Assembly (NCBI GenBank): GCA_945947035.1
Contig: CAMEXD010000004.1
Span: forward strand, 2,362-66,361
Direction: 5' to 3'
Source of the DNA: an uncultured Mycoplasma sp.
GTDB lineage: Bacteria; Bacillota_I; Bacilli_A; RF39; UBA660
DNA length: 64,000 bases
In this document: positions 1-64,000 of the stretch, piece after piece
Layout: each line of letters begins with the position of its first letter
Position numbering within the stretch: the stretch's first letter is position 1
Notes under the pieces: generated by a model
Databases searched by the model: none
What the model saw: the letters and a program-made list of their open reading frames with translations, nothing else
Told to the model about the DNA's origin: nothing
Made by a program: the position numbers and the translations under genes

Positions 1-249
1 AAAATTATTGAAGTTATAATTGAAGAAGAAAGTTTTTCTAAAGAAAAATTCAATGAAAAAGTTGCAACAACATTGGCTTGTAAAATGAGTATTAAAGCAA
101 ATGAGTATGTTTCACTTGAAGAATTAAAGGTTTTAATTGAGAGATTAAGACAGACAAATAATCCTTTTACTTGTCCTCATGGTAGACCAACAATTATAAG
201 TTACTCTATTTATGAATTGGAAAAATTATTTAAAAGGGTTATGCAATAA
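1..249 (+). CDS. mutL: DNA mismatch repair protein MutL, C-terminal fragment (gene begins upstream of the window)
   Basis: Frame 1 from the window start ends in TAA at 247-249. The translation ...FTCPHGRPTIISYSIYELEKLFKRVMQ has the CPHGRP motif typical of the MutL C-terminal domain, and miaA follows as in the conserved mutL-miaA arrangement. Confidence 0.7.
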   Translation, partial: KIIEVIIEEESFSKEKFNEKVATTLACKMSIKANEYVSLEELKVLIERLRQTNNPFTCPHGRPTIISYSIYELEKLFKRVMQ

Positions 250-266
250 GAAAGGGCAGAGGGTTT

Positions 267-1304
267 ATGGATTTTGACAAATTAAATGATTTAAAAATAA
301 AATATTCAGATAAGGCAGAAGAACAAAATGAAATTATTAAAAATTTAGAAGAAGAATTAAAAAATAAAAGTTATTTGAGTGAGAAATCAAGACTTATTAG
401 AACAATGATTTTTACAGGTGTTTCTTTTCTTATTTTAACTTTAACATCAAAAGGAATAATAAGTAGTAATCCAGCATTAATGTCATTTTTATTACCAATT
501 TTATCTACTGGAGTTGGATATTTAACTAATAAATCTTATGAAAAAATATTTTTAAATCTTGGTGATGAAAATAATAAAACAACAATGAGACTACTTGAGG
601 AAAGTTTAGAAAAAAGTATTGAAGAAGAAATAATTTTAAGAAAACAAGATATTTATGTTTTATGTAATCATAATTTTTATGCTAAAGAAAAAATTGATGA
701 AAAACTAGTTAAAAGTGGTGTTAATGTTGATATAAAAGATAAAAGAAGTTTAGAAGAAATTAAAGAAAAAATAATAAGTTTAAAAGTAATAGAAGATGAA
801 TCTTTTGATTTACTAAAGATGTTATGTGCTAAAAAAATTATGCTTGTTTATTTTGATTCATATAAAGATAATAAGCTTAATAAATTAAAAGAATTTTTTA
901 AGACTAATATTGCACTTCTTACAACTATGGTTTTAACAATGATTCCTTTTGTTTTTATTAAAGTTCCTGTTGATATATTATCTTTATTAGTATCATCAAG
1001 TGCAATAAGTTTAGTATATAGTAATTTTTTAATAAAAGATAACAAGGATAATTTTGATGTTTATAATGAAATTAAAGAAAAATATAATTATAAAGAATTA
1101 GCTTCTTATGAAACAATAAGAGATATAAATTGTAAAATAGAACTTCTTGTGGCAGAGTTATCAAAAACAATTAATATGATTGAAGAAGAAAAAATAAATT
1201 TAGAAGAAAAGAAAAACGAATTACAAAATGATAATGTTTTAGAAGATTACAAAAGTGATAAATTATCTGAAGATAAAAAAATAATAAGAGTAAGAAAAAA
1301 GTAG
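267..1304 (+). CDS. hypothetical membrane protein with Glu/Lys-rich coiled-coil segments
   Basis: 345-aa ORF with a hydrophobic segment (FTGVSFLILTLTS...) and long charged helical stretches. No recognisable catalytic motif. Confidence 0.4.
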   Translation: MDFDKLNDLKIKYSDKAEEQNEIIKNLEEELKNKSYLSEKSRLIRTMIFTGVSFLILTLTSKGIISSNPALMSFLLPILSTGVGYLTNKSYEKIFLNLGDENNKTTMRLLEESLEKSIEEEIILRKQDIYVLCNHNFYAKEKIDEKLVKSGVNVDIKDKRSLEEIKEKIISLKVIEDESFDLLKMLCAKKIMLVYFDSYKDNKLNKLKEFFKTNIALLTTMVLTMIPFVFIKVPVDILSLLVSSSAISLVYSNFLIKDNKDNFDVYNEIKEKYNYKELASYETIRDINCKIELLVAELSKTINMIEEEKINLEEKKNELQNDNVLEDYKSDKLSEDKKIIRVRKK

Positions 1305-2027
1305 GTGGTAAATTTGATTTATGCCATAGTAGGACCAACTGGAGTTGGTAAAACAAAACTTTCAATAGAATTAGCTAAAAAACTAAATGCAGAAATAATA
1401 AATTGTGATTGTATGCAAATATATAAAGAATTAAATATTGGAACAGCAAAAATTACAGAAGAAGAGATGGAAAATATAAAACATCATATGCTAAGCATAA
1501 AAAGTATAAATGAAGAATATAATGTTTTTAATTATCAAATAGATGCAAGAAAAATACTTAATAGTTTATTAAAACAAGGAAAAAACGTTGTTATAGTTGG
1601 AGGAACAGGTCTTTATTTAAAAGCACTTTTATATGATTATAATTTTAATGATGATAATAAAAAAAATGAAAAATTATATAAATTTAAACTAATTGGTTTA
1701 ACAAAAGACAGGGAAAATTTATATGAAGCTATAAATAATAGAGTGGATATCATGATAAATAATGGTTTAATAGAAGAAGCAAGATATCTTTATGATAATT
1801 ATAAGACATCAAGGGTTTTAAATGCTGCGATTGGTTATAAAGAATTTTTTCCTTACTTTGAAGGAGAGATAGAATTTGAAGAAGCAATTGATGAGGTTAA
1901 AAAATCATCAAGACATTATGCTAAAAGACAATTTACTTTCTTTAATAATCAATTTTTAGATATAGAATGGTTTGATGTTTCAAAGATAAAAATTGATGAT
2001 ATTGTAAAAAAAATAACAGAAGAGTAA
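1305..2027 (+). CDS. miaA: tRNA dimethylallyltransferase (short form)
   Basis: GTG start directly after the upstream stop. P-loop IVGPTGVGKT and the DCMQIY motif typical of MiaA. The position downstream of mutL is conserved. Confidence 0.85.
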   Translation: MVNLIYAIVGPTGVGKTKLSIELAKKLNAEIINCDCMQIYKELNIGTAKITEEEMENIKHHMLSIKSINEEYNVFNYQIDARKILNSLLKQGKNVVIVGGTGLYLKALLYDYNFNDDNKKNEKLYKFKLIGLTKDRENLYEAINNRVDIMINNGLIEEARYLYDNYKTSRVLNAAIGYKEFFPYFEGEIEFEEAIDEVKKSSRHYAKRQFTFFNNQFLDIEWFDVSKIKIDDIVKKITEE

Positions 2028-2038
2028 TTTCTGTTATT

Positions 2039-2932
2039 TTATTTTGCTTCAGAATATATGGTTTTATCAAAATGATGATTATTATCATTTAAATTATATA
2101 AAGTATTAGTATTAATTAAAAACATTTCTTTTAAAAGCATATTGCTGCCATCTGATACAACAGGATCATCATAAGTTAAATCAAGATGCAGCCAATTATT
2201 ATTGATATAAACAAGATTCCAAATATGATTATCAGTAGATATCTTATAATTATCAAGACCAAACTTACTTAAGAATAAAGCCATAGCATCGGTATAAGAG
2301 CTACAAATACCATAACCTTTTAATAAAACATCATTTGCTTTACCTGATTCAGTATCACTACTTTTATAATAATAGCTATTATTTATAATATAATCATGAA
2401 TTTTTTCTATTTTAGAAGTATTAGTCATATCACTTGTAATTTCACTATCTATGATAGCTTTAACTTTATTATTTAATGAAATTATATCATCATCACTATA
2501 TTTCTTTGTAACATTAATTGTAACTTTATCACTTTCCATAGTAGCATTAATACTAGAAAAAGAATTATAAGGATGAACAAAATTATTTATAGAAGATAAA
2601 ACTTCATTATCATTTAATATATTTCTAAAATCATTAATACAATTATCATAATAACTATCACAATAAAAGGTAAAAGTAGGGGTACCACTATTAATTATGG
2701 TATATAAAATATTTTTTGTTTCATCTTTATTAGTAGTAATAAAACTATCAGTAAGTTTTACATAATTATAACTTTTATTTTTAGCATAAGAATTATTATC
2801 TATTGTAATATTTTCATTATATAGTTTTTCTTGTCTTATATATTTATATATATCTTTTCTATAAATAAAGGCAAGAATTAATAAAAAAAATAATAAAACC
2901 GAAATAATCTTAAGTAATATTTTCATATTCAA
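2039..2932 (-). CDS. membrane-anchored transglutaminase-like cysteine peptidase domain protein
   Basis: N-terminal TM helix. A Cys/His/Asp triad is arranged as GYGICSSYT ... NHIWNLVYI ... HLDLTYDD, as in the transglutaminase-like superfamily. Confidence 0.55.
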   Translation of the reverse strand: MNMKILLKIISVLLFFLLILAFIYRKDIYKYIRQEKLYNENITIDNNSYAKNKSYNYVKLTDSFITTNKDETKNILYTIINSGTPTFTFYCDSYYDNCINDFRNILNDNEVLSSINNFVHPYNSFSSINATMESDKVTINVTKKYSDDDIISLNNKVKAIIDSEITSDMTNTSKIEKIHDYIINNSYYYKSSDTESGKANDVLLKGYGICSSYTDAMALFLSKFGLDNYKISTDNHIWNLVYINNNWLHLDLTYDDPVVSDGSNMLLKEMFLINTNTLYNLNDNNHHFDKTIYSEAK

Positions 2933-2985
2933 TCACCAATTCAATTTTAAAATAAATAAAAAAATAAAGCAATAATTAAGATTTA

Positions 2986-3249
2986 CTACTTTATTTTGTT
3001 TACAGCTTTCATTAATTTTGATTTATCTCTTGCTGCTTTATTCTTTTTAATAATACCTGCTTTTAAAGCTTTATCTATCTTTTTTACAGCATCTTTCATA
3101 TTATTTTCTGCTTGTTTTACATCGTTATTTTTAATATCATTTCTAGTTTTTTTAATAGCTGTTCTCATACTAGATATATCTTCTCTATTAGATATTCTTT
3201 TTTTAGCATCAGTTTTTACTCTTTTTTTAGCACTTTTAATATTTGGCAC
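2986..3249 (-). CDS. rpsT: 30S ribosomal protein S20
   Basis: 87-aa basic protein starting MPNIKSAKKRVKTD... and rich in Lys/Arg. The rpsT-gpr-spoIIP neighbourhood matches Bacillus/Clostridium. Confidence 0.9.
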   Translation of the reverse strand: MPNIKSAKKRVKTDAKKRISNREDISSMRTAIKKTRNDIKNNDVKQAENNMKDAVKKIDKALKAGIIKKNKAARDKSKLMKAVNKIK

Positions 3250-3478
3250 TTGTTTTCACCTCACTTTTTTAATCAATATAATATTAACAAAAAATTATAA
3301 AAAATGCAAACAAAATCGTTAAAAATATATGCTTTTATGTTATTTTTTATTAATTGCTAAATATTTTTACTTAATTATGGACAATTATATTTAAAATGTG
3401 TTAGAATTATCTTATAGAAAATAATACATTTTTTGTGTTAAAAAGGAGTGAAAAAAAATATGCAAGCAAAAATTCGAC

Positions 3479-5413
3479 ATGGGGGGGCAAGTTAAAAAAC
3501 TATCATTAATAATAGGAATAGTAGGATTATTAATATTAGTAATAGGAATAACGTTTGCCCTATATAATATAGACTTAAAAGGATTAAGAGAACATTTTAT
3601 AACAACAAATAAATTAACATTTTCTTATAAAGAACCAATCGAAAGTCTAAATTTAATATCGTATAATAGTTTGACAGACGAAGAAGGAAAAAAACAAAAT
3701 ACTTATTATGAATTTACAGTAAAAGGAACAAGTGAAGCACCTGAAGTAATAGACTATGTAATTTATTTACAAAAAGAAGAAGCAGAAAGAACTTTTAATG
3801 AAAGCGATTTGAAAGTATATTTAACAAAAGTGGAAAATGATGTTGAAACAGAAGTAGTTTCTCCAACCTTACTAAGTAAATTTTTAGAATATAATAATAT
3901 AAGTGATACTAAAGCATTATATGGAAGTAGTATGAATCTAACAGGGAATTTAGATATAACAGATACATATAGATTAAGAATCTGGTTAAAAGAAGATTTT
4001 GATTTTAATAGTTTAAAAAGTTCAACAACAACAAATGGAGAACAAAATATAAAAATAGAACAATACGAATATAAATTTAAAGTAAATGTAGCAACAGGAT
4101 TTATGCCAGAGATAAAATGTGATTCAATGTTAGTAGATAATAGTGGCGCAAATGCACCAGAATTACCGACAAATGCTATAGCAGTATGTTATAATAGTGC
4201 AAATGATGTCTGGTTAAAAGCAGATACAACTAATACAAATAGCAATTATCAATGGTATTCATATAGTGGAAAAACATGGGCCAATGCCGTAACAGTAACA
4301 GAAGCAAATAGAGAAGAATATTTAAATGCAGAAGTAGGAACAGAAATCAGTATGGATGATATAAATACAATGTGGGTGTGGATACCAAGGTTTACAGCTA
4401 CTGGTGATACAGCAAATTATAATGGAGGAACAATAGATAATCCTGGAGCATTTGATATAACATTTGTAAGTAAAACAACAACAGCACATGATGCATTCAC
4501 TTTTGGCACAGATGAATTAAACGGCTTTTGGGTAGGTAAATTTGAAACAGGAATTATTTCATCTGTAACCCTAGAATGTGATAATACTCTTGGAACATGT
4601 GATATATCGAATTTTTTAATAAAACCTGATGTAGGATCCTTTAGTATTGATAGTATAGAAGGTAGTAATAACAGTTTTAGTTTAGCTAATACTTTCTATT
4701 TCGGAAGGAGTATAGGAAAAAGTGGCAATCCATATGGGTTTGATAATACAAAAGATATAACACTAGATACCCATACTATAAAAAACAATGAATGTAGCGC
4801 AGTAGCATATTTAACTCAAAGTATCTATGGCAGATGTACGTCAAGTACAAATTGCACAGAAGTATATTTCAATAATAGTACTGGTTATACAGGTCGAAGT
4901 GGAGGAAATGTCGGGGGTTCAACACCAATAAATGAAACATATCCAGATCAAACATCAACAGATCAATATAATGCCTATGGATTTTACACATATGATGGAT
5001 ATTTATTAGAATATAATACTAATAATAAAACAACAACAAAGGATATGAGTAAAGTAGCATCAACAACCGGAAATATCTATGGTGTATATGATATGAGTGG
5101 TGGACGTTTTGAAACGGTCATGGGAATTTATGATGACACTACTGAATATGGCTTCAATATTAATGATGTAACTAATATTGATGCCAAATACTATAATAGT
5201 TATGATAGTAGTACAAATTATACCAATGCTAACTTACAACATGCTTTAGTAGAGACCAAAGGATGGTATGGAGACGGCGGTACTATGCCAAATCCTTATT
5301 CGCCGTATATTGCAAGAGGTGGAAGTTATGCTGAATCAGCTTCAAGTTCTGGTATTTTTTATTTCTATAGTTCTAGTCGTAGATATAATCCTCGTATCGT
5401 TTTGGTTAAATAA
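3479..5413 (+). CDS. membrane-anchored secreted protein with a C-terminal FGE-sulfatase (SUMF1/DUF323-like) domain, apparently phase-variable (see G7 tract)
   Basis: N-terminal signal anchor LSLIIGIVGLLILVIGITFALY. The C-terminal part carries FWVGKFETG, YGVYDMSGGRFETVMG and ARGGSYAESA, matching the conserved blocks of formylglycine-generating-enzyme-like domains. The ATG at 3479 lacks an RBS, and a strongly RBS-served ATG at 3460 is out of frame because of a G7 tract. Confidence 0.6.
   Translation: MGGQVKKLSLIIGIVGLLILVIGITFALYNIDLKGLREHFITTNKLTFSYKEPIESLNLISYNSLTDEEGKKQNTYYEFTVKGTSEAPEVIDYVIYLQKEEAERTFNESDLKVYLTKVENDVETEVVSPTLLSKFLEYNNISDTKALYGSSMNLTGNLDITDTYRLRIWLKEDFDFNSLKSSTTTNGEQNIKIEQYEYKFKVNVATGFMPEIKCDSMLVDNSGANAPELPTNAIAVCYNSANDVWLKADTTNTNSNYQWYSYSGKTWANAVTVTEANREEYLNAEVGTEISMDDINTMWVWIPRFTATGDTANYNGGTIDNPGAFDITFVSKTTTAHDAFTFGTDELNGFWVGKFETGIISSVTLECDNTLGTCDISNFLIKPDVGSFSIDSIEGSNNSFSLANTFYFGRSIGKSGNPYGFDNTKDITLDTHTIKNNECSAVAYLTQSIYGRCTSSTNCTEVYFNNSTGYTGRSGGNVGGSTPINETYPDQTSTDQYNAYGFYTYDGYLLEYNTNNKTTTKDMSKVASTTGNIYGVYDMSGGRFETVMGIYDDTTEYGFNINDVTNIDAKYYNSYDSSTNYTNANLQHALVETKGWYGDGGTMPNPYSPYIARGGSYAESASSSGIFYFYSSSRRYNPRIVLVK
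3481..3487 (+). repeat. homopolymeric G7 tract in the translation-initiation region of the 3479..5413 gene (candidate slipped-strand phase-variation switch)
   Basis: GGGGGGG at 3481-3487 in a roughly 27% GC genome. RBS AAAGGAGTG (3442-3450) serves the ATG at 3460, which reads MQAKIRHGGAS-stop with G7. With G6 or G9 it reads straight into the 644-aa ORF. Confidence 0.6.
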
Positions 5414-5479
5414 AAAAATTAAGAATAAAAAATAATTAAAAAACAAAAAATTACCAATACTAATATTGGTGATTTTTTT

Positions 5480-6502
5480 ATGGATTCTGAAAAAGATTTA
5501 AGTATGTTTACAACAAGAACAGACTTAGTAGATGATTTATCATTAAATAAAAAAGAAATATATGAGGAAGTATATGAAGAAGGAAATGCTAAAGTAAGTA
5601 GGGTATTTATTAATGACAAACAAGCATCTTTAATTGATAAAAAAAGTGGTTATTATACAACTATTTCATTTAGTGATACAACTGATCATAATAATTATTC
5701 TAATGTTAAAAATGTATTTATTAAGGAACTAAATAATATGTTTTCAAAGGAAAATATTAAAGATAATGATACTTGTATGGTAATAGGTCTTGGAAATAGT
5801 AATTCTACTCCTGATTCTTTAGGCATTAAAACTAGTGAAAATGTTATTGTAACAAAACATATTTATGATTTGTTTGGTACTTTAGAAAGTGGTTATCGTA
5901 TTACTTCAATGTTTAATCCTGGTGTTATGGGAGAAACTGGTATTGAAACAAGTGATGTTATAACTAAAATAATTGATTTAGTTGATCCATCTTTTGTTAT
6001 TGTTATTGATGCTCTTGCTAGTTTATCAATTGATAGGGTATGTAAAACAATTCAAATAACTAATGCTGGAATAAATCCTGGATCTGGTATAGGAAATAAA
6101 AGAAAAGAAATAAGCTATGATTCTATAAAAAGACCAATTATTGCAATTGGCGTACCAATGGTTGTTGATGCCGCAACAATTGTATCTGATACTATTAATT
6201 ATATGGAACAACATTTTAGTTATAATATAAAAAATAAAGATTTAAAAATTAATAAGCTAATACCTAGTTCAAAGCAAAATTATTTGAAAGAAAAAAACTT
6301 ATCTCTATCAAGTGAAGAAAAAAGTTACTTTTTTGGTAAAATTGGTACTTTAGATGATTACGAAAAAAGAACACTTATTTTTGATGTTTTAACCCCAATT
6401 GGTTATAATCTTATGGTAACTCCAAAAGAAGTAGATTTTTTAGTAGATTCTCTTAGCAAACTATTAAGCGAAGGTATAAATAGTTGTCTTCATCATATAT
6501 AA
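5480..6502 (+). CDS. gpr: germination protease (spore endopeptidase GPR)
   Basis: Motifs RTDLVDDL, MVIGLGNSNSTPDSLG, IVIDALAS and ITNAGINPGSGIGNKR match the GPR family. The conserved rpsT-gpr-spoIIP synteny supports the call. Confidence 0.85.
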   Translation: MDSEKDLSMFTTRTDLVDDLSLNKKEIYEEVYEEGNAKVSRVFINDKQASLIDKKSGYYTTISFSDTTDHNNYSNVKNVFIKELNNMFSKENIKDNDTCMVIGLGNSNSTPDSLGIKTSENVIVTKHIYDLFGTLESGYRITSMFNPGVMGETGIETSDVITKIIDLVDPSFVIVIDALASLSIDRVCKTIQITNAGINPGSGIGNKRKEISYDSIKRPIIAIGVPMVVDAATIVSDTINYMEQHFSYNIKNKDLKINKLIPSSKQNYLKEKNLSLSSEEKSYFFGKIGTLDDYEKRTLIFDVLTPIGYNLMVTPKEVDFLVDSLSKLLSEGINSCLHHI

Positions 6503-6556
6503 CGACAAAATATAAAACCAATATATTATATAATTTTTCTATGAATGGAGGATTGT

Positions 6557-7405
6557 ATGAAAAAAATATTGGTTTTTATATTTGTTATTTTATCGTTTTA
6601 TTTATTTTTGAATTATCTAACAAAAGATACTAATTTAATTAAAAAAATATTATTTGATAAAGTAAGTCTTTTAAATAGTGAAAAAAATAATGAAACATTA
6701 AAAGAGATAAATAGAATTGTTATTTCTAAACAAAATGAAAGTTTATTTAATTTGCTTAGTATAGAAAGTAATAAAAAAACTACTTTAGTTAATTTAGAAC
6801 AAGATTCTCCACTTGTTTATATTTATAATACTCATGATAAAGAAGATTATGTTAATCCTGATTATTCCATATATAATATTAATTGCAATGTTAAAACGGC
6901 ATCTTATATTTTACAAGATAAATTAAAAGAATATAACATTAATTCTATTGTTGAAGAAAGAAGTCCTACTAATGAGGTAAGCAAAAACAAATTAGATTAT
7001 AAATACACTTATAGTTATTCAAGAACTTATTTAGAAGAAGCTATAAAAAATTATCCAAGTGTTAAAATATTTATTGATTTACATCGTGATGGTGTAAAAA
7101 AAGAAGTATCAACTGCGGTTATAAATGGAACAAGCTATGCTAAACTTATGTTTTTTTTAGGATTAGGTCATGAAAATAGCAAGGAAAACCAAAAACTTGT
7201 AAATGACTTGGAAAATATTATAAAAAAAGATTATAAAGAAATTCTAAGAAATACTTTTATAAGGGAAAATGATAGTTATAATCAAGATTTATCTCCTAAT
7301 TCATTTTTAATTGAAGTTGGTGGAAACTATAATACTATTGAAGAAGTATATAATTCTCTTGATGTTTTAGCATATGCTATAAAAACGTATTTGGAGGAAG
7401 CATGA
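6557..7405 (+). CDS. spoIIP: stage II sporulation protein P (SpoIIP)
   Basis: RBS GGAGGA then ATG 6557. N-terminal TM. The VYIYNTHDKEDY block resembles the SpoIIP IYHTH motif. It lies immediately downstream of gpr as in Bacillus. Confidence 0.75.
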   Translation: MKKILVFIFVILSFYLFLNYLTKDTNLIKKILFDKVSLLNSEKNNETLKEINRIVISKQNESLFNLLSIESNKKTTLVNLEQDSPLVYIYNTHDKEDYVNPDYSIYNINCNVKTASYILQDKLKEYNINSIVEERSPTNEVSKNKLDYKYTYSYSRTYLEEAIKNYPSVKIFIDLHRDGVKKEVSTAVINGTSYAKLMFFLGLGHENSKENQKLVNDLENIIKKDYKEILRNTFIRENDSYNQDLSPNSFLIEVGGNYNTIEEVYNSLDVLAYAIKTYLEEA

Positions 7406-7719
7406 GCGGAAAAATTTTAAAAGGAATATTCTTAATACTACTTTTTTCATTTATAGTTCTTTTAGTTTTAGAGGAAACAGGTTATTATCAAACTAGAACT
7501 AGTAAAGTAAAAACATTAACTGAAGAACAAATAAAAGTATTTGAAGAAGATATTAAAGCAGGTAAAGAAATAGATATAGAAGAATATGTTGTTACTAGAA
7601 CTAACTATGCTAATGAATTATCTAATAATATTTATAAAATATCTTTAAAACTAGAAAAAGGGGTTGATACAGTTATTAAGTTTATATTTAAAAAAATAAA
7701 TAATATGGTTGATGAGTAA
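7402..7719 (+). CDS. small membrane protein (YqxA-like position after spoIIP)
   Basis: 105 aa with an N-terminal TM helix, overlapping the spoIIP stop. The call is positional only. Confidence 0.35.
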   Translation: MSGKILKGIFLILLFSFIVLLVLEETGYYQTRTSKVKTLTEEQIKVFEEDIKAGKEIDIEEYVVTRTNYANELSNNIYKISLKLEKGVDTVIKFIFKKINNMVDE

Positions 7720-7840
7720 AATAAGAAAAATTGTCATAATTTGTCGAACGATTTTTCTGATAATTAAATAATTACTTTATTTATAATAGATAACTTAAGT
7801 TAAAGAAATTACTTAAGTTTTTTTTATTGAAGGAATTTTT

Positions 7841-8276
7841 ATGAACTATTATAATGAAATAAAAAAATTAATAAATAATGAAGTATATAAAAAAAGTTAA
7901 AGACTATAGTAAAAATAAAAGTGATTTAACTACTTATTATAATGCTGGAAAATTAATCGTTGAGGCCCAAGGTGGAGAAAAACGTGCAAAATATGGTGAT
8001 AATTTAATAAAAGAATATTCCAAAAAATTAACAATGGAGTTAGGAAAAAATTATAGCGAAAGAAATTTAAGAAATATGCGTCAATTTTATTTGATTTTAA
8101 GAAAACAGAATTGGCAGACAATGTCTGCCAAATTAACATGGAGTCATTATGTAGAACTAATATTGATTTCTGATAAAAATATAAGACAATTTTATATTTT
8201 TTGCAAAAAAGGTCCGACATTGTCGGACAATTTATATTGGAGTTGCTATGTAAAAATAATTTGTGTTGAAAGATAA
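7841..8276 (+). pseudogene. YhcG/DUF1016-family nuclease-related gene remnant, frameshifted in an A7 run and 3'-truncated
   Basis: ATG 7841 gives MNYYNEIKKLINNEVYKKS-stop (frame A). The DUF1016 N-terminal signature continues in another frame from 7878: GEKRAKYGDNLIKEYSKKLTMELGKNYSERNLRNMRQFY...LTWSHYVELI. The frame switch is at the A7 tract 7889-7895. The ORF ends at about 130 aa whereas family members are about 340 aa with a C-terminal PD-(D/E)XK domain. Confidence 0.55.
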
Positions 8277-8427
8277 CAATTTTGTTATGGAATATTGTAG
8301 TGATTCTAGGATATTTACTAAAGAATACGTTTTAACTTTATTTTACGTAAACTGAAATTTTTGTCAGATTATTTTTTATTAAAATAGGAAAAAACTATTT
8401 ACAAATAATTAAAAAACTAGTAAAATT

Positions 8428-8462
8428 GTGGTAGAAAGTGGATTAAAATGGTGGAAAGTGGT
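8428..8462 (+). promoter_or_regulatory. direct repeats GTGGT/GTGGA x4 upstream of and overlapping the mraZ RBS (candidate MraZ operator)
   Basis: GTGGT 8428, GTGGA 8438, GTGGA 8451, GTGGT 8458. MraZ proteins are known to bind direct repeats of GTGG-type boxes upstream of their own gene. Confidence 0.3.
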
Positions 8463-8469
8463 GATTAAT

Positions 8470-8907
8470 ATGTTGATGGGTGAATTTAATCATTCAATTG
8501 ATGACAAATTAAGACTCATTATTCCTTCAAAGTTTCGTGATGAACTTGGAGAAAAAGTAATCATTACTCGTGGTTTGGAAAACTGTTTATTTATCTATTC
8601 AGAAAAAGAATGGGAAAAGGTTGTTTCTAAACTAAAATCATTGCCATTCACTAAAAAAGACGCTAGAAGCTTTACAAGAATGTTTTTATCTGGCGCCACA
8701 ACAGAAGAATTTGACAAACAAGGAAGAATTAAAATAACTAAGCAATTAAAAGATTATGCATCTTTAATTAAAGATTGTGTTGTAATTGGAGTAAATGATA
8801 GATTAGAAGTATGGTCTAAAGAAAATTGGGATAATTACTTTAATGAAAGAGTAGATAATCTATCAGATGTTGCAGAAAAGTTATTTGAAAATGATTTAGA
8901 TTTCTAG
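8470..8907 (+). CDS. mraZ: transcriptional regulator MraZ
   Basis: Starting at ATG 8470 the protein reads MLMGEFNHSIDDKLRLIIPSKFRDELGEKVIITRGLENCLF..., matching MraZ N-termini (MFMGEY.H.ID.KGR). Two MraZ half-domains are present. The ORF-track start at 8428 is an upstream extension. Confidence 0.9.
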   Translation: MLMGEFNHSIDDKLRLIIPSKFRDELGEKVIITRGLENCLFIYSEKEWEKVVSKLKSLPFTKKDARSFTRMFLSGATTEEFDKQGRIKITKQLKDYASLIKDCVVIGVNDRLEVWSKENWDNYFNERVDNLSDVAEKLFENDLDF

Positions 8908-8915
8908 GTGATTAT

Positions 8916-9839
8916 ATGCATATTAGTGTTTTAAAAGAAGAGGCTATTACTGGTTTGAATATTAAAGAAGATGGCATTTATGTAGATATGACTTTAGGTT
9001 ATGCCGGTCATGCTAGTGAAATTTTGAAAAGGAATAAAAAGGGGTTTCTATTCGCTTTTGATAAAGATATAAATGCTTGTAATTATAGTACTGATGTACT
9101 TAAAAAAATTGGTTCTAACTTCAAAATATTCAATACCGGTAATATAAATATGAAAGAAGTATTAAAACAGGAAGGTATTGAAAAAGTAGATGGTTTTCTA
9201 TTTGACTTAGGATTATCAAGTGTTGAAATTGATAATGGAAGTAGGGGCTTTAGTTATATGGTTGATGCTTTACTTGATATGAGAATGGATACAAATAGCA
9301 CTTTTTCTGCCAAAGACCTTGTAAATACTTATAGTGAAAAAGATTTATATCTTATATTTAGAGACTATGGTGAAGAAAAATATGCTAAAAAAATAGCTTC
9401 TAAAATAGTGGAACAAAGAAGTATAAAAGAAATTGAAACAACTTTAGAATTAGTAGACATTATAGATTCTTGTATTCCTTATAAAGATAAAAGACATGGT
9501 CATCCTGCTAAAAGGGTATTTCAAGCTATAAGAATTGAAGTAAATAATGAACTTGGTGAATTTAAAAAAGCTTTAACTGATGCTTTAGAGCTTTTAAATG
9601 TTGATGGATATATCTCTTGTATAACATTTCATTCTTTGGAAGATAGAATTTGTAAAAATATATTTAAAAGTGTAAGTGAAGTAGATCCAGTAATAAAAGG
9701 ACTTCCTAATGTTGATCCATCTTTATTACCTGATTATGAAATTGTAACTAAAAAGCCAATTTTACCAAGTGATATGGAAATAAATAAAAATCCAAGAAGT
9801 AAAAGTGCAAAATTAAGAATTATTAAAAGAGTAAAATAA
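8916..9839 (+). CDS. rsmH: 16S rRNA (cytosine1402-N4)-methyltransferase RsmH (MraW)
   Basis: HISVLKEEAI...DMTLGYAGHA N-terminal SAM-MTase motif. Position after mraZ. Confidence 0.9.
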   Translation: MHISVLKEEAITGLNIKEDGIYVDMTLGYAGHASEILKRNKKGFLFAFDKDINACNYSTDVLKKIGSNFKIFNTGNINMKEVLKQEGIEKVDGFLFDLGLSSVEIDNGSRGFSYMVDALLDMRMDTNSTFSAKDLVNTYSEKDLYLIFRDYGEEKYAKKIASKIVEQRSIKEIETTLELVDIIDSCIPYKDKRHGHPAKRVFQAIRIEVNNELGEFKKALTDALELLNVDGYISCITFHSLEDRICKNIFKSVSEVDPVIKGLPNVDPSLLPDYEIVTKKPILPSDMEINKNPRSKSAKLRIIKRVK

Positions 9840-9851
9840 GGAGACATTTTT

Positions 9852-10136
9852 ATGAAAAAAATAAAAAGAAAATTAACTAAATTTGAATTAATTGTTTATA
9901 CATTTACAATACTTTTATCTATGTTATTCCCACTTTTTTCAGTTTATTCTAAATCAATTTTATCAAAAGTAAACTATGAGGTTGAAGAAATAAAAGAAGA
10001 AACAGAAAAAAGAACAAAAACTAATGAGGATTTAAAGATGCAAGTAAATGAATTAGCGTCTTTAGAAAACTTAGAAAGTGTTGCTAAAGAAATGGGATTA
10101 GTGTATACTTATAATAACGTTAAAGTTGTAGAATAA
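9852..10136 (+). CDS. ftsL: cell division protein FtsL-like (single TM plus coiled coil)
   Basis: 94 aa with an N-terminal TM helix followed by a coiled coil. Canonical position between rsmH and the PBP gene. Confidence 0.55.
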   Translation: MKKIKRKLTKFELIVYTFTILLSMLFPLFSVYSKSILSKVNYEVEEIKEETEKRTKTNEDLKMQVNELASLENLESVAKEMGLVYTYNNVKVVE

Positions 10137-10156
10137 TTTTAAGTAAGGTGATAATA

Positions 10157-12280
10157 ATGGAAAAGTGCAAAAACAATATTAAGTTTAGTAATTTATTTAT
10201 TGTTTTGGCTTTTTTTTGTTTTGCAATTATTGTATATCGTGTTGTTTATCTTGCAACTGCTAAAGAAATAGATGGTATTGATATAAAAGCTTTTGCAGAT
10301 GATAGAAAAATTTATGAAAGTGTAATACCTGCAACCCGTGGTAATATATTAGATACTAATGGTGAAGTTTTAGCAACTACTGTTTCAACATATAAATTAA
10401 TTGCTTACATTGATCCAATAAGAAGTGAAGGAGAAAACAAACTTTATCACGTTGAAGATAAAAAAAATACTGCTAAAGAACTTTCTAAAATTTTAAATAT
10501 GGATGAAAAAGAAATATATAATATCTTAAATCAAGAAAATTTATATCAAGTTGAATTTGGTTCTAAAGGAAAAAATTTAACGCAGTCCCAAAAAGAAAAA
10601 ATAGATAGTTTAAATTTACCAGGCCTTGATTTTATTGAAAGCAAAGAAAGATATTATCCTAATGGAGATTTTGCATCATATACTTTAGGTTATGCGAGAA
10701 ATGATGAAGATGGAGTAATAACTGGAGAACTAGGTTTAGAATCAGTTTTAAACGACCAATTGAAAGGAAAAGATGGTTATACATCATATCAAGTTGATGT
10801 AAATAATTATAAGATTGCAGGAACAAAAGAGATAAAAGAAGATGCAGTAGATGGCTTGAATGTTTATTTAACAATTGATAGTAATATTCAGTATATAGTA
10901 GAACAAGCCTTAAATGATGTGAGTAATAAATATAAATTTGATTGGATTGTAGCAGTTGTTTGTGATGCAAAAACAGGAAAAATTTTAGCAACATCTCAAA
11001 AACCTTCTTTTAATCCGAATCCTAAAGAACTTGATATCGAAAATTACTTAGATTTATCTGTAGCTAATCCTTTTGAACCAGGTTCTATCATGAAAATATA
11101 TACTTATATGGCAGCAATGGAAGCAGGAACTTATGATGGAAATGCTAAATTCAAATCAGGTGGATATAAGGTGGATGATGATGTAACAATTTATGACTGG
11201 CAAAAACAAGGTTGGGGACTTATTACTTATGATCAAGGTTTTATGGCATCATCTAACGTTGGTGTTATTAATATAGTAAATGAATTTATTGATAGAGATA
11301 CTTTATATAAATATTTTAAAAAATTAGGTTTTGGTGAAAAGACAAATATAACTCTAGCTAATGAACAAGCAGGAAAATTATCTTTCTATTACGATTCAGA
11401 AGTTTATAATGCAGCTTTTGGACAAGGTATAACAACAACTCCAATGCAACATATAAAAGCATTAACATCTATTGCAAATGATGGTGTTATGTTAAATCCT
11501 TATATAATTGACAAAGTTGTAACAAAATCTGGTGAAGTAATATATGAAGGAAAAAAAGAAGAACTTGGTGTTGTCGCATCAAAAGAAACAACAGATTACA
11601 TAAAAAATTTAATGTATGATACGGTTCATTCATCATGGAGTGGCGCAACAGGAACTAGTTATAAACTAAAAGGCTATGATTTAATAGGAAAAACAGGTAC
11701 TGCCCAACTAGTTAATCCAACAACTGGAAAATATTATACAAGTTATTATCAAAGTATCAGATCTTTTGTTGGTATGTGGCCTAAAGAAGAACCTGAAGTT
11801 ATAATATATATGTCTGTAAAAAAATCAGAATATAATTATCCACTTGTAACTGCAGTAAAATCAATTGTAAAAAATGTAAGTACTTATTTAAATATCTTTG
11901 ATACACAAAGTAATGAAGTTATAGAAAATAAAAAGATAGATAATTATTTAAATAAAGAAACAACAGAAGTTTTAAATACATTAAAAGATGAAAAAATAGA
12001 TGCAGTTGTAATTGGTGATGGTGATAAAATAATAAATCAATATCCTAAAAAAGATTATTTACTAAGTAGTAATGAAAAAGTTATTCTAGTAACTAATGGT
12101 ACCTATAAAATGCCTGATTTAAAAGGATATAGTAAAAAAGAAGTAAGAGCAATATGTGATATGTTAGATTTAAATTGTACTTTATCTGGATTTGGTTATG
12201 TTAAAAGTCAAAGTATAAAAAAAGATACTATAATAAAACCTGGTACTGAAATAAAATTTGTATTTAAAGAATTATATTAA
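10157..12280 (+). CDS. penicillin-binding protein, class B transpeptidase (FtsI/PBP2B/SpoVD type) with two C-terminal PASTA domains
   Basis: N-terminal TM and dimerisation domain. Transpeptidase motifs are SSN (GFMASSNVG) and KTG (IGKTGTAQ). Two PASTA-like repeats at the C-terminus. Confidence 0.85.
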   Translation: MEKCKNNIKFSNLFIVLAFFCFAIIVYRVVYLATAKEIDGIDIKAFADDRKIYESVIPATRGNILDTNGEVLATTVSTYKLIAYIDPIRSEGENKLYHVEDKKNTAKELSKILNMDEKEIYNILNQENLYQVEFGSKGKNLTQSQKEKIDSLNLPGLDFIESKERYYPNGDFASYTLGYARNDEDGVITGELGLESVLNDQLKGKDGYTSYQVDVNNYKIAGTKEIKEDAVDGLNVYLTIDSNIQYIVEQALNDVSNKYKFDWIVAVVCDAKTGKILATSQKPSFNPNPKELDIENYLDLSVANPFEPGSIMKIYTYMAAMEAGTYDGNAKFKSGGYKVDDDVTIYDWQKQGWGLITYDQGFMASSNVGVINIVNEFIDRDTLYKYFKKLGFGEKTNITLANEQAGKLSFYYDSEVYNAAFGQGITTTPMQHIKALTSIANDGVMLNPYIIDKVVTKSGEVIYEGKKEELGVVASKETTDYIKNLMYDTVHSSWSGATGTSYKLKGYDLIGKTGTAQLVNPTTGKYYTSYYQSIRSFVGMWPKEEPEVIIYMSVKKSEYNYPLVTAVKSIVKNVSTYLNIFDTQSNEVIENKKIDNYLNKETTEVLNTLKDEKIDAVVIGDGDKIINQYPKKDYLLSSNEKVILVTNGTYKMPDLKGYSKKEVRAICDMLDLNCTLSGFGYVKSQSIKKDTIIKPGTEIKFVFKELY

Positions 12281-12314
12281 TTGTGTTATAATAAACTATT
12301 GAAAGAGGTGTTAT

Positions 12315-13385
12315 ATGAAAAAAGTAATACTAACAGGAGAAAGACCAACAGGACCACTTCATATAGGTCATTATGTAGGTTCTTTAAGAAAAAGATTAGA
12401 ACTTCAGGAAACAAATGAGTATGAAATATATATACTTATCGCAGATTTACAAGCTTTAACTGATAATTTTTCTAATCCTAAAAAGATAAGAGATAATATT
12501 TTAGAAGTTGTTTTAGATAATTTAGCAGTGGGAATTGATCCTAATAAATGTACTTTTGTTGTTCAATCAAGTATACCTGCTTTACATTATTTACCTATGT
12601 ATTATGCAAATTTGGTAACACAAGCAAGATTAGAAAGAAATCCTACTGTAAAAAATGAAATTAGTCAAAAAAACTTTAATAAATCTATTCCAGCTGGTTT
12701 TGTAAATTATCCAATAAGTCAAGCGGCTGATATAACTGCTTTTAAAGCAACTCATGTTCCAGTAGGAATAGATCAACTACCTATGATTGAACAAACAAGA
12801 GAGATTGTAGAATCATTTAATAGAACTTATAATTGTAATGTGCTTGTTTTACCAACTGCAGTTTTACCAGATAATGAAACTTCATATAGATTACCTGGTA
12901 CTGATGGCAATAGTAAAATGGGAAAATCTTTAGGTAATTGTATTTATCTAAAAGATAGCGAAGAAGAAGTAAGAAAAAAAATTATGGGAATGTACACTGA
13001 TCCTAATCATATCAAAGTATCTGATCCAGGAAATGTAGAAAATAATCCTGTTTTCACTTATTTAGATTGCTTTGCTAAAGATTGCTATTTTGAAAAATAT
13101 TTGCCTCAGTACAAAAATCTTGATGAGTTAAAAGAACATTATAAACGTGGTGGTTTAGGAGATATGGTTGTAAAAAAATTCTTGAATGATTGTATGCAAG
13201 AAATATTAAAACCAATTAGAGAAAGAAGAAAATACTACGAAGAAAGACTTGATGAAGTTTTTAAAATGTTAGAGCAAGGCAAAGAAAAAGCAACTGAAGT
13301 TACTAATGTTACTTTAAATGAAGTAAGAGATGCAATAGGAATTAACTATTTTACTGATGATAGTTTTAAAGAAAATTATCTATGA
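12315..13385 (+). CDS. trpS: tryptophan--tRNA ligase
   Basis: Class I aaRS motifs: HIGH-type region (GERPTGPLHIGHYVGS) and KMSKS-type region (KMGKS). Size and N-terminus fit TrpRS rather than TyrRS. Confidence 0.6.
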   Translation: MKKVILTGERPTGPLHIGHYVGSLRKRLELQETNEYEIYILIADLQALTDNFSNPKKIRDNILEVVLDNLAVGIDPNKCTFVVQSSIPALHYLPMYYANLVTQARLERNPTVKNEISQKNFNKSIPAGFVNYPISQAADITAFKATHVPVGIDQLPMIEQTREIVESFNRTYNCNVLVLPTAVLPDNETSYRLPGTDGNSKMGKSLGNCIYLKDSEEEVRKKIMGMYTDPNHIKVSDPGNVENNPVFTYLDCFAKDCYFEKYLPQYKNLDELKEHYKRGGLGDMVVKKFLNDCMQEILKPIRERRKYYEERLDEVFKMLEQGKEKATEVTNVTLNEVRDAIGINYFTDDSFKENYL

Positions 13386-13759
13386 AAGCAATAACATTAA
13401 AAGAACCTTGGGCATCTTTGGTTGTTAATGGTTATAAAACTTATGAATTTAGATCTTGGAAAACATCCTATAGAGGGAAAATTTTAATTCATGCAGCAAA
13501 AGGTGTTGATAAAAATAATATTGATAGATTTAAATCTTATAATTTAAATTATGGGAATTCCTGTATTATTGGCGAAGCTTATATTGTAGATTGTGTTAAA
13601 GTTTCTAAAGAACTTCGCAAGAAACTTTTAAAAATAGATAGTAATGTTTATCAAGAAAGTGGTTTTAATGAAACTTATGCTTTTGTTTTAGAAAATTGTA
13701 AAAAATATGATAAATATATTCCTTGTAAAGGACATTTAAATATTTGGAATTATGATTAA
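13382..13759 (+). CDS. ASCH (PUA-like) domain protein
   Basis: MKAITLKEPWASLVVNGYKTYEFRSW... matches the ASCH N-terminal beta-barrel signature. Confidence 0.55.
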   Translation: MKAITLKEPWASLVVNGYKTYEFRSWKTSYRGKILIHAAKGVDKNNIDRFKSYNLNYGNSCIIGEAYIVDCVKVSKELRKKLLKIDSNVYQESGFNETYAFVLENCKKYDKYIPCKGHLNIWNYD

Positions 13760-13790
13760 TAAAAAAGTACATAATAATATTGGTGATATT

Positions 13791-14297
13791 ATGTACTTTT
13801 TAAATAGCTTTTTTATATATTCGATTTTAGGTTATATTCTTGAATCAGTCGGTGGAATTATAACTAAAACCAATTACAAAAGTGGTATTTTACATGGACC
13901 ATGGACACCAATATATGGAATAGGTGTAGTGGTAATTTTACTTTTATCTAACTATTTTTTTAAAAATCTACATATGCCAAGATGGAAAGAAACAATTATT
14001 GTAATTATTGTTTTAGCAATATTTTTAACTTGTCTTGAAGCAATCGGTGGTGTTTTGATTGAAAAAACATCTGGTGTTGTATTTTGGGATTATTCTGATA
14101 AAAAATTTCATATTGGTAAATATATTTGTTTAGAAATGATGCTTGTTTGGGCGATTGGATCTGTTTTATTTATATATGTTATAAATCCAATATTAGATCC
14201 TATAATAAAAAAAGTTCCTTTATTTTTAACAATAGCAATGAGTCTTATATTTGTAATTGATATTATTTATACAATATGTACTGGAATTAAAAAATGA
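13791..14297 (+). CDS. polytopic membrane protein (putative ABC-transporter-type-IV/DUF1113-like). Paralog of 27315..28160
   Basis: RBS GGTGA then ATG 13791. Similar to the N-terminal half of the 27315 ORF (YFLxxSxLGxxxExxxxxI, GPWxPIYGxG). Confidence 0.45.
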   Translation: MYFLNSFFIYSILGYILESVGGIITKTNYKSGILHGPWTPIYGIGVVVILLLSNYFFKNLHMPRWKETIIVIIVLAIFLTCLEAIGGVLIEKTSGVVFWDYSDKKFHIGKYICLEMMLVWAIGSVLFIYVINPILDPIIKKVPLFLTIAMSLIFVIDIIYTICTGIKK

Positions 14298-14321
14298 TTT
14301 TTTAAAACAAAAAATTAAAAT

Positions 14322-14348
14322 GCTTCTTATAAAAAGAAGTTTTTTTTA
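14322..14348 (+). terminator. rho-independent terminator
   Basis: GCTTCTT-ATAAA-AAGAAGT hairpin followed by an eight-T run. Confidence 0.6.
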
Positions 14349-14433
14349 TTATTTTCTAAATTAACTATTGACTAACATAGCAAACTATTATATAGTTAAA
14401 TTAACCGTTAATTAACAAAATAAGGAGGCAAAT

Positions 14434-15012
14434 ATGAAAAATGAAATTGTAATATTTAAAAATCAAACTGTAAAATTAGAAGTAAATATGAAAGATGAGA
14501 CTGTTTGGCTAAACAGGGAACAAATGAGTAAATTATTTGATAGGGACATAAAAACAATTGGTAAACATATTAATAATGCTTTAAAAGAAGAACTTTATAG
14601 TTCAACTGTCGCAAAATTTGCGACAGTTCAAAATGAAGGAAACAAAACAGTAACGCGTAATATTGAATATTATAATTTGGATATGATTATAAGTGTTGGT
14701 TATCGTGTTAAATCAAAAAATGGTATAATTTTTAGAAAATGGGCAAATCAAATTTTAAAAGATTATCTAATAAAAGGTTATGCGATAAATAATAAAAGGT
14801 TAGAGTATCTTGAAAAAACAGTAAAATTAATTGATATAGCAAATAGAATAGATGAAAATTTAAAAGCAGAAGATGCCAAAGAAATATTAAAAGTAATAGG
14901 AAAATTTCAAAAATCTTTTGATTTGTTAGATAATTATGATAATAAGATATTTCCTAAACAAAGAGGAACAATTGGTTCTAAAACAATTACTTATGAAGAA
15001 TGTTTAATATAA
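14434..15012 (+). CDS. RhuM-family virulence-associated protein
   Basis: The blocks NIEYYNLDMIISVGYRVKSKNGIIFRKWANQILKDYLIKGY match the RhuM family core. Strong RBS AAGGAGG. Overlaps the next gene by 13 nt (operon). Confidence 0.7.
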   Translation: MKNEIVIFKNQTVKLEVNMKDETVWLNREQMSKLFDRDIKTIGKHINNALKEELYSSTVAKFATVQNEGNKTVTRNIEYYNLDMIISVGYRVKSKNGIIFRKWANQILKDYLIKGYAINNKRLEYLEKTVKLIDIANRIDENLKAEDAKEILKVIGKFQKSFDLLDNYDNKIFPKQRGTIGSKTITYEECLI

Positions 15013-15377
15013 TTAAAGAATTAAAATATAATGAAAAAAGCAAGTTATTTGCTTTAGAAAGAAATAAAGGACTAGAATCAATTATCGCTAATATTTATCA
15101 AACATTTGATGGAGAAGATGTTTATAAAACAATAGAAGAAAAAGCTGCCAACTTTTTGTATTTAATTGTTAAGAATCATGTTTTTATTGATGGCAATAAA
15201 AGAATAGCAGCAACACTTTTTATTTATTTTTTACAATATAATAATATTTTATATAGAAATAATCAATTTGTGATAGACAATAATACCTTAGCAGCACTAA
15301 CACTTCTTGTTGCAGAATCAGATTATAAAGAAAAAGATATATTAATTCCTTTAATAATGAACTTTTTATATGAATAA
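15000..15377 (+). CDS. Fic/Doc-family protein (Doc-like toxin motif)
   Basis: HVFIDGNKRIAA matches the Fic/Doc motif HxFx(D/N)GNKR. 125 aa, typical of Doc-type toxins. Confidence 0.7.
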   Translation: MFNIIKELKYNEKSKLFALERNKGLESIIANIYQTFDGEDVYKTIEEKAANFLYLIVKNHVFIDGNKRIAATLFIYFLQYNNILYRNNQFVIDNNTLAALTLLVAESDYKEKDILIPLIMNFLYE

Positions 15378-15384
15378 ATAATTA

Positions 15385-16443
15385 TTAATTTTTATATTTT
15401 GCTACGTTTAAAACAATACCAATACTTATCATACTTATAAGTAAGCTACTGCCACCATAAGATAGAAAAGGAAGAGTAACACCTGTAACAGGAATAAGAC
15501 CTACAACAACACAAAGATTAAGTATTGCTTGAAATATAAGTTGAAAAATAATACCAAAAACTAAATATTTTCCAAATAAATTAGTGCAATTTAAGGCGAT
15601 TTTTAAACCACTATAACAGATTAAGAAGAAATTTATAATTACAAAAAGTGCTCCAACAATACCAAATTCTTCACAGATGATTGAAAAAATAAAATCAGTC
15701 TGGGGTTCAGGTAAATAAAAATGTTTTTGTCTAGAATTTAAAAAACCAAATCCAAATAAACTTCCTGGACCTATCGCATATAAACTTTGAATAATTTGAA
15801 AACCTGTTCCTAAAGGATCTTTCCAAGGATCTATAAACGATGTAATACGATCCATTCTATAAGGTGCTACAATAATTAATCCAGTAATACCAATTATTCC
15901 AAGTCCAAATAGATAGTAAAAATACTTCATATCAAGTCCTGATATAAAAAATAAAGAAACAATTGATATAACAAGAATCATTCCTGTACCAAAATCAGGT
16001 TGTAACATAATAACACCAAAGAATAAAAGACATATTAAAAATACAGGTAATATTTTTTTAATATCAACTTTATTTGTTTTTGATAGATACTTTGAAATAA
16101 AAATAATTAGTCCAAGTTTTGCAAATTCACTGGGTTGAATACTAAATCCAAGAAGACTAAACCAACTTCTAGAACCATTTCTTACAACTCCAATACCTGG
16201 GATTAAAACAAGAATTAAAAGTAAAAGGCAAACTCCTAAAATGATATTTGCCTTTTTATAATATAATTTATAATCAATTTTACTAACAAATATTAAAAGG
16301 AATAGTCCTATAAGAAAGAAGAAAAATTGTTGTTTTACATATTTAAAGCTATCATCAAATTTATATTCAGCCCAAATATAGCTTGATGAGTATATCATTA
16401 TAATACCAAAGATTATAAGTGATATAACTGATACAAATAACAT
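15385..16443 (-). CDS. ftsW: peptidoglycan glycosyltransferase FtsW/SpoVE (SEDS family)
   Basis: About 10 TM helices. Conserved SEDS blocks (PEPQTDFIFSIICEEFG, GSRSWF). Confidence 0.85.
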   Translation of the reverse strand: MLFVSVISLIIFGIIMIYSSSYIWAEYKFDDSFKYVKQQFFFFLIGLFLLIFVSKIDYKLYYKKANIILGVCLLLLILVLIPGIGVVRNGSRSWFSLLGFSIQPSEFAKLGLIIFISKYLSKTNKVDIKKILPVFLICLLFFGVIMLQPDFGTGMILVISIVSLFFISGLDMKYFYYLFGLGIIGITGLIIVAPYRMDRITSFIDPWKDPLGTGFQIIQSLYAIGPGSLFGFGFLNSRQKHFYLPEPQTDFIFSIICEEFGIVGALFVIINFFLICYSGLKIALNCTNLFGKYLVFGIIFQLIFQAILNLCVVVGLIPVTGVTLPFLSYGGSSLLISMISIGIVLNVAKYKN

Positions 16444-16484
16444 TATATTATATTTTTTCTTGATAGGGCATCACCTAATATATT

Positions 16485-17474
16485 TTATATCCAAACTGCA
16501 AAGAATATGCCAAGAAGCGAGAAGATAATTCCAAATAAATAAAATGCTTTAACAATATCAGGTTCTGCAAATCCTTTTTTTTCAAAGTGATGATGAATAG
16601 GTGAATTTAAGAAAACTCTTTTTTTTGTTAATTTATAATATCCAATTTGAATAATGGAACTAAGAGTTTCAAATACAAAAGGGAAACATACGATTAAAAG
16701 CGTTACTTCACGTCTTGTTAAAATAGCAATAGTAGCGAATACAGCACCTAAAGCAAGAGAACCAGTATCACCCATGAATACTTTAGCAGGGTAGGCATTA
16801 AACATCAAAAATCCAAAAAGCGTTCCTACTAAAATGAAACAAAATATTCCCATATCTTCTTGTCCAATAAATAAAGAAATAAGAGCAAATGCAACAAAAG
16901 AAATTGCTGATAATCCTCCTGCTAAACCATCTAAACCATCGGTTAAATTAACAGCATTACTAAATCCAACAAGTAAAAGAAGAATAAATATTCCATAAAA
17001 GAATCCCAGTTCAATATTAATATTTAAAGTAGAAACAACAAATGTTGTATCACCATCGTATTTCATATAAATATAGAAAAATAAAAGTGCAATTACAATC
17101 TGACCAAAGAACTTTTGAGAAATTGTAAGTCCTTCGTTTTTTCCTCGTTTGATACTTAAAAAATCATCTAAGAAACCTAAGATTGCATATAAAACAAATA
17201 CTAAAAGAACAATTCCTAAGTTATAGGTAAACTCAATTCTATCAGTTAAACAAAGATAAACAATAGTAAGAATGGTAGGAATTATAAAAATTAATCCTCC
17301 CATAGTTGGAGTTCCTTCTTTTTTTCTATGGTTTTCTCCAACATAATCTCCAATTCTTTGACCAAAATTAAGTTTCTTTAAAAATGGAATAAAGAAAAAT
17401 CCAAAAACAACTGATGTTAAAAATCCAACCATTAATGATAAAACTACTTTAGTTAATAATAACATATTAAACAC
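16485..17474 (-). CDS. mraY: phospho-N-acetylmuramoyl-pentapeptide transferase
   Basis: Polytopic. MraY signatures FMGDTGSLALG and NAVNLTDGLDGLA. Confidence 0.9.
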   Translation of the reverse strand: MFNMLLLTKVVLSLMVGFLTSVVFGFFFIPFLKKLNFGQRIGDYVGENHRKKEGTPTMGGLIFIIPTILTIVYLCLTDRIEFTYNLGIVLLVFVLYAILGFLDDFLSIKRGKNEGLTISQKFFGQIVIALLFFYIYMKYDGDTTFVVSTLNINIELGFFYGIFILLLLVGFSNAVNLTDGLDGLAGGLSAISFVAFALISLFIGQEDMGIFCFILVGTLFGFLMFNAYPAKVFMGDTGSLALGAVFATIAILTRREVTLLIVCFPFVFETLSSIIQIGYYKLTKKRVFLNSPIHHHFEKKGFAEPDIVKAFYLFGIIFSLLGIFFAVWI

Positions 17475-17547
17475 CTCGCCTATACATGTTAATTATACTA
17501 TAATTATTATTTTTTTTATAGTTATTTTTGTTAGTTTACATATTAAT

Positions 17548-18420
17548 TTATTCAGTAATTAATCTAATTTTACCTGTTTCATAATATCTTTCACCAGCAC
17601 TTGGAGATTGTTCAACTACTATATCACCATCACCAATAAACTCTATATCAAATCCTGTTAAAAGTTTTTTTGCTTCTTTTCTTGTTTTTCCAATAACATT
17701 TTCTACTTCATAGTATTTTTTGTCATACCATTCATAATCTTTTTCTTTTTGATCATCTTGTTTTTCAATATCTAAAATTGTAATTAAATCAAGTAGTATT
17801 CTTCTTACAAATGGAGTAGTGGTATAACTTGATAAAAGTGCTGTTTTTTTAGGATTATCAATTGCAAGATAAAATACAACTTTTGGATCATTACTTGGAA
17901 GTACAGACATAAAACTCATAATATAATTGTTTTCTAAGTATCTACCATTTTCAACCTTTTGAGCTGTACCTGTTTTTCCACCAACTCTATAACCATCAAT
18001 GTAAGTCATTTTACCACCACCATTAGCAACAACACTTTCTAAAGCCATACGAAGAATTTTACTTGTATTAGAACTAACTGTTTTTCTTACAATTGTTGTT
18101 TTGTTTTCTAAATAAGTAGTATTTGTATTATTATCAGATATACTTTTTAAAATATATGGTTGTAATAAATAACCTCCATTTACAATAGCAGATACGGCAT
18201 CAACTTGTTGAAGTGCTGTAACACTAACACCTTGACCAAAGGCGGTTGTTGCAAGTTCTAGATCTTTTACATCATCTAAATCAAAAATTATTCCTGTTGC
18301 TTCACCATTAAGATCGATTCCTGTTTTTTCACCAAAACCAAATAAATCAATATATGAAAATAATTTTTCTTTTCCAAGTTTAAATCCCATTGAAACAAAA
18401 CCAGGGTTCATTCCAGTCAA
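17548..18420 (-). pseudogene. N-terminally truncated class B PBP remnant (transpeptidase C-terminal half plus one PASTA)
   Basis: Begins within the SxN-region equivalent (LTGMNPGFVSMGFKLG...), keeps KTG (GGKTGTAQ) and one PASTA, and lacks the SxxK active-site block and the N-terminal domain. The upstream reading frame hits TGA within 20 codons and the flanking DNA encodes a + strand gene. Confidence 0.65.
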
Positions 18421-18477
18421 TACAGGTACACGAACATTGAAGTAGAAAATGATACGAACATAGATTCATATTCTAAT

Positions 18478-19440
18478 TTGTGTAGTCATATTGACCAGAA
18501 GCAATCTTGGAGTGGATACAACTACACATATAAATTTGTTGAGAACCCCTTAAACGATGTTAAACAGACTAATATTGTGGAAGTTCACACTACTTATGAA
18601 ATAGTTTGTAATGGAATAGCATACATTGATGATACAGAGTATAATTCACCGAACGATGTTTTGTGTTATGTTAATAATATTAAAAAGGAGAGGTTACGAA
18701 TAAGTAAGAAAATGTATAATATAAATTCAAATTCATATAAAAATATTACTGCCAACAAAAATGTTGAAATAATAAAATTATACGATGATTTAGAAAAATA
18801 TATTTTGTCATTAGATAAGAAAATTATTAGAAATTTTCTTCATAAAGGAATAGTATTCAAATATAAAAAAAGAATCTTAGAAGTATTAATAAAACAACAG
18901 GTTTTAACAATTGTATTTTTAAAAAATACAAAACAATTTGATGATAAAAATTTATTATATATGAGAAAAGGATATGAGAAAGATTCAATATGCTATTGTT
19001 TAGATGTAGGTAATAAGAAAACATTTGAATATGCTTGTAATCTATTTAAAGCATCTTTTGAAGATATGATGGAAGATAAAGAAAAAAATAGGATAGACGA
19101 ATTGTTTAAAGAATTATCAAACAGAATAAAAGGAATTCATTATACAATTAAAGGCATAAAAATGGTAAGGGGAACAGTTTTTAAAGGTAAAAGAAATTTT
19201 TGTATTCTAGAAAAAAGAAAATATGGGATTCAAATTAGATTGTTGTCAGTTAAAGACAATGACAATATTCTTAATGATTTAAAAAGAACACATCAAGAGC
19301 CATTATGCAAGTATTTTAATGTTTTAGAAAAAGATGACATTAACAAAATAATTCCATATTTAAAAGATGCTTTTGAATTAACTAAATATCCAGCATTGGA
19401 TGTAAAAAACAAATTAATAGATTTAAATAGAGAAGAGTAG
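18478..19440 (+). CDS. hypothetical protein with two internally repeated approximately 60-aa units (DUF5655-like pattern)
   Basis: The repeats KKIIRNFLHKGIVFKYKKRILEVLIKQQVLTIVFL and NRIKGIHYTIKGIKMVRGTVFKGKRNFCILEKRKYGIQIRLL resemble each other. No catalytic motif identified. Confidence 0.3.
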   Translation: MCSHIDQKQSWSGYNYTYKFVENPLNDVKQTNIVEVHTTYEIVCNGIAYIDDTEYNSPNDVLCYVNNIKKERLRISKKMYNINSNSYKNITANKNVEIIKLYDDLEKYILSLDKKIIRNFLHKGIVFKYKKRILEVLIKQQVLTIVFLKNTKQFDDKNLLYMRKGYEKDSICYCLDVGNKKTFEYACNLFKASFEDMMEDKEKNRIDELFKELSNRIKGIHYTIKGIKMVRGTVFKGKRNFCILEKRKYGIQIRLLSVKDNDNILNDLKRTHQEPLCKYFNVLEKDDINKIIPYLKDAFELTKYPALDVKNKLIDLNREE

Positions 19441-19462
19441 TTCTCTATTTTTTCATAAAAAA

Positions 19463-19492
19463 AACAATACCTGATACTGCTTGGTATTGCTC
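19463..19492 (+). terminator. hairpin between convergent genes (CAATACC-N11-GGTATTG). A second short CAGCT/AGCTG hairpin lies at 19574-19593
   Basis: 7-bp perfect stem after the 18478..19440 stop. Sits between convergent genes. Confidence 0.35.
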
Positions 19493-19609
19493 CAACATCA
19501 ATCGACAAACTTCTCAATTGATAATTAAATGTTATCAAATATTAGTCATGTTGTCAATATATATTCGCAGCTCTTTACTAGCAGCTGTATATCGGCTTTA
19601 ATATATTAA

Positions 19610-20227
19610 CTAAAGTTCATAACCAAATTGAATAATTCTTTTTTTTAATTCGTCGCAATGACTATCAATTTTTTTGGTTAAGTAATTTAATATATCTTTT
19701 GCACTTTTATTTTTATATTCTTTTCTTAATTTTTCATAATATTCTTTAGCTTCATTATAATTGTCAAATTTTTTTTCTAAATGTTTTTTTGTCCAAATTT
19801 CAGCAATAGAATATTCAACTCTAATATAAACTTCATATTCTATAACAGAAAAATGAATACCACCACAATCAGCAATGATATTTCTTTCTGTATATTTTTG
19901 CTCAAAGAATATATGGGTTTTAAAATCACCATGTTTATATCCTTTATGATCTATTTCTTTATCACATTTATCTTCATCTGGAATTTGTGATAATTTTAAA
20001 TCCCATTCTTTCTTTAGTTTTCGCAATTGATGACTATCTTTACAATCACTAAAAAAATTTTTTATTCGTGATAAAAAAGTTGCTTGAGATTCTCTTTTTT
20101 GATAATCGTTGCTCATTTTTAAAATACAAGCTTGAGCATGTCTTTCTTCAACATAGTCAAGTTCTTGTTCTTTAACTAGAAAAGTGCTAAACATATCATC
20201 ATTACTATCGCTTTTTACTTTATTCAT
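19610..20227 (-). CDS. hypothetical protein
   Basis: 205-aa ORF with charged and His/Cys-containing segments. No motif recognised. Confidence 0.3.
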   Translation of the reverse strand: MNKVKSDSNDDMFSTFLVKEQELDYVEERHAQACILKMSNDYQKRESQATFLSRIKNFFSDCKDSHQLRKLKKEWDLKLSQIPDEDKCDKEIDHKGYKHGDFKTHIFFEQKYTERNIIADCGGIHFSVIEYEVYIRVEYSIAEIWTKKHLEKKFDNYNEAKEYYEKLRKEYKNKSAKDILNYLTKKIDSHCDELKKRIIQFGYEL

Positions 20228-20328
20228 AATACTAATTTAATTCCTTTCTTTAATATAGTAAATTTTCAGCGATATCAATTCGTGTTTATTTTTAATTAAA
20301 AAGGGTAAACTAGAACTGGTGGTGTTAG

Positions 20329-20583
20329 ATGAAAATTTCAAACATCCGTAAAGTATTGGGTGTCAATGTTAAATATTACAGATATTTAATTGGTTATACT
20401 CAAGAGCAATTAGCCGAAAAATGCGAATTGAGTCCAAGATATATTAGTGATATTGAAAATTCACAGGGTAATGTTTCAGTTGATACCCTAGAAATTATCG
20501 CTAAATATTTAAGAGTTGAATCTTATCTTTTAATAAAACCACAAAAGCACCCATCTTTACCGAAAAGAGTAAATATGAAATAG
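20329..20583 (+). CDS. XRE-family helix-turn-helix transcriptional regulator
   Basis: LIGYTQEQLAEKCELSPRYISDIENSQGNVSVDTLEIIAKYL is a classic Cro/C1-type HTH. Confidence 0.7.
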   Translation: MKISNIRKVLGVNVKYYRYLIGYTQEQLAEKCELSPRYISDIENSQGNVSVDTLEIIAKYLRVESYLLIKPQKHPSLPKRVNMK

Positions 20584-20726
20584 CTCTTTTCTTTTTTATT
20601 ATATATCAAAATTAACTATTTTTCATATTACTCTGGAATAAGTATAACACAAATTTGGTAATTCGGCACGAAAGGTCACATATTTTTTAATAATATTTTT
20701 CTATAATTTTATTAAGGAGTGATATT

Positions 20727-20963
20727 TTGGAACAATATATTGATTATAACGAAAACATTAAAACAATTATCTGTAAAAACATCAAGAAATATAGAAATCA
20801 AAAAGGAATAAGTTTAGCAAACTTAGCAGAGAAAATTGATGTATCCGTAGATCATCTTAAAAGAATAGAAGCACCTAATGATAGAAACAATATATCACTA
20901 ATAACACTTTATAAGATTTCTATTGTTCTCGGTATTAGAATTGACAAGTTTTTTGAAGAATAA
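20727..20963 (+). CDS. XRE-family helix-turn-helix transcriptional regulator
   Basis: KGISLANLAEKIDVSVDHLKRIE...LITLYKISIVLGIRIDKFF is an HTH_3-like pattern. Confidence 0.6.
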   Translation: MEQYIDYNENIKTIICKNIKKYRNQKGISLANLAEKIDVSVDHLKRIEAPNDRNNISLITLYKISIVLGIRIDKFFEE

Positions 20964-21071
20964 AAATAGGATATGAAAATATCTTGTTTTTATTATTTGC
21001 AAAGATTTTTTTTATATTCATTTTTATAGTATAATATAATTAGTTATATATTCATTTGGGTGGTGATAATA

Positions 21072-21305
21072 ATGGGATATGATGAACTAAAAACAATCTA
21101 TGAAAATACTCATAAACTGACTTTTAAATTGCATAGTTTAGAATATGTTATTGAAGATGAAAATAAGAAATGTGTTATTTATGCTATTGATTATCCAAAA
21201 AACAAAAAGTATTATGATACATTTGATGAATTATTGAATAATTATTTGGTATATTTAGAACCATTAATTGAATCATTAAATATTATTCAATTGCAAAATT
21301 CATAA
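21072..21305 (+). CDS. small hypothetical protein
   Basis: RBS GGTGGTGA then ATG 21072. 77 aa, no motif. Confidence 0.25.
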   Translation: MGYDELKTIYENTHKLTFKLHSLEYVIEDENKKCVIYAIDYPKNKKYYDTFDELLNNYLVYLEPLIESLNIIQLQNS

Positions 21306-21491
21306 TTCTTTTTTTGATATTATAACAACATTAAAATTTTGACAATTTGCAATATGGATATAAGTCAAAGAGATTAGAATGATAATTCCAGTCTTTTCTT
21401 TAATCTAAAATAAATAATATTCCGAACAAATAGAATATTTCTATCTTTTTTAATATTAATTATTCTATATTTTAACTTTTATTAAAATCTT

Positions 21492-21508
21492 AATAATTCT
21501 TAATAAAA
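21492..21508. repeat. variant motif TAATAATTCTTAATAAA upstream of the PlsC gene 21597
   Basis: 17-nt exact match to 29100-29116 upstream of a second PlsC gene. Related to the TTAATAATTTTTAATAA family. Confidence 0.45.
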
Positions 21509-21596
21509 TAAATATAAATTTAAATAATAAATAGTTGTATAATGATAAAGAGGCGATTAATAATGAAAAGAGAAAGTAGTAAAACAAATAAAAAAT

Positions 21597-22307
21597 ATGA
21601 AAAAGTATAATTTTGAAAATCTAAAGGATGATGATGAAGTAGTAAAAAACTGGGAACCATTAAAATTTGAAATAAACGATAATTATAAATATATATCAAA
21701 AAACATATTTTTCAATTTCTTTTCTAATGTAATATACTTTGTTATTGCTCCAATATTAATTATTTTTGATAGAGTGTTTTTTGAATATAAAATTATTAAT
21801 AAAAAGAATATTGTAAAGAATGGTGGATTTGTAAGTATATCAAACCATATACATCAAATGGATTGTACTTTTATTGGACTTGTCTATTATCCCCATAGAG
21901 TTTATTATCCAACATTAGCAAGTAATTTTAAAATTCCCGTTGTAAGACATATAATAAAAATGCTTTATGCAATTCCAATACCAAAAAAAGATAATCAAAA
22001 GGAAAAATTTTATAGTGATTTAAACAGTGTATTAAAAAAAGGCAAAATAGTCCAAATGTATCCCGAGGGTTCTTTATGGCCATATTATGATAAAATTAGA
22101 GACTTTAAATATGGTGCATTTAAAATAGCTGTAGAAGCTGATGTTCCTATTCAACCTATTAGATTTAAATATGTAAACAAGTGGTATAAGAGAAAACCTG
22201 CTATAATATGCGAAGTTCTAAAACCTATATATCCCAATAAGAAATTAAAAAAAGAAGAAAGAATAAGTGATTTGAGAGATCGTTCTTTAAAAGAAATGAG
22301 GAAGTAA
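21597..22307 (+). CDS. PlsC-family 1-acyl-sn-glycerol-3-phosphate/lysophospholipid acyltransferase
   Basis: H(x)4D motif SNHIHQMDC and the PEG block MYPEGSLWP. Confidence 0.7.
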   Translation: MKKYNFENLKDDDEVVKNWEPLKFEINDNYKYISKNIFFNFFSNVIYFVIAPILIIFDRVFFEYKIINKKNIVKNGGFVSISNHIHQMDCTFIGLVYYPHRVYYPTLASNFKIPVVRHIIKMLYAIPIPKKDNQKEKFYSDLNSVLKKGKIVQMYPEGSLWPYYDKIRDFKYGAFKIAVEADVPIQPIRFKYVNKWYKRKPAIICEVLKPIYPNKKLKKEERISDLRDRSLKEMRK

Positions 22308-22309
22308 AG

Positions 22310-23386
22310 ATGAAAGTGTTAGTATTATCATGCAATACAGGTGGTGGTCATAATTCTTGTGGAAAATATATTTGTGAAGAACTAAAATCAAATAATATAG
22401 AATGTGATTTTAAAAATTACTTCGAGATAGTACATTTAAGTAAGAAGGATTTTTCAAACAAAATTTATGTAAAATCTATTGGAAAAAAAGGAGGATTGTT
22501 TAAATATATTTATCAGATAGGAGATGCTTATGATAAAACAAAAATATTATCTCCTGTATATCTAGTAAATAAAATGTTTTCAAACAGACTATATAATTTT
22601 ATAAAAAAAAATAAATATGATTTGATAATATGTCCTCACTTGTTTCCTGCACAAGCATTAACTGCAATAAATAAAAAACATAAAGTTAATTTTATATTTA
22701 TTGATACTGACTATGAATATCATCCTTTTACAGATGAGATAATCGCAGATTATTATGTAATTCCAAAAGATTTAGAAGAACGATTTGTATCTAGAGGTAT
22801 TGATAAAAATAAATTACTACCTTTTGGTATTCCTATATCAAGCCAATATATAACGAATGCTAAAAATATAAAAAATAAACTTAATATTAATGAAAAGATG
22901 ATACTAATAATGCTTGGTAGTATGGGATTTGGTAATGTCGAAACAATATTAGATGATCTTTTAAAAATCGAGAATGTAAGCATAGTTGTAGTTTGTGGAA
23001 GAAACAAAAAATTGTATGATACATTAAAAAAATATAATTATAAAAATTTAATAGTAATAGGATATTCTAAAAATGTAAATGATTTAATAAAATCATCAGA
23101 TATTGTCATTTCAAAACCTGGTGGTTTATCTTCAACTGAAATTGCTTCTTTTAGAAAAGGAATTATACATGTTTTCCCTATACCTGGTGTAGAAACAGGA
23201 AACACAAAATACTTTAGTGAGCATAATTTAAGTTTTGTCGCAAATAAAAAAGAAGAAATAATAGATTGTGTCAACAAATTATTAAACAACGATGATATAT
23301 ATAATGAAATGATAAAAAATCAAAAAAGATATATATCTTCAAGTAGTGCAAAAGATTTAGCTGATTTTATAAAAAATAAATATTAA
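22310..23386 (+). CDS. diacylglycerol glycosyltransferase (MGDG-synthase/UgtP-like GT-B)
   Basis: N-terminus MKVLVLSCNTGGGHNSCGKY matches the MGDG_synth/UgtP signature (ILILSASIGGGH...). GT-B C-terminal domain follows. Confidence 0.65.
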   Translation: MKVLVLSCNTGGGHNSCGKYICEELKSNNIECDFKNYFEIVHLSKKDFSNKIYVKSIGKKGGLFKYIYQIGDAYDKTKILSPVYLVNKMFSNRLYNFIKKNKYDLIICPHLFPAQALTAINKKHKVNFIFIDTDYEYHPFTDEIIADYYVIPKDLEERFVSRGIDKNKLLPFGIPISSQYITNAKNIKNKLNINEKMILIMLGSMGFGNVETILDDLLKIENVSIVVVCGRNKKLYDTLKKYNYKNLIVIGYSKNVNDLIKSSDIVISKPGGLSSTEIASFRKGIIHVFPIPGVETGNTKYFSEHNLSFVANKKEEIIDCVNKLLNNDDIYNEMIKNQKRYISSSSAKDLADFIKNKY

Positions 23387-23548
23387 AGAATAGAAGGTGA
23401 TTTCAAATAAATAAATCAAGAGGATTTCTAATACTTATTTTGCAAAAAATACTTGCTATTTGAATGAAGTATTTTAAATTAATTTTTTGCTTGGTTCTAA
23501 TTTCTTTACCAATATAGACCAAAATAATTATTTAATATACAATAATTA

Positions 23549-23929
23549 TTGATAAAAGGTTTAAACGAAAGAACGGTGAAAAATGAAAAACAAGAGAGAT
23601 TGAATCTAATAAAAAATGATATGAAAAAGTCTAGTAAGTTATTAAATGCCCTAAGTGAAGAGAATAGACAAAAGATAATGATTGTCTTACTAGAAAATTG
23701 TACAACTGGTGGAATCAGAGATGAGGATATTGCTAAAGAAGTAAATTTATCAAGACCAGCTGTTTCACATCATTTAAAATTACTTTTGGATAACGATATA
23801 GTATCAATTGAAAAAGTGGGAACAAAAAATTATTATCATATAAGTGGAACAACTGAAATACTTAGTTTAAAGTCATTACTTAATAATATTGAGTTATATA
23901 TTGAGGAAAGAAAAGAGGAAATGAAATGA
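23549..23929 (+). CDS. ArsR-family HTH transcriptional regulator (start uncertain)
   Basis: NRQKIMIVLLENCTTGGIRDEDIAKEVNLSRPAVSHHLKLLLDNDIVSIEKVGTKNYY is an ArsR-type wHTH. No clear RBS. Confidence 0.55.
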   Translation: MIKGLNERTVKNEKQERLNLIKNDMKKSSKLLNALSEENRQKIMIVLLENCTTGGIRDEDIAKEVNLSRPAVSHHLKLLLDNDIVSIEKVGTKNYYHISGTTEILSLKSLLNNIELYIEERKEEMK

Positions 23930-24405
23930 GAAATTTAATTGTATATTATTCGTATGAAGGAAATACCGAAGAACTTGTAAAAGCAATGAGTGAAGTTATT
24001 GATGCTGATGTGTTGAAATTAACACCTAAAAAAGAGCGAAAGACTAAGAGTTTATTTAGATTTGTTTGGGGTGGTATGCAAGTTTATATGACTAAAAAGC
24101 CAGAATTAGAAGATAATGATATTGATATATCAAAATATAAAAATATCATTATTGGATCACCATGTTGGTTTGGAACATATGCTCCACCAATTAACACATT
24201 TTTAACAAACAATAAATTAGAAAATAAAAATATTTATTTATTAATGTGTGATGGAAATAATTTAAGAAATACTTGGAAAAATTATGAAGAAGCATTAAAA
24301 GGCAATAATATTATTTCAAAAAAAGATTTTGTGTATCCGATTAAAAATGGTATTGACAAAGCAAAACAGGAAGTACAAGATTGGATTAAATCTAATTTGA
24401 AATAA
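23926..24405 (+). CDS. flavodoxin-like fold protein
   Basis: MRNLIVYYSYEGNTEEL... is a typical flavodoxin-like N-terminus. Confidence 0.5.
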   Translation: MRNLIVYYSYEGNTEELVKAMSEVIDADVLKLTPKKERKTKSLFRFVWGGMQVYMTKKPELEDNDIDISKYKNIIIGSPCWFGTYAPPINTFLTNNKLENKNIYLLMCDGNNLRNTWKNYEEALKGNNIISKKDFVYPIKNGIDKAKQEVQDWIKSNLK

Positions 24406-24435
24406 TCATACTACTATGAATTTCGTTATGTTAGG

Positions 24436-24460
24436 GAGAATAAAATATTCTCTTTTTTTC
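24436..24460 (+). terminator. rho-independent terminator
   Basis: GAGAATA-AAA-TATTCTC hairpin plus a seven-T run. Confidence 0.65.
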
Positions 24461-24488
24461 TTTTTAATAATTTTTAATAATTTAATAA
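24461..24488. repeat. intergenic motif copy: TTTTTAATAATTTTTAATAATTTAATAA
   Basis: Identical over 25-28 nt to the copies at 32132 and 45992. Follows a terminator, precedes the radical SAM gene. Confidence 0.6.
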
Positions 24489-24551
24489 TAATTTATTAAT
24501 AATAATTAAATAAAATTGAAATTGATTTGATTAATGAAGAAGGAGATAATT

Positions 24552-26006
24552 ATGGCGAAAAGTAATTCTTTAACACATAAGGTTGAAAGAAAAGCAGTTG
24601 AAAAATTTGTTGATTCAATTTTGAAAAAAATGAATCAGGATAGAGAGAAGGAAATATCTAATCTCTTAGAATATGCAGAAAAATTTGAAGGAAATGAGGT
24701 TATAAAAGGGCTTAAAGAAATAGCGAAAGATCCAAATAGTAGATGGATGAAATTTGTAAATAAACTTCTTGATGAAACAGATCCTCATGTTGCTAAAATG
24801 ACTATTCTAAATTTGGGTTATGAAGCAGCATTTAGAGGTACAAATGAAATTAGAAAAAATAGGGAAAAATATAATTGTAATATTCCTTGGTTAATATTAT
24901 TTGATCCTACAAGTGCATGTAATATGCATTGTAAAGGTTGCTGGGCAGGAACTTATGGACACAAATATAATTTGAGTTTTGAAGATATGGATAAAATAAT
25001 TACTGAAGGAAAAGAATTAGGAGTATATTTATATATGCTTACTGGTGGAGAACCTTTAGTAAAGAAAGATGAAATATTAAAACTTGCAAAAAAACATAAT
25101 GATGTAGAGTTTTCAATTTATACGAACTCAACTTTCATAACAGAAGATTTTTGTAAAGAAGTTGTTAAATTAGGAAATATAGCTTTCCAACTTTCTATTG
25201 AGGGTACTGAAGATACAAATGATGGTCGTCGTGGAAAAGGTCATTATCAAAAAGTATTAAAAGCTATGGATTTATTACATAAATATGGAATATTATTTGG
25301 AAGTTCAATTTGTTATACAAGAGATAATGTAGAAGCAGTAACTGATGATAAATTTTTACACATGTTAGCAGATAAGGGTGTAAGATATAGCTTCTTCTTC
25401 CACTATATGCCAGTAGGCAATAATGCAGTGCCAGAACTATTACCAACAGTTGAACAAAGAAAATATATGATTGAAAAAATAAGGAGTTTAAGAAGTGATG
25501 ATAGTGATTTAATGTTATTCCCAATGGATTTCCAAAATGATGGAGAATATGTAGGTGGTTGCATTGCTGGAGGAAGAAATTATTTCCATATAAATTCTAA
25601 TGGTGATGCAGAACCATGTGTATTTATACATTATTCAAATATGAATATCCACGAGCATAGCATTTTAGAAATTCTTCAAAGTCCATTGTTTATGGCATAT
25701 CATGATGGACAACCTTTTAATAGGAATCATTTAAGACCATGTCCAATGCTTGAAAATCCAGAATATTTAAGAGATATGGTAAAGAAAACAAAAGCACATT
25801 CTACAGATTTAGAATCGCCAGAAGATGTTGAACACTTATGCAGTAAATGTGATTTGTATGCTGAAAATTGGAGGGAAGAAGCTGATAAAATTTGGAATAG
25901 CAAAGATCATACATATCATGGTGAATATGAAAATTATGCACCTCAAAATAGAAGCAAATTAGAATCTAAAAAGGGGGTGAAGAAAAATGCTAAAAAAACT
26001 AAATAA
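24552..26006 (+). CDS. radical SAM protein with C-terminal SPASM/twitch-like Cys-rich domain and an approximately 120-aa N-terminal extension
   Basis: RBS AAGGAG then ATG 24552. CNMHCKGCW carries the CxxxCxxC motif. The C-terminal Cys cluster is GGCIAGG...EPCVF...RPCPM...CSKCD. Confidence 0.7.
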   Translation: MAKSNSLTHKVERKAVEKFVDSILKKMNQDREKEISNLLEYAEKFEGNEVIKGLKEIAKDPNSRWMKFVNKLLDETDPHVAKMTILNLGYEAAFRGTNEIRKNREKYNCNIPWLILFDPTSACNMHCKGCWAGTYGHKYNLSFEDMDKIITEGKELGVYLYMLTGGEPLVKKDEILKLAKKHNDVEFSIYTNSTFITEDFCKEVVKLGNIAFQLSIEGTEDTNDGRRGKGHYQKVLKAMDLLHKYGILFGSSICYTRDNVEAVTDDKFLHMLADKGVRYSFFFHYMPVGNNAVPELLPTVEQRKYMIEKIRSLRSDDSDLMLFPMDFQNDGEYVGGCIAGGRNYFHINSNGDAEPCVFIHYSNMNIHEHSILEILQSPLFMAYHDGQPFNRNHLRPCPMLENPEYLRDMVKKTKAHSTDLESPEDVEHLCSKCDLYAENWREEADKIWNSKDHTYHGEYENYAPQNRSKLESKKGVKKNAKKTK

Positions 26007-26568
26007 ATATTTTAATATTTCTATAGTAATTGCAATAATATTTGCAGCATTAGGAATAATACTAATGAGTTATCCTGATATTTCCTTTAATGCTATATCA
26101 TATTGTATTGCAGGTATATTAATAATTAATGGATTAGTATTGTTTGTAGTTGATTATAAGACATATTCTTTATTTGTTAATACCTTCTTTTATGCAATTT
26201 TATCAATTATAGGTGGTGTATTAGTTCTAATTCATCCAAATGCACTAAAAATGGCTATTCCAATTTGCTTAGGTATATGGTTTATTGCTGGAGGATTATT
26301 TAAACTAAGATTTAGTGCATACTTAAGAGATTCAAATACATTCTATAGTGTTTTATCAGTAATAGCTAACATAATTACAATTATTTGTGGAGTTATACTT
26401 TTAATGAATCCAATTGAAAGTGTTGAAATAGTAACTGTAAGTATGGGTATAATTCTTCTAGTATATTCAATTGCAGACCTTATAGATATGATAGTTATTA
26501 AAAAGAATGTTAATGGTATTTCTAGATTTATTAAAGATGAAGTATCAAGATTTAAAGAACTAGATTAA
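25987..26568 (+). CDS. membrane protein with repeated TM pairs (DUF308/HdeD-like)
   Basis: Six hydrophobic helices. Overlaps the radical SAM stop. Confidence 0.4.
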   Translation: MLKKLNKYFNISIVIAIIFAALGIILMSYPDISFNAISYCIAGILIINGLVLFVVDYKTYSLFVNTFFYAILSIIGGVLVLIHPNALKMAIPICLGIWFIAGGLFKLRFSAYLRDSNTFYSVLSVIANIITIICGVILLMNPIESVEIVTVSMGIILLVYSIADLIDMIVIKKNVNGISRFIKDEVSRFKELD

Positions 26569-26576
26569 TAAGGTAG

Positions 26577-26846
26577 GTGCTAATAGTGGATGTATTAAGT
26601 ATATTATTAAAAGTATTTGGTTTAATCTTAATTATTGTATTTATAATTTTAGGAATAAAACTTATACTATTAACTGAAAAAGCAACAAAGGTTGTTACAG
26701 ATGTTGAAGAAGAAATTGAAAATTATAAAAACAGATTTTCTATGGTAGGAAGAGCATTCGATTATATATCCAATATAACTGAAAAATCTACCTTCTTATT
26801 AAAGAAAGTATTTAGAAAAAATAGAAAGAAAGATGAGGAATATTAA
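26577..26846 (+). CDS. DUF948-like small membrane protein
   Basis: N-terminal TM then a charged helix. Family often paired with YtxH-like proteins. Confidence 0.4.
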   Translation: MLIVDVLSILLKVFGLILIIVFIILGIKLILLTEKATKVVTDVEEEIENYKNRFSMVGRAFDYISNITEKSTFLLKKVFRKNRKKDEEY

Positions 26847-26847
26847 T

Positions 26848-27252
26848 ATGAAAAAAAGAGATTTAGGAAAAATAGCAGCAGGTGCTGCACTTGGAGCAGG
26901 ATTAGGAATTTTACTAGCTCCTAAAAGTGGTAGTGAAACAAGAAAAGAATTAAACGAAAAAATTCATGAATTACTAGATAAAGTTAAAAATATTGATTCT
27001 AAAGAATTAAAAAATGAATTTAATGATAAAATTAATGAACTTAAAGAAGAAATAAAAGATTTAGATAAAGAAAAAGTTTTAAAAATTGCCAAAACTAAAT
27101 CTGAATCAATAAAAGAAAAGGCAGACAATTTAGTTAATTTAGCAAAAGAAAAAGGAAATGCGATACTTGAAAAGAGTGCCACTGAAGTAAGAGAAAATGC
27201 TATTTCTGTTACAAAGAAAGTGTTAGACAAACTAGAAAGTGCTGAAAAATAA
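26848..27252 (+). CDS. YtxH-like general stress protein
   Basis: MKKRDLGKIAAGAALGAGLGILLAPKSGSETRKEL is the YtxH N-terminal signature, followed by coiled coil. Confidence 0.5.
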   Translation: MKKRDLGKIAAGAALGAGLGILLAPKSGSETRKELNEKIHELLDKVKNIDSKELKNEFNDKINELKEEIKDLDKEKVLKIAKTKSESIKEKADNLVNLAKEKGNAILEKSATEVRENAISVTKKVLDKLESAEK

Positions 27253-27256
27253 AATT

Positions 27257-27292
27257 AAGATGCCAAAATACGATTTGGCATCTTTTATAATT
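27257..27292 (+). terminator. rho-independent terminator
   Basis: 11-bp stem AAGATGCCAAA/TTTGGCATCTT with a 6-nt loop, then TTATAATTTT. Confidence 0.65.
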
Positions 27293-27314
27293 TTAAAAAT
27301 AGGTGATTAACATT

Positions 27315-28160
27315 ATGTTAGAAGTTATTGAATTATATTTTTTGTTATTTATTTCTTATGCTTTTTTAGGATGGTGTATGGAAGTAATTTGTAAATTGAT
27401 ACAGTATAAGAGATTTATTAATAGAGGATTTCTAATAGGTCCATATTGTCCAATATATGGTTGGGGAGCATTGCTTATTACAATATTATTGCAAAAATAC
27501 AACAATGATCCATTAACACTATTTATTTTGGCAATGGTAATATGTTCTATTTTGGAATATGCGACAAGTTATTTTATGGAAAAAATATTCAAAGCCAGAT
27601 GGTGGGACTATAGTACAAAAAAATTCAATCTTAATGGGAGAATATGTTTAAATACAATGATTCCATTTGGTTTATTAGGATTATTGATGATATATGTTAT
27701 TAATCCATTCTTATTTATTTTATATGGAAGTTTTAATAAAGAAGTTTTATATACAATAACTATTATAATAGCAACTATATTTATTATTGATAATATTGTA
27801 TCTTTATTTATTTTAACTTCTGTAAGGGAAGATAATAAATTACTTGAAAAAGATAATACAGAGGAAATGTCTAAAAAAGTAATTGAAAGAATAAAAAGTC
27901 ATAATATTCTTTCAAGAAGATTATTAACAGCATTTCCAGATTTTAAACATATAGGAGTAGTAATAAAAGAAAAAACTAAAAAAACAAAGGATATAATTAA
28001 TAAACACATAAGTAAACAAGAAAAAGTTATGAAGGATGCTGAAGAGCAAATAAAGAAAATAGAGAAAAAATATAATAATAAGCTTGCAAAAGTAAGAGAA
28101 AAATCAAATAAGAAAATTATTAAATTGAGTGAGAAAGATTATGGAAATAAGCAAAAGTGA
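27315..28160 (+). CDS. polytopic membrane protein (DUF1113/ABC-type-IV-like) with Lys-rich coiled-coil C-terminal extension. Paralog of 13791..14297
   Basis: RBS AGGTGA then ATG 27315. Shares GPYCPIYGWGALLI and related blocks with the 13791 ORF. Confidence 0.45.
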   Translation: MLEVIELYFLLFISYAFLGWCMEVICKLIQYKRFINRGFLIGPYCPIYGWGALLITILLQKYNNDPLTLFILAMVICSILEYATSYFMEKIFKARWWDYSTKKFNLNGRICLNTMIPFGLLGLLMIYVINPFLFILYGSFNKEVLYTITIIIATIFIIDNIVSLFILTSVREDNKLLEKDNTEEMSKKVIERIKSHNILSRRLLTAFPDFKHIGVVIKEKTKKTKDIINKHISKQEKVMKDAEEQIKKIEKKYNNKLAKVREKSNKKIIKLSEKDYGNKQK

Positions 28161-28902
28161 ATATAGTAAATTATTGTGTTTTGAAATTCCAGAGGGGATG
28201 CATAACACAGATAAAATATTTATAAAAGATGGTAAATTATTTAAAATATTTAGTGAAAATAGTTTTATTGAAGAAAAAGAAAGAAATATTGCATTCTTAA
28301 TGAATACAAAAATTCCATGTACACCATTAATTTATGATAAACTTTATTCTAATGGAGAATTTGTAGGATATATTATGGAGTACATTCCAAATGCTTTAAC
28401 ATTTAGACAAGCATTAAGTGAAGATATACCACATGATTTGAAAATAGCAGCGATAAGAGAGATTTATGTTGCTTTAAAATATTTTCATAGTGAAAATATA
28501 TATTTAGGAGATGTTCATTCTGATAATATGTTATTAACTGAATCTGGAAAGGGATATATTATTGATTTAGAAGAAGTAAGATTTCCAGGTGATGAATATA
28601 AGTTTAAACAATGCTATTTAATTTCTCCTAATAATAATTCAAATAGAATAAATGTGCCATCACAATATACCGATAATGTTAAAGTAATGATTTCATCTTT
28701 ATCTCTTTTATTAGGTAAAGATTTAGAAAAATATATATCAAAGCAAAAGCATGATATTAATTTAGAACAATTATTTAATGAAGTGATCATGCCTTTAAAC
28801 GATTCATATTTAAATGAATACTTTTATAAGTTAATGAACGAGGAATCTGTTCCTTATTTTTCGGATTATTATTTACCAGAATTAAATAAAATAAAAAAAT
28901 AA
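28129..28902 (+). CDS. protein-kinase-like/aminoglycoside-phosphotransferase-like fold protein
   Basis: HSDNMLL (catalytic loop H.DxxxxN-like) and IIDLEEV (DFG-equivalent). Confidence 0.4.
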   Translation: MRKIMEISKSEYSKLLCFEIPEGMHNTDKIFIKDGKLFKIFSENSFIEEKERNIAFLMNTKIPCTPLIYDKLYSNGEFVGYIMEYIPNALTFRQALSEDIPHDLKIAAIREIYVALKYFHSENIYLGDVHSDNMLLTESGKGYIIDLEEVRFPGDEYKFKQCYLISPNNNSNRINVPSQYTDNVKVMISSLSLLLGKDLEKYISKQKHDINLEQLFNEVIMPLNDSYLNEYFYKLMNEESVPYFSDYYLPELNKIKK

Positions 28903-29099
28903 TTAGTTTTACAACTAATTTTTTAATAGAAAAACTATTGAGAAATAAAACATTTTAATTCCCCAATAGCTTTCAGAAAGGAGTATGTAGCTCTAACTGT
29001 GGTTTTTAAAACTACTACTTTTTAATGAACTTTTTATAAAATTCATTATCAACATTATATCATCATATCAAAAAAAGTTAACGGAATTAGGATATTTTT

Positions 29100-29116
29100 A
29101 ATAATTCTTAATAAAT
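29100..29116. repeat. variant motif TAATAATTCTTAATAAA upstream of the PlsC gene 29182
   Basis: See 21492. Confidence 0.45.
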
Positions 29117-29181
29117 TATTTAAGGATTTATAAAAATTAAATAGTATCATAGTTTTATATTTAATCAATTTTATGTAAGAG

Positions 29182-29769
29182 GTGAAAATTTTGAAAGAAT
29201 CAGGATTATATAGATTTTCTAGACCTATTGTAAAAGCTTTTACTAATTTTTTTATTAGACCTAAATATGAAGGTTTGGAAAACATCCCAGAAAAAGGACG
29301 AATTGTTTTAGCAGGAACACATACACATAATTTAGATTGTTTTTTATTAATGAGTTCTACTAAAAGAAGTGTTCACTTTCTTGCAAAAGATGAATTGTGG
29401 AAAGGACCAAAAAAAATAATTTTTTCTAATATGGGATTAATACCTGTAAATAGGCGACAAAAAGATCCTAATTCATTACTAAAAGCAAAAGAGTATTTAG
29501 AAAATGAAGCAGTAATAGGCATTTTTCCAGAAGGTACTACTGAAAAAGAAAAAGGGAAACTATTACCATTTAAGATTGGCGCAGTGAAAATGGCAAGTGA
29601 TACAAATACAAAAATTATTCCATTTGCAATTAAAGGAAAATATAAATTATTTTCAAATAATTTAGCTATAAGATTTGGTAAACCCTATGATATAAAGTCA
29701 AAAGATTTAGATGAAGAAAATAACAAACTTAAAGATAAGGTTAGCAAGATTTTAACGGAGATGAATTAA
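29182..29769 (+). CDS. PlsC-family acyltransferase
   Basis: H(x)4D GTHTHNLDC and FPEGTT. The probable true start is TTG 29192 after RBS AGAGGTG. Confidence 0.7.
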   Translation: MKILKESGLYRFSRPIVKAFTNFFIRPKYEGLENIPEKGRIVLAGTHTHNLDCFLLMSSTKRSVHFLAKDELWKGPKKIIFSNMGLIPVNRRQKDPNSLLKAKEYLENEAVIGIFPEGTTEKEKGKLLPFKIGAVKMASDTNTKIIPFAIKGKYKLFSNNLAIRFGKPYDIKSKDLDEENNKLKDKVSKILTEMN

Positions 29770-31503
29770 ATGAGTATTTTTAATTTTTTTAGAAAAAAGA
29801 AAAAAATTGATGCACCCTGGATAAAATACTACAAAGAAGAAGATTTAAAATATAAAATTCCAGATATTAGTATTTACGAACAAGTAAAAATGTCAAAAGA
29901 AAAATATCCTAATAATGTTGCAGTTCAGTATATGGGAAGAAAAATTAATTATACTAAACTTATGAAAAAAATTGATATCGCAGCAAAAGGATTTAATGAT
30001 TTAGGCATTAAGAAAGGTGATATTGTTACGATATTGCTACCTAATGTTCCTGAAGTATTAATTAGCTTATATGCTCTTAATAAATTAGGTGCTATTGCTA
30101 ATATGACACATCCATTATCTGCAAAAGAAGAAATTAAAGAAACCATTAATTCAACTAAAAGTAAATATCTAATAATATATGATTCACAATATGATAAAAT
30201 AAAGAACTTTATAAAACAAACGGATGTAAAAAAAGTTATTTTTGTTAGCCCTGGTGATTCTCTTAATTTTATTAAAAATATTGTTTATGATATAAGTCAA
30301 TTAAATAAATTTGAACATCATCCAAAAGATTCTTTATATTTAGAATGGACAAAATTTATGTTTAAATCTAAACATAAAAAAGATATTGAATACACTAAAT
30401 TTGGAAAAAATACTCCTGCTGTTATATTACATTCTGGTGGAACAAGTGGAAAACCCAAAAATGTAGTTATTCAAAATAGAGCATTTATTTTTGCAGCAAA
30501 AGGTGAAGAAATAGATTTAATAAATTTAAATTGTGGAGATTCTGCTTTAGCGATAATGCCAAATTTTCATGGATTTGGATTAAGTGTTCTTATGCATACA
30601 CCTTTAGCATTGGGTTGTTCTACTATTTTAGTACCAAAATTTGATTCTAGAAAGTTTGATACTTTATTTAAAAAAACAAAACCTACATGTGTTTTAGGAG
30701 TTCCTACATTATTTGAAGCACTTATTAATTGTAATAATGAAAAAGATTTAGATTTATCTTTTTTGAAATATGTAATATGTGGAGGAGATTTATTACCTAA
30801 AAATTTAGAGGATAATGTTAACAAATACCTTAAAGAACACAATTCAAATGCTATTATTACACAAGGATATGGTTTATCAGAAGCACTTGCCTGTGTTACT
30901 ATGGCACATGACAATATTAATAAATCTGGTTCCGTTGGAATACCACTTGTAGGGAATTATATTAAAATAATAGATCCTGCAACTAGAAATAAACTGAAAC
31001 CAAATGAAACAGGAGAGATAGTTGTTAATAGTAAAGCATTAATGATGGGTTATCTAAATGAAGAAGCAGAAACCAATGAAGCATTGCAAATTCACCAAGA
31101 TGGTCATATCTGGTTACATACTGGCGATTTGGGATATATGGATGAAGATGGTTTTCTCTTTTACAAAGGTAGAATTAAAAGAATGATAATTACAAGTGGT
31201 TATAATGTTTATCCATCACACATTGAAGAAGTTATTGAAAAGCATCCTGCAGTTCTACAGTGTAGTGTTGTTGGAGTACCTCATCCATATAAGCAACAAG
31301 TACCCAAAGCATTTATAGTATTAAATGAAGGATTTCATGGATTTTTGATTAAAAATAATATTAAAGAATATTGTAAAAAAAATCTTGCTAAATATATGAT
31401 TCCAAGTGAAATTTTTATAAGAAAGAAATTACCAAAAACAAAACTTGGAAAGATAGATTTTAATACATTAATAAATGACAATGGAAGTGATGATGATGAA
31501 TAA
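29770..31503 (+). CDS. AMP-dependent synthetase/long-chain fatty-acid--CoA ligase
   Basis: AMP-binding motif LHSGGTSGKPKNV and the C-terminal GDLGYMDEDGFLFYKGRIKRMI block. Confidence 0.8.
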   Translation: MSIFNFFRKKKKIDAPWIKYYKEEDLKYKIPDISIYEQVKMSKEKYPNNVAVQYMGRKINYTKLMKKIDIAAKGFNDLGIKKGDIVTILLPNVPEVLISLYALNKLGAIANMTHPLSAKEEIKETINSTKSKYLIIYDSQYDKIKNFIKQTDVKKVIFVSPGDSLNFIKNIVYDISQLNKFEHHPKDSLYLEWTKFMFKSKHKKDIEYTKFGKNTPAVILHSGGTSGKPKNVVIQNRAFIFAAKGEEIDLINLNCGDSALAIMPNFHGFGLSVLMHTPLALGCSTILVPKFDSRKFDTLFKKTKPTCVLGVPTLFEALINCNNEKDLDLSFLKYVICGGDLLPKNLEDNVNKYLKEHNSNAIITQGYGLSEALACVTMAHDNINKSGSVGIPLVGNYIKIIDPATRNKLKPNETGEIVVNSKALMMGYLNEEAETNEALQIHQDGHIWLHTGDLGYMDEDGFLFYKGRIKRMIITSGYNVYPSHIEEVIEKHPAVLQCSVVGVPHPYKQQVPKAFIVLNEGFHGFLIKNNIKEYCKKNLAKYMIPSEIFIRKKLPKTKLGKIDFNTLINDNGSDDDE

Positions 31504-32104
31504 AAATGTTGATAAATTGCCATATATGTATTGGATTGGTAAATATATATTAGGTCCAATATTTAGATTCTATTATAATCCTAAAATAGTAGGGGCTGAA
31601 AATATTCCAGAAAATGGTTCAGTATTAATTGTTGGTAATCATAAACATTTATATGATCAAAATTCTATAATTATATCTACAAAAAGATTTGTTAGTTATA
31701 TGGCAAAAAAAGAATATTTTGATGATAAAAAAGTGGCATGGTTTTTTAAGGGTTCAGGATGCATCCCAGTTGATAGAAGTAAAAAAGATCCTAATGCAGT
31801 AAAGAAAGCAATTGATATATTAAACAATGGAGGAGCAATAGGTATATTTCCAGAAGGAACTAGAAATAAAACAAAAGAATTTTTATTACCATTTAAATTT
31901 GGAGCAGTGTCTATGGCAAAGAAAACTGATTCTTGGATAGTACCATTTGGAATAACAGGAGATTATAAATTTAGAAGTAAAAATTTAACTGTAAGATTTG
32001 GTAAACCATTTAAAGTCGATAATATGGAACTAGAAGAAGCAAATGAAAAATTATATAATGAGGTTAAAAATTTAATGCTTAAAAATTTAGAGGATACAAG
32101 ATAA
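31475..32104 (+). CDS. PlsC-family acyltransferase (start probably at one of the internal Met 31493-31499)
   Basis: VGNHKHLYDQ (H(x)4D) and FPEGTR. Confidence 0.7.
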   Translation: MTMEVMMMNKNVDKLPYMYWIGKYILGPIFRFYYNPKIVGAENIPENGSVLIVGNHKHLYDQNSIIISTKRFVSYMAKKEYFDDKKVAWFFKGSGCIPVDRSKKDPNAVKKAIDILNNGGAIGIFPEGTRNKTKEFLLPFKFGAVSMAKKTDSWIVPFGITGDYKFRSKNLTVRFGKPFKVDNMELEEANEKLYNEVKNLMLKNLEDTR

Positions 32105-32106
32105 TA

Positions 32107-32137
32107 TTTGTAATGAAAATTACAGGTATTATTTTTT
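32107..32137 (+). terminator. weak terminator hairpin TGTAAT-GAAA-ATTACA followed by a T-rich run
   Basis: 6-bp stem, T6 run begins 8 nt downstream. Confidence 0.35.
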
Positions 32138-32156
32138 AATAATTTTTAATAATTTA
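32132..32156. repeat. intergenic motif copy: TTTTTTAATAATTTTTAATAATTTA
   Basis: Exact 25-nt match. Follows a terminator-like hairpin, precedes the csp/gtrA/two-component operon. Confidence 0.6.
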
Positions 32157-32239
32157 TGGATTTTTTCTTAATAATTAAATTGTATTATGTAATTGTAATA
32201 GTTTTTAAATTACTAATAATTATGTGAAGGAGTATTATA

Positions 32240-32488
32240 ATGCGAGGTAGAGTAAAAAAATTTGATAATAAATTAGGTTATGGTTTTATAAAATCAAGAG
32301 AATTTGATAGTGATATTTTTGTTCACTATTCTGAAATACAAGAAGATGGTTATAAAACATTAGAAAGAGGAGAAGTTGTAGATTTTGATTTTGACAAAGA
32401 TTTAATAAAAGCTACAAATGTCAGAAAAATATATAATAGTAACTATAAAAAACCAAAAAGGTATAACGAGTTTCAATTTAATCATTAA
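32240..32488 (+). CDS. cold-shock-domain protein
   Basis: GRVKKFDNKLGYGFIKS...DIFVHYSEIQEDGYKTLERGEVVDFDF is the CspA-type RNP motif pattern. Confidence 0.7.
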   Translation: MRGRVKKFDNKLGYGFIKSREFDSDIFVHYSEIQEDGYKTLERGEVVDFDFDKDLIKATNVRKIYNSNYKKPKRYNEFQFNH

Positions 32489-32530
32489 TAATAAATAGTA
32501 AAAAAGTTGTTGATATTTTGAGGATAAATT

Positions 32531-32962
32531 ATGGACGATATCAAAAAAATCTATGAGAACAACAAACAATTTATAAAATATAGTATAGTTTCTATGTTTT
32601 GTACAGTCATTCTATATTTTCTATATTTTTTAATTACATGGTTAACAAATGGAAGATATATAATAGCTAATTTAATTGCGTATATTGTTTCATTTTCTGT
32701 ATTATTTATTTTAGATCAAAAATTATTTAATTCAAAACCAGATAATAAAAAAGATACTATAAAACAATTAAGTGCATTTGTAATATTTAGAGTAATAGGA
32801 TTTACCATCGATTCATCTTTACTAGTATTATTTATAGAAAAAATGGGGCTAATAAATGCAATCGCTAAAATATCTAGTTCTCTAATAACATTTTTATTTA
32901 ATTATATTGTTAATAATTTATTTGTTTTTAAAAAAAGATATGAATTAATCATTTATAGATAA
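32531..32962 (+). CDS. GtrA-family membrane protein
   Basis: Four TM helices. C-terminal FLFNYIVNNLFVFKKR is typical of GtrA. Confidence 0.6.
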   Translation: MDDIKKIYENNKQFIKYSIVSMFCTVILYFLYFLITWLTNGRYIIANLIAYIVSFSVLFILDQKLFNSKPDNKKDTIKQLSAFVIFRVIGFTIDSSLLVLFIEKMGLINAIAKISSSLITFLFNYIVNNLFVFKKRYELIIYR

Positions 32963-33010
32963 AAATGCTGGAATAAATGATATAATTATATAAGTTGAAA
33001 GGAGCAATTT

Positions 33011-33697
33011 ATGAAAAGAGTTTTAATCGTTGATGATGAAGTTGATATTTCAGAATTAATTTCTCTTATTTTAAAAAAAGAGGGAATCGATTCAAAAATA
33101 ATCAATAATCCACTTGAAGTTCCTGAATTAGTAAAAAAAGAAAAATTTGATTTAATATTATTAGATATAATGATGCCTGAATTATCTGGAACAGAACTTT
33201 GTTCAAAAATAAGGTATAATGTAGATGCTCCAATTATATTTATATCTGCGAAAAGTGAATTAATCGATAAAATGCTTGGATATGAAATAGGTGGAGATGA
33301 TTACATCACCAAACCTTTTGATAATACAGAATTACTTTTAAAAGTAAAATCACATTTAAGATTAAATCAAAGAACAAAACAAAATAATACCAGTGGCAAT
33401 TTATTAATAATAAATGATCTAGTATTAAATAAGGATAGCTTTGTAGTAAAACAAGGTGACAATAAATTAGAACTTACTACAAGAGAATTTGAATTATTAA
33501 GATATTTAATGGAAAATGCAGGAATTGCTTTATCTAAAGAACAAATTTTTGAGGCAGTATGGGGAAGCGAATATGGTGATATTGGAACAGTCGCAGTCAA
33601 TATTAAAAGTTTACGAGATAAATTACACGATGATGATAAATATATTTTAACTATTTGGGGATATGGTTATAAATTTTTGAGGAATAATAATGAATAA
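33011..33697 (+). CDS. OmpR-family two-component response regulator
   Basis: Receiver domain (VLIVDDEVDI...LLDIMMP) plus winged-helix C-terminal domain (LTTREFELLRYLMENAG...YGYKF). Confidence 0.8.
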   Translation: MKRVLIVDDEVDISELISLILKKEGIDSKIINNPLEVPELVKKEKFDLILLDIMMPELSGTELCSKIRYNVDAPIIFISAKSELIDKMLGYEIGGDDYITKPFDNTELLLKVKSHLRLNQRTKQNNTSGNLLIINDLVLNKDSFVVKQGDNKLELTTREFELLRYLMENAGIALSKEQIFEAVWGSEYGDIGTVAVNIKSLRDKLHDDDKYILTIWGYGYKFLRNNNE

Positions 33698-34952
33698 GCA
33701 AAAACTTGGCAAAAGATATGTAAGAGCAATTATATTATGTTTTTTAATCAATTTCTTTATATTATGTGGTTGGTTCTTAATTAGAATTAAACCGTTAATC
33801 CCTAGACTTCAGCATTTTAAGGAAGAAGTTTTTACTGAAGAAATAAAAAAGTATTATGAATCCTATAATGATTTAATAAATGATATTAATAAGACATCGT
33901 CAAATCACAATACTTTAATTAATGTTGAAGATATTAATGGTAATATAATTACTGAAAATAAAAAAGAAAATGGAGATATTCCACTTGTTTCTGAAATGAT
34001 AAAGGTTAAAGAAGATGTATATTTAATAGAAATATATTTTGATAATTATGCCAGTATCACAAAAATAGTAATAGAATTATTAGCTCTGCAATCGGTATTA
34101 ATAATTTTAATTTTACTTATTACAGCTTTATATACTAGAGAAATAGTTTTAAAACCAATTAATAGATTAATTGAAGAAATAAGAGATTATAAATTTGGTA
34201 AAAAGCCAAAAAAGAGAGAATTAAATACTGAGTTTGATTTAATTTCAAATGAATTTTCAAATTTAACTGATTTACTTGATGAAGAGAAAGCGGAACAAAC
34301 AAGAATAATAGCAAGCATATCTCATGATATTAAAACACCATTAACTTCCATAATTGGATATTCTGATTTACTTAAAGAACAAAATCTTAATGAAGAAGCA
34401 AAAAAATATAATGAAAAAATAAATTCTAAAGCTCTTAATATAAAAGAACTATTATCAACTTTCGATGACTATTTATTAAATCAGGAAAAAATAGAATTAA
34501 ATAGAAGTCTAGTCCAAATCAAAGATATTGTGAATCAATTGAATAATGATTATAAAATAGAACTAGAAAATAATAATATTGAATTTTTAATTACCACAAA
34601 GATACCAGAAAAGTATATTAGTATTGATATTTTGAAAATGAAAAGAGTCGTTTCAAATATGGTTTCTAATAGCACGAGATATTTGAAAAATGGTGGTAAA
34701 ATAATGATTGATATTTCAGAAGAAGGTAAATTTTATAAGTTTGTAATAAAAGATAATGGACCTGGTGTAAATGAAAAAATAATTAATAAAATATTTGATC
34801 CATTATTTACAACAGATTCATCAAGAAAAATATCAGGATTAGGTTTATCAATTTGTAAAGAATTTATTGAAATGCATGGTGGAAAAATTAATGCTTATAA
34901 TGATAAAGGATTAGTTATTGAATTTACCATACCAAAAGGAAATAGTAAGTAA
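33690..34952 (+). CDS. sensor histidine kinase
   Basis: Two TM helices. H-box ISHDIKTPLTSIIGYSDLL. ATP-lid DNGPGV/GLGLSICK. Confidence 0.8.
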   Translation: MNKQKLGKRYVRAIILCFLINFFILCGWFLIRIKPLIPRLQHFKEEVFTEEIKKYYESYNDLINDINKTSSNHNTLINVEDINGNIITENKKENGDIPLVSEMIKVKEDVYLIEIYFDNYASITKIVIELLALQSVLIILILLITALYTREIVLKPINRLIEEIRDYKFGKKPKKRELNTEFDLISNEFSNLTDLLDEEKAEQTRIIASISHDIKTPLTSIIGYSDLLKEQNLNEEAKKYNEKINSKALNIKELLSTFDDYLLNQEKIELNRSLVQIKDIVNQLNNDYKIELENNNIEFLITTKIPEKYISIDILKMKRVVSNMVSNSTRYLKNGGKIMIDISEEGKFYKFVIKDNGPGVNEKIINKIFDPLFTTDSSRKISGLGLSICKEFIEMHGGKINAYNDKGLVIEFTIPKGNSK

Positions 34953-34967
34953 GCTATTTCTTTTTTT
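34937..34967 (+). terminator. rho-independent terminator overlapping the histidine-kinase stop
   Basis: GAAATAG-TAAGTAAG-CTATTTC plus a seven-T run. Confidence 0.6.
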
Positions 34968-34986
34968 AATTATTTTTAATAATTTA
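34961..34986. repeat. intergenic motif copy (1 substitution): TTTTTTTAATTATTTTTAATAATTTA
   Basis: Follows the histidine-kinase terminator, precedes the second acyl-CoA ligase. Confidence 0.5.
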
Positions 34987-35058
34987 GTAATTAAAAAATA
35001 ATAATTTGTTCTTAAAATTAATATTGTCAATTAATTAATTTTGTCAAAGAGGAATGTT

Positions 35059-36759
35059 ATGAGAAGAAAAAAAGAAAATAGAAAATGGATAAATCAATAT
35101 AATGATTCTAGAGCAAATTTAGAGTACCCAAGTGGAAGCATGGTGGATGCTTTGATGTCAGTAGCAAGAAAATATCCAGAGTATTATGCTTATGAATACT
35201 TTGGTAAAAAAGTAACATATCGTGAATTTGTTAAACATATAGAGATTGTGGCAAAGTCTTTAAAAAATTACGGTGTAGATAAAGATGATAGAATTACAAT
35301 TTGTATGCCAACAACGCCTGAAGCAATATGTATGGTATATGCAATAAATTTGATTGGTGCAGTTGCAAATATAATTCATCCATTATCTAGCGAAAAAGAA
35401 ATTGAAAATTATGTTAATCAAGCTGATTCAAGATTCATGTTAACATTTGATGGGACATTAGAAAAAATCTTGAGAATTAAAAGAAATACTAATCTTCAGA
35501 AAATCATTGTGGCAAAACCAGACACTTCGTTGCCACCATTAAAACATTACTTATATAAAGTAACGAATTTCAAAAAGAAAGTAAAAATTCCAAAAGATGA
35601 TGATATTGTGCCTTGGAATACTTTTGTTGGAAGTGCAAATAACTTTGTAGGTATTTGTCATGAGCCAAGAAAATCAGATGATTTAGCAGTAATTCTTTAT
35701 AGTGGAGGTACAACAGGAACTCCCAAAGGTATTATGTTATCAAATTTGAATTTTAATGCTATAGCACTAGGAGCTCATGAATTAATCAAGCAAACATTAC
35801 CTGGAAATTCAGTATTATCATTATTGCCAATTTTTCATGGCTTTGGGTTAGCAGTTTGCATTCATACTCCGTTGTTATGTGGAATGAAATGTATTTTATT
35901 ACCAAAATTCAATTCAAAAAAATTCGGTGGAATTATTAAACAAACAAAGCCAAACTTTTTAGTTGGAGTTCCTACATTATTTGAGGCATTGCTAAAGCAG
36001 AAATTAAATAAAAACGACTTAGAATGTATAGAGGCAGTTATTTCTGGTGGAGATGTATTAACTCCTGAATTAAAAAAGAAAGTTGATAATTATTTATATG
36101 AACATGGTTCTTATGCAACTATTAGACCAGGATATGGTTTGACTGAGGCAACTGCTGCAACATGTTTATCTAATGAGGATAAATATGTTGAAGGTGGTAT
36201 AGGTATTCCTTTTCCAGATTGTTATTTTAAGATTGTAAAAATAAATACCCACGAAGAAGCAGAAATTAACGAAGATGGTGAAATATGTATAAGTGGACCA
36301 ACAGTTATGATGGGATATTTAAATAATGATGTAGAAACAAATCAAACATTAAAATATCATAAAGATGGAAAATTATGGCTACATACTGGAGATGTAGGTT
36401 GTATGACTGAAGATGGAACTATTATTTTTAAACAAAGAGTAAAAAGAATTATAGTATCTAGTGGATACAATATATATCCTTCTTATGTAGAGAATATTAT
36501 TTCAAGTCATAAAGATGTACTTGCTTGTACTGTAATTGGAGTACCTCACCCATATAAAGGTCAAGTTGCTAAAGCTTATATTGTGTTAAAAGATGGAGTA
36601 GAAGAAAATAGCAAAATAAGAAAAGAAATTCAAGAATTATGCCTAAAAAATGTTAGTAAATATTCATTGCCAGCAGAATATGAATATCGCAAACAACTAC
36701 CAAAAACATCTGTTGGGAAAATAGCAGTTAATGAATTAGAGAAAGAAAATGAAGGGTAG
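35059..36759 (+). CDS. AMP-dependent synthetase/acyl-CoA ligase (paralog of 29770..31503)
   Basis: RBS AGAGGA then ATG 35059. LYSGGTTGTPKGIM AMP-binding motif. Confidence 0.8.
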   Translation: MRRKKENRKWINQYNDSRANLEYPSGSMVDALMSVARKYPEYYAYEYFGKKVTYREFVKHIEIVAKSLKNYGVDKDDRITICMPTTPEAICMVYAINLIGAVANIIHPLSSEKEIENYVNQADSRFMLTFDGTLEKILRIKRNTNLQKIIVAKPDTSLPPLKHYLYKVTNFKKKVKIPKDDDIVPWNTFVGSANNFVGICHEPRKSDDLAVILYSGGTTGTPKGIMLSNLNFNAIALGAHELIKQTLPGNSVLSLLPIFHGFGLAVCIHTPLLCGMKCILLPKFNSKKFGGIIKQTKPNFLVGVPTLFEALLKQKLNKNDLECIEAVISGGDVLTPELKKKVDNYLYEHGSYATIRPGYGLTEATAATCLSNEDKYVEGGIGIPFPDCYFKIVKINTHEEAEINEDGEICISGPTVMMGYLNNDVETNQTLKYHKDGKLWLHTGDVGCMTEDGTIIFKQRVKRIIVSSGYNIYPSYVENIISSHKDVLACTVIGVPHPYKGQVAKAYIVLKDGVEENSKIRKEIQELCLKNVSKYSLPAEYEYRKQLPKTSVGKIAVNELEKENEG

Positions 36760-36765
36760 TGTATT

Positions 36766-37644
36766 ATGGCAAATGTAAAAATAGGCATAATTGATGTTGG
36801 TGGAGGAATGAAGGGTATATATGGTGCAGGTATATTTGATTATTTAATAGACAATAATGTTGAGATTCCATATTGTATTGGTGTATCAGCAGGATCTGCA
36901 AATATTGTTTCTTATTTGTCAAAACAAAGTAGAAGAAATAAAAAATATTACCAAGAATATAGTTTTGAAAAAGACTATATGAGTATTCATAACTATTTGC
37001 GTAAAGGTTCATTTTTAGATTTAGATTATATTTATGGTGGTCTTTCAAATGAAGGTGGCAAATATCCATGGGATTATGATGCTGCTATGTCAAATAGTGC
37101 GGAAATGGTTGTAGTAGCAACTGATGCTAAAACAGGAAAGGCAGTATATTTCAATAAAAATGATTTTGCGAAAAATGATTATGGAATGTTAAAAGCTTCT
37201 TCTTGTATTCCAATTGTATGCAAACCATATAATTGGAAAGGTAAAGAATATTTTGATGGTGGAATAAGTGATCCTATTCCTATTAAAAAAGCATTTAAAG
37301 ATGGTTGTACCCATGTAATTGTTATATTAACTAGACCAATAGATTACCGTAAAAAAACAGAACATGAAAGATTCTTTAAAAGATTAAGAAAAAAATACCC
37401 TAAAATAGAAGAAAAATTATATACAAGGTGTGATTTATATAATAATCAATTAGAAGAAACTTTAGAAAAATATGTTAAAAATGGTAAAGCATTTGTAATT
37501 GGCCCAGATGATGTCTGTAATGTTGATACTCTAAAAAGAAAAAAAAGTAATTTAGAAAAACTCTATAAAAAAGGATATCAAGATGGTAAAGAAATTGAAA
37601 AATATATTAATTTAATTAAAAAAAATAAAAATAATAATTCTTAA
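36766..37644 (+). CDS. patatin-like phospholipase
   Basis: GGGMKGIYGAGIFDYL (oxyanion GGxxG), GVSAGS (GxSxG nucleophile) and FDGGISDP (catalytic Asp). Confidence 0.8.
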   Translation: MANVKIGIIDVGGGMKGIYGAGIFDYLIDNNVEIPYCIGVSAGSANIVSYLSKQSRRNKKYYQEYSFEKDYMSIHNYLRKGSFLDLDYIYGGLSNEGGKYPWDYDAAMSNSAEMVVVATDAKTGKAVYFNKNDFAKNDYGMLKASSCIPIVCKPYNWKGKEYFDGGISDPIPIKKAFKDGCTHVIVILTRPIDYRKKTEHERFFKRLRKKYPKIEEKLYTRCDLYNNQLEETLEKYVKNGKAFVIGPDDVCNVDTLKRKKSNLEKLYKKGYQDGKEIEKYINLIKKNKNNNS

Positions 37645-37703
37645 TTATTTAATCATAAATTAATAAGAATTATTTTATAAAATGTATATTGAGGTGAAGG
37701 AAT

Positions 37704-37943
37704 ATGAAGATAAAAATAATTGGAGGTAATTCTAGTAATAGAATGAAATTGCAAAAAAATGTAATGAAGGTAGTAGAAAGTTTAGAAAAAAACATAGATG
37801 TAGAAATCTTGGATAGTGAAAAAGAAATAAGCAAATATAGTGTTACAAATACTCCTGGACTTGTTATTAATGAAAAACTTGTTAGTCAAGGCAAAGTAAT
37901 AAATGAAAAAGAAATAAAGAATTTTATTAGAATTCTTGGTTAG
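37704..37943 (+). CDS. thioredoxin-fold (Thioredoxin_3-like) small protein lacking the CxxC redox motif
   Basis: KIKIIGGNSSNRMKLQ...VTNTPGLVINEKLVSQGKV aligns to the small CxxC thioredoxin_3 family, but the Cys pair is replaced by N-S-S-N. Confidence 0.4.
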   Translation: MKIKIIGGNSSNRMKLQKNVMKVVESLEKNIDVEILDSEKEISKYSVTNTPGLVINEKLVSQGKVINEKEIKNFIRILG

Positions 37944-37958
37944 TTCTGGGGTATTAAT

Positions 37959-38642
37959 ATGGATTACTATTTTGTTAGTTATGGCTTAACAATAATATCA
38001 TTAATTATTACTTTGGCTGCTCAAGCATTTGTATCAAGTTCTTATAGTAAATACTCAAAAGTCAAAAACGCAAGAGGAATAACAGGGAAAGATGTTGCAA
38101 GATATTTATTAGATAAATATGGTCTATCTAATATTCGAGTTGTAGAAACAAATGGATATTTAACAGACCATTATGATCCAACTAATAAAGTTATTAAGTT
38201 ATCAAAGAATGTTTACAGGGATTCAACAATTGCTTCTGTGTCTGTTGCAGCTCATGAATGTGGTCATGCAATTCAAGACAAAGAAAACTATATGTTTTTA
38301 CGAATTAGAAGTGCTTTAGTCCCTATTGTAAATTTTTCATCACATGCAGGATATTTTGCAATCTTATTAGGTTGTATTTTTGGTTCTTTAAATCTAATAT
38401 GGATAGGTATAATTGCTGAAATGGTAATATTACTATTTCAAATAATTACTTTACCAGTTGAAATTGATGCTAGTAAGAGAGCATTAAAAGAATTAGATCA
38501 CATTCATTTTTTTAATAGTAATGAATTGGCAGAGAGTAAAACAATGTTGACAGCTGCAGCTCTTACTTATGTGGCAAGTATTGTTACTACTTTAATTCAA
38601 GTTTTAAGATTAATATTTATGTTTGGAAATAGACGAGATTAA
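37959..38642 (+). CDS. membrane-bound zinc metallopeptidase (Zn_peptidase_2/YpuA-like family)
   Basis: HExxH in AAHECGHAIQ. N- and C-terminal TM helices. Confidence 0.65.
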   Translation: MDYYFVSYGLTIISLIITLAAQAFVSSSYSKYSKVKNARGITGKDVARYLLDKYGLSNIRVVETNGYLTDHYDPTNKVIKLSKNVYRDSTIASVSVAAHECGHAIQDKENYMFLRIRSALVPIVNFSSHAGYFAILLGCIFGSLNLIWIGIIAEMVILLFQIITLPVEIDASKRALKELDHIHFFNSNELAESKTMLTAAALTYVASIVTTLIQVLRLIFMFGNRRD

Positions 38643-38645
38643 TAG

Positions 38646-39371
38646 GTGTATATTATGAAGTTTGAAAAGAAAAGGATAGGTAAAATGGTTAGACTAATTT
38701 TATCTTTAATAGTTATTGCAATTATGATAAGACAGATAATTCTAAAAGAATGGTTTATGGTATTTGCTTGTGTTTTTACACTTGTTGTATTTGCATTACC
38801 AAGAGTATTTTATAGAAAGTTCAATATAAAGTTTCCATTGGCATTAGAAATTGCAATATACTTATTTGTATTTGGAGCTGAAATAATCGGTGAAATAGGA
38901 GAATACTATATAAATGTTTCTTGGTGGGATGATTTATTGCATACAGTAAGTGGAATGCTACTTACAGCTGCAGGATTATTTTTTATAAGTGTGTTAAATA
39001 ATGAAAACAAAAGATTAAATTTGCCTGTATTTTATAAAGTTCTTGCAGCTTTTTGTTTTTCAATAACCATTTTAGCTTTATGGGAATGTTTTGAATTTGG
39101 AGCAGATTGCTTAACAGGATCTGATATGCAAAAAGACACTTTTATTACAACCATAAATAGTGTTGATTTAAACGAAAAAAAAGTTAATAAATCAGTAAAT
39201 TTAGAAATAGAAACTTTGGAAGTAAATGGTGAGGATTGGATGAAAAAATATGGTGGATATTTAGATATTGGTCTATATGATACAATGTATGATTTATTAG
39301 ATGGTCTTCTTGGTGCTTCAATATATTCTGTATTCAGTTATTTCTATTTGAAGAAAAACCAATATGCTTAA
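38646..39371 (+). CDS. hypothetical polytopic membrane protein
   Basis: Six hydrophobic helices. No motif. Confidence 0.35.
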   Translation: MYIMKFEKKRIGKMVRLILSLIVIAIMIRQIILKEWFMVFACVFTLVVFALPRVFYRKFNIKFPLALEIAIYLFVFGAEIIGEIGEYYINVSWWDDLLHTVSGMLLTAAGLFFISVLNNENKRLNLPVFYKVLAAFCFSITILALWECFEFGADCLTGSDMQKDTFITTINSVDLNEKKVNKSVNLEIETLEVNGEDWMKKYGGYLDIGLYDTMYDLLDGLLGASIYSVFSYFYLKKNQYA

Positions 39372-39378
39372 AAAATAA

Positions 39379-40179
39379 TTGGTGGTGATAAAATTGAAGA
39401 AAAGAGTTTTGAGTGCAATTATTATGACTTTAATAGTTATACCATTTATTGTAATAGGTGGTAATTTATTTAATATAGGTATAAGTATTTTAAGTATATT
39501 AGCTTTTAAAGAGTTAATGAATTTAAATGATAATAAAAATTATCCTTTGGTTATAAAGATAATCAGTTTAATAAGTATTATATTTTTAATTAATTATAGA
39601 AATACAGATGCTGATTTAATGCTTAATATACCAATATGGATAATATCTTCAATAGTAGGATTATTATTTATTCCAGTTGTATTTAATATCAAGAATTATA
39701 ATTCAAATAAAGCATTTAAAATGTTAGCAAATGTGCTATTTTTAGGAATAACATTTAATTTACTAATATCTACTTATAACTATAGTTTAAAATATTTTTT
39801 ATTGCTAATTGTTATATGTGCATTTACGGATATGTTTGCTTTGTTTGGTGGTAAATTATTTGGTAAACATAATTTTACGGAAATTAGTCCAAATAAAACT
39901 ATTGAAGGTTGCATATCAGGTTCTTTAGTAGCAATTATTGTAGCATCAATATTTTACTATTTTGTTATTAACAAAAATCTAACTATCATTAAAATAATAA
40001 TAATTTTATTATTAAGTATTATAGATCAAGTTGGTGATTTATTTTTTAGTAAAATCAAAAGAGATAATAACATTAAAGATTTTTCTAATCTAATTCCAGG
40101 GCATGGAGGAATTTTAGATCGATTAGATAGTTTTACTTTTGTACTATTAATGTTTAGCATAGTCTTTAGAGTATTATGA
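39379..40179 (+). CDS. cdsA: phosphatidate cytidylyltransferase
   Basis: CdsA signature NKTIEGCISGS and GHGGILDRLDS near the C-terminus. Polytopic. Confidence 0.8.
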   Translation: MVVIKLKKRVLSAIIMTLIVIPFIVIGGNLFNIGISILSILAFKELMNLNDNKNYPLVIKIISLISIIFLINYRNTDADLMLNIPIWIISSIVGLLFIPVVFNIKNYNSNKAFKMLANVLFLGITFNLLISTYNYSLKYFLLLIVICAFTDMFALFGGKLFGKHNFTEISPNKTIEGCISGSLVAIIVASIFYYFVINKNLTIIKIIIILLLSIIDQVGDLFFSKIKRDNNIKDFSNLIPGHGGILDRLDSFTFVLLMFSIVFRVL

Positions 40180-40394
40180 AAGGCGATTATATGAAAGATG
40201 ATAATAATATAGAAGATAAAGTAGATTGCTTTGCAAGAATTAATAAAGAAATATGCAATGCTTTAATTAAAAAAGAATGTAAAAATTGTAACTTTTATAA
40301 GCACAAAGATGATGTGTTCGGATATGAAGAAATACTAAAAAAAGGAAAAAAAGAACTATTAAAAACACAAAAAAAGATTAGTTGTGCAATTTAA
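40176..40394 (+). CDS. small Cys-rich hypothetical protein
   Basis: 72 aa with C..C..CKNC. Overlaps neighbouring stops. Confidence 0.3.
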   Translation: MKGDYMKDDNNIEDKVDCFARINKEICNALIKKECKNCNFYKHKDDVFGYEEILKKGKKELLKTQKKISCAI

Positions 40395-40425
40395 AAATAT
40401 TATATAGAAGGAATGATAAAATTAT

Positions 40426-41121
40426 ATGGAATATCAAATTGCAGAAATAGAGAAAAATATATTATATTATAGGTTAGCTAAAAATCAACTTGAAACTTAT
40501 ATAAATGGAATTAATAATGAATTTGAGATTCTTTATGATAATAATCCAATTAATCATATAAAAACGAGAGTAAAAACTGTTGAAAGTATAATTGGTAAAT
40601 TAAAAAGAAAAAAATTGAAAATTAATAAAGAAAATGTTGAAAAATTAAATGATATTGTCGGTGCTAGAATTGTTGTTGATTTTATTGAAAACATATATGA
40701 GATAGCAGAAACAATAAAGCAAAACACAAATATAAACATTATAGAAGAAAAAAATTATATTGATAATCCTAAAAATAGTGGTTATAGAGGATATCATATT
40801 ATTATATCAATCCCTGTTTCTATTGCAGGAATTACAAAAGATATTAAGTGTGAAATTCAAATTAGAACAATTGCTATGGATTTTTGGGCTTCTAATGAAC
40901 ATAAATTAAATTATAAATCTAAGAATCATTCTACTAAATATAAAAGAAAATGGATTGATGCAGCAGATAAAGTTTGGGATTTAGATACATTTATGAATGA
41001 GTTATATTTAGAAGAAAAACAAAATAAAATTAAATATAAAGATGATAAGCATAATATAGAAATATCGGTTTTAAAATCACTAGAAAAATTAGGAAAAATC
41101 AAAAAGCTAAGTGAAAGTTAA
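40426..41121 (+). CDS. small alarmone synthetase (RelP/RelQ-type GTP pyrophosphokinase)
   Basis: Synthetase-domain blocks IKTRVKTVESIIGKL, DIVGARIVV and SGYRGYHIII. About 230 aa, the typical SAS size. Confidence 0.8.
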   Translation: MEYQIAEIEKNILYYRLAKNQLETYINGINNEFEILYDNNPINHIKTRVKTVESIIGKLKRKKLKINKENVEKLNDIVGARIVVDFIENIYEIAETIKQNTNINIIEEKNYIDNPKNSGYRGYHIIISIPVSIAGITKDIKCEIQIRTIAMDFWASNEHKLNYKSKNHSTKYKRKWIDAADKVWDLDTFMNELYLEEKQNKIKYKDDKHNIEISVLKSLEKLGKIKKLSES

Positions 41122-41123
41122 AG

Positions 41124-41576
41124 GTGAAAATTATGGATGAGAGAATAAGAAAGTTTATGTATGGTAGATATGGTCCAGATGAATTATATAGATTTCATTT
41201 AATATTATATTTTATAACATTAATTATAGGATTATTTGTTAAAAGTAAAATTCTATTGCTCATACAATTATTACTTATAGCATTAATTGTTTTTAGACCT
41301 ATGTCAAAGAAAATATATAAACGAAGTGATGAAAATGTTCGATTTTTAAAGATTAAAACAAAAATAACAAAACCTTTTACTAATATAAAAAGAAACATAA
41401 AAGACAAAGATCATATTTATAAGAAATGTCATAAATGCAAAACAACATTAAAATTACCTATTCCATTAAAAAGAGGAATAAAACATGCTAAATGTCCTCA
41501 TTGTGGAAATAGGGTAACTCTTTTTACTTTAAAAAAAGAGAAAATAGAAATTATTACAAGTAAAAATAAAAAATAA
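41124..41576 (+). CDS. membrane protein with C-terminal zinc-ribbon
   Basis: TM helices then a CHKC...CPHC pair. Confidence 0.35.
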   Translation: MKIMDERIRKFMYGRYGPDELYRFHLILYFITLIIGLFVKSKILLLIQLLLIALIVFRPMSKKIYKRSDENVRFLKIKTKITKPFTNIKRNIKDKDHIYKKCHKCKTTLKLPIPLKRGIKHAKCPHCGNRVTLFTLKKEKIEIITSKNKK

Positions 41577-41617
41577 ATGGACTTATTTTTGCTCTAATAT
41601 GTCCTTTTTAAATGACT

Positions 41618-41657
41618 TTAATTATTTTTAATAATTTTATAATTTTTTAATAATAAA
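41618..41657. repeat. intergenic motif copy (degenerate, extended): TTAATTATTTTTAATAATTTTATAATTTTTTAATAATAAAT
   Basis: Upstream of the MMPL gene. Confidence 0.4.
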
Positions 41658-41691
41658 TAGGTGATAGATTATTATTTCGGGAGGAAAAATT

Positions 41692-43764
41692 ATGCATAAA
41701 ATAGCAGATTTTATTGTAAAAAATAAAAAAATAATTCTGATTCTAAATTTGCTTTTATTAATACCAGCTATTATAGGTTTTAGTTTAACAAAAACAAATT
41801 ATGATATTTTAGTATATTTACCTAGTGATATTGAAACACTAAAAGGTCAAAATATATTAAAAGATGATTTCAAAATGGGTGCATTTTCTGTTTCTTTAGT
41901 AGATAATGATATAAGTGATAAAGAATTAATTACTTTGGAAAACAAAATTAGAGAGATAGATTGTGTTAATGATGTAGTTAGCATTAATGACATCACAGGA
42001 ACAACTATTCCTTTAGAGATGTTACCAAAGAAATTCGTTGATCATGTATCAACTGATGATTCTAAATTATTACTTATAACATTTTCAACTGGTACAAGTG
42101 ATGAAGAAACAACTGATGCAGTAAAAGAGATAGAGGAATTATCTAGTAGTATTAAAGTTGGTGGTATGAGTGCTATGTCTTTGGATATGAGAAGGTTAGT
42201 TGAAAGTCAAACTTTTACTTATGTGTTATTGGCAGTTGTATGTTGTCTAATTATACTAATGATATCTCTTGATTCATACATTGTTCCATTAATATTGTTA
42301 GGAAATATTGGAGTATCAATTCTATTTAATATGGGAACTAACATAATGTTTGGGGAAATATCTTATATCACCAAAGCAATTGCAGCTGTATTACAACTTG
42401 GAGTAACTACTGATTTTTCAATATTCCTATATCATAAATACGAAGCTGCTAAAAAGACTAAAAAAACAAATGATGAAGCCATGAGTGAAGCAATTAGTGA
42501 AACTATGACATCTGTAATTGGATCTTCACTTACAACTATTGCTGGTTTCTTAGCACTTTGTAGTATGAAGTTTGGTTTAGGAAAAGACATAGGTTTAGTA
42601 ATGGCTAAAGGAGTAGTATTTGGTGTTTTGACAGTATTAACTTTTTATCCAGCATTATTGTTAATGTCTGATAAATTAATTCAAAAAACAAAACATAAGA
42701 CATTGATTCCAAAGTTTAAATTCATTAAACCAATTGTTACAAAAGGATATAAATGGATATTTATAGTTTTCTTAATTTTATTAGTACCTGCATATTTATC
42801 TCAAAAAAATACAAATGTTTATTATAAATTAGATACAAGTATTCCAGAAGATTATAATTATTCAATTGTCAGCAAAAAATTAAAAGAAGATTATGGTTTA
42901 ATATCACAATCTATGATCCTAGTTAATAAGGATATGGATAGTAGTGATATGAATAATATGATAGATGAAATTAATGATATAGATGGTATTGATAGTGTTT
43001 TATCATCTGATGTATTAGTCAAATATGGAATATCAATTAATATTCTTCCATCTAAAATAAGAAACATTTTAGAAACTGACAATTATAAACTTATTCTTGT
43101 TAACTCAAATTATGAAATAGCAAGTGATGAAATAAATGAGCAGATAAAATATTTAAATACAATAATAAAAAAATACGATAAAAATGCAATACTTGCTGGA
43201 GAAGGACCATTAATGAATGATTTGGTTGAAATAACAGCAATAGACTTTAGAAATGTAAATTATGTTTCAATAGGAGTTATATTCTTAATTATGTTCTTCG
43301 TATTAAGATCAATTAGTTTACCAGCATTTCTTGTTTTATCAGTAGAGTTTGCAATATTTATAAATATGGGTGTTCCATATTGGCATGGCACTAGTATTCC
43401 GTTTGTTTCATCTATTGTAATTGGAACTATACAACTTGGTGCAACAATTGATTATGCAATTTTACTAACAACAAAATATTTGGAAGAAAGAAAAAATGGA
43501 AAAGATAAGAAAACTGCAATGGAAGAATCTTTAGATTCGTCAGTATCATCAATTTTTGTTAGTGCAATGTGTTTCTTCGGAGCAACTTTTGGAGTATATG
43601 TTGTTTCAAAAATTGATATGATTGGATCACTATGTTTATTGATGGCAAGAGGTGCTATTATAAGCATGCTTGTAGTTATGTTTATTGTACCTAGTGTGTT
43701 ATTATTATTTGATAAATTAATAACTAAAACAACATTGGGGTTTAAGAAAGGAAAGATAGTATGA
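41692..43764 (+). CDS. MMPL/RND-superfamily transporter (YdfJ/YdgH-like)
   Basis: Two 6-TM bundles separated by large extracytoplasmic loops. MMPL-like organisation. Confidence 0.7.
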   Translation: MHKIADFIVKNKKIILILNLLLLIPAIIGFSLTKTNYDILVYLPSDIETLKGQNILKDDFKMGAFSVSLVDNDISDKELITLENKIREIDCVNDVVSINDITGTTIPLEMLPKKFVDHVSTDDSKLLLITFSTGTSDEETTDAVKEIEELSSSIKVGGMSAMSLDMRRLVESQTFTYVLLAVVCCLIILMISLDSYIVPLILLGNIGVSILFNMGTNIMFGEISYITKAIAAVLQLGVTTDFSIFLYHKYEAAKKTKKTNDEAMSEAISETMTSVIGSSLTTIAGFLALCSMKFGLGKDIGLVMAKGVVFGVLTVLTFYPALLLMSDKLIQKTKHKTLIPKFKFIKPIVTKGYKWIFIVFLILLVPAYLSQKNTNVYYKLDTSIPEDYNYSIVSKKLKEDYGLISQSMILVNKDMDSSDMNNMIDEINDIDGIDSVLSSDVLVKYGISINILPSKIRNILETDNYKLILVNSNYEIASDEINEQIKYLNTIIKKYDKNAILAGEGPLMNDLVEITAIDFRNVNYVSIGVIFLIMFFVLRSISLPAFLVLSVEFAIFINMGVPYWHGTSIPFVSSIVIGTIQLGATIDYAILLTTKYLEERKNGKDKKTAMEESLDSSVSSIFVSAMCFFGATFGVYVVSKIDMIGSLCLLMARGAIISMLVVMFIVPSVLLLFDKLITKTTLGFKKGKIV

Positions 43765-45959
43765 AAAAGATATTTAAAAAATTATTAGCTTATACTTTAA
43801 TTCTTGGTGAATTATTTCAAACAACAGGAGTTTATGCACTCACAAAAGAAGAAACAGTATATGCAAAATTAAATGAAACAGGAGAATTAAAAAGTGCTTC
43901 TGTTACTGAACACTTATATAATTATAGTGGAAAGACAATTAGTGATAAAACTAGTTTAGATAGTATTAAAAATATTAACGGAAATGAAACATTTAAACAA
44001 AATGATAATAATCTTGTTTGGGAAGCTAATGGTAGTGATATTTATTATCAAGGTACATATGCAAAAAATTTACCAATAAGCCTTGATGTTAAATATTATT
44101 TAAATGGTGAAGAAAAAAATGTAAATAATATTTTAGGTAAAGATGGAAAGATTAAAATAGTTTTAACTTATAAAAATAATTCATATAAAAATATGAATAT
44201 TAATGGTAGAACAGAAAAAATATATGTTCCGTATGCCATAATTACAACATCTATATTAAATAATACTGATAATAAAAATATTAAGGTTACCAATGGTAAA
44301 ATTATTGATAATGGTGTAAATTCTGTTATAATGGCAATATCTTCACCTGGATTATATGAGTCTTTAAAAATAGATGATATAAAAGATATAAATAAAGTTG
44401 AAATAACTTATGATACCAGTGATTTTGAATTAAATTCTATTTATTCTGTTGCAACAACAAGTCTATTTGATGATAACAATCTTGATATGTTTGGTGAAAT
44501 TAATAATCTATATAAAAGCATAAATTTATTACAAAGTAATATGGATACAATTGTGGATGCATCAAAAAAATTAAGTGATGGATCTAGTCAAATGAATGCT
44601 GGTATTACAGAGTTAAATAGTAGAATACAAGAATTAACACAAAAATATAAGTATTATAGAAATCAAGATCAAAATACCCTAAAAGAAGAACTTATAAAGA
44701 TTATTAAGCAAAATATTAATACAATCACACCTGCATTAGAAGAAGAAATAACTGCTGAAACAAGTAAAATAATAAAAGAAAATAAAAGCGAATTAGAAAA
44801 TGCAATTATTACTTATACTAAAAAGAATACTATGTCAGTAGTAGATGAAGAAGTAAATAAAATAGTTAATAATTTAGATATAAATAGTTTAATGGAAAAA
44901 GTTATTAATAGTAATTTATACAATTTACTAATAAATGATTCAGAGATTGCAGAATTAACAAAAGCACTTAAAGAAGATATTAATAAAGAATTAAAGAATA
45001 TTATAGTTAATGAATTTAATAATATAGAAAGTAGCATAAATAACAATATGTCACAAAGCGAAAAAGAAAAATATATAAGTGATATAGCAGAAAAATATGA
45101 TGTAACTTATGAACAAGCATTAGGAATAGTTGGAGAAGTTCAAACAGATACTTTAAATCAAGTAAAAAAGAACATCAGTGAAGCCAATATTCCAGAAAAA
45201 ATTATTAATTCTCTAAATGATAAAAATTATGTATTAAATTTAGTTAATGAATATATAAATAAATTAAATAGTAAATTAAATGAATCAATTAACAAAGATA
45301 CAACTGTTAATGAATATTCTAAAGAATTAAAAGAAAAAATATTATCAGCACTAAATAAAGATTTAGAAAATGAAAGTATGTATTTAAATACTAATGTTAA
45401 AGAATATATTTCAAGTTTAGTTGATAAAATAATTGATAATACTGCAAAAGATTTATCAAGCAAATATACTGAAGAATACACAAATAAAGTTGTTAAAAAT
45501 GTCATTGACAAGGAATTTAGTGAAGAAAATGTTGATTCAAAACTAAGAGAATTATTAAATATTTATGAAGATGATATAAATAAAAAGGTAACAGTTTTAG
45601 ATGATACCATAAATACATTATCAGATTCTTTAAATATGTTAAATGATGGATCAAAACAAATTTCAACAGGTATGAGTGCATTATCATCAGGACTTGAAAA
45701 ATACAATAAAGAAGGAATAAATAAAATTAATAATCTAGTTAATGGAGATGTTAAAACTCTTCAAAAAAGATTAGATGCACTTATTCAATTAAGTAATAAT
45801 AATCAAACAATAGACACTCTTCCTAATAGTGCTAATGGTAATTCAAAAATTATATTTATGATTGATTCATTATCCAAGCCATCCGAAACTATTGTTGAAA
45901 CTAGCAAAGAAGAACAAAAAAGTTCTCTCTGGGATAAAATAAAAGGACTGTTTAATTAA
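43761..45959 (+). CDS. secreted protein with YhgE/Pip-like repeats and long coiled coils
   Basis: Signal peptide. Repeated DGS.Q...G...L..G heptad-like units (SDGSSQMNAGITEL, NDGSKQISTGMSAL). Translationally coupled to the MMPL gene. Confidence 0.45.
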   Translation: MKKIFKKLLAYTLILGELFQTTGVYALTKEETVYAKLNETGELKSASVTEHLYNYSGKTISDKTSLDSIKNINGNETFKQNDNNLVWEANGSDIYYQGTYAKNLPISLDVKYYLNGEEKNVNNILGKDGKIKIVLTYKNNSYKNMNINGRTEKIYVPYAIITTSILNNTDNKNIKVTNGKIIDNGVNSVIMAISSPGLYESLKIDDIKDINKVEITYDTSDFELNSIYSVATTSLFDDNNLDMFGEINNLYKSINLLQSNMDTIVDASKKLSDGSSQMNAGITELNSRIQELTQKYKYYRNQDQNTLKEELIKIIKQNINTITPALEEEITAETSKIIKENKSELENAIITYTKKNTMSVVDEEVNKIVNNLDINSLMEKVINSNLYNLLINDSEIAELTKALKEDINKELKNIIVNEFNNIESSINNNMSQSEKEKYISDIAEKYDVTYEQALGIVGEVQTDTLNQVKKNISEANIPEKIINSLNDKNYVLNLVNEYINKLNSKLNESINKDTTVNEYSKELKEKILSALNKDLENESMYLNTNVKEYISSLVDKIIDNTAKDLSSKYTEEYTNKVVKNVIDKEFSEENVDSKLRELLNIYEDDINKKVTVLDDTINTLSDSLNMLNDGSKQISTGMSALSSGLEKYNKEGINKINNLVNGDVKTLQKRLDALIQLSNNNQTIDTLPNSANGNSKIIFMIDSLSKPSETIVETSKEEQKSSLWDKIKGLFN

Positions 45960-45967
45960 ATTAGAAG

Positions 45968-45997
45968 AAACTCACATTTCAATGATGCGAGTTTTTT
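45968..45997 (+). terminator. rho-independent terminator
   Basis: AAACTC(A)CAT-loop-ATG(C)GAGTTT then TTTTTT. Confidence 0.55.
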
Positions 45998-46020
45998 AAT
46001 AATTTTTAATAATTTAATAA
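45992..46020. repeat. intergenic motif copy: TTTTTTAATAATTTTTAATAATTTAATAA
   Basis: Exact match to 24461 over 28 nt. Directly follows the terminator at 45968. Confidence 0.6.
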
Positions 46021-46410
46021 AAAAATAATAAATCGAATTTTGTATATTTAAGCCATGGTAGTTTGATGTAAGAAACAGGCAATGCCATGGCTATTAATAT
46101 GAAAGGATGTTGAAGTAGTAATAAAAAAATAGAATTTTATAGTTGAGTAGTACCTTCTATTTTTTAATAATTGTATTATTTAGCTTAAGATTTCATAGAT
46201 TTGCAGTATTTGTCTATGATGAATTAAATTGACATTGCTCATAAAGAATGATTTATTTATGAGTAAAAAATACTGCAGACTTAAAATATATTTAATAATA
46301 TTAGTCAATAATTTTTCAGGGACAAGAATTTGTATTTACAGCGATACGAGTTCTTGTTCCTTTTTTTATTTTTCGAGAAATATTGTAAAAAAATGTAGAT
46401 CACCTCCTTT

Positions 46411-46445
46411 TATCAATTTTGAATTTAAAAGTTTGAAATTGATAG
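46411..46445 (+). promoter_or_regulatory. inverted repeat TATCAATTT-N16-AAATTGATA immediately upstream of the RBS of the sigma-like gene
   Basis: 9-bp perfect arms, ends 1 nt before GGAGGA RBS. Confidence 0.3.
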
Positions 46446-46455
46446 GAGGATATAT

Positions 46456-46926
46456 ATGAGTGATAGTCCTAAAAGGAGGAAATATTTTGATAATCCTTAT
46501 GAAATTAGAATTATTAATGAGAAGTATTTTATCTGCTTTAAGGATAATAAAAATAAAATGCAAGAAATAGAAGTTAGTTCAAAAATATATAAGATATTTG
46601 ATGATTCTGAACTACATGATTTATCAGAATTAAATGAATATGATAGACATATAGAACATTCTGAAATTTTTGATATATCACTTTATCATAGAAGTAATGA
46701 AGAAATGTATTCTTTAGAAAAAGAGGTTGAGGATAAGATTCTTAATGAAGAATTAAGAGATTGTATTAGAACACTACCAGATGTTCAAAGAAGAAGGATT
46801 ATTAAATATTATTTTGATGATAAAAATGAATATGAAATAGCTGAAGAAGAAGGAACAACTCATCAAGCAGTAAATAAATCTTTAAAGCAAGCTCGAGAAA
46901 AATTGAGACAAATTTTAAAAAAATAG
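46456..46926 (+). CDS. sigma-70 region-4 (HTH) domain regulator, ICE-associated
   Basis: C-terminus LRDCIRTLPDVQRRRIIKYYFDDKNEYEIAEEEGTTHQAVNKSLKQAREKLR matches sigma-70 region 4. N-terminal part lacks region 2. Confidence 0.55.
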   Translation: MSDSPKRRKYFDNPYEIRIINEKYFICFKDNKNKMQEIEVSSKIYKIFDDSELHDLSELNEYDRHIEHSEIFDISLYHRSNEEMYSLEKEVEDKILNEELRDCIRTLPDVQRRRIIKYYFDDKNEYEIAEEEGTTHQAVNKSLKQAREKLRQILKK

Positions 46927-46960
46927 AAATTTAGGGTTGCTATTTTGCTTATGAGTGAGG

Positions 46961-47010
46961 AAACAAGTGAGAGGGTTAATTATTTAATTTTTCTCACTTG
47001 TTTATTTTCA
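46961..47010 (+). terminator. terminator: 12-bp stem AAACAAGTGAGA/TCTCACTTGTTT with T-rich tail
   Basis: Perfect 12-bp inverted repeat 46961-46972/46992-47003, then TTTATTTTC. Confidence 0.55.
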
Positions 47011-47149
47011 AGTTTGTTCTTTGACAATTTTATATTCATTCATTAAATACATTCCTATTATTAATAGCACTGTAATTGGTTCGCTTGCGATTAAAACCAG
47101 ATTATAAAAATAGATAGCAACTATTTTGCGATGACGAATAATAGGTATA

Positions 47150-47300
47150 ATGATACTTCTGTCCAGCCACAACCTCAAGTAATGGGGGCAGTTCTGTGAG
47201 AACCACAGAGAGGTGAGATGCCTATGGAACTAATTAGCTATTAGTCATTTAATGATTTCCAGCCGAGGGGTTCGGGGAAAAATATCGGTGAAGTAAAAAA
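47150..47300 (+). ncRNA. GC-rich structured 5' leader or small RNA candidate upstream of ORF 47319
   Basis: Local GC around 45% against a roughly 25% background. Hairpin TCTGTG-AGAAC-CACAGA nested in CCTC...GAGG, CTAAT-TAGCT-ATTAG, CCGA-GGGGT-TCGG. Duplicated CCAGCC boxes at 47163 and 47259. Weak TTGCGA/TATAAT promoter-like hexamers upstream. Confidence 0.25.
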
Positions 47301-47318
47301 TATAAATAAAAGGAAAAG

Positions 47319-47534
47319 GTGATTCAAATGAAAAAATATGATGTGAAAATTAAGGTGGTAAAGGAACACGATATAATAGTTAGTGCAACTTGTAGAGAAG
47401 AAGCAATTAGTAAGGTAGATGAATTAGTTGCTGGTTCAGGAATTCAATATTTAGATATTCCTAATTTTACAAAGCATTATATTATTATAGATATTGATAA
47501 GAAACCTATATTCAAAAGAAAGCATCATAGATGA
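47319..47534 (+). CDS. small hypothetical protein
   Basis: RBS AAAGGTGATTCAAATG. 71 aa basic C-terminus. Confidence 0.3.
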   Translation: MIQMKKYDVKIKVVKEHDIIVSATCREEAISKVDELVAGSGIQYLDIPNFTKHYIIIDIDKKPIFKRKHHR

Positions 47535-47573
47535 TTTGTGTTTTTGAAAAAATGATGGTAGCATCAAAGTGAG

Positions 47574-56194: not shown

Positions 56195-58558
56195 ATGAAT
56201 AGAAGAATTAAAAATGCTAAAACATTTACTAATATTAAATGTATTGGCGATGATGGATTATTAGAACTAAAAAATGGTGGATATGCTTCTTTAATAGAAA
56301 TTAAAGCAGTTGATTTATCATTATCTAGTAATCAAGAGAAAACCAATTTCTTTAATTCATTAAAAGTTTTATATCAAATTAAAGATTTGAATTTAAAATG
56401 TTATAAACTTGATGAGCCAATTAATTTAAATAATAATAAATTGAATTTATCTAAACTTATTGAAAAACTAAAGAATTGTGCTAGAAAAGTATTTCTATTA
56501 AACGAAAGAAAAAGTTTGATAGAAGAATTAGAAGAGAATAATTTTACTGTTTCTAGTATTTATTATTTAGTTGTAATAGCAAAAGATTTAAACATATTAG
56601 AAAGACAACTAGATGAAATAGAAGATTTACTCGCTAATCTTCAACCTAAAATAACAGCAGAAATAATTAATAATAGATTAGAAATATATAAATTTTTATC
56701 TAATTTATATATGTGTAAAAATCCACTTGATTTATTAATGTGGGCAGATTTAATGGAACTAATTGTTCCGTTAAATATTTCTGAAAGAACTAATATGTTA
56801 AAAATAGATGACAATGAAGTTCAAATGGTAACAATTAAAAATATTCCACCATTTGTAGATGAATTGTTTTTTGAAGAGATATTTAATTATCCAAATGTTA
56901 GAAGTTGTATCAATATTAAGGATGCGATAGATCAAGATGAATTAATCAGGTGGGTTAATTCACAATATCAGTTTTTATTATCAGATAGAAATACTACTAA
57001 AAAATTAAGTGATGCAACAGAACTTGATACTCAAAAAGAAAATTTTCAATTACTTATGAATGATATAAAAAATGGTGATGAAAAAATAAAAGAAGTATCT
57101 TTAATTTTAATGGTTACTGGTAATAAAAAAGAACGAGATGAAATAATCAGAGATTTAAAAAGAATAGTTGAAAGGTATCAAATAAAATTAGATATTCCAA
57201 GACTTCGTCAAATGGAAACTTTTCAATGTTTTGATATAACTAATCTTTCTTTAAAGGATTATTCAGTTTATTTACCAACACTTACTTTAAGTGCAGGTTT
57301 TCCATTCACTAAAACATATTTTAATGATTCAACAGGATATATGCTAGGAGTTGATATTCATACAAGTTTACCAATCTTCTTTGATCCATTTGTTTTAAAT
57401 AATAAAAGAACTTCTCATAATGTAGCAATTATATCTTCAACCGGTGGAGGTAAAAGTTTTACTATGAAGAAAATGATTGTTAATGAATATGCAAGAGGAA
57501 CTAAAATTTTTATTTTTGATGCAGAAAATGGGTATGAAAAATTAGTTAAAGCAAATGATGGAGAATATATAGATTTGTATTCTAAAAAAGGTGGAATGAT
57601 TAATCCACTTCAAATAAGATATATTCCAAGCGATGAGAAACAAGAAACAAAAGAAACAGATTGTCCTCTAGCTAAACACTTAGGATTTTTAGATGCATTT
57701 TTCAAAAGTGCTTTTGATGATATTAAAGAAAAAGAATTAGTTATGCTTTTAGCAATACTTGAGGATTTATATAATAAAAAAGGTATTTATAAAAATACTT
57801 CAATAAATACTTTGCAAGAATTAAGACCAGAAGATTATCCTATATTTTCTGATTTATATAATTATCTTCCAGAATATAAAAAGAAACTAGATAGTATAGA
57901 AAAGCAAAAATTAGTAGATCAGTTAGATGTGTTGTTATCCAGATTTTTAACTGGAACTGATTCATTTTTATTTAATGGTCATACAAATATTGATTTAAAT
58001 AATGATTTAATTGCATTTAATCTTCAAGAACTACTTTATAGTGGTAATCAGAGATTAATAAATACTCAAACATTAAATCTATTAACTTATTTAAATAATA
58101 GTATTGTTGCAAATAAAATAATCAATGTAAAGAGAAATTCTGGTGATAAACAACATATTAGTATTGTTGTTGATGAATTTCATTTATATATTGATGAAAA
58201 CAATAATGAAGTAATTAAGAATTTTGGACAACTTGCAAGAAGATGCAGGAAGTACAACACTAATTTGATTTTATCTAGTCAATGTATATCTGACTTTTTA
58301 GGAAATGCAACAGTTCTTCGTCATGCTTCTGCTATATTTAATAACTGTCAATATACTATGATAGGAATGTTAAAGGAAGATGATTTAAAAGCATATTTAG
58401 AATTATTTAAAAACAATCCTTTAACTGATACTCAAAAAGCATTTCTTTTAGGTGCAAGACGAGGTGAGTTCTTACTTAATATAGACAATAAAACTAGATT
58501 AAGAATATGGATAAGAGCTACCGAAACGGAAAGAGAAATGATGGGGGAGATTGAATAA
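56195..58558 (+). CDS. VirB4/TraE/TcpF-family conjugative ATPase
   Basis: Walker A STGGGKSF, Walker B IVVDEFH, 787 aa. Confidence 0.85.
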   Translation: MNRRIKNAKTFTNIKCIGDDGLLELKNGGYASLIEIKAVDLSLSSNQEKTNFFNSLKVLYQIKDLNLKCYKLDEPINLNNNKLNLSKLIEKLKNCARKVFLLNERKSLIEELEENNFTVSSIYYLVVIAKDLNILERQLDEIEDLLANLQPKITAEIINNRLEIYKFLSNLYMCKNPLDLLMWADLMELIVPLNISERTNMLKIDDNEVQMVTIKNIPPFVDELFFEEIFNYPNVRSCINIKDAIDQDELIRWVNSQYQFLLSDRNTTKKLSDATELDTQKENFQLLMNDIKNGDEKIKEVSLILMVTGNKKERDEIIRDLKRIVERYQIKLDIPRLRQMETFQCFDITNLSLKDYSVYLPTLTLSAGFPFTKTYFNDSTGYMLGVDIHTSLPIFFDPFVLNNKRTSHNVAIISSTGGGKSFTMKKMIVNEYARGTKIFIFDAENGYEKLVKANDGEYIDLYSKKGGMINPLQIRYIPSDEKQETKETDCPLAKHLGFLDAFFKSAFDDIKEKELVMLLAILEDLYNKKGIYKNTSINTLQELRPEDYPIFSDLYNYLPEYKKKLDSIEKQKLVDQLDVLLSRFLTGTDSFLFNGHTNIDLNNDLIAFNLQELLYSGNQRLINTQTLNLLTYLNNSIVANKIINVKRNSGDKQHISIVVDEFHLYIDENNNEVIKNFGQLARRCRKYNTNLILSSQCISDFLGNATVLRHASAIFNNCQYTMIGMLKEDDLKAYLELFKNNPLTDTQKAFLLGARRGEFLLNIDNKTRLRIWIRATETEREMMGEIE

Positions 58559-59346
58559 TGTCAACGAGAAGCAGTATTGCCATTAAAAGAAAAGATGGAA
58601 CAGTTCAAAGTGTATATTGTCATAGTGATGGTTATTTAGAATATAACGGAGTTATGCTTAATAAATTTTATAAAGATCAGAAGAAGATAAATTCGCTTAT
58701 TAATTTAGGTGATTTATCTTTTTTAGATAGAAAAGTTAATCCAGAAAAAGGAATAACACACAGTTTTGATTATGAAAAAAGACAAGAGGGTGTAACTGTT
58801 GCTTATGTTAGAGATAGAAATGATAAAAATACTCAAAAGCATATTCATAAATCGGTAGATGATTATATTAAATCATTTGCTAATTCATGGCAAGAATATG
58901 CTTATTTGTATGATGAAGAAAATCATAAATGGTTATGGTCTGAAATACCTATTGATAATAAAGATGGAATGAACTTTATACCATTAGAAGATACATTAAA
59001 TAAAAAAGGCTTAATGGAACGAGTGGATAAAAAATTCAATGATATAATATGGCAACAAATTGAATTTGAAAAAGGATTTGATATAGGAACTTATAATGAA
59101 GTTTATGAATCAGACGAAGATGCTTATTATGACTATCAAACTTTATTATCAACTCCAAAAGGAATAAAAGGACATATAGAGGCATTAAAAGGTTATATTG
59201 ATGATATGGAAAATGATAATACAGAATTTGTTAAAACAGTACCTAAGAAATTTATCAAGATAGCTAAAAACAATATTAAGTCTTTAGAAAAATATGCAAA
59301 GGAAGTTTATCCTTATTTTGATGAAGTTGAGTTTCCAGAAATATAG
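58558..59346 (+). CDS. hypothetical conjugation-module protein
   Basis: 262 aa, soluble, start overlaps the VirB4 stop. Confidence 0.3.
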   Translation: MSTRSSIAIKRKDGTVQSVYCHSDGYLEYNGVMLNKFYKDQKKINSLINLGDLSFLDRKVNPEKGITHSFDYEKRQEGVTVAYVRDRNDKNTQKHIHKSVDDYIKSFANSWQEYAYLYDEENHKWLWSEIPIDNKDGMNFIPLEDTLNKKGLMERVDKKFNDIIWQQIEFEKGFDIGTYNEVYESDEDAYYDYQTLLSTPKGIKGHIEALKGYIDDMENDNTEFVKTVPKKFIKIAKNNIKSLEKYAKEVYPYFDEVEFPEI

Positions 59347-59355
59347 GAGTTAATA

Positions 59356-60270
59356 TTGAAGAAAAAAGTATTAAAAATCATTTTGGGTTCATCAACAGGA
59401 TTAATTTTTATGTCAATTATAATAATTGTTCCTGTTCTTATGTTATTGGATTTTTTCGGTGCTAATATTACAGATGGCTATATTGAAAATAATAGTGATT
59501 ATGCAGATATGTATCAAAGTGTTGTTAGAAAAAATGTTAAAGCTGGAAATGGCTATGTTTCTCTAAGTAGGATTTTATATTTCTACTTAGAGAACAATCA
59601 ATTAACTTTTGATATGATTTATACTGATAATTTAGATACTGATTTAAAGCAAGAAAAACCAATATCAGAAGTATGTGAATTGAATAGATATAAAATATAT
59701 TCTGTTTGCAATAAAGATGAACTTGAAGATTCTGGACAAATAAATGAGATTCAAAATAAACCTTTTACAAGTCCACTTGATTATGACAAATTAAATGTAA
59801 CGAGTTTTTTTATGCAAGAGAGAATTGTATATGGAACTGCTGATGTTCATCCTGCTTGGGATTTTGCATCACCAGCTCAAACACCAATTTATTCGGTATG
59901 TGATGGTAAAGTAGAAACAGTATCATTTAGATATTCTACTAACACTATTGATAAAAGTGGTGGAGGTGGAAATCAGATAGTAGTGTCTTGTGATGTAGAT
60001 GATATTACTTATAAAGTTAGATATGCTCATCTATATCCCGATTCTTCTACTGTAAAAGAAGGGGATATGGTAACTCAAAATCAAAAAATAGCAACTGTTG
60101 GAACAACAGGATATTCAACAGGAAACCACTTACATTTTCAAGTATCAAAGGATGGAACACCGGTCGATGGATTAAGTTTAATAGATTTTACTAATACTAA
60201 TTATACTAATCCATTTGTAATACCATCTAATCCAAATTATGGACTAGATAATGGATTGTTTTATCCTTAA
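59356..60270 (+). CDS. membrane-anchored M23 (LytM) peptidase, T4SS cell-wall hydrolase
   Basis: N-terminal TM. HPAWD (HxxxD) and GNHLHFQV (HxH) M23 motifs. Confidence 0.8.
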   Translation: MKKKVLKIILGSSTGLIFMSIIIIVPVLMLLDFFGANITDGYIENNSDYADMYQSVVRKNVKAGNGYVSLSRILYFYLENNQLTFDMIYTDNLDTDLKQEKPISEVCELNRYKIYSVCNKDELEDSGQINEIQNKPFTSPLDYDKLNVTSFFMQERIVYGTADVHPAWDFASPAQTPIYSVCDGKVETVSFRYSTNTIDKSGGGGNQIVVSCDVDDITYKVRYAHLYPDSSTVKEGDMVTQNQKIATVGTTGYSTGNHLHFQVSKDGTPVDGLSLIDFTNTNYTNPFVIPSNPNYGLDNGLFYP

Positions 60271-60349
60271 ATCTATATATAAAAAATAAGTATAGATGGA
60301 TTAAATACACACTTGTTGTGGATTATTTTGCAAGTGCAAAATGTGAAAT

Positions 60350-60416
60350 AATATCACTAAAATTGCTGTTTTTACTTATAAAAATGCTAGTAGTGATATT
60401 GTTTCCTTTATCCTGC
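60350..60416 (+). other. candidate oriT: 10-bp inverted repeat AATATCACTA-N31-TAGTGATATT followed 9 nt later by ATCCTGC (MOBP/Q-type nic consensus)
   Basis: Upstream dyad ATTTTGCA-AG-TGCAAAAT at 60325-60342. Sits in front of an RHH gene. Nic core YATCCTG|Y at 60408-60416. Confidence 0.4.
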
Positions 60417-60467
60417 TTACAAATAGTGCTTATTTTTAATATATTTCAATCCATAAAAGGAGGGATT

Positions 60468-60647
60468 ATGTCACATTATTTATTAAGAATAAGAAGTGAA
60501 GTTTACGATAGAATTAGATTATTCGCTAAACAAGAAAATATAAGTATAAACAAAATGATAATCAAACTTATTTCAATAGGTATGATTACATATTTAAAAG
60601 GAGGAATGAGTAATGAAAATGTCGTTAACCAAGTTAATAGCAAATGA
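60468..60647 (+). CDS. ribbon-helix-helix (CopG/Arc-like) protein, candidate relaxosome accessory factor
   Basis: Strong RBS AAAGGAGGG then ATG 60468. MSHYLLRIRSEVYDRIRLFAKQENISINKMIIKLI has the beta-strand/helix-helix pattern. Confidence 0.45.
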   Translation: MSHYLLRIRSEVYDRIRLFAKQENISINKMIIKLISIGMITYLKGGMSNENVVNQVNSK

Positions 60648-61032
60648 TATCATTAACTATGGAATGAATGATACTACAGCTGATCAATATATAGTTTATT
60701 TAGATAGTTATTTAGATGATTTTGATGAGAAATCTAAAAAATATATTTTAGATAATTTAGATCAGATAGTAGAAGATGTAGAATCAAATGATAAAGTTTG
60801 TGATTTAGAATATGATAAAAAAGAAAAATCTTTTGATATGATTTTTTACTGGGATTGTTTATTTAATCCAGTTGATGAATTAGTAATGAATGTATTAAAA
60901 GAAAAAGAAATGGGAGATAAAATTAGAATTTATGAAGTTAAAGGTATTGCTCAAGAAGTTCTAGATGATGAAGGAACAAAGAATTTAGCTTATGAAAAAA
61001 TCTTGAATTATCATACGGAGTTTGAACTATGA
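60613..61032 (+). CDS. acidic hypothetical protein
   Basis: 139 aa. No motif. Confidence 0.3.
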   Translation: MKMSLTKLIANDIINYGMNDTTADQYIVYLDSYLDDFDEKSKKYILDNLDQIVEDVESNDKVCDLEYDKKEKSFDMIFYWDCLFNPVDELVMNVLKEKEMGDKIRIYEVKGIAQEVLDDEGTKNLAYEKILNYHTEFEL

Positions 61033-61421
61033 AGTTAAGGTATTATACTAATACCGAGATTGAAAAAATTAAAAGCAATATGTTTGTAATAGATGTATTG
61101 CATAAAAGAAGAATAGAGTATGATTATGTATTTAAATTATGGTGTGTAATGATGAGATTAAAGTTTCCAGAATTAACTGGTAAACAGATTTTTGAAAGAG
61201 CTGGATTTGATACTTCTATACTTCATGATTATCTTCCATATAGAAGAATTGGTGAATGGGTTAAAAGTTATAAAAAATTTGGAGTATATTATTTTATTCC
61301 AGAAGATGAACCTTATCATTCTATAAAAGTTAAAACTAAAAAACAAAAACTAGATATTTTTAAATTAAAACTTTTAAAGGTTGTTTTAAAAGATTTAAAA
61401 AAATTAGATAAGGATAAATAA
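61029..61421 (+). CDS. hypothetical protein
   Basis: 130 aa basic. Confidence 0.3.
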   Translation: MKLRYYTNTEIEKIKSNMFVIDVLHKRRIEYDYVFKLWCVMMRLKFPELTGKQIFERAGFDTSILHDYLPYRRIGEWVKSYKKFGVYYFIPEDEPYHSIKVKTKKQKLDIFKLKLLKVVLKDLKKLDKDK

Positions 61422-61696
61422 TGTTTAGGGAAGAATACAATTATAGATATGATATTCAAGTAAAGGTTGAATGTGAACATTGTGAGAATAGTTTTATTAG
61501 ACATGATGTTTTAAAAACAACTTATCCAGAAACAAAAGAAAGCTTAGAAGAAATGTATGAAAATAGTTGTGAAGGATTATCAGAAGAAGAAACGACTCAT
61601 TGTGAAAAATGTGATGGTTATATGTTTGAAACTGAAGTTATTAAATTCTTTGAAACTCCAATTACAAAGGAGATAGGCGATATTGAAATTGGATAG
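61421..61696 (+). CDS. zinc-ribbon protein (two CxxC pairs)
   Basis: CEHCEN ... HCEKCDG. Confidence 0.3.
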   Translation: MFREEYNYRYDIQVKVECEHCENSFIRHDVLKTTYPETKESLEEMYENSCEGLSEEETTHCEKCDGYMFETEVIKFFETPITKEIGDIEIG

Positions 61697-62006
61697 ACAT
61701 ATAAAAGTAGATGAAGAACTTCACAATAAGATTTTATTACTGTCTAAAGAATCTAAACTTTCGTATTCTGATGAAGTAAGTTTATTAGTAGAAGAAGCAC
61801 TATCTAATAGAATTAAGCAAACACAGTTAGATAAGATGCAAAATGATATTTTATATTTAGTTAAAAAGGTTAATTTACTATATTTATTAGTTAAGCAGAT
61901 GTATTCAGATTTTAATATTAATCCAAATAATATTACTGATCCTAAAACTAGTCCTGCTTTAAATGAATTTTTAAGAAAGGTTAAAGTTAATAGATTAGAT
62001 GACTAG
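61683..62006 (+). CDS. hypothetical protein, possible RHH/MobC-like accessory
   Basis: N-terminus HIKVDEELHNKILLLSKESKLSYSDEVSLLVEEAL. Confidence 0.25.
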   Translation: MKLDRHIKVDEELHNKILLLSKESKLSYSDEVSLLVEEALSNRIKQTQLDKMQNDILYLVKKVNLLYLLVKQMYSDFNINPNNITDPKTSPALNEFLRKVKVNRLDD

Positions 62007-62724
62007 TCCTAAAGTAATATTCAATTGTAGATTTACTCATGCTTTTAATAGAAAAGAAGCTCATTATACTAAAAAACAAATTGAAGGATTAAAAAAGAAA
62101 ATTGCTCGTAAATTTGATTATTTTTCAAATGAAGAAAAAAGAGTAATGAATCTATTTGAATACTATGTTGGTAATTTAACTAAAAAAGAAACAATGAATC
62201 TTGTAATTGAAAATGGTAAATATGCTACTCCTGAAGAAATAGAAAGAAGGAAGAAAAGATTTATCAAATATGCAGAAAAATCTAACTTATGGCAAGGTGT
62301 CATAAGCTTTAATAATGAGTATTTAACTCAAAATATTACATTACAGGATTTGGAACAGGAAGTAATTAAAAATGTGCTTCCTCGTTTCTTTAAAAAAATG
62401 GGATTTAAAGATATAGATAAAATGGCTTATAATTTATCTCTTCATACTGATACTGATAACTTGCATATTCATTTTAGTTTTATAGAGAAGCAACCTAACT
62501 ATATTTATTATAATAAAAAAGTTGATTATAGAAGAAAAGGTGAACTATCACAAGAAGAAATTGATTTCTTAAAAAATGAAGTTGTCATTGCTGTAGAAAG
62601 GAATCAATTTCTTTCACCTATGATAAAAATGACTAATGATGAAATAGAAAAATTAAAAAAACATTTTAATCCAAAAGAAAAGAATTTTATTTTATATGAT
62701 AAAAAGGATTTATTATTAGAATAA
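61999..62724 (+). CDS. HUH relaxase (MobA/VirD2-type, PF03432-like), N-terminal 241 codons up to an in-frame TAA
   Basis: Histidine-triad motif HTDTDNLHIHFSFI (HxDxxNxHxH). Tyr23 candidate in AHYTKKQ. The same frame continues after TAA 62722-62724 as 62725..63312. Confidence 0.65.
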   Translation: MTSPKVIFNCRFTHAFNRKEAHYTKKQIEGLKKKIARKFDYFSNEEKRVMNLFEYYVGNLTKKETMNLVIENGKYATPEEIERRKKRFIKYAEKSNLWQGVISFNNEYLTQNITLQDLEQEVIKNVLPRFFKKMGFKDIDKMAYNLSLHTDTDNLHIHFSFIEKQPNYIYYNKKVDYRRKGELSQEEIDFLKNEVVIAVERNQFLSPMIKMTNDEIEKLKKHFNPKEKNFILYDKKDLLLE

Positions 62725-63312
62725 AAAATATTAAGAGTTGGTAAATTACTTTATCAAGAAAGAAAAGATAAATATAAAAGAATAAAATTTAATTCTTTAA
62801 GAGATGAAGAAATAAAATCATTAGTGAAAGATATTAAAAAGTATTTATTTAATAGCAAAGGTGAATTTTATAATGATTATGTTGATTTTAAAAGAAGTTT
62901 AAAGAGTATAAATGATTATCTATTTAAGGTTAATATTGATAATAATGTTTCTAATATTGTTATCAATGACAAATACACTACTGAAAAAGAACAATATACA
63001 GATAATTATATATTTAATGCTATTGTTAATCATGCTAATTATTTCTTTAAAAAGAATTCAAAAAAATATCATACTTTAAATGAAGATGATATTTTAAGAG
63101 AAATATTTTTAAATGAATATAAAAAAAATAAACAACAAACAAGAGCTACAATTTTAGAAAACTATTTAACAAATACTGTTAAAACTCAAAAATATAAGAA
63201 TCGTTATAAAGTAAGAAATGCTATTAGAAATATAAATAATGAAATGGAAGAAGCTCAAAAAGAGTTTAGTAAATTATTCCAACCTGATAATTCATATTCT
63301 AAAAATTATTAA
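62725..63312 (+). CDS. relaxase C-terminal continuation (same frame as 61999..62724, separated by a single TAA). Called as ORF 62824..63312
   Basis: Frame identity (both frame 1). Open from 62725. Basic/Asn-rich tail typical of relaxase C-terminal regions. Confidence 0.4.
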   Translation, partial: KILRVGKLLYQERKDKYKRIKFNSLRDEEIKSLVKDIKKYLFNSKGEFYNDYVDFKRSLKSINDYLFKVNIDNNVSNIVINDKYTTEKEQYTDNYIFNAIVNHANYFFKKNSKKYHTLNEDDILREIFLNEYKKNKQQTRATILENYLTNTVKTQKYKNRYKVRNAIRNINNEMEEAQKEFSKLFQPDNSYSKNY

Positions 63313-63336
63313 AGAGAGGAGATGGTTTAATGCCAA

Positions 63337-64000
63337 ATTGGACTATGAATAAAATAACTTGTAAAAAATCAATTGGTGATAAAATACTAACTAAAACTGA
63401 TGATGGATATTCATTTGACTTTAATAAATTAATTCCAATGCCAAAAGAAATGAATATTCCAGCAGGTTCTACAGAACATATTGCAGTAGCTAGTTATTAT
63501 CATTCACTTGATAAACAAGGTAAAAGAGATTTAGAAGACCAACTTGAAAAAAGTAAGGTCTTTTTTGATTCTGATTATTGGAGAAGATATGAAACATATA
63601 TTGATGATTACACAAAAGAACCAGATAAATTAAAAAAGGAAGAAGAAAATTTTAAATATAGAGATAATGAACAAATTAAAAAGTTTAGTTCTTATTCAGA
63701 ATTAGGTAAACAGTATGTAGATAATATCATCAATTATGGATATTCTCAATGGTATGATTGGTGTAGTGAAGTATGGGGAACAAAATGGAATGTTGAAGAT
63801 GAAGTAGATGTTGAATATTATCCAGAAAGTGATGAATATGAAATAGAATTCAACACAGCTTGGTGTGTTCCTTATGGAATAGTTGAAGAATATAGTAAGC
63901 TTTGCTCTGATGAGGAATTTGATTGGCAATATATTAATGAAGATTATGATGGACATCATCATTTGCGAAAACATAATGAAGTAATAAGTGATACTGTCAT
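63337..64000 (+). CDS. hypothetical ICE protein, 5' partial view (continues past window end)
   Basis: RBS GAGAGGAG then ATG 63337. Open to 64000. Contains SEVWGTKWNV ... FNTAWCVP blocks. Confidence 0.4.

Follow-up and report, generated by a model that had tools for sequence, protein, structure and literature searches.

Does a run of seven guanines (G7) in the first codons of a predicted surface-protein gene work as an on/off switch, or is it simply part of an ordinary reading frame? The question is raised by one locus in a window of 64,000 nt (the whole stretch of DNA that was analysed), and our answer is that the run is probably a classical slipped-strand contingency switch in the opening codons of a secreted or surface gene. 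Slipped-strand switching is the most likely reading because the leader recurs in related genes of uncultured gut bacteria, where its G run varies from 6 to 13 and falls in different frames. The features of the locus, in window coordinates, are as follows.

2986–3249, minus strand: rpsT (ribosomal protein S20), divergently transcribed left neighbour (Pfam PF01649, E 2e-24)
3378–3407, plus strand: candidate sigma-70-type promoter from a consensus scan, TGGACA-18 nt-TAGAAT with TG before the −10
3442–3450, plus strand: Shine-Dalgarno (SD) sequence AAAGGAGTG
3460–3495, plus strand: leader reading frame from the SD-served ATG (sequence and tract simulation; N-terminus conserved in P0134)
3479–3481, plus strand: alternative ATG, the G of which is also the first of the run; start codon in the annotation of P0001 (644 aa)
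3481–3487, plus strand: G7 homopolymer, proposed slipped-strand switch (sequence)
3479–5413, plus strand: long ORF, 644 codons as annotated (P0001; translation)
3500–3565, plus strand: hydrophobic signal segment LSLIIGIVGLLILVIGITFALY (translation; AF2 helix at residues 3–30)
3611–4096, plus strand: N-terminal β-sandwich domain, TasA-like, about aa 45–206
4151–5410, plus strand: C-terminal FGE/C-type-lectin-fold domain, about aa 225–644
5480–6502, plus strand: gpr (germination protease), right neighbour (Pfam PF03418, E 5e-103)
6545–7405: spoIIP

The surface-protein gene is set, as the original prediction had it, between rpsT and gpr, with spoIIP beyond, and a terminator scan between the gene and gpr predicted no terminator-like site. 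The only strong SD present is placed for ATG 3460, with a 9-nt spacer by direct reading. At G7 the frame that it serves is an 11-codon mini-ORF (ATG CAA GCA AAA ATT CGA CAT GGG GGG GCA AGT TAA; MQAKIRHGGAS*) with its stop codon at 3493–3495, and the long ORF opens in another frame at the internal ATG 3479, whose upstream 20 nt hold no SD-like motif. The run itself codes for Gly-Gly(-Gly) of the signal-peptide n-region. The SD, the 11-codon frame and the internal ATG without an SD had been claimed from the letters and were found again on direct reading. Simulation of tract lengths from G5 to G14 likewise bore out the claim that one G fewer or two more would fuse ATG 3460 to the secreted protein: the tract lies inside the reading frame, and from ATG 3460 unit changes toggle an ORF of 650, 651 or 652 aa (at G6, G9 and G12, respectively) with ORFs of 11–18 aa at the other lengths. 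ATG 3479 reads into the long ORF at G7, G10 and G13 alone, and at G8 both frames are closed. The predicted true N-terminus of the full protein is that read from ATG 3460 at G6 or G9 (MQAKIRHGG...). The candidate promoter shows 10 of 12 consensus matches and an extended −10, with no G tract inside; its position is plausible only, promoter-like matches in the AT-rich window numbering 22 against 21 expected.

A run of this kind had been called very unusual at roughly 27% GC, and the rarity was confirmed at a corrected GC content of 25.2%. The G7 at 3481–3487 is the sole G or C run of at least 6 in the window, where 0.11 G runs of at least 7 would be expected under an iid model and 0.22 under a first-order Markov model. 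G5 occurs four times, at 4913, 25973, 47184 and 58543. There is no sign of general homopolymer error in the window, ORFs of at least 120 aa spanning 84% of it despite about 130 A/T runs of at least 7.

The long ORF contains neither a further frameshift nor a stop across its 644 codons. After the charged N-terminal leader come 22 hydrophobic residues and then a TasA/camelysin-like motif; weak Peptidase_M73 matches were obtained in 2 of 20 relatives. The segment either stays on as a signal anchor or is cleaved off as a signal peptide of the TasA/camelysin type; anchoring in the membrane, as described earlier, may not be permanent. The C-terminal domain, which carries the motif YGVYDMSGG..E.VM and is hypervariable at its C-terminus, has an FGE/C-type-lectin-like fold. 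The FGE/SUMF1-like label stands as a fold assignment but not as membership of a sequence family, since the match to Pfam FGE-sulfatase (PF03781) is sub-threshold (E 0.017, 15.2 bits against a cut-off of 23.3) and covers residues 490–552 only. Two of 20 relatives match PF03781 at E ≤ 0.1, and a few longer ones (P0076, P0107) have a precomputed match. Family assignment by sequence with Pfam and NCBIfam gave sub-threshold matches only, and searches of PDB sequences, run with profiles of 20 and 120 sequences, produced no meaningful match. Because the best fold matches, TaqVP and TvpA, are non-enzymatic binding proteins, an enzymatic role is not assumed. The protein may be a binding or adhesion module. 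The charged leader with its hydrophobic segment, the TasA-like and lectin-fold domains and the large mosaic paralogous family lead us to predict an exposed or surface-related product.

These fold matches prompted a search for a diversity-generating retroelement (DGR) target, a candidate that was rejected when blastn of the 3′ end (5150–5420) against the whole window gave no template repeat. The locus differs in this from the DGR variable proteins TaqVP and TvpA (C-type-lectin/FGE fold), and its diversity would come from paralogy, recombination and on/off switching instead of mutagenic retrohoming.

P0001 has more than 4000 database matches (2927 representatives at 50% clustering) and is a member of a very large family of paralogues, mosaic in structure, from uncultured low-GC gut Bacilli. 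MAG labels of the family hosts are uncultured Bacilli, Tenericutes, Mycoplasma sp. CAG:611 and Candidatus Onthousia. The mosaic identity profile reaches 97–100% with P0002 over aa 61–300 versus 43% over aa 1–30, and 87% with P0006 over aa 451–510; the 100% identity with P0002 over about 240 aa points to a very recent recombination with this paralogue. Of 75 family genes for which the 5′ end was retrieved, 31 have a G run of at least 7 there. In 529 kb (30% GC), the G runs of at least 8 all lie on the coding strand (36/36), and 11 of 149 unbiased family representatives have a short GGG-containing leader ahead of the hydrophobic segment. The closest full-length relatives (P0002–P0005; L001) are without a G tract, and no paralogues of the gene were found inside the window.

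The leader of L086/P0134 is homologous to that of the window, with the same ATG+18 nt geometry and 16 of 18 nt identical (ATGCAA[A/G]CAAA[C/A]ATTCG[CT/AC]AT-Gn), and its GGAAAGGTAGG occupies the SD position that matches AAAGGAGTG. In L086 the leader ATGCAAaCAAAcATTCGctAT is followed by G9 in frame, giving MQTNIRYGGG and a signal peptide, and the P0134 N-terminus, MQTNIRYGGG-FKYKHLAYIMFVIGLILLVIG, aligns with the G6 form of the window from residue 1. The repeat number differs at this homologous site, with G9 in an ON frame in L086 versus G7 in an OFF frame in the window. Altogether, 13 related coding-leader tracts hold 6–13 G, five of them ON and eight OFF.

OFF: L007 (G10), L019 (G11), L030 (G13), L063 (G9), L068 (G10), L078 (G10), L087 (G10), L088 (G10)
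ON: L082 (G9), L084 (G9), L086 (G9), L089 (G13)
ON, interrupted tract: L083 (G6+CGC)

Every OFF tract (8/8) is one G away from an ORF of 400–700 aa that starts with a charged leader and hydrophobic segment. The G7 of the window is the shortest uninterrupted tract in the family, its relatives having G9–13. Three independent lines thus support the candidate switch as originally predicted, namely the conserved fused N-terminus, the 5′ poly-G trait of the family and the leader tracts that differ in length and frame. In OFF-state L087 and L088 the gene callers' start lies at the tract (ATG or TTG), with an SD-served ATG upstream and out of frame, and P0001, P0144 and P0222 are all annotated as starting at the G run. 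The tract ATG was considered as a conserved second start and rejected as unproven: a T precedes the tract in all leaders and the A is found in only 3 of 14.

Comparison of tract lengths in related genomes gave a divided result: homologous leaders ran from G6 to G13, both ON and OFF, whereas the same locus in a second assembly of the same strain was also G7. This assembly, GCA_019973115.1, was the only other one reached through the neighbouring rpsT and gpr proteins and shows 0 mismatches over window positions 1–3589 and 4301–10502 (3.6 + 6.2 kb); within this comparison of two assemblies of one strain no tract-length polymorphism was seen. Its contig L090 was rejected as an allele, since it continues after about 3690 as foreign sequence of 48% GC (a His_Phos_1 protein), and was treated as an assembly chimera. 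JGI metagenomes, scanned by exact pattern for the leader with the length of its G gap left free, gave 0 matches, and a phage database search with the locus gave no match. The protein cluster of P0001 has one member, look-ups of P0001 and P0002 returned no records, and an Rfam scan of five type-C relatives found no known RNA family.

In the mechanism that we propose, slipped-strand mispairing in replication would alter the number of G. At G6 or G9, ATG 3460 would read MQAKIRH-GG(G)-QVKK, the signal peptide and the whole protein, a full ON state. At G7, the assembled state, ribosomes from ATG 3460 would stop after 11 codons, and no start but the SD-less ATG 3479 would be left for the body, which would be made weakly at most, perhaps when ribosomes that terminate 12 nt further on re-initiate; this state is presumably low or OFF. 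At G8 both starts would be closed and the gene OFF. On this view the gene belongs to a large set of recombining, mosaic TasA-like + FGE/C-type-lectin-fold proteins from uncultured low-GC gut Bacilli; many members of the set would be switched individually by poly-G, producing a population with mixed surface repertoires. We infer that the tract changes length at a useful rate in the organism, although the rate may be low given that G7 is short beside the G9–13 of relatives, and the MutL that the organism encodes suggests that slippage at G7 may be infrequent. G/C homopolymers are commonly regarded as hypermutable from 7–9 upwards; G7 lies at the lower edge of this range and falls under the G ≥ 9 used for Neisseria phasomes (PMC5953494). 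In peptide data the ON form would yield MQAKIRHGGQVKK-containing or signal-cleaved peptides, and a start at ATG 3479 would yield peptides beginning MGGQVKK.

Several other explanations of the tract were weighed. It may be a decayed switch, a longer phase-variable poly-G (like the G9 of L086) that contracted to G7 and became effectively fixed, leaving the gene either constantly low or OFF, as a pseudogene in the making, or constantly expressed from ATG 3479. The family-low tract length, the MutL, the G7 shared by the second assembly and the occurrence of interrupted, locked tracts such as that of L083 are in keeping with decay, and phasome surveys routinely find homologues with a tract below the variable range (PMC5953494). 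We nevertheless consider it unlikely: the 644-codon body carries no second lesion, and the very recent recombination with P0002 argues that the gene is still under selection. Moreover, in the contingency loci of Campylobacter and Helicobacter, G7 runs slip orders of magnitude faster than point mutation. It is improbable, too, that the gene is an ordinary one, constitutively started at ATG 3479, with a G run that merely encodes Gly-Gly and with a mini-ORF at SD/ATG 3460 that is either incidental or acts as a small upstream ORF. The public annotation does call the 644-aa product, and MGGQVKK followed by the hydrophobic segment would still make a plausible signal peptide. As SD use is not universal in the window (a strict SD motif is present on 36 of 60 ORFs and absent from 24), the SD-less ATG 3479 has to be considered as a working start. 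Against this stand the placement of the only strong SD for ATG 3460 and the homologous leader DNA of L086, through which the G6 form matches P0134 from its first residue; the annotated start itself looks like a gene-caller artefact that recurs in L087 and L088.

We think it about as improbable that the true tract is G6 or G9, miscounted in sequencing or assembly, and the gene simply intact. The sequence does come from metagenome assemblies, homopolymers are the classic site of indel error, and a population of mixed tract lengths would collapse into a single consensus. The same G7 is, however, given by the record of GCA_019973115.1, and the rest of the window has dense intact ORFs despite its long A/T runs. 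The eight out-of-frame tracts among the 13 related leaders come from many independent studies, which fits biology and not a one-off error. Finally, the frame of ATG 3460 could be joined to the long ORF with the DNA unchanged, through programmed +1 frameshifting by the ribosome or through transcriptional slippage along the G run, and GGG GGG G permits tRNA-Gly to re-pair in the +1 frame. Such recoding seems to us highly improbable, as a stimulatory element is absent, with neither a rare or stop codon in the A site nor an internal SD at the right distance, and as homologous tracts of differing lengths fall in all three frames, which argues for variation at the DNA level and not for a conserved recoding site. 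For transcriptional slippage a run of some 9 or more is usually required, and G7 is shorter.

The proposed slipped-strand switch has parallels in several known systems. Jonsson and co-workers are said to have placed the Neisseria pilC tract in the signal-peptide region in 1991. The present locus resembles Neisseria pilC1/pilC2, with their poly-G on the coding strand, in that a G/C homopolymer occupies the opening codons of a gene for a surface structure, where the signal peptide is encoded, that ±1 repeat toggles the frame and that several paralogues are switched independently (PMC5953494). It differs in that pilC belongs to a Gram-negative proteobacterium, encodes an unrelated protein and has tracts usually of at least 9, against a G7 here with a second start codon overlapping it. 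In Haemophilus influenzae lic1, several start codons in different frames give strong, weak or no expression; here, too, the two start codons, one ahead of the repeat and one overlapping it in another frame, could allow three levels (strong at G6/G9, weak at G7, none at G8). The repeat of lic1 is a CAAT tetranucleotide, and most relatives of the present gene do not conserve the A of the tract ATG. Among the Mycoplasma systems, M. hominis vaa and M. fermentans p78 are translational switches with poly-A in the 5′ coding region, and M. hyorhinis vlp is a promoter-spacer switch. These have in common with our locus a low-GC, Bacilli-related lineage, multigene surface-protein families and a homopolymer placed just past the start codon (window) or in the −35/−10 spacer (type-A relatives). 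They are poly-A tracts of lipoprotein genes, whereas here poly-G in a 25% GC genome precedes a TasA-like + FGE/CLec fold, in a walled spore-former with mutL. Campylobacter jejuni is not known to have MutS/MutL mismatch repair. Its phasome is similar in that nearly every long G run of an AT-rich genome marks a phase-variable surface-related gene, and assemblies contain the ON as well as the OFF state (PMC11955535); here, in contrast, MutL is present and the tracts lie in conserved 5′ cassettes of one protein family, not in diverse glycosylation genes.

We see an even chance that this gene is a single visible member of a poly-G phasome, so far undescribed, of uncultured low-GC gut Bacilli, with thousands of mosaic secreted TasA-like + FGE/C-type-lectin-fold proteins individually switched and poly-G placed in three ways: in the 5′ coding leader, as in the window gene, in the −35/−10 promoter spacer, or in a separate SD-served leader mini-ORF. 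In the third placement, only the long frame of the mini-ORF would read through an anti-SD segment that would otherwise pair with the SD of the main gene around a terminator-like hairpin. This arrangement would be a phase-variable leader-peptide attenuator, of which we know no earlier description.

Phase variation by simple repeats is textbook biology in pathogens, among them Neisseria, Haemophilus, Campylobacter and Mycoplasma. For the uncultured Bacilli with reduced genomes that are common in the guts of humans and animals there is hardly any documentation of it, and a literature search did not find it described in this lineage or protein family. Should the switch be real, these commensals would have a large lectin-fold surface repertoire whose members recombine and are switched one by one, which would be a likely route to evade phage, immunoglobulin A or changes in host glycans. 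For genome data, gene callers systematically mis-start or truncate the family genes at the tract and assemblies break within them, and tract lengths, taken straight from metagenomic reads, could serve as a measure of how heterogeneous a population is.

The leader of the gene encoding the 644-residue, predicted secreted protein was read directly from the sequence, as follows.

3378-3407: plausible promoter, TGGACA and TAGAAT separated by 18 nt, TG before the latter
3442-3450, + strand: Shine-Dalgarno (SD) sequence AAAGGAGTG
3460, stop at 3493-3495: mini-ORF at G7, ATG CAA GCA AAA ATT CGA CAT GGG GGG GCA AGT TAA (MQAKIRHGGAS*)
3481-3487, + strand: run of seven G's
3479-5413, + strand: long ORF, 644 aa, the G of its initial ATG being the first G of the run
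Flanks: rpsT (minus strand) on one side; gpr, then spoIIP, downstream

Nine A/T bases separate the SD from ATG 3460, and the 20 nt before ATG 3479 contain no SD-like motif. The original description of an SD-served frame closed by G7 after 11 codons, a long ORF starting at an SD-less ATG, and rpsT and gpr as flanks is thus borne out. When tract lengths of 5-14 were simulated for both starts, the ATG 3460 frame was open (650-652 aa) at G6, G9 and G12, in agreement with the proposal that one G fewer or two more would bring it into frame; the ATG 3479 frame was open at G7, G10 and G13, and both were closed at G8. The tract had also been called unusual at roughly 27% GC. No other G or C run reaches six bases in the 64 kb window, where 0.11 (iid) or 0.22 (Markov-1) G runs of at least seven are expected, but the GC content is 25.2%.

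This feature opens a family-wide picture of poly-G tracts. In 80 fetched homologous loci (529 kb, 30% GC) there were 36 G runs of at least eight, all 36 with G on the coding strand of the gene, and 31 of the 75 family genes whose 5' end falls in a locus carried a run of at least seven there. The tracts sort into three architectures: within a promoter spacer (type A), within the first few codons, after an upstream start and ahead of the signal peptide (type B, which includes the window tract), or within a separate leader mini-ORF (type C). Among 149 unbiased family representatives, 11 had a short GGG-containing leader ahead of a hydrophobic segment. The base directly 5' of the run was T in every tract inspected (loci L007-L089 and the window: ..caT|G, ..tcT|G, ..acT|G), and the 3' base was usually C or T; the constant T may reflect cassette ancestry or a slippage constraint.

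The decisive counterpart of the window leader, AAAGGAGTGAAAAAAAAT ATG CAA GCA AAA ATT CGA CAT G7 CAA GTT, is that of locus L086, GGAAAGGTAGGAAAAT ATG CAA ACA AAC ATT CGC TAT G9 TTC AAA. Its protein, P0134 (MQTNIRYGGGFKYKHLAYIMFVIGLILLVIG...), aligns from residue 1 with the G6 translation of the window. Together, the G9 leader and this alignment point to the SD-served ATG 3460 as the ancestral start, and indicate that the same leader occurs elsewhere with another tract length, in the ON frame (leader ATG in frame with the protein body). The tract-length comparison suggested for related loci gave 6-13 G across thirteen other type-B leaders, five ON and eight OFF.

Frame state and tract length in the thirteen other type-B leaders
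OFF, G9: L063
OFF, G10: L007, L068, L078, L087, L088
OFF, G11: L019
OFF, G13: L030
ON, G9: L082, L084, L086
ON, G13: L089
ON, interrupted tract G6CGC: L083

In all eight OFF copies, a change of one G would open a 400-700 aa ORF bearing a charged leader and hydrophobic segment. For L087 and L088, both OFF, gene callers had set the start at the tract itself, on a TTG or ATG, just as they had for the annotated product of the window. In L030 (1281-2530) a 410-aa protein with no detectable family membership and no Pfam match begins with the same kind of poly-G leader and signal cassette, MVNKYSSGGGG-QNTSNKLKQNPLF..; the cassette therefore appears modular and common to different secreted proteins. 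L019, L078, L083 and L084 share a conserved AAAGAGGAGGAnnGGTGTAA, in which a GTG-TAA start-stop pair follows a strong SD, ~55-75 nt upstream of a leader ATG that lacks an SD of its own.

Type-A tracts (TTGACnT-G9-TAGTTT-TATAAT) lie in the spacer of a near-consensus promoter, ~100 nt before the family gene, in L023, L026, L029, L032, L041-L043, L047, L048, L050, L064 and L073, with variants in L020, L022, L033 and L055. G9 gives a spacer of 16 nt and G8 (L041) one of 15 nt; the L022/L033/L055 subgroup has 20 nt. Judged from sequence, this arrangement would make transcription of these family members phase-variable. L041, L042 and L047 are three tandem paralogues on one contig. In L022 (847-2971) a 433-aa reverse-transcriptase/maturase ORF (1536-2837), group II intron-like by its motifs, separates the G9 promoter cassette from the family gene that the promoter should drive.

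Type C precedes family genes in L051, L052, L054, L056, L057, L065 (example, 2770-2960), L070, L072, L074, L079 (two copies) and L081. Beyond its SD-served mini-ORF, AGAAAGAAGGTA..ATG..GTTTACAAnnTGTTACyT-G9-11-CAGTTTAGTA.., come TTACTTTCTTTCAT and a terminator-like hairpin (AAGAATAGAGGATAATTCTATTCTTTTTT). RNA folding of L065 (z = -3.0) predicts that the anti-SD UUACUUUCUUUCAUUAU pairs with the SD of the main gene around this hairpin, the TTACTTTCTTTCATTAT segment pairing with ATAATGGAAGGAGTAA. The anti-SD segment is read through in only one of three leader-ORF frames, and a short frame was found in 9 of the 10 loci that were scorable, with the leader ATG SD-served (not scorable: L057, L081). 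The five type-C relatives scanned matched no Rfam family; type C possibly acts as a phase-variable leader-peptide attenuator.

The best explanation and, in our assessment, a probable one is slipped-strand switching at a poly-G tract in the signal-peptide leader. G6 or G9 would be ON, G7 low or OFF and G8 OFF, and the gene so switched would be one of a repertoire of recombining surface-protein genes. The mechanism itself is classical, with parallels in Neisseria pilC, Mycoplasma vaa and p78 and Campylobacter poly-G loci, and in H. influenzae lic1 for a possible three-level output. The protein family and lineage appear undescribed in the searchable literature, as apparently do three poly-G architectures within one family.

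Among uninterrupted tracts of the family the window G7 is the shortest, and it falls below the G>=9 cut-off of Neisseria phasome work (PMC5953494); that it descends from such a switch but has contracted and is now fixed seems unlikely. Mismatch repair is present, since a full MutL is encoded (3' end at 1-249, ..NPFTCPHGRPT.., with the conserved CPHGRP endonuclease motif; full 586-aa protein in L090:4628-6388, a contig of GCA_019973115.1), which bears on the slippage speed of the G7 tract. Weak expression from ATG 3479 could occur at G7, because SDs precede many but not all ORFs of the window (36 of 60); the mini-ORF stop lies 12 nt downstream of this ATG, where terminating ribosomes might re-initiate. 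An ordinary gene simply starting at ATG 3479 is distinctly improbable. An assembly miscount of the tract is judged very improbable: GCA_019973115.1, the only other record (0 mismatches over 1-3589 and 4301-10502), also has G7, which argues against a one-off consensus error, and, being of the same strain, is silent on variability. Recoding is given the least credence. The protein cluster is a singleton, and the window leader was absent from JGI metagenomes.

The slippage switch would act on a product with no Pfam or NCBIfam match above threshold. The FGE-sulfatase domain originally proposed remains a sub-threshold sequence match (15.2 bits against a cut-off of 23.3). An AlphaFold model (120 homologues as input, pLDDT 68) has three parts, among them an N-terminal helix as the signal segment and a well-predicted beta-sandwich. 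The family has >4000 matches among 90% clusters and 2927 representatives after 50% clustering. Gut MAGs labelled uncultured Bacilli, Tenericutes, Mycoplasma sp. CAG:611 or Candidatus Onthousia each encode numerous paralogues. By sequence comparison the product is a mosaic: the homologue P0002 shares 97-100% identity over aa 61-300, 43% over aa 1-30 and little at the C-terminus, P0006 87% over aa 451-510, and P0065 93% over aa 211-240. The P0002-like stretch corresponds to 3660-4380; the N-terminus of P0002 differs and lacks a G tract, and its C-terminus differs too. GCA_019973115.1 breaks exactly inside this stretch (contigs end at ~3690 and start at 4301). The P0002 identity and this break suggest that the genome also carries a near-identical paralogue and that gene conversion has occurred recently.

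Contig L090 (1-1190; JAIFIJ010003178.1) is 100% identical to window 1-3589, followed by 9 mismatches and, from ~3690, by 47-50% GC sequence encoding an in-frame histidine-phosphatase-like protein; it is most likely a chimeric metagenome contig. Elsewhere in the window, a 132-aa ORF (7878-8276) lies between the spoIIP operon and mraZ. Its match is confined to the N-terminal domain of DUF1016/YhcG-type nucleases (PF17761, E 4e-26), and it is probably what remains of a truncated gene.

Follow-up and report, generated by a model that had tools for sequence, protein, structure and literature searches.

The spoVD gene, which encodes a sporulation-specific class B PBP, has been cut in the DNA analysed here (a stretch of 64,000 nucleotides from an uncultured RF39 bacterium, hereafter the window) by a mobile element that integrates site-specifically through a large serine recombinase (LSR). 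The attachment (att) site of the recombinase is the DNA coding for the conserved SxN motif of the protein (ENSCN/PGF, the slash marking the cut), and what is inverted at this locus is probably the mobile element, not the dcw block beside it. We put the probability of the explanation as a whole at roughly 0.8. An apparent pseudogene and a scrambled dcw cluster thereby become an interpretable split gene.

The interrupted spoVD gene and its attachment sites

The dcw genes of the window lie in two pieces, with five other genes between them.

8428-8907, plus strand, mraZ
8916-9839, plus strand, rsmH
9852-10136, plus strand, ftsL
10148-12280, plus strand, PBP1, an intact, full class B PBP of 710 aa, division-type (dimer and transpeptidase domains, two PASTA domains)
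12315-13385, plus strand, trpS
13382-13759, plus strand, ASCH
13752-14297, plus strand, CmpB-like membrane protein
14434-15012, plus strand, RhuM-N
15000-15377, plus strand, Doc/Fic
15385-16443, minus strand, SEDS glycosyltransferase (FtsW/SpoVE type), third gene of the spoVD-mraY-SEDS unit
16485-17474, minus strand, mraY, directly downstream of spoVD, as in most relatives
17548-18420, minus strand, spoVD 3' half, a 290-aa class B PBP fragment (Pfam transpeptidase and PASTA)

The coordinates and gene calls of an earlier sequence-only reading all stand, including mraZ-rsmH-ftsL-PBP on the plus strand, mraY and ftsW/spoVE on the minus strand and, as judged with Pfam, the intervening trpS, ASCH, membrane protein, rhuM and doc. 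The mraZ-rsmH-ftsL-PBP1 block (8428-12280) is outside the rearrangement. The trpS-to-Doc stretch (12315-15377) separates the two dcw pieces; a half-site scan of the 64 kb found no att site at its right boundary, and the RhuM-Doc pair also occurs in a relative (L022), there upstream of spoVD. NCBIfam profiles identify mraY at 300.8 bits (cutoff 192), and the SEDS protein scores 388 bits with ftsW (cutoff 337.5) and 400.6 with spoVE, the latter under its cutoff of 448.8. The order spoVD-mraY is found at 55 or more loci, and the full spoVD-mraY-SEDS triad at 25.

What the window has of spoVD, at 17548-18420, is its 3' half. This fragment covers positions 104-298 of the 299 in the Pfam Transpeptidase profile (E 2.8e-46) plus one PASTA domain, its coding range running from the Asn of SxN through KTGT and the PASTA domain to the native stop. 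Pfam and motif checks found no PBP_dimer (pedestal) domain, SxxK motif or membrane anchor, and neither a signal peptide nor a transmembrane segment is present in the fragment; lacking SxxK, pedestal and anchor, it is not a functional class B PBP (SpoVD). Homology with intact relatives begins at 18411, at the SxN Asn codon (AAC, 18408-18406), and host-derived sequence starts from about 18408-18411. The frame upstream is closed by a TGA at 18468-18466, 16 codons ahead of the TTG start. The second PBP therefore does begin at SxN without its N-terminal domains and SxxK, and with a stop within 20 codons upstream, as had been described from the letters of the DNA.

The closest genome (L005) has an intact spoVD of 634 aa, and the fragment matches residues 348-634 of its product with 98% aa and 95.5% nt identity, the nucleotide value spanning the spoVD 3' half and mraY of the window. 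The L005 protein passes the NCBIfam spoVD_pbp equivalog cutoff (694.7 against 688). The earlier view that the second PBP is SpoVD-like and cut within its transpeptidase domain, at SxN, is right. The N-terminal half of a second PBP is absent from the whole 64-kb window, and a protein search with the 5' half of L005 spoVD returned nothing above 71% identity; in this strain the 5' half may be unassembled, or deleted.

Among 80 species-representative loci, spoVD is intact at this position in 69 and split at this codon in seven, where an LSR abuts the 3' half. The split in these seven species falls at ENSCN/PGF and is identical to the cut in the window. In relatives, the 5' halves end in ENSCN, the 3' halves resume with PGF and the two jointly give the intact ENSCNPGF; the 3' half in the window resumes with N-PGF. 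Both halves occur on single contigs around elements of 3.7 kb (L001), 4.6 kb (L051) and 4.8 kb (L024), and L094 and L004 have the halves around an element of about 14 kb. An LSR lies beside the att site in eight relatives (L001, L004, L020, L024, L051, L065, L077 and L089).

Next to the 3' half in the window are three features.

18400-18431, minus strand, hybrid att junction (attR-type), host B' arm plus recombinase half-site
18432-18479, plus strand, 48-nt remnant of an LSR 3' coding tail, detached from the recombinase body and collinear with L088
18480-18527, plus strand, intact attP-like site, centre 18503-18504, 96 bp from the junction

Aligned across 10 junctions, the att sites consist of 16-nt inverted half-sites, 7-nt spacers and a central AA. 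They have the anatomy of LSR attachment sites, namely imperfect inverted half-sites around a central dinucleotide, with attL and attR being hybrids of attB and attP arms. At the hybrid junction, the host B' arm is followed by the central AA (18408-18407), the 7-nt spacer TGGAATG and the half-site GTGTACCTGTATTGAC (18431-18416), a spacing equal to that of attR in five relatives (L001, L004, L020, L088 and L089). This half-site has zero mismatches to the consensus from relatives and is the top-scoring one in the window. The adjoining remnant keeps an open plus-strand frame similar to the LSR tail of L020, and beyond these 48 nt the window contains no LSR gene. The attP-like site reads GTGTAGTCATATTGAC CAGAAGC AA TCTTGGA GTGGATACAACTACAC and no other strong pair of inverted half-sites exists in the 64 kb (score 36.7, against 12.0 for the next best). 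In its right (P') arm and flank it shows homology to the attL P' arms of L091, L092, L001 and L051, and its TCTTGGA spacer is identical in L001 and L051. The half-sites of the window are the three best hits in 64 kb of a PWM in whose making they were included (17.8-26.1 against 13.4 for the next), and the half-site scan found no other att-like site in 18.5-64 kb or elsewhere in the window. The cut carries matching recombinase half-sites and is a DNA rearrangement junction, as had been proposed.

The window, L088, L020 and L089 have in common a layout of three half-sites, which L020 and L089 carry within the LSR ORF. The unit of about 99 bp between crossover centres in L088 is the exact reverse complement of that in L020, within the LSR ORF, and its b and c half-sites are swapped, which is what recombination through a second attP-like site (site 2) predicts. 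The reverse orientation of the element is found only in this species (the window and L085, L087 and L088).

The mobile element and its probable orientation

To the right of the attP-like site the window contains the following.

18478-19440, plus strand, DUF5655 ORF (Pfam), first gene of the left-end module, its 5' end overlapping the attP-like site
19610-20227, minus strand, 205-aa ORF of the left-end module, order shared with L091 and L094
20329-20583 and 20727-20963, two HTH_3 regulators of the left-end module (Pfam), order shared with L091 and L094
21597-45959, plus strand, probable cargo, about 25 kb (Pfam)
46456-64000, plus strand, conjugation (ICE) module (Pfam), leaving the window at its right edge
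56195-58558, plus strand, VirB4-like ATPase (Pfam)
61999-62724, plus strand, MobL relaxase (Pfam)

The left-end DUF5655-HTH module directly adjoins the attP-like site, and in L091, L092, L001 and L051 it follows the spoVD 5' half; DUF5655 homologues come directly after that half in L051, L091, L092/L093 and L094-L103. Over 18503-20962, L091 and the window are 77.7% identical in nucleotides. The stretch at 21597-45959, which probably belongs to the element as cargo, encodes plsC-type acyltransferases, an MGDG-synthase-like glycosyltransferase, acyl-CoA ligases and a two-component system, as well as a patatin, CdsA, a small RelA/SpoT synthetase and an MMPL transporter. The cargo of L091 after the left module is different (a P-type ATPase). 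Housekeeping-looking genes such as cdsA are unusual for ICE cargo, and 21.6-46 kb could also be chromosome moved next to the junction by further rearrangement. The conjugation module comprises a sigma factor, a TED/SpaA adhesin, a sortase, two SSB genes, a T4SS pilin and an M23 peptidase besides the ATPase and relaxase, and closes with a 162-aa ORF and a DUF1281-like ORF. These last two are 54-57% identical to genes of L077 and L089 that lie about 8-9.5 kb upstream of the LSR in spoVD-integrated elements. A coupling protein, an integrase and a second att junction are all absent from the 64-kb window; in the relatives L004 and L089 these are in the last 4 kb or so before the LSR end.

We infer an ICE of at least 45.6 kb, extending from 18409 to beyond 64000, that probably integrated in reverse via site 2 and has the LSR body and the spoVD 5' half at its far end. 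It would be composed of the left-end module (DUF5655, HTH regulators), the cargo and the conjugation module. On this model, attB recombined with site 2, which would be inverted, about 96-99 bp upstream of the normal attP and inside the 3' end of the LSR gene, giving an orientation opposite to that in most relatives. Beside the spoVD 3' half, this would have left the hybrid att site, 48 nt of the LSR tail and the normal attP, still intact. Since the att site used would lie within the LSR 3' end, we predict that the far end, some 10 kb past the point where the window stops on the right, has the LSR body and the 5' half of spoVD, and that dnaD and nth come next; these two genes, the upstream neighbours of spoVD in L005, are not in the window.

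In the mother cell, or when the ICE is induced, the LSR and a directionality factor might cut the element out and thereby fuse the halves into a working spoVD again, while the integrated copy would stay in the spore. Such excision with restoration of spoVD, modelled on skin and SPbeta, has in our estimation not quite an even chance of being correct. Two sporulation genes, gpr and spoIIP, are present and intact in the window. In relatives, a CATAnnnT sequence is conserved upstream of the operon of a small ORF and the LSR, a weak motif in DNA of 25% GC, and a sigmaE-like -35/-10 precedes this operon in the L001 group and L077, again a weak lead at 25% GC. A broader and more tentative proposal, which we hold as somewhat doubtful, is that spoVD may be a widely used, hitherto unrecognised locus of developmental excision in uncultured gut Bacilli. 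Several families of conjugative or mobilisable LSR elements would target three stretches of the gene that encode motifs (SxxK, SxN and VTPI/QQ), with excision in the mother cell to rebuild it. One of these families would have two inverted attP sites about 99 bp apart in the recombinase gene, inserting in either orientation and rewriting the recombinase C-terminus.

Competing explanations

The alternative that survives best, though improbable, is that the element is dead: an LSR element integrated, its recombinase and the 5' half were afterwards lost through deletion or rearrangement, and the remaining 3' half of a spoVD no longer needed is a pseudogene in decay. The LSR and the 5' half are both missing from the 64 kb, the protein collection has no match more than 71% identical to the latter, and related uncultured Bacilli orders have been reported to be losing sporulation, with spoVD presence reduced in RF39 (PMC10868615). 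Against this, the frame of the 3' half is intact to the native stop and its dN/dS is 0.05-0.06 against both L005 and L087/L088, a low value that could mostly be older than the insertions. The att sites are also well kept (one half-site is perfect and the attP-like site is whole), both gpr and spoIIP are intact, and an ICE module of the spoVD-targeting family is oriented to end in an LSR just past the window.

The sequence-only reading had favoured a chromosomal inversion of the spoVD-mraY-spoVE block with one random breakpoint inside the PBP gene, an account that we now regard as very unlikely. The block does lie on the minus strand among genes that are nearly all on the plus strand, GC skew is negative only there, and PBP1 and spoVD are collinear in some distant relatives (L083, L061 and L054). 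The inversion is contradicted by its own geometry, because this demands the 5' half near 15.38 kb, at the opposite end of the segment, and no such fragment was found there or elsewhere in the window. Instead, doc and the SEDS gene converge at that point with a gap of 7 nt, and no att-like or repeat structure was found at 15.38 kb. The break coincides with the LSR crossover nucleotide common to at least seven other species, and in L005 spoVD, although intact, already points away from dnaD and nth, the genes upstream of it. Nor does the truncation go with the dcw geometry, as had been supposed: comparison with relatives shows that spoVD-mraY-ftsW, with spoVD intact, is collinear with mraZ-rsmH-ftsL-PBP1 in L083, L061 and L054 and convergent with it in L036, and this variable placement indicates that cluster geometry is unrelated to the truncation.

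An assembly artefact, in which a chimeric contig was joined at short att repeats, for example by mixing integrated and circular forms, is likewise hard to credit. A circular form would bring with it an intact attP-like site such as the one 96 bp from the junction, and a clear chimeric tail does occur, at another place, in the NCBI contig L085, whose 100% identity to the window over 20.3 kb makes a common source probable. Mixing of normal integrated and circular forms, however, cannot yield a host B' arm joined to the b half-site, and the 16-nt half-site repeats are far below the assembly k-mers indicated by the contig names. Moreover, the same junction type was assembled independently in two pig-gut metagenome contigs (L087 and L088) at 5-7% sequence divergence, and because of this recurrence the junction is not an artefact of the assembly of this one contig. 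Least credible of all is that the 290 aa have a function of their own, as a truncated and catalytically dead PBP/PASTA protein. Hundreds of similar short ORFs are conserved at 64-98% identity, but these come from split genes, as their 3' halves, or from contig ends; the fragment lacks a signal peptide, a transmembrane segment, SxxK and a conserved start, and the sequence upstream varies between elements.

Significance and relation to known systems

Integration of an LSR element adds spoVD, a cortex transpeptidase gene, to the few sporulation genes in which elements with a recombinase are known to insert. The spoVD elements are ICE-like and reside in an uncultured gut lineage of reduced genomes whose sporulation status is debated. 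Gene-content surveys are likely to score the split halves as "spoVD absent", and predictions of sporulation loss could thus be biased; RF39 is a lineage for which reduced spoVD presence has been reported (PMC10868615). The apparent inverted attP pair also offers a compact natural example of orientation choice by an LSR. Large serine recombinases serve as genome-engineering tools.

Among known systems, skin in sigK (B. subtilis, C. difficile) and SPbeta in spsM are LSR elements that interrupt a mother-cell sporulation gene (PMC4191935, PMC5025042, PMC5499854). The spoVD elements resemble them in that a mobile element sits in a sporulation ORF; in the relatives, moreover, both halves are intact, joining at the core would restore the ORF, and the recombinase gene adjoins one att site and reads towards it. 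They differ in their target and in being conjugative or mobilisable rather than prophage-like, and excision during sporulation, part of the known systems, is proposed here by analogy. Like the known elements that intervene in sporulation genes (skin, SPbeta, vfbin, vrin, gin and yin), the spoVD insertion breaks an ORF that a spore-former would express in the mother cell, as judged from the spoVD cutoff passed by L005 and the presence of gpr and spoIIP. Mother-cell expression of spoVD is knowledge from B. subtilis. The targets of such elements named in the literature examined are sigK, spsM, spoVFB, spoVR, gerE and yabG; spoVD is not among them, and no literature report of it as a natural target was found.

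The gin element in gerE of B. cereus ATCC 10987 is not a prophage, carries serine recombinases and undergoes an experimentally shown rearrangement in sporulation (PMC5595907). It is likewise a non-prophage gene-intervening element with a serine recombinase in a sporulation gene, but its target and recombinase are others, and its rearrangement is experimental, whereas that of the spoVD element is proposed. Conjugative transposons of Firmicutes of the Tn5397/TndX type carry a terminal LSR, integrate specifically and encode a relaxase, VirB4 and a coupling protein. The spoVD elements are comparable as probable ICEs with an LSR at one end and a specific target sequence; they differ in that the target is a motif-coding stretch within spoVD, and in that a second, inverted attP-like site in the recombinase 3' end appears to allow the opposite insertion. 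ICEBs1 has been found inside spoVD as a laboratory secondary site in a strain without attB, where a tyrosine integrase used a degenerate site and excision was undetectable (PMC3715440). Both cases place an ICE, here a probable one, inside spoVD, but for the elements described here spoVD is the primary, conserved natural target of an LSR family.

Cell wall genes around an interrupted spoVD

The window has a GC content of about 25%, and its plus strand holds nearly all of the genes, including one piece of the division/cell wall (dcw) cluster. The genes in question are arranged as follows.

mraZ, rsmH, ftsL and a class B PBP gene, plus strand: the PBP is intact (710 aa; PBP_dimer, Transpeptidase and two PASTA domains)
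3' of the 710-aa PBP gene, plus strand: trpS, an ASCH protein, a CmpB-like membrane protein, an N-terminal RhuM ORF and a Doc/Fic protein
15385-16443, minus strand: SEDS (FtsW/SpoVE-type) gene
16485-17474, minus strand: mraY
17548-18420, minus strand: class B PBP fragment of 290 aa (Pfam Transpeptidase positions 104-298 of 299, and one PASTA domain)

The sequence-only reading had recorded the gene calls, the strands, the extent of the PBP fragment and the TGA upstream of it, and was accurate throughout; this TGA, at 18468-18466, is the first in-frame stop 5' of the fragment. Among NCBIfam models, the SEDS gene lies above the ftsW cutoff and has a higher bit score on the spoVE model, yet remains under the spoVE cutoff. 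The RhuM-domain N-terminal ORF overlaps the Doc/Fic ORF (14434-15377), forming a toxin-antitoxin-like pair between the two dcw pieces, and a RhuM-Doc pair 60-71% identical to it is found upstream of an intact spoVD at the related locus L022.

Scanning a single genome for each species gave 80 related loci from uncultured gut Bacilli, including Mycoplasma sp. CAG:611, Clostridium sp. CAG:417 and Candidatus Scybalousia. In the closest of these, L005 (MAG SUG1322), the DNA is 95.5% identical to window positions 16476-18411 and diverges completely beyond them. L005 encodes a continuous PBP of 634 aa, and the window fragment is 98% identical to its residues 348-634. On NCBIfam TIGR02214 (stage V sporulation protein D; cutoff 688) the L005 protein reaches 694.7 bits, as against only 362 bits for the other PBP of the window. 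The fragment is thus one half of spoVD, the whole of which is present in a closely related genome. In L005, mraY lies downstream of spoVD and divergent dnaD-like, nth, surface-protein and ftsK genes lie upstream, none of which occurs within the window. The order spoVD-mraY is conserved in 55 loci and spoVD-mraY-SEDS in 25; its placement relative to mraZ-rsmH-ftsL and the intact division-type PBP varies even where spoVD is whole, L083, L061 and L054 having it collinear and L036 convergent.

Truncation through an alternative genetic code or TGA read-through can be set aside, since translation with code 11 gives the usual long ORFs, and the sequence 5' of the fragment belongs to a plus-strand gene and encodes no PBP. 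Conserved homologues of 270-350 aa, which might have marked a genuine short protein family, are in reality 3' halves beside recombinases or pieces at contig ends; a search of the contig index with the exact 280-aa 3' half gave no useful match. The sequence-only reading had proposed an inversion of a spoVD-mraY-spoVE segment with one breakpoint inside the second PBP, which predicts a PBP 5' half adjoining 15.38 kb; neither such a half nor an att-like site is present there.

The break as a recombinase attachment site

Across the split point, 69 of the 80 loci are continuous, while seven are split exactly where the window is, with a large serine recombinase (LSR; Resolvase, Recombinase and Zn_ribbon_recom domains) abutting the 3' half; of the rest, one is split elsewhere and three begin at a contig edge. 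In the split relatives the 5' half stops at ...ENSCN and the 3' half restarts at PGF.... Both halves are seen flanking elements of 3.7 kb (L001), 4.8 kb (L024) and 4.6 kb (L051), and also an element of about 14 kb (L094 and L004, one contig) carrying genes for DUF5655, HTH regulators, PAP2, PadR, a Tet(M)-like protein, a methylase, a coupling protein and the LSR; L089 represents the coupling-protein/LSR end of a similar element. The junctions in these relatives consist of inverted 16-nt half-sites (consensus about RTGTWCNTGTATTNAC) with 7-nt spacers and a central AA in GCAATC, and their host-side arms are spoVD sequence. At the window junction, the half-site GTGTACCTGTATTGAC at 18431-18416, which has zero mismatches to this consensus and the correct spacing, is followed by TGGAATG, by AA at 18408-18407 and by spoVD sequence. 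By these sequence comparisons, the break in spoVD is a recombinase attachment site. No tRNA gene that might serve as an integration target was found within the window.

Two contigs of NCBI GCA_019973115.1, L085 and L086, are 100% identical to the window, and because of this identity they are not independent evidence; L085 (JAIFIJ010000578.1; 20299-20963) changes abruptly from about 25% to about 50% GC past window-equivalent 28775, and its tail is chimeric, coming from another organism. Independent support for the junction being real is given by L087 and L088, which derive from two other metagenomes, match the window at 93-96% identity and have its junction type.

The same gene is broken at other points as well. 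Protein fragments (L082, L092; P0027, P0047, P0095) place a second break at S|TFK, the catalytic SxxK motif, and abundant 418-aa 5' fragments (P0123, P0137, P0227), broken after ...GQGVSVTPI and ending HLTV* or HLVV*, place a third at VTPI|QQ. In L092 (495-7344) and L093, a single spoVD gene carries two unlike insertions, an AAA/Fic/LSR element at the SxxK-coding site and a DUF5655 and type IIG restriction-modification element at the SxN-coding site. Three motif-coding stretches of spoVD thus act as insertion targets. The 418-aa class had been considered as the reverse-orientation partner of the window fragment, wrongly, as it marks the third site.

Orientation and extent of the element

Past the half-site, the window does not continue with an LSR gene. 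Going away from spoVD along the plus strand, a 48-nt segment is followed by a complete inverted half-site pair at 18480-18527, reading GTGTAGTCATATTGAC CAGAAGC AA TCTTGGA GTGGATACAACTACAC, and beyond it lie the following features.

18478-19440, plus strand: DUF5655 ORF, next after the half-site pair
3' of the DUF5655 ORF: a 205-aa ORF on the opposite strand, then two HTH genes
from 46.4 kb, plus strand: conjugation module with a sigma factor, thioester/SpaA adhesin, sortase, SSBs, T4SS pilin, VirB4-like ATPase, M23 hydrolase and MobL relaxase

The right arm and flank of the 18480-18527 site are homologous to the attL side in L091, L092, L001 and L051, which consists of the spoVD 5' half, the P' (element) arm and DUF5655; L091 is 77.7% identical to window 18503-20962, and its module follows the spoVD 5' half in normal orientation. 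The site is thus an intact attP, in which an LSR-side arm meets the P' arm. In a position-weight scan whose matrix included the window's own sites, three sites scored 17.8-26.1 and the next best 13.4, and with this matrix the 18480-18527 pair was the sole strong inverted pair in the window.

The layout of three half-sites in the window (134/131, 102/99 and 35 nt from host sequence) is common to L020, L089 and L088, and in L020 and L089 it sits within the 3' end of the LSR ORF. In L088, of the same species as the window and from another pig-gut sample, the unit running from one crossover centre to the other matches the reverse complement of its L020 counterpart exactly, so that the "b" half-site of L020 is joined to spoVD and the "c" half-site to the P' arm. 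From the window junction onwards, the plus strand has an open frame that resembles the L020 LSR tail. An earlier candidate, namely that the window flank is an ordinary LSR-side arm from which the recombinase was deleted, was displaced after the L020 and L088 comparison. Such an arrangement would be expected had the circular element met attB via an inner inverted site, a-TT-b, rather than via the usual attP, c-AA-P'; the element would then be reversed, with the last ~33 LSR codons stranded beside the spoVD 3' half and the normal attP retained internally. Normal integration followed by inversion would give the same structure in two steps, and either route would be recombinase chemistry, not a random break. 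At 18400-19440 of the window (plus strand) no stop interrupts the frame between the spoVD junction and the DUF5655 ORF, across both the attP-like site and the LSR-tail remnant. Once the element is circular, reading of the LSR may therefore run on over attP and into DUF5655, in which case the C-terminus of the recombinase would vary with integration state.

Past the left module, genes of lipid metabolism and regulation occupy about 25 kb. The two ORFs nearest the window's right edge share 54-57% identity with genes of spoVD-integrated elements in L077 and L089, where the counterparts lie ~8 kb and 9.5 kb, respectively, upstream of the LSR end, and all genes after the left module, including those for conjugation, are on the plus strand, as the reverse orientation demands. 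From this gene content, these matches and the common strand we infer a single ICE of at least 45.6 kb, with the LSR and the spoVD 5' half predicted ~10 kb past the window. Genes such as cdsA are odd cargo for an ICE. Searches bearing on the missing parts returned little: the 5' half of L005 found proteins of at most 71% identity and no close relative of the window's species, the right-end proteins matched only the shorter NCBI contig, ending ~1 kb beyond the window, but not the 78.8-kb ENA contig, the 205-aa ORF had no useful match in the contig index, the DUF5655 protein gave nothing useful in JGI metagenomes, and no free circular form was found in IMG/VR with LSR and DUF5655.

The membrane-lipid block (21597-45959), between the left and conjugation modules, holds three PlsC-type acyltransferases, two acyl-CoA ligases, an MGDG-synthase-like glycosyltransferase, cdsA, a patatin, an MMPL protein and a small alarmone synthetase, and would be unusual cargo if part of the ICE. 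A surface protein of 939 aa that combines a thioester (TED) domain and six SpaA repeats (48166-51604) adjoins the ICE's own sortase; srtA/B sortases are missing from RFN20 and ML615J-28, orders related to the window's lineage (PMC10868615). Within the conjugation module, a 138-aa ORF (52822-53238) has only a resolvase N-terminal domain and is unrelated to the LSRs of the spoVD elements.

Sporulation genes and known intervening elements

Two sporulation genes of the organism lie upstream of mraZ (5480-7405): gpr, for the germination protease (E 5e-103), and spoIIP (E 4e-53). They are direct evidence that this reduced-genome lineage of uncultured Bacilli keeps such genes. The spoVD 3' half has a dN/dS of 0.05-0.06, and insertion is polymorphic within the species, the gene being intact in L005 and split in the window, L087 and L088. 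Intact halves, low dN/dS, insertion polymorphism and sporulation genes are together consistent with a spoVD that would be periodically reconstituted. Plain disruption of spoVD in a lineage losing sporulation (PMC10868615) is a possible alternative. As a lead only, an invariant CATAnnnT lies ~25 nt before the ribosome-binding site of a small ORF-LSR operon in otherwise diverged sequence (L001:7950-8003, L004, L024, L077, L089), and the L001 group and L077 have GAATAA-14-CATAnnnT (background 0.1 per kb per strand), which resembles a sigmaE-type mother-cell promoter. An ORF of 78-82 aa upstream of the LSR is a candidate directionality factor.

The sole paper found on an ICE in spoVD describes a laboratory event, ICEBs1 inserted at a secondary site (PMC3715440). 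Known sporulation gene-intervening elements, the named targets of which do not include spoVD, reside in sigK, spsM, spoVFB, spoVR, gerE and yabG, and their serine recombinase cuts them out when in the mother cell (PMC4191935, PMC5595907, PMC10747680, PMC6957869).

Follow-up and report, generated by a model that had tools for sequence, protein, structure and literature searches.

The operators of PhoB, OmpR and Bacillus subtilis PhoP are tandem direct repeats. In the Escherichia coli pho box, the OmpR F/C sites and the B. subtilis PhoP sites (TTAACA-like repeats at -60 to -20), half-sites follow each other at one helical turn and occupy the region from about -60 down to -10 in place of a -35 box, a strong distal pair of repeats is joined by a weaker proximal pair, and the cognate regulator belongs to its own regulon and is autoregulated. 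Tandem direct repeats with a period of 10-11 bp are normal for OmpR/PhoB-type regulators in general, an example being the SaeR site of Staphylococcus aureus, GTTAA-N6-GTTAA (PMC5083920). HexRK of Clostridioides difficile and YrkPQ of B. subtilis combine an OmpR-type regulator with a kinase of two transmembrane segments whose extracytoplasmic loop is small. They control a small regulon of lipid and membrane-biogenesis genes, among them an MGDG-synthase-like glycosyltransferase as well as a lipid flippase or transporter (PMC10128005). UP elements and phased A-tracts, such as those of E. coli rrnB P1 and Clostridium perfringens plc, are A+T-rich, phased by 10 bp and located at -59 to -40.

Here, we have analyzed a 20-bp element, YTTAATAATTYTTAATAAWTT, that is repeated in a stretch of 64,000 nucleotides (the window) from a genome of 25% GC. 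It has the tandem half-sites, the extent and the strong distal and weaker proximal repeats of the pho box, OmpR and PhoP operators, and a putative cognate regulator that we propose to be autoregulated lies within its regulon; the half-site, YTTAATAAWT, is its own, and the regulator has no curated equivalog match. The period is strictly 10 bp, as in the OmpR sub-sites, whereas PhoB, PhoP, WalR and SaeR sites have 11 bp. Both the SaeR box and the element consist of a TTAA core with A/T-rich filler, and natural SaeR sites, e.g., GTTAATAATTAGTTAA, are very similar to the element (PMC5083920). However, SaeR sites have 11 bp from TTAA to TTAA and lead with G, compared to 10 bp and C or T here, and the SaeR regulon comprises virulence factors rather than membrane-lipid genes. 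Identity with the SaeR box (GTTAA-N6-GTTAA, 11-bp period) was rejected on the basis of the period and the C/T lead. Judged from sequence comparison, the element is most likely a control element of an ordinary bacterial kind in an undescribed regulon, and it brings no new kind of mechanism to light.

Distribution of the repeated element

The element copies, the genes that they precede and the regulatory genes are as follows (RR, response regulator; HK, histidine kinase).

21490-21509, + strand: putative operator copy 1, TTAATAATTCTTAATAAAAT, 23.2 bits; -10 TATAAT at 21538-21543; target, PlsC-like and UgtP-like glycosyltransferase operon, 21597-23386 (Pfam, NCBIfam)
24464-24483, + strand: putative operator copy 2, 24.7 bits; -10 TAAAAT at 24511-24516; target, radical SAM/SPASM-DUF308-YtxH operon, 24534-27252, possibly on to 28902
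24492-24509, - strand: weaker inverted copy, 16.5 bits, over the promoter-proximal region of copy 2 (motif positions 29-46)
29098-29117, + strand: putative operator copy 3, 26.0 bits; -10 TATCAT at 29145-29150; target, PlsC / long-chain acyl-CoA-ligase-like / PlsC operon, 29182-32104
32136-32155, + strand: putative operator copy 4, proposed autoregulatory site; -10 TATTAT at 32183-32188; target, csp-gtrA-RR-HK operon, 32240-34952
33011-33697, + strand: OmpR/PhoB-family response regulator, 228 aa, Pfam Response_reg and Trans_reg_C, recognition helix IGTVAVNIKSLR
33690-34952, + strand: sensor histidine kinase, 420 aa, HisKA and HATPase
34966-34985, + strand: putative operator copy 5, 21.6 bits; -10 TAAAAT at 35013-35018; target, acyl-CoA-ligase-like and patatin phospholipase operon, 35041-37644
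37631-37650, + strand: putative operator copy 6, degenerate, two mismatches, 15.0 bits; -10 TAAAAT at 37678-37683; target, Thioredoxin_3 / Zn_peptidase_2 / DUF2238 / CdsA / 72 aa / small alarmone synthetase / 150 aa operon, 37704-41576
37659-37676: weak inverted copy near copy 6
41618-41637, + strand: putative operator copy 7, 21.6 bits; extended -10 TGaTAGATT ending at 41670; target, MMPL transporter and 732-aa protein operon, 41692-45959
45996-46015, + strand: putative operator copy 8, 24.7 bits; -10 TATATT at 46043-46048
46050-46165, + strand: putative small RNA or leader, ~115 nt, which would be transcribed from copy 8

All eight copies are on the + strand and oriented toward the downstream gene, and they occupy gaps without genes from 21.5 to 46 kb; seven of them have at most one mismatch. 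At this tolerance, the core TTAATAATTNTTAATAAT is found on the + strand at 21490, 24464, 29098, 32136, 34966, 41618 and 45996, which are the seven copies that a first-pass annotation of the window had listed. It had missed the eighth, at 37631 (two mismatches, 15 bits, before a thioredoxin-like gene), and the two weaker inverted copies, 24492-24509 and 37659-37676, each of which lies 45 bp 3' of a main copy. A position-weight scan of the window is bimodal, with seven sites at 21.6-26 bits and nothing else above 10.1 bits outside the regulon promoters.

The annotation was right that the repeat is real and recurs beyond what the high AT content would produce. Seven intergenic matches with at most one mismatch were observed, whereas 300 dinucleotide shuffles of only the intergenic DNA gave 0.08 on average and never more than 1. 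A 25-mer version, for which window shuffles gave a mean of 0.05 matches, occurs without mismatch at 32132 and 45992, with one mismatch at 24460 and 34962 and with three at 29094. Identity over 25-28 nt had been claimed for three copies (24461, 32132 and 45992); 24-25 nt are shared but not 28, and the copy at 24460 starts with C. The statement that every copy follows a terminator holds for five of the eight, a convincing hairpin preceding 24464, 32136, 34966, 41618 and 45996 but not 21490, 29098 or 37631.

A compositional accident in a genome of 25% GC, or a small mobile repeat of the MITE or REP type, might be suspected from the sporadic presence of the exact 20-mer in AT-rich genomes of many phyla, including archaea, without a common context (among the matches listed). 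However, in addition to the shuffles, every copy is promoter-positioned and oriented with its downstream gene, the similarity among copies outside the 20-mer (66-75%) is restricted to promoter columns, neither terminal inverted repeats nor target duplications were found around the copies, and orthologous positions are conserved across genera. The shuffles, promoter columns and orthologous conservation practically refute this reading, which we consider to have almost no chance of being correct.

Anatomy of the element and promoter geometry

As previously noted from the window, the element is a tandem decamer with a spacing of one helical turn: it consists of two head-to-tail 10-bp units, YTTAATAAWT, at positions 0-9 and 10-19, which are direct half-sites within the 10-11 bp spacing of OmpR-type operators. 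Across 35 aligned sites, 18 of the 20 positions hardly vary, and the regulators of the genomes concerned share just 47-79% identity. Both units begin with a pyrimidine (position 0, T in 22 sites and C in 11; position 10, C in 18 and T in 17), and C at the unit starts is several-fold above its background of ~10%. The suggestion that C at position 10 marks a sub-family in front of PlsC genes did not hold, as this position is simply C or T and differs even between orthologues (T at the csp site of the window, C at its L108 orthologue; L numbers denote loci from other genomes).

The central 14 bp of the element are nearly palindromic, a feature that would suit an unlinked factor, either a global binder of AT-rich DNA or a dimeric HTH protein reading TTAAnAATTnTTAA. 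However, the positions that discriminate between the two symmetries (5 vs. 10; 15-18 vs. -3 to 0) break the palindrome and fit the direct repeat: the palindrome partners 5 and 10 are T and Y, which are never complementary in the 35 sites. In our own comparison with published consensus sequences, there was also no fit to the Fur/PerR/Zur 7-1-7 arrangement, CodY, Rex or cre.

In all eight window sites, a -10 box of the form TAnnnT, sometimes with an upstream TG, is located 27-28 bp 3' of the element, which therefore spans about -59 to -40. The same box is present at motif positions 48-53 (or 49-54) in 32 of the 35 sites. Among columns outside the motif selection, T48, A49, T53, T34 and A35 are each found in 32 of 35 sites, and A36 and A25 each in 31. 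No TTGACA-like -35 box is present in the regulon promoters (35 aligned sites), so these promoters should be weak unaided; a degenerate, motif-like AT-rich stretch with a conserved TAA at positions 34-36 covers -37 to -14. The canonical -35/-10 promoters elsewhere in the window do not carry the motif. The fixed position relative to core promoter elements, which recurs with the same geometry in Bacillus, is typical of OmpR/PhoB-type operators and would agree with contact to RNA polymerase.

Such an extended site also raises the possibility that the regulator encoded at 33011 binds but represses or acts dually, occupancy over -37 to -14 occluding RNA polymerase. A repressor would suit the motif-like sequence of positions 29-46, in which 31-32 of 35 sites have TAA at 34-36, and the reach to about -14, and both inverted copies (24492-24509, which is conserved in L108 at 6344, and 37659-37676) overlap the spacer and the extended -10 region. 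On the other hand, the strongest and invariant repeats lie upstream of the would-be -35 and not over the core promoter, promoters that lack a -35 box should be weak without an activator's aid, and the distance to the -10 box is fixed within 1 bp from Bacillus to Erysipelotrichaceae, which is typical of activators that contact polymerase. Repression or dual action is therefore unlikely.

Co-occurrence of the motif with a regulator family

The regulator has no NCBIfam equivalog that reaches the cut-off. Its DNA-binding domain is closest to WalR/VicR and next to SaeR (E = 3e-14 for SaeR, among its closest solved relatives). The kinase has two hydrophobic segments around a loop of ~90 aa, followed by HisKA and HATPase domains, and by analogy the pair may resemble HexRK and YrkPQ, although the regulon proposed here is larger and its content different. 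Apart from the regulator at 33011, the neighbourhood encodes just two regulators, an ArsR-type HTH protein (23549) and a sigma-like protein (46456), neither of which has a homologue in any motif-bearing locus.

In an unbiased, regulator-first sample, loci of ~20 kb each were collected through regulator orthologues at 72-79% identity. Within these regions, the motif is confined to the sequences upstream of the RR-HK, Trx3-Zn-peptidase, MMPL and AMP-ligase operons. The same architecture recurs before orthologous genes in distant relatives (RR-HK, Trx3-Zn-peptidase, MMPL, acyl-CoA-ligase/PlsC and radical SAM), and a metagenome scan added regulators at 47-57% identity (L126-L129) with the motif upstream of their own operon. 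For individual copies, orthologous sites are kept for copy 2 (L077:1009, L108:6389), copy 4, upstream of RR operons (L002, L004, L108, L025, L028, L126-L128), copy 6, with a perfect motif (L002, L003, L024, L089), and copy 7, before MMPL genes (L003:10761, L004:12388). Only two of 74 paralogous OmpR-family loci (at most 43% identity), used as a control, contain a match, a plausible real site in L135 and a misplaced one in L199. In most genomes with orthologues of the regulator, the motif precedes the regulator's own operon; it is absent there in L003 and L125, so autoregulation is not universal.

The motif-first scan yielded at least 124 exact genome matches. Among the matches listed, approximately 21 have TAnnnT at positions 48-53, and 17 of these 21 adjoin orthologues of the regulator or of regulon genes, compared to only a handful of the remaining ~100. 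Five motif-first loci (L023, L032, L089, L098 and L101) have no regulator within the 8 kb fetched, which could again point to an unlinked factor. Nevertheless, across loci the motif is accompanied by no second DNA-binding protein, and the regulator-first sampling shows specific co-occurrence, which together with the broken palindrome makes an unlinked factor very improbable.

In genomes of higher GC content, operons of related regulators have the 20-mer ~90 bp in front of them, namely in L034/L129 (43% GC), Bacillus infantis (L062, 46% GC) and Solobacterium (L038, 47% GC). At 43-47% GC, an AT-only 20-mer contrasts with its surroundings. The recognition helices of the B. infantis and Solobacterium regulators, DNTVMVHITKIR and NGTVVVHIRKLR, differ at the same operator, indicating that the relation between helix and site is not simple. 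Bacillus velezensis has a variant, TTAAGAAT; its orthologous MTase-RR-HK operon and the adjacent VTT/DedA gene are preceded by CTTAAGATTTCTTAAGAACTT and CTTAAGAATCCTTAAGAATTT, in which neither the 10-bp phase nor the distance to the -10 box is changed.

These data also bear on a regulator-independent explanation, in which the element is an UP element, as already raised in the first-pass annotation, or a phased A+T-tract (curved DNA) whose 10-bp-phased T-tracts are contacted by the alpha C-terminal domains of RNA polymerase and strengthen the promoter. UP elements occupy exactly this position, -59 to -40, and in our comparison with the published consensus 9 of 11 distal-subsite positions match. 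Furthermore, canonical TTGACx -35 boxes of unrelated mid-GC Clostridia are preceded, at a distance of 2-24 bp, by an identical T10 20-mer, which is also found before tpiA and hpf and sometimes extends to three to four phased repeats. Since this variant precedes canonical -35/-10 promoters and the position is that of an UP element, part of the effect could be independent of a regulator. However, the element does not behave as a generic strength module of loose consensus, free of regulon and regulator: it marks eight clustered promoters of one coherent gene set beside a regulator and is missing from the canonical promoters of the window, it is far tighter than UP elements, and it admits C, above background frequency, at positions 0 and 10, which interrupts the T-tract. 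It also differs from UP elements and A-tracts in serving promoters that have no -35 to assist and in being co-inherited with one regulator family, including upstream of regulator operons at 43-47% GC, and some of the Clostridial matches themselves precede VTT/DedA and PlsC-like genes, again lipid genes. The comparative evidence favors the regulator and leaves the UP-element explanation, its main rival, unlikely.

We propose, with fairly high confidence, that the OmpR-family regulator 33011 has its operator in the element; this regulator probably acts as an activator at promoters without a -35 box and probably regulates its own operon. From the comparisons above we infer both the binding and activation rather than repression. 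The earlier proposal that this regulator binds the tandem site gains support, as the motif tracks its orthologues across genomes, and it is also favored by the rigid distance to the -10 box at -35-less promoters and by the absence of the motif from the canonical promoters of the window. A linked and co-inherited candidate cognate OmpR-family regulator, a hallmark of operators of this type, is found in both samples and contrasts with the 74 paralogous control loci.

Proposed regulon and its possible function

Phosphorylated regulator would bind the two units as a tandem dimer, may reach onto the weaker proximal repeats, and would recruit RNA polymerase to promoters that work poorly alone. The outcome would be co-induction of eight transcription units, the regulator's own operon included (positive autoregulation). 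The lipid enzymes of the proposed regulon are three PlsC-type acyltransferases, two long-chain acyl-CoA-ligase-like proteins, a patatin phospholipase, CdsA and a UgtP-like glycolipid synthase. Other members are an MMPL transporter, GtrA, a cold-shock protein, a small alarmone synthetase, a Zn-metallopeptidase with a thioredoxin-like protein, a radical SAM/SPASM enzyme and probably a small RNA. Many targets are thus lipid genes, as had been noted, but not every copy precedes a membrane-lipid operon. This gene content suggests membrane-lipid remodelling or an envelope-stress response.

We further propose, tentatively and with somewhat less than even confidence, an undescribed Firmicutes-spanning two-component regulon whose operator consists of two 10-bp-phased YTTAAKAAWT units and which occurs in Erysipelotrichaceae-like gut Bacilli, B. 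infantis, B. velezensis and possibly Clostridia. Through it, the acylation and remodelling of membrane lipids would be co-ordinated with the synthesis of glycolipids and alarmones, with lipid export (MMPL, DedA/VTT) and with a small RNA, eight operons here being gathered in a 25-kb 'lipid island' under one regulator. If the operator reading is correct, it would provide a testable regulon map for an uncultured, very AT-rich lineage of gut or rumen Bacilli, comprising a sensor kinase with its regulator, an operator of 20 bp and eight transcription units as targets. Phospholipid re-acylation enzymes, a phospholipase, the synthesis of glycolipids and of (p)ppGpp and an MMPL exporter would then all be tied to a single signal. 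The conservation of the operator would be sufficient to predict targets in cultivable relatives, and since such targets are predicted in B. velezensis and B. infantis (the methyltransferase-RR-HK operon and the DedA/VTT gene), a genetic test is possible there.

Copy 8 has no protein gene within 400 bp downstream. The putative RNA at 46050-46165 matches no Rfam family and has no homologue among the fetched loci; it is predicted to form a 5' stem-loop followed by a terminator-like hairpin with a U-run (-29 kcal/mol, z = -3.2).

Distribution and anatomy of the element

The AT-rich repeat described in the first-pass annotation of this window is real and has more copies than first described, and it is a genuine cis-regulatory element. 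In a sequence of ~25% GC whose + strand holds nearly all genes, the 25-mer first described gave five matches at up to three mismatches (0.05 expected), and an 18-nt core (TTAATAATTNTTAATAAT) was found with at most one mismatch at 21490, 24464, 29098, 32136, 34966, 41618, and 45996 and with two mismatches at 37631, all eight copies lying on the + strand. A fairer null model is the shuffling of intergenic DNA alone (5.5 kb, 21.6% GC), which yielded a mean of 0.08 matches with no more than one mismatch versus the seven observed. A weight-matrix scan of the window was bimodal: seven sites scored 21.6-26 bits, followed by 24509(-) with 16.5 bits, 37631(+) with 15.0 bits, and 37676(-) with 11.2 bits, and no other site in the window exceeded 10.1 bits. 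The accompanying claim that the repeat follows terminators was borne out in part. Terminator-like hairpins precede five of the eight sites because the operons are tightly packed; they are not a property of the element.

Copies of the element in the window and the transcription units downstream
21490 (+): PlsC-like acyltransferase and a UgtP-like diglucosyl-DAG-synthase relative
24464 (+): radical SAM/SPASM, DUF308, and YtxH proteins; perhaps also CmpB and a kinase-like protein
29098 (+): PlsC, acyl-CoA-ligase-like protein, PlsC
32136 (+): cold-shock protein, GtrA, OmpR-type regulator (33011-33697), histidine kinase (33690-34952)
34966 (+): acyl-CoA-ligase-like protein and patatin phospholipase
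37631 (+): Thioredoxin_3, Zn_peptidase_2, DUF2238, CdsA, a 72-aa protein, YjbM-like alarmone synthetase, and a 150-aa zinc-ribbon membrane protein
41618 (+): MMPL and a 732-aa protein
45996 (+): predicted structured RNA of ~115 nt with a terminator; no protein gene next

The anatomy of the element was derived from 35 non-redundant sites pooled from the window and related loci. Their consensus, YTTAATAATT-YTTAATAAWT, consists of two direct units of 10 bp, with a pyrimidine at motif position 0 and TT at positions 19-20. Further downstream, A25 is present in 31 of the 35 sites, T34 and A35 in 32 each, A36 in 31, and T48, A49, and T53 in 32 each; none of these conserved columns (0, 19-20, 25, 34-36, 48, 49, and 53) played any part in site selection, and columns -14 to -2 upstream of the motif are without conservation. 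The T48/A49/T53 columns are the -10 hexamer, which occupies motif positions 48-53 in all window sites except 21490 (49-54), and the element therefore spans approximately -59 to -40. No TTGACA-like -35 box was found between the element and the -10. Elsewhere in the window, promoters are of the canonical type (for example, TTGACT-17-TATAGT at 14368 and TTGACA at ~21340), and the motif is absent from them. The central 14 bp of the element are nearly palindromic; a palindromic dimer site was considered and rejected, since the T of position 5 would have to pair with position 10, which is C or T, and since positions 15-18 are conserved and the mirror flank is not.

Two promoters have a weaker inverted copy of the motif, 24492-24509(-) and 37659-37676(-), in each case exactly 45 bp beyond the main copy and overlapping the spacer and the extended -10 region. 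The former is kept in the orthologue at L108, a locus of an 'uncultured Erysipelotrichaceae' MAG, and both may modulate activation or repression.

Genes downstream of the element

The gene content of the predicted regulon suggests membrane-lipid damage or envelope stress as its signal. The two acyl-CoA-ligase-like genes are paralogous (~41% protein identity, with 74% DNA identity over a 97-nt stretch, 30624-30720 / 35892-35988), as are the three PlsC-like genes, and the lipid island has thus partly grown by duplication, each duplicated gene having kept or gained its own operator. The kinase carries a ~90-residue loop between two hydrophobic segments. The radical SAM/SPASM enzyme (490 aa, 24534-26006(+)) is encoded first in its operon, ahead of the DUF308 and YtxH membrane proteins, and matched no curated equivalog; a tetraether-synthase-like relative was looked for among PDB sequences, where the enzyme matched generic SPASM maturases only.

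The predicted RNA after the eighth copy, 46050-46165(+), comprises a 5' stem-loop followed by a terminator-like hairpin and a U-run (-29 kcal/mol, z = -3.2). No Rfam family matched this stretch, and a homologue search among the fetched loci matched the motif only; the stretch may encode a small RNA controlled by the regulator.

Comparative genomics of the element and its putative regulator

The first-pass proposal that a regulator such as the OmpR/PhoB-family protein at 33011 binds the repeat finds support in comparative genomics; the element is a putative two-component response-regulator operator with its regulon, a well-known kind of system. An identical regulator is encoded in the MAG GCA_019973115.1, and protein-level identity is 94-98% in L108. 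Three further loci of ~20 kb (L002-L004) were fetched via orthologues with 79, 77, and 72% identity, and their gene order is unlike that of the window. The motif was found before the regulator-kinase operon in L002 and L004, before Trx3-Zn-peptidase in L002 and L003, before MMPL in L003 and L004, before the AMP-ligase cluster in L002, and before YtxH-CmpB in L003, and nowhere else in the ~20 kb of each locus. In alignments of orthologous promoters, only the motif, a TAA block, the -10, and the ribosome-binding site are conserved.

A metagenome scan seeded with the regulator alignment returned 80 loci. In L126-L129, whose regulators have 47-57% identity, the motif precedes the regulator operon; L130 (55% GC) has degenerate copies only, and the flank of L125 is too short to judge. 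Among 74 loci of paralogous regulators with at most 43% identity, there was one plausible site, 126 bp upstream of the regulator in L135 (60% GC), and one further match, which is misplaced and due to chance. The recognition helix of the 33011-type family reads IGTVAVNIK[SN]LR. None of the motif-bearing loci has a homologue of two other DNA-binding candidates of the window, an ArsR-type protein (23549) and a sigma-like protein (46456), and by inspection none of the Fur/PerR/Zur, CodY, Rex, and cre consensus sequences fits the element.

From the motif side, a scan for TTAATAATTYTTAATAAWTT in one genome per species gave at least 124 matches in at least 120 stretches. Most of the matches listed are isolated and come from AT-rich genomes of every phylum, and the 20-mer alone is therefore not diagnostic. 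TAnnnT occurs at positions 48-53 in ~21 of the 124 matches listed, 17 of which adjoin genes orthologous to the regulator or to one of its targets. In three mid-GC genomes the AT-only 20-mer lies ~90 bp upstream of a related-regulator operon:

L034 (43% GC): before an ABC-FtsX-regulator-kinase operon
Bacillus infantis (46% GC): before a methyltransferase-regulator operon
Solobacterium (47% GC): before a regulator-kinase operon

The family of the B. infantis regulator is 77-87% conserved among Bacillaceae. In B. velezensis, CTTAAGATTTCTTAAGAACTT and CTTAAGAATCCTTAAGAATTT stand before the orthologous methyltransferase-regulator-kinase operon and the adjoining VTT/DedA gene, and the promoters of both carry CTTAAGAAT-N2-TTAAGAAT; the 10-bp phase and the distance to the -10 are as in the window, with G instead of T at half-site position 5. 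The orthologous B. cereus locus (L206) has neither the motif at up to three mismatches nor a TTAAGA-type repeat. A match 19 nt from a WalR start codon (L078) was dismissed as chance, and the exact motif strings occur in none of the papers searched.

The first-pass annotation had also considered an UP-element-like promoter module, which is the main rival reading, and the element may add some regulator-independent activity of this kind. Its position is exactly that of UP elements. In mid-GC Clostridia, a variant with T at position 10 occurs 2-24 bp before canonical -35 boxes, is sometimes repeated three to four times, and also precedes tpiA and hpf, a pattern resembling the generic enhancement of promoters by phased A+T tracts. 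Against such a role for the window element stand its regulon specificity, its almost invariant sequence, the enrichment of C at both unit starts, the -35-less promoters of the regulon, and its tie to one regulator family, GC-richer genomes included. Some of the Clostridial matches precede lipid genes, namely VTT/DedA (L017, L066) and a PlsC-like acyltransferase (L065), and could thus be members of the same regulon family.

Three Eubacteriales MAG contigs of 43-46% GC (L010, L097, L110), two of them from one MAG, share ~130 homologous nt around the T-variant 20-mer (ttttttgtgaNttttcaataggtttTTAATAATTTTTAATAATTTttaa...). They were suspected to be rRNA promoters, a reading rejected because neither a 16S rRNA gene nor any other known RNA gene follows them; the shared stretch is probably a repeated promoter-like or mobile sequence. 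In one lineage (L025:6620-6961(-), L028:3966-4240(+), L128:5735-6006(+)), a conserved ~190-nt leader separates the motif-dependent promoter from the regulator gene. Besides a conserved hairpin (TTAGAGTTTTCCCTACTCTAA) and a terminator-like stem, this leader has what may be an ORF of 17 codons, and a second promoter-like TATAAT comes next; the arrangement suggests attenuation or a small RNA before the regulator.

Proposed mechanism and related systems

Most likely, a head-to-tail dimer of the phosphorylated regulator would occupy the two distal units, and binding could spread onto weaker proximal repeats; that the regulator represses through this proximal stretch is a minority alternative. As an activator, it would contact RNA polymerase at the -35-less promoters and would induce its own operon. 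B. subtilis PhoP recognizes a core binding region, and OmpR binds 20-bp sites with two 10-bp sub-sites; the proposed mechanism mirrors both. Among solved structures, the DNA-binding domain of the regulator is closest to WalR/VicR and then to SaeR, whose site (GTTAA-N6-GTTAA) has the same half-site core TTAA, the period of the element being one base shorter. HexRK/YrkPQ control lipid and membrane genes (PMC10128005), a theme that the predicted 33011 regulon shares. As a match for the Bacillaceae regulator family, HitRS of B. anthracis was rejected, its direct repeat being HssR-like. What these results chiefly offer is the clean prediction of a lipid-remodelling regulon, the putative operator of which is conserved from Bacillus to Erysipelotrichaceae-like gut bacteria.

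Other features of the window

Downstream of the lipid cluster, 46200-64000 looks like an integrated conjugative element, with a TraG/VirB4-type ATPase (56195-58558), an M23 peptidase (59356-60270), a 939-aa SpaA/thioester-domain adhesin (48166-50985), and many small + strand ORFs. The sigma-like protein (46456-46926, 156 aa) has region 4 only. Rfam and tRNA scans found nothing except a pemK RNA motif (RF02913) at 47147-47227(+), a strong match (63 bits, gathering score 34.8) unrelated to the element, which sits within this mobile-element-like region upstream of a 71-aa ORF (47319-47534). Endospore formation in this very AT-rich 'Bacilli/Erysipelotrichaceae' lineage is indicated by a germination protease (Peptidase_A25) at 5480-6502(+) and by SpoIIP in the relative L002 (1-386).

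Follow-up and report, generated by a model that had tools for sequence, protein, structure and literature searches.

Integrative and conjugative elements (ICEs) of Firmicutes that integrate via large serine recombinases include Tn5397, with its TndX, and the CTn-type elements of Clostridioides difficile. The first MobL relaxases to be described came from plasmids such as pLS20 of Bacillus. The Mycoplasma ICEs (MICE, e.g. ICEA of M. agalactiae) are moved by a DDE Mutator-like transposase and integrate at random sites (PMC6030558). For MOBP relaxases, the nick consensus is (C/T)ATCCTG(C/T), located just 3′ of an inverted repeat (PMC3772185).

We analyzed a stretch of 64,000 nucleotides (the window) from a walled, very low-GC (about 25%), probably spore-forming Firmicute. 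The segment 45,96x-64,000 is very probably the left ~18 kb of a chromosomally integrated ICE of ~27-29 kb in total, in an uncultured host. The left two-thirds of the element lie in the window's last 18 kb, and all genes from just after 45,959 to 64,000 are co-directional. The features are as follows ((+), forward strand).

Insertion site: chromosome, directly downstream of an MMPL/732-aa operon
45960..46455 (+): left junction and ~0.5-kb non-coding 'type A' leader upstream of the sigma gene, from homology breakpoints
45968-45994: leader hairpin
45994-46023: host-type AT motif, found in host intergenic DNA only
46051-46058 / 46085-46092: 8-bp inverted repeat around CCATGG, AGCCATGG/CCATGGCT
46318-46361: intrinsic-terminator-like hairpin, T-run after it
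46456..46926 (+): sigma-70 region-4-only protein, 156 aa (Sigma70_r4_2, PF08281, 37.4 bits)
46961-47003: terminator hairpin upstream of the pemK motif
47147..47227 (+): pemK RNA motif (RF02913; 63.2 bits against a gathering score of 34.8, E = 1.4e-9)
47319..47534 (+): small conserved ORF, 68-71 aa, called as a gene in L004, L002 and L101
47574..48149 (+): predicted surface lipoprotein; signal peptide and lipobox LFVTGC, read from the translation
48166..50985 (+): sortase-anchored adhesin; TED thioester domain (PF08341), six SpaA domains (PF17802)
50957..51604 (+): dedicated sortase (PF04203, 64 bits)
51604-51879 (+): HTH_36 protein
51994-52386 (+): first SSB
52822-53238 (+): Resolvase-N-like protein, 138 aa (weak match, 26.8 bits)
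53243-53644 (+): DUF3846 protein
53665-54045 (+): second SSB
54109..58558 (+): T4SS core, in the order pilin-like, VirB6-like, VirB3-like, VirB4
54109-54429 (+): T4SS pilin-like protein (25.6 bits, slightly below cut-off)
54439-55797 (+): VirB6-like protein (DUF8208)
55802-56065 (+): VirB3-like protein (N-terminus of the Mbov_0397 model, E = 8e-4)
56195-58558 (+): VirB4 ATPase (Mbov_0397, 505 bits against a cut-off of 590)
58558..60270 (+): 262-aa protein and M23 peptidoglycan hydrolase
59356-60270 (+): M23 peptidase (PF01551, 73.9 bits)
60326..60416 (+): candidate oriT; small palindrome TTTTGCAAGTGCAAAA, inverted repeat and nick motif
60345-60359 / 60391-60405: 15-nt inverted repeat of the candidate oriT
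60409-60416: TATCCTGC, a few bases 3′ of this repeat
60468..62006 (+): five small ORFs of 59, 139, 130, 91 and 107 aa
61999..63312 (+): MobL/MOBP-type HUH relaxase gene (PF18555, 46.4 bits; PF03432, 30.3 bits)
63330..64000 (+): start of a conserved 236-aa gene, which ends at window-equivalent 64040

Apart from an RHH protein, the genes that a preliminary description had assigned to a conjugation module were recovered at their places by Pfam or NCBIfam. It had also correctly stated that neither a coupling protein (T4CP) nor an integrase is present within the window. Its reading of the last 18 kb as an ICE was borne out by the chromosomal flank, by a relative without the block and by related elements that carry VirD4 and an integrase.

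Like Tn5397 and the CTn-type ICEs, the element is chromosomal, about 20-30 kb long, and organized as one long co-directional conjugation operon. It also shares a small sigma-70 region-4 regulator (with an XRE repressor in relatives), and its relatives have a VirD4-type coupling protein of the CD1115 family and a large serine recombinase at one end. However, its VirB4 scored far under the CD1110-family cut-off (145 bits against 325), its T4SS core is nearest to Mollicutes ICE proteins, and in the integrated state the sigma gene is at one end and the recombinase at the other. The relaxase is of the MobL/MOBP type, whereas Tn916-like elements have a Rep_trans (MOBT) type.

The resemblance to MICE lies in the T4SS gene order, and the best NCBIfam matches across the core are Mbov_0395, Mbov_0396/pLS20_p028 and Mbov_0397. 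The best plasmid VirB4 matches were also 'Mbov_0397 family' ATPases, from Spiroplasma. A surface lipoprotein, an SSB and a length of about 27 kb are common to both. Where MICE have a DDE Mutator-like transposase, the present element's relatives have a large serine recombinase, and every Mbov-family score was under its cut-off. For the VirB6-like protein, the pLS20_p028, MMCAP2_0566 and Mbov_0396 matches were all under cut-off. None of VirB4, the VirB6-like protein and the pilin-like protein reaches an NCBIfam family cut-off, which counts against the ICE reading. Another difference is that a peptidoglycan hydrolase, a sortase and a wall-anchored adhesin belong to this element, which implies that it lives in walled hosts.

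With the pLS20-type conjugative plasmids, the element shares a Pfam MobL domain above the gathering score, pLS20_p028 as the top NCBIfam match of its VirB6-like protein, and a long co-directional conjugation operon. It differs in being integrated and in its low scores for pLS20_p028 (76.7 bits against a cut-off of 150) and NCBIfam MobP2 (55.7 against 200). Altogether, it is an ordinary type of mobile DNA of an already known kind, to which the present copy adds a further member, and its family is common in uncultured low-GC gut Firmicutes.

Leftward of the block, the first 46 kb of the window encode Gpr, RsmH, PBP2B with PASTA, a class I aminoacyl-tRNA synthetase and FtsW/RodA. As these include core genes of cell division, cell wall and translation, the left flank is chromosomal. 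In one relative, GyrB and GyrA are close to the same MMPL/732-aa operon. The junction between chromosome and element was found in three separate assemblies of the species (the window, an NCBI MAG contig and the independent Logan contig L100, 99.7% identical) and also in L101-L103. In L096, the flank is 93% identical in amino acids and 92% in nucleotides, and the block is absent from the site; thus, the block is not universally conserved at this locus. These observations bear on the possibility that a conjugative plasmid was joined to the chromosome by misassembly, mis-binning or chance integration. The source is metagenome-assembled, element-bearing contigs tend to break within the cargo region, and the MobL family has its plasmid history. 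However, the junction recurs as described, the related elements are embedded in large chromosomal contigs of 144-553 kb and end in a large serine recombinase, after which chromosomal genes (tmk, for example) resume, and the part of the element inside the window showed no replication initiator. A search of PLSDB found no related plasmid: VirB4 matches reached at most 31% identity, and relaxase matches at most 33%, over less than half of the protein. We therefore consider a plasmid origin of the junction very improbable. A prophage or phage-plasmid is scarcely credible. IMG/VR includes one related contig (L112), and SSBs, methylases and serine recombinases occur in phages too, but the Pfam-scanned ORFs included no capsid, terminase, tail or lysis genes, megablast against 50,697 phage records gave no match, and the set of T4SS, relaxase and oriT is complete.

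The comparison with L096 also placed the left end of the ICE. Homology with this element-free relative ends at a stop codon at 45,959, while the alignment with L101-L103 begins at 45968 and that with L002, L016, L017 and L104 at 46394. From 46394 onward, the RBS/promoter-proximal part is common to all family members. The left end is bracketed to 45,960-46,394 and no narrower; the boundary of 46.02-46.45 kb proposed earlier overlaps this bracket. The end is a 'type A' variant without the XRE-type repressor module that most relatives have; this XRE(-) module precedes the sigma gene in L017 and L104 and in many elements that are more distant. The two structures highlighted earlier, the inverted repeat around CCATGG (46051-46092) and the hairpin plus T-run, are both present. 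The former alone is unremarkable here, because 25 inverted-repeat pairs were listed in 1.5 kb. Terminator-like sites numbered two in the leader stretch, against 0.2 expected. Both flagged hairpins are kept in L101-L103 with wobble or compensatory changes. They sit within the conserved leader and do not mark att sites.

The sigma-70 region-4-only protein is likely a regulator. Its homologues adjoin pemK RNA in many other elements, and of 20 other loci, 17 likewise have the pemK motif after the sigma gene. Here the RNA is located in the leader of the long conjugation operon. It seems that the terminator-containing leader and the sigma protein may control one long rightward operon with pemK RNA in its 5′ leader. 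The small ORF at 47319..47534 is 87-88% identical in L017 and L101.

The lipoprotein gene is conserved in relatives. The C-terminus of the adhesin, as translated, has a VPSTG motif, then a TM segment and KKKKNK. These two surface proteins might mediate mating contact. The region 51604..54045 is a DNA-handling/establishment block (HTH_36, SSB, a 149-156-aa ORF, the Resolvase-N-like protein, DUF3846 and the second SSB). The Resolvase-N-like protein is probably inactive, judging from its motif, which reads YCRVGN, so that the catalytic Ser seems replaced. In the mating channel, the M23 hydrolase would open the peptidoglycan, and the pilin-like, VirB6-like, VirB3-like and VirB4 proteins would form a minimal Gram-positive T4SS.

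The core of the candidate oriT is unchanged in six relatives, with one stem pair altered from A-T to G-C (compensatory), and TATCCTGC fits the MOBP nick consensus (PMC3772185). The arrangement of an inverted repeat followed within a few bases by this motif resembles the oriT of RP4 and Ti plasmids. The nick motif by itself is not rare (eight in the window against 4.3 expected). Nicking is predicted here, with nic after G60415, and the relaxase is distant from TraI of RP4 (NCBIfam TraI_MobP, 16.8 bits). The five small ORFs keep their order in all relatives, give only weak Pfam matches and are putative relaxosome accessory proteins; the 91-aa ORF is CxxC zinc-ribbon-like. The RHH protein reported earlier was not confirmed by Pfam, another point against the ICE reading: the 59-aa ORF (60468-60647) is weakly RHH/HicB-like, with a Pfam HicB-type match of E = 0.027, and the 107-aa ORF, which adjoins the relaxase on its upstream side, had no Pfam match. 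We suppose that the accessory proteins and the relaxase would nick between TATCCTG and C, beside the inverted repeat at 60,345-60,405.

The HUH relaxase does have MobL and Relaxase domains, but its gene is not intact. An in-frame TAA at 62722-62724 cuts the ORF into a first part (61999-62724) and a C-terminal part in the same frame (62824-63312). Codon 242 is GAA in relatives and TAA here (Glu242 to stop). In the 90% cluster of 36 members, all 14 others among those listed are full length (437-443 aa). This interruption counts against a working ICE. The copy is probably hampered in transferring itself, unless the 241-aa N-terminal domain suffices or the missing function is provided in trans.

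The nonsense mutation could also mean that the locus is a decaying, immobilised remnant, fixed at its site after losing excision and transfer. The type-A left end lacks the XRE(-) module, and the only other type-A copies (L101-L103) occupy the same neighbourhood of thioredoxin, Zn-peptidase, RelA/SpoT, 147-aa and transporter genes in a related species. They are 75-90% identical in nucleotides to the present element, similar to the flanks, so an old, vertically inherited insertion also fits. However, all other ORFs are intact, with lengths as in relatives. The stop arose by a single G>T, with just eight other amino-acid substitutions in the alignment with the 437-aa L002 protein, and is thus very recent. 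At this site, the element is missing from L096, a closer relative, so that gain or loss is a better reading than ancient fixation. The element is also a mosaic: a segment of 1.6 kb (51,994-53,594) shares 100% of its nucleotides with L104, an element in another context whose left module and flank are different. Near-identical modules recur in other contexts as well, and these matches show recent exchange. We consider a decaying remnant rather unlikely and favour an integrated ICE with a recently damaged relaxase.

As predicted earlier, the right end lies beyond 64,000: L001 overlaps the window by 11,177 bases without a single difference and runs on to window-equivalent 65,057. The present copy is known only that far, a point in favour of a remnant. 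Looking rightward for a coupling protein, integrase and att sites gave the first two in seven related elements (L006, L010, L011, L012, L014, L112 and L113), but no att sites were definable from the sequences compared. The order in these relatives is relaxase, cargo, DNA methylase, VirD4 and large serine recombinase, with the last three located 6-8 kb past the relaxase. The VirD4 of a relative exceeded the NCBIfam 'CD1115 family' cut-off (307 bits against 250), and the recombinases have Resolvase, Recombinase and Zn_ribbon_recom domains. By analogy, we expect variable cargo, an N6/N4 DNA methylase, VirD4 and a right-end large serine recombinase past 64,000 in the present copy, where the recombinase would serve integration and excision. 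In L001, the 236-aa gene is followed by a DUF4313/sigma-70 region-2 gene.

The conjugation genes to the right of 45,959 are best explained as an ICE integrated in the chromosome, with its left two-thirds inside the window. A single tight block of co-directional genes runs from 46,456 to the window end. Throughout the window G+C is about 25%, and nearly all genes lie on the + strand. The preliminary description had listed the genes of the block, and nearly every item was confirmed by Pfam and NCBIfam. For its RHH protein, Pfam support was sought and none was found. The block contains the following features:

Sigma-70 region-4 protein, 156 aa (Pfam/NCBIfam)
Lipoprotein
Adhesin, 939 aa, with a thioester domain, six SpaA domains and a VPSTG sorting signal
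Sortase, the partner of the adhesin
HTH_36 protein, two SSBs and a DUF3846 protein (Pfam/NCBIfam)
Resolvase-N-like protein, 52822-53238, 138 aa, a weak match to part of the Resolvase N-terminal domain only
Pilin-like protein of the T4SS core
VirB6-like protein, 452 aa
VirB3-like protein, 87 aa
VirB4, 787 aa (PF19044 and PF01935; NF045975, E = 3e-151)
M23 peptidase
Candidate oriT in the 197-bp gap after the M23 gene, with a 15-nt inverted repeat at 60,345-60,359 / 60,391-60,405
Five small ORFs
MobL/Relaxase-domain protein

Judging from these protein families, the block would provide regulation, adhesion, a channel and DNA processing. The VirB4-type T4SS ATPase expected of an ICE is present, and the VirB6-, VirB3- and pilin-like genes adjoin it. 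In a close relative, L113, a reverse-transcriptase gene (RVT_1, L113:3607-4866), which is probably a group II intron, lies between the VirB3-like gene and VirB4. Two other related loci have an extra 124-aa ORF there (L006:3679-4053 and L110:9497-9871), where the window has a 130-bp gap. The 138-aa resolvase-like protein is kept in all close relatives. With YCRVGN at the position of the recombinases' YxRxS, it is probably not an active recombinase. The window contains neither a coupling protein nor an integrase, as had been noted before.

The DNA on the left of the block is chromosomal. Three of its genes mark the type of host:

Spore germination protease, 5480-6502
PBP with PASTA domains (PBP2B), 10148-12280
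FtsW/RodA, 15385-16443

These left 46 kb also encode RsmH, a class I aminoacyl-tRNA synthetase, two-component systems, CdsA and a small alarmone synthetase. The relatives of the host genes came from MAGs labelled 'Tenericutes' or 'Bacilli' with a GC content of about 25%. The host has a cell wall, probably forms spores and is not a mollicute.

The last unit of the left flank is an MMPL/732-aa operon, which ends at 45,959. Homologues of the 732-aa protein showed graded identities of 93, 78, 74, 70 and 68% (in MAGs labelled Tenericutes/Bacilli), the pattern expected of a vertically inherited gene. In L096, an element-free relative, the flanking DNA is 92% identical, the block is absent and the homology to the window ends exactly at the stop codon, 45,959. 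In three 74% relatives (L097-L099), about 4 kb separate the operon from gyrB-gyrA upstream of it, and no conjugation genes follow the operon. An independent assembly of the window's species, L100, reproduced the junction of the window at 99.7% identity. Therefore, the junction is real and the block is variably present. Chromosomal integration, a junction with core DNA and absence from the same site in a relative were all observed, in each case at the left junction only. The GC content is about 0.22-0.30 on either side of the boundary and does not mark it. No tRNA genes were found in the window, hence none as an integration target. Three chromosomal segments of the window (29150-32132, 35006-37632 and 38626-40405) are missing from the otherwise 85-97% identical L096. 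They carry an acyl-CoA ligase and an acyltransferase, an acyl-CoA ligase and a patatin, and a DUF2238 protein and CdsA, respectively. This chromosomal region is indel-rich even outside the ICE.

The break relative to L096 lies at 45,959/45,960, and two kinds of non-coding leader of about 0.4 kb were found upstream of the sigma gene. The type A leader is present in the window, in L100 and in three copies from a related species (L101-103), which match the window from 45,968. In these three copies an ABC/FtsX transporter replaces the MMPL/732-aa operon and the neighbourhood is otherwise the same. Loci with the type B leader (L002, L016, L017 and L104-109) match the window only from 46,394 onward, and further left they carry other genes together with an XRE-type repressor encoded on the opposite strand. 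On these alignments, the putative left end is bracketed no closer than 45,960-46,394. An AT-rich motif, TTTTTAATAATTTTTAATAATTT(AATAA), occurs five times in the window (24463, 32135, 34975, 41627 and 45995), directly downstream of terminators in intergenic host DNA. L096 and L101 have it too, in their chromosomal flanks, and no element has it in its interior. As the motif is otherwise confined to host intergenic DNA, the stretch 45,994-46,023 may be host sequence and the true left end may lie further right.

In the gene-free stretch at this boundary, the preliminary description had pointed to a CCATGG inverted repeat and a hairpin with a T-run. Both hairpins are present in the sequence. As att-site signatures they were rejected, because both are kept as leader hairpins in L101-103. 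There, wobble or compensatory changes are seen in the CCATGG repeat as well as in the terminator at 46,318-46,361, and the type B leaders have an analogous terminator at the same place as the type A hairpin with the T-run. Both resemble components of a regulatory leader rather than att sites. When the left-end DNA was compared by short-word BLAST with all right-end loci, no att-like match appeared. In type B relatives (L104:2138-3683, L017:1-1573 and L016:1-480), the repressor on the left of the sigma gene is an oppositely oriented two-HTH XRE protein, and the variable genes beside it encode either proteins of 98 aa and 235 aa (HTH) or a 365-aa protein. The type B leader, about 330 nt long, starts at a TGTTATAAT-type promoter and has a strong terminator at its end, and may mark a regulatory RNA.

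We also followed the element beyond the right edge of the window. A 36-kb MAG contig (GCA_019973115.1) is identical to the window at 11,177 of 11,177 bases. It reaches only to the window-equivalent position 65,057; this extension completes a 236-aa gene and brings in one for a DUF4313/sigma-70 region-2 protein. Three window proteins, searched by exact match, gave sequence from this NCBI contig only; a 78.8-kb contig also encodes them. The right part is visible in seven related elements, L006, L010, L011, L012, L014, L112 and L113 (relaxase identities 42-90%, plus one member of the window's own 90% cluster). In all seven, the order after the relaxase begins with the 236-aa gene. It continues with 1-6 kb of variable cargo (DUF4313, DpnD/PcfM, metallophosphatase, Ser/Thr kinase or ImpB-type polymerase), an N6/N4 DNA methylase, three small ORFs and a 668-673-aa VirD4 that scores above the NCBIfam CD1115-family cut-off. 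A large serine recombinase of 554-585 aa follows VirD4 immediately; in L011 the next gene is a thymidylate kinase. L113 lies mid-way in a 144-kb contig, and L012 lies in a 553-kb contig. The expectation that a coupling protein and an integrase would be found to the right is thus well supported at the family level. By analogy with these relatives, the window's own copy would have both VirD4 and the serine recombinase. Scaled from L113, its total length would be about 27-29 kb.

The relaxase matches Pfam MobL: its 241-aa fragment scored 46.4 bits with PF18555 (gathering score 28.5). The intact orthologue in the relative L002 did not reach NCBIfam MobP2 (NF041498), with 55.7 bits against a cut-off of 200. 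In the translation, the HUH metal-binding motif HTDTDNLHIHF can be read at residues ~149-159. The candidate oriT has TATCCTGC, the MOBP nick consensus, just 3′ of the inverted repeat, which is where RP4 has it (PMC3772185); the octamer by itself is not rare, and it is the context that counts. In relatives, one stem pair changes from A-T to G-C, and CCTTTATCCTGCTT 3′ of the repeat is invariant. The relaxase domain is thus present and the predicted oriT-like site conserved, with the ORF cut at codon 242. The interruption is a TAA (62,722-62,724) where relatives have GAA. It is present in contigs of two lengths. In the 36-member 90% cluster, the 14 further members that are listed all have a full-length relaxase (437-443 aa). 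Because of this stop codon, autonomous transfer of the window's copy seems doubtful, and the block might be a recently disabled element or a fixed remnant. We consider this reading possible and rather unlikely. The 195 codons past the stop are still in frame, only eight other amino-acid differences separate the relaxase from that of L002, and the lesion is recent.

We compared the integrated element with known classes. Its T4SS core is nearest to the mycoplasma ICE proteins Mbov_0395, Mbov_0396 and Mbov_0397, yet it stays below their cut-offs. VirB4 scored 505 bits with the Mbov_0397 equivalog of NCBIfam (cut-off 590), still by far its top-scoring family. The best plasmid VirB4 matches were from Spiroplasma, at 27-31% identity. 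The recombination module of mycoplasma ICEs is a DDE Mutator-like transposase (CDS22), which inserts at random (PMC6030558). A Pfam scan found no DDE domain among the window ORFs, and the relatives end with a serine recombinase instead. Membership of the mycoplasma ICEs was therefore rejected, on the lack of a DDE transposase and the VirB4 score below the equivalog cut-off. No scanned ORF matched a Rep_trans (MOBT) relaxase, the relaxase being MobL/Relaxase, and membership of the Tn916 superfamily was rejected on this ground. The Tn916 / ICEBs1 / ICESt3 superfamily is defined by an FtsK/TcpA-type coupling protein, whereas that of the relatives is VirD4/T4SS-DNA_transf. In its working mode, the element resembles known ICEs of Firmicutes in which a large serine recombinase is used. 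In it, wall-specific accessories (sortase, adhesin and M23) accompany a MOBP/MobL relaxase and a Mollicutes-ICE-like T4SS core.

No rep family was found among the scanned ORFs. Megablast of the 18-kb block gave no match in the plasmid (PLSDB) or phage collections, and protein matches in PLSDB were at most 31-33% identical. A free conjugative plasmid was rejected for want of a rep gene and of a PLSDB megablast match; a plasmid or a misassembly is poorly supported. So is a prophage. IMG/VR scans with VirB4 and with the DUF4313/sigma-70 region-2 protein gave no match, and the scan with VirD4 matched one contig.

The ICE is a new member of a well-known kind of element and probably represents a new family. 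Hundreds of VirB4 relatives with 81-98% identity are present in public assemblies. The family is widespread and uncharacterised in low-GC uncultured gut Firmicutes. Its architecture comprises a sigma/pemK leader, adhesin and sortase, a Mollicutes-like T4SS core, a MOBP-type relaxase with the TATCCTGC oriT candidate, cargo, methylase, VirD4 and a large serine recombinase. The main yield is an annotation confirmed and completed, which will not surprise a specialist. Such elements carry genes between gut bacteria that are not yet culturable.

A pemK RNA motif (Rfam RF02913) was found at 47,147-47,227, between the sigma gene and the operon, with 63.2 bits against a gathering score of 34.8. Its distance from the upstream gene for the small sigma-70 region-4 protein is about 220 nt. 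Of 20 related loci tested, 17 have the motif (49-67 bits) after the sigma homologue. The DNA at 46.4-47.3 kb, with the non-coding stretch 46927-47310, is 65-72% similar to about 60 otherwise unrelated loci that share only the sigma homologue. At many of the sigma/pemK loci, serine recombinases follow at a distance of about 2 kb downstream. These similarities suggest a conserved cassette. A literature search of limited coverage found nothing on the motif. We put forward, as a speculation with the odds against it, that the two parts form one cassette activating transfer or recombination genes in many Firmicutes mobile elements and, separately, that the ICE family is related to the transfer machinery of mycoplasma ICEs, as its counterpart in walled hosts. 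If true, the former would assign a function to the orphan pemK RNA. The latter could direct efforts to find the DNA-processing module of mycoplasma ICEs, since the same pilin/VirB6/VirB3-VirB4 core is accompanied here by a recognisable MOBP-type relaxase and oriT.

The element is mosaic. Its identity to L104, a type B relative, is 100% at 51,994-53,594, 98-99% at 51.2-55.2 kb and 77-83% at 46.4-47.6 kb. With its mosaic recombination and deletion derivatives, and with the fresh break in the relaxase of the window's copy, the family offers a small snapshot of element turnover. L016, a 3.9-kb metagenome contig, is a deletion derivative or a non-conjugative relative. In it (L016:832-2859), window-equivalent position 47,672 is joined directly to 63,243, and the whole adhesin, T4SS and relaxase region of 15.6 kb is missing. 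At the join there is a 9-bp microhomology, GAAGAAGCT, which occurs in the window at 47664-47672 and 63248-63256.

Follow-up and report, generated by a model that had tools for sequence, protein, structure and literature searches.

A pemK-family RNA heads the transfer module of a Bacillota conjugative element and appears to share its core with the Tn916 antiterminator canT

A structured RNA on the plus strand of the window (the whole 64-kb stretch of DNA analysed here) is a genuine new copy of the already known pemK family, and it is homologous to the core of canT that has been mutated in Tn916. The pemK motif (2017) and canT (2024) appear to be one and the same. By analogy with Tn916, the window copy is probably a canT-type, cis-acting processive antiterminator RNA at the head of a transfer operon. 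The pemK-canT identification and an extended fold of the family are the results worth passing on; the element as originally flagged is of modest interest.

In an Rfam 15 scan of the window, RF02913 (pemK RNA) was the sole match above its gathering score. It lies at 47147–47227 on the plus strand, reaches 63.2 bits (gathering score 34.8; E = 5e-9 for the whole window) and spans model positions 1–61 of 61. The model begins with the single-stranded 5´ AUAAUGAUACUUC, goes on with three stems under a common U-A closing pair and has the loops AGAAC and GGUGAnAUnCC; in the model alignment, the window copy has the same 5´ AUAAUGAUACUUC, three stems under one closing pair, and the loops. The host range is also alike, with both belonging to mobile elements of Bacillota. 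Rfam classes pemK as 'Cis-reg', and its name comes from the PemK toxin genes located downstream; such a toxin gene follows many loci but not the window copy. The motif was published by Weinberg et al. 2017 (PMC5737381). A permissive Rfam rescan of the window added only dinG (RF03082) at the same site, at 29.8 bits, which is below its gathering score of 46.9. The 5´ AAUGAUACUUC of the dinG RNA recurs in the window together with its hairpins one and two, but its third hairpin fits poorly. The original prediction had described an unexplained structured RNA that fits no riboswitch consensus by eye; the Rfam scan that it proposed as a check returned a known family, which by its own criterion refutes the claim of novelty.

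The conserved unit is considerably larger than the 61-position Rfam model. In total, about 187–191 nt are conserved, with four structural features beyond the Rfam core: a hairpin upstream (Pm1), a fourth hairpin (P4), a covarying contact between the loops of these two, and a 3´ pseudoknot. Defined from about 100 relatives among the matches listed, the full element occupies about 187 nt at 47106–47292 on the plus strand, and full-length elements measure 184–199 nt in nearly all subfamilies among those matches. Its parts are as follows.

47108–47126, plus strand: upstream hairpin Pm1 (AAATAG, loop ATAGCAA, CTATTT)
47128–47135, plus strand: conserved box 1, GCGATGAC / GCGAUGAC, with the pattern GCnAnnA
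47147–47227, plus strand: pemK core, the RF02913 match, with its 5´ single strand AUAAUGAUACUUC
U47158 with A47224, plus strand: closing pair of the core
47159–47191, plus strand: P1, part of the pemK core
47192–47210, plus strand: P2, loop AGAAC, part of the pemK core
47211–47223, plus strand: P3, part of the pemK core
47229–47245, plus strand: P4 hairpin (ACTAAT, loop TAGCT, ATTAGT)
47246–47260, plus strand: conserved box 2, CATTTAATGATTTCC / CAUUUAAUGAUUUCC; family consensus CGUUUGAUGAYUUCCC
47258–47289, plus strand: H-type 3´ pseudoknot of P5 and P6, enclosing GGGGUUCGGGGAAAAAUA
47258–47260 with 47267–47269, plus strand: P5 (UCC with GGG)
47262–47266 with 47285–47289, plus strand: P6 (GCCGA with UCGGU)

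Covariation among relatives supports the added helices. Pm1 is 96.9% paired, with 6/6 pairs changing on both sides and at least 38 distinct stems among the matches listed. P4, which had been noticed earlier as CTAAT-TAGCT-ATTAG, is the conserved and covarying fourth hairpin (96.7% paired; both sides change in all six pairs). Among the matches listed, P6 is 91.6% paired with more than 20 distinct arm sequences and changes on both sides in 5/5 pairs, and P5 is 84.6% paired with the variants CCG/CGG, GCC/GGC and CGCCC/GGGCG. In relatives, the arm after UUCCC pairs with an arm located 3´ of GGAAAAAUA, which in the window corresponds to GCCGA at 47262–47266 with TCGGT at 47285–47289. The local hairpin CCGA-GGGGT-TCGG of the original prediction is present in the window but is not conserved in relatives. 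The pattern GCnAnnA of box 1 occurs in 79/80 parsed sequences among the matches listed, and its G24, C25, A27 and A30 are invariant in alignment A2. No pairing partner for box 1 was found among relatives; a pairing between box 1 and box 2 was rejected, as its registers differ among subfamilies.

The loops of Pm1 and P4 contact each other. In the window, UAGC at 47115–47118 of Pm1 faces GCUA at 47237–47240 of P4, and relatives carry the co-varying combinations GGCA/UGCC, UUGCU/AGCAA, CAGCU/AGCUG, UAGUU/AACUA and UUGUU/AACAA; Tn916 has UAGCA/UGCUA. Mean Watson-Crick complementarity between the two loops is 4.04, compared with 2.69 for mismatched partners, and none of 5000 permutations was as high. 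The helix is 87% paired, and one of its pairs is AU in 24, UA in 22 and GC in 21 of the matches listed. The alignment could not have favoured this pairing because the columns concerned are unpaired in the model. An outer closing helix, formed by the linker preceding ATAAT and the segment that follows P3, was rejected, as the complementary stretches are not conserved. These stretches read GCACAG/CTGTGC in some subfamilies and TAATAG/CTATTA in the window.

Relatives were collected by the pattern ATAATGATACT, 18–48 nt, TGAGAACCA, which retrieved at least 120 genome loci and eight viral contigs; the invariance of both pattern blocks holds by construction. About 100 relatives are genuine among the matches listed, nearly all from Clostridia, Bacilli and related MAGs. 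Of the eight IMG/VR viral matches, six were discarded as chance occurrences inside a phage coding repeat. A plasmid search (megablast of 46000–54000 and blastn of the element) returned no match. In a sequence-only MAFFT alignment of 36 sequences, 87% of the cells pair; shuffles give 69.5% and slid partners no more than 51.5%. The shuffle comparison is inflated because the relatives were chosen by an exact pattern and are mutually related. The stems are paired in 100% (P1), 96.8% (P2), 100% (P3) and 98.9% (P4) of this alignment, and P1 to P3 show compensatory changes. An extended covariance model of 191 positions was built from the same 36 sequences, with the window copy in the seed, and the alignment was rebuilt by this model because MAFFT shifts Pm1 and P6 by one column between subfamilies. 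Pairing reaches 95% of the cells in the model-fitted alignment (95 distinct sequences among the matches listed); it is 69% in shuffles, a contrast inflated in the same way, and no more than 50% with slid partners. Changes on both sides occur in 40 of the 44 pairs. The conservation and covariation in homologous elements that had been suggested as a check are thus present, and the idea of a structured RNA in the leader of transfer genes holds. The extended model matches the window once, end to end at 47106–47292, with 184 bits as a seed member; it gives 150–190 bits at non-seed loci and 78.6 bits on Tn916, and it rejects 22 chance pattern matches together with the pLS20 and pCF10 backbones. At fixed helix positions of P1 to P3, G-U occurs 51 times and A-C 10 times. 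This excess indicates that the fold is selected on the sense strand, which fits an RNA and excludes a template-strand fold.

The evidence for structure is covariation and not energy, as both the RNA z-score and the fold energy are unremarkable. The RNA z-score of 47120–47320 is −0.8, so the single-sequence fold is not unusually stable, and the DNA fold z-score of the same interval is −2.8. The conserved nested fold has −20.7 kcal/mol, compared with −42.6 kcal/mol for the minimum free energy structure, whose AUAGGUAU/AUGCCUAU helix was rejected as not conserved in relatives. The GC-rich island from which the original prediction had started is real, with GC of 0.44 at 47150–47249 and 0.41 at 47200–47299 and values of 0.18–0.30 on either side, a background of about 25% overall. 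Its hairpin TCTGTG-AGAAC-CACAGA is the family P2, lengthened to UUCUGUG/CACAGAG at 47192–47210. The letters of the outer CCTC...GAGG pairing are there as described, but they lie outside the conserved fold, and CCTC belongs to the variable P1 loop. Likewise, both CCAGCC boxes exist but their duplication is a coincidence: the first is the conserved internal loop of P1, whereas the second straddles the P5/P6 junction and is missing from relatives.

The genes that neighbour the element are all on the plus strand. The features nearest to it are listed here.

46456–46926, plus strand: gene for a sigma-70 region-4 protein of 156 aa (Pfam Sigma70_r4_2, E = 2e-9)
46956–47010, plus strand: hairpin with a U-rich tail, −20.1 kcal/mol; position kept and arms covarying in 24 relatives
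47022–47050, plus strand: promoter-like boxes TTGACA, 17 nt, TAAATA, within the larger boxes GTTCTTTGAMAA and AAATACATTCC
47319–47534, plus strand: first gene after the element, 71 aa from GTG; ATG at 47328 gives 68 aa

The sigma-like protein shows local similarity to Orf7 of Tn916 (E = 2e-6). Its homologues end 190–235 nt before the core in at least 38 loci, compared with 221 nt in the window; in other subfamilies, the same upstream place is occupied by Sigma70_r4 proteins, or by HTH_16 proteins at the position of Tn916 orf8. The sigma-like gene and Pm1 are separated by approximately 180 nt that are conserved in 24 relatives among the matches listed. The hairpin at 46956–47010 is probably the terminator of the sigma-like gene. 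The boxes GTTCTTTGAMAA and AAATACATTCC occur in 24/24 relatives with a spacing of 16–18 nt, and Tn916 carries both (L001, the Tn916 reference described below, 3661–3701). The −10-like box TAAATA lacks the usual final T. In about half of the relatives, a covarying GNRA hairpin is inserted just 3´ of the promoter-like boxes, for which reason transcription must start before about 47062. A further conserved block lies at 47067–47107. We read the interval 46956–47107 as a putative succession of terminator, promoter and leader. The strong hairpin between the sigma-like gene and the element makes the origin of the transcript uncertain. The Tn916 paper describes Pxis as weak and gives no coordinates for it (PMC11658703).

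Downstream, the first gene more likely starts at the ATG at 47328 (68 aa) than at the GTG. Homologues of the 71-aa ORF, which has no Pfam match, adjoin the element in at least six loci. The ORF is followed by genes for a lipoprotein, a thioester/SpaA adhesin and a sortase, then an HTH_36 protein, two SSBs, a DUF3846 protein and a T4SS pilin, and further on a VirB4-like ATPase, an M23 peptidase and a MobL relaxase. From this order, the element heads the transfer module. Three terminator-like hairpins, each recognized as a consensus match only, lie inside the operon.

48156–48173, plus strand: terminator-like hairpin with U7 between the lipoprotein and adhesin genes, −7.7 kcal/mol
50984–51011, plus strand: terminator-like hairpin at the adhesin-sortase junction, −12.8 kcal/mol
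54044–54067, plus strand: terminator-like hairpin between the SSB and T4SS pilin genes, −11.9 kcal/mol

The first of these is a candidate target of antitermination. The second overlaps the listed start of the sortase ORF (50957). A terminator within 250 nt downstream is not supported as a general feature of the family, being found on the sense strand in 14/86 loci and on the antisense strand in 27/86 loci among the matches listed.

The most informative comparison is with canT, described by Wirachman and Grossman 2024 as the region of Tn916 between orf8 and xis that is needed to pass the terminators T1–T3 into the transfer genes (PMC11658703). In a reporter, canT is sufficient alone, in cis and in one orientation only; it is processive and acts on foreign terminators as well as on three tandem terminators. 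Supplied in trans, it neither complements nor interferes, and the defect of the canT(S3) mutant is suppressed by deletion of T1 (PMC11658703). As reference we used the Tn916-type copy on pCF10 (Tn916/Tn925; L001). The pemK model matches this copy with 55 bits at L001 3823–3923, between orf8, whose stop codon ends at L001 3540, and xis. The canT(S3) mutation, ATA to TGC at +283, corresponds to L001 3823–3825, which are the first three positions of the pemK model. The S3 triplet coincides with an in-frame codon, Tyr 65, of the antisense orf5, so the mapping agrees with the authors' reason for the mutation (PMC11658703). The deletion canT(Δ162), +229 to +390, corresponds to L001 3769–3930 and removes the entire pemK match. 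From these two positions, the experimentally essential core of canT is a pemK motif. The window carries the identical AUAAUGAUACU at 47147–47157, including the S3 triplet. The paper on canT names neither Rfam nor pemK, contains no comparative structure and calls the single-sequence folding of canT uninterpretable (PMC11658703). No paper linking pemK and canT was found in the literature searched, and searches for work on the pemK motif and for later studies of canT (2025 onward) yielded nothing relevant.

The correspondence covers the 5´ part of the element. The upstream hairpin, box 1, the core and P4 of canT align with the window (the 78.6 bits given above), and the promoter-like boxes are common to both; in contrast, the 3´ domain of canT does not align with the pseudoknot domain, and there is no homology over the whole fragment. 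The Tn916 experiments thus bear on about half of the window element. In Tn916, a 291-nt fragment that contains the core is inactive, showing that the core is necessary but not sufficient, and the functional fragment comprises at least 341 nt (PMC11658703). Gene order is the same in the two elements, with the sigma-like gene (orf7 in Tn916), the structured element on the sense strand and the transfer genes following each other on one strand. However, canT precedes the transfer genes only in circular Tn916, where xis-int and the circle junction separate it from the terminators, so its action depends on excision, whereas the window element heads the transfer genes directly.

Antitermination, cis action, orientation dependence and processivity have been demonstrated in Tn916 only (PMC11658703), and we infer the antitermination activity of the window copy, its transcript start and its direct contact with RNA polymerase from that system. 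Transcription would start upstream of the element, probably at the boxes at 47022–47050 and possibly with read-through from the sigma-like gene in addition. The nascent RNA would fold into the three-way junction and the two flanking kissing hairpins and then into the pseudoknot. The folded RNA would act in cis on its own polymerase, which would subsequently ignore intrinsic terminators. Only transcripts begun at the control region of the element would get past the hairpins at 48156, 50984 and 54044; those transcripts would extend into the genes for the adhesin, sortase, SSB, pilin, VirB4-like protein and relaxase, and stray transcripts would stop. Among the functions that the original prediction had offered, a conjugation-control RNA is the best reading. 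A generic protein-binding leader lacks specific support, as canT, the nearest characterised relative, works without other genes of its element (PMC11658703).

Of the alternatives, a different leader function in cis, such as mRNA stabilisation, a processing site or translational coupling, with antitermination then confined to Tn916-type elements, fares best and is still unlikely. The 3´ domain that differs from Tn916 speaks for it, as does the position of the element, which adjoins a coding gene and does not lie kilobases from a target terminator. On the other side, the core hit by the mutations has the same sequence in both, the 5´ domain aligns over its whole length, the sigma-like gene is a neighbour in both systems, and terminator-like hairpins are located inside the window operon.

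A riboswitch-like sensor, whose fold would bind a small molecule or an ion and gate the adjacent gene, is suggested by the 'Cis-reg' label of pemK and by a large conserved fold with a junction and a pseudoknot that always lies 5´ of genes on the same strand. We consider it quite improbable. The activity of canT in a heterologous reporter, on separately supplied terminators and without added ligand (PMC11658703), argues against such a sensor. No expression platform is visible in the window, with no terminator-like site within 46400–47700, and no conserved pairing sequesters a ribosome-binding site in the alignments of relatives. The downstream genes are also mutually unrelated, including PemK toxins, serine recombinases, integrases, a methylase, an excisionase and the 71-aa protein.

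An Frpo-type promoter folds on the template strand and thereby rebuilds its −35 and −10 boxes. Such an ssDNA promoter on the transferred strand, or a single-strand origin, would account for the occurrence of the element only with conjugative elements, for the TATAAT at 47146 in the window and for a DNA fold z-score better than that of RNA. The discoverers of the motif also state that sequence alone cannot separate such motifs from ssDNA (PMC5737381). However, the excess of G-U (51) over A-C (10) places the fold on the sense strand, unlike that of Frpo, the position preceding ATAAT shows no constraint, and a −35 box at the right spacing is absent. The Tn916 copy works in a chromosomal reporter without transfer, in an orientation-dependent manner between promoter and terminator, the S3 defect is suppressed by deletion of T1, and Tn916 has a separate, mapped sso916 (PMC11658703). 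By analogy, the reporter data argue for RNA over a sense-strand ssDNA, and an ssDNA role has very little probability.

The same TATAAT, at 47146–47151, could in principle be a −10 promoter box, perhaps for the sigma-like protein whose gene is a conserved neighbour, with the hairpins as an ordinary 5´ UTR. It was rejected as a −10 box: the preceding base is G in 25, A in 21, T in 23 and C in 11 of the matches listed, and the best −35 match at 16–18 nt reaches at most 3/6, no better than at random offsets. In addition, Pm1 lies 5´ of the block and covaries, its loop doing so with that of P4, which places the start of the RNA further upstream, and canT works from a foreign promoter (PMC11658703); the promoter reading is highly improbable. 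Equally little credence is due to a trans-acting sRNA or an antisense target that controls conjugation or downstream toxin-antitoxin genes, for which the sub-threshold dinG sRNA match (29.8 bits, cut-off 46.9) and the PemK toxin genes behind many loci could be cited: canT in trans neither complements nor interferes (PMC11658703), the window copy is not followed by toxin-antitoxin genes, no pair of promoter and terminator frames the element as a gene of its own, and the antisense-target idea of the original prediction found no support.

One further parallel to the antiterminator reading involves a different RNA. The conAn system of pLS20-type plasmids consists of the protein ConAn1 (PF17362) and the RNA conAn2, and it likewise relies on an RNA for antitermination in cis, located where a long Gram-positive conjugation operon with many internal terminators begins (PMC8191782). 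The conAn2 RNA differs from the window element: pLS20 conAn2 (L131 3083–3465) gave no pemK match at E values up to 10 and no match to the extended model. A scan of 20 proteins encoded around the window element revealed no ConAn1 (PF17362), and the pCF10 transfer operon gave no pemK match at E values up to 10. According to the summaries in PMC11658703 and PMC8191782, the put RNA of phage HK022 and the EAR RNA of the Bacillus eps operon also confer terminator resistance in cis without a dedicated protein; they are unrelated in sequence to the window element and belong to other hosts and contexts, and the Rfam scan of the window gave no match to either.

For the window itself, annotation is ordinary, and the leader gains a family name and a probable job, the function being partly borrowed. 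If pemK and canT are indeed identical, canT-type antitermination would be widespread in Gram-positive conjugative elements and not a peculiarity of Tn916. Such elements carry much of the mobile antibiotic resistance of gut Bacillota. The extended fold provides precise disrupt-and-restore mutations, in the loop-loop contact and in the pseudoknot arms, and these are a way forward because the single-sequence folding of canT is uninterpretable. More tentatively, the RNA of approximately 190–270 nt, the Orf7-like sigma gene, the terminator of that gene and the conserved promoter might form a portable four-part cassette that licenses transfer genes or end-of-element recombination genes across very many Bacillota ICEs, with the window as an excision-independent arrangement. 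We hold this generalization as possible and somewhat doubtful. If true, it would give a function to pemK, a seven-year-old orphan Rfam motif, and canT would gain the comparative structure that its discoverers said they lacked (PMC11658703).

Across loci, the genes downstream of the element encode PemK toxins, large serine recombinases, tyrosine integrases and a methylase. Like xis-int in Tn916, these genes are ICE-end cargo. The window layout, in which the element leads straight into adhesin and transfer genes, is a minority arrangement that also occurs at three other loci (L082, L113 and L128).

The interval between the sigma-like gene (a sigma-70 region-4 protein gene) and the element (the pemK/canT-family structured leader RNA), positions 46927-47107, is conserved across 24 relatives. 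Conserved features were found both in this interval and within the element itself.

Within 46927-47107: hairpin with a U-tail, covarying among the 24 relatives
Within 46927-47107: -35-like and -10-like boxes, embedded in longer conserved blocks
Within 46927-47107: further conserved block, AGCACnTTAGTAAGTnCGCTTGnCGAT
47128-47135, + strand: conserved AUGA-containing single-stranded box of the element, GCGAUGAC
47147-47156, + strand: second such box, AUAAUGAUAC
47250-47258, + strand: third such box, UUUAAUGAU

The -35-like and -10-like boxes of the interval are also present in Tn916. In half of the 24 relatives, a GNRA hairpin with covarying arms is inserted 3´ of CTATTAT; the window lacks this insertion. 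A second small hairpin, ACTTG-TTTATTTT-CAAGT, is located at 46996-47013 in the window, with UUGUUCUUUGA after it; it shares sequence with the 3´ arm of the longer 46956-47010 hairpin. This alternative pairing recurs in those relatives that have the same insertion as the window at this place, and the small hairpin might serve as an attenuator-like switch upstream of the element.

The three AUGA boxes resemble the UGAUGA and CUGA sequences of a C/D-box or kink-turn. At the third box, relatives carry UUGAUGA or CUGAAAU in place of UUUAAUGAU. None of the three boxes yielded a pairing partner.

A very strong terminator-like hairpin (46318-46361; 19 pairs, -23.7 kcal/mol, U7) lies immediately 5´ of the sigma-like gene and separates it from the stretch 41692-45959, which holds an MMPL-family gene and a 732-aa gene; by analogy with T1 of Tn916, it could function as an insulator. 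Directly 3´ of the element (0-250 nt downstream), a hairpin with its U-tract on the antisense strand was observed at 27 of 86 loci among the matches listed, as exemplified by a GGCAAAA-hairpin. Such hairpins may terminate convergent transcription and thereby shield the element.

In the Tn916/Tn925-type copy on pCF10 (L001), the Rfam family RF03532 (SQ2397), described as 'cis-regulator of HTH transcription factor', scores 181.8 bits at 2400-2603, the match being truncated at the 5´ boundary of the searched stretch. It is located just beyond the start of a divergent HTH regulator gene (2033-2386) and 5´ of the sigma-like gene at 2891. Right 3´ of the portion that can be aligned with the element of the window, a potential 13-pair helix (3962-4008) is formed by UUUUAUGAAAUCC with GGAUUUUAUGAAG, which could enclose the ribosome-binding site and start codon of xis.

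In nine loci (L014, L024, L031, L033, L037, L098, L112, L117 and L126), which make up a subfamily, stem 1 is short and the pattern match spans 40 nt. An additional hairpin in their 3´ domain, such as CGAAAAC-AGA-GTTTTCG, keeps the total length near 190 nt; the covariance model wrongly labels it as P6, the 3´ pseudoknot helix. L014, L100 and L111 are typical copies of the Bacillota element on short MAG contigs labelled Bacteroides or Muribaculaceae (Bacteroidota), for which a binning error is more likely than cross-phylum transfer. The Oscillospiraceae MAG MGBC157433 carries one copy on each of five contigs (L025, L058, L059, L061 and L097), so several such elements can coexist in a single genome. 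The search pattern also matches a conserved stretch, ATAATGATACTGCTTC...TTTGAGAACCA, in six IMG/VR phage contigs (L002-L006 and L009). This stretch appears to lie within coding sequence; its would-be stems are not complementary and the extended 191-position model rejects it, so it is a chance match.

Two SSB genes belong to the transfer operon of the window, one at 51994-52386 and the other at 53665-54045. They are separated by an unannotated 156-aa ORF, by the gene of a 138-aa protein whose sole domain is the N-terminal domain of a resolvase, and by that of a DUF3846 protein.
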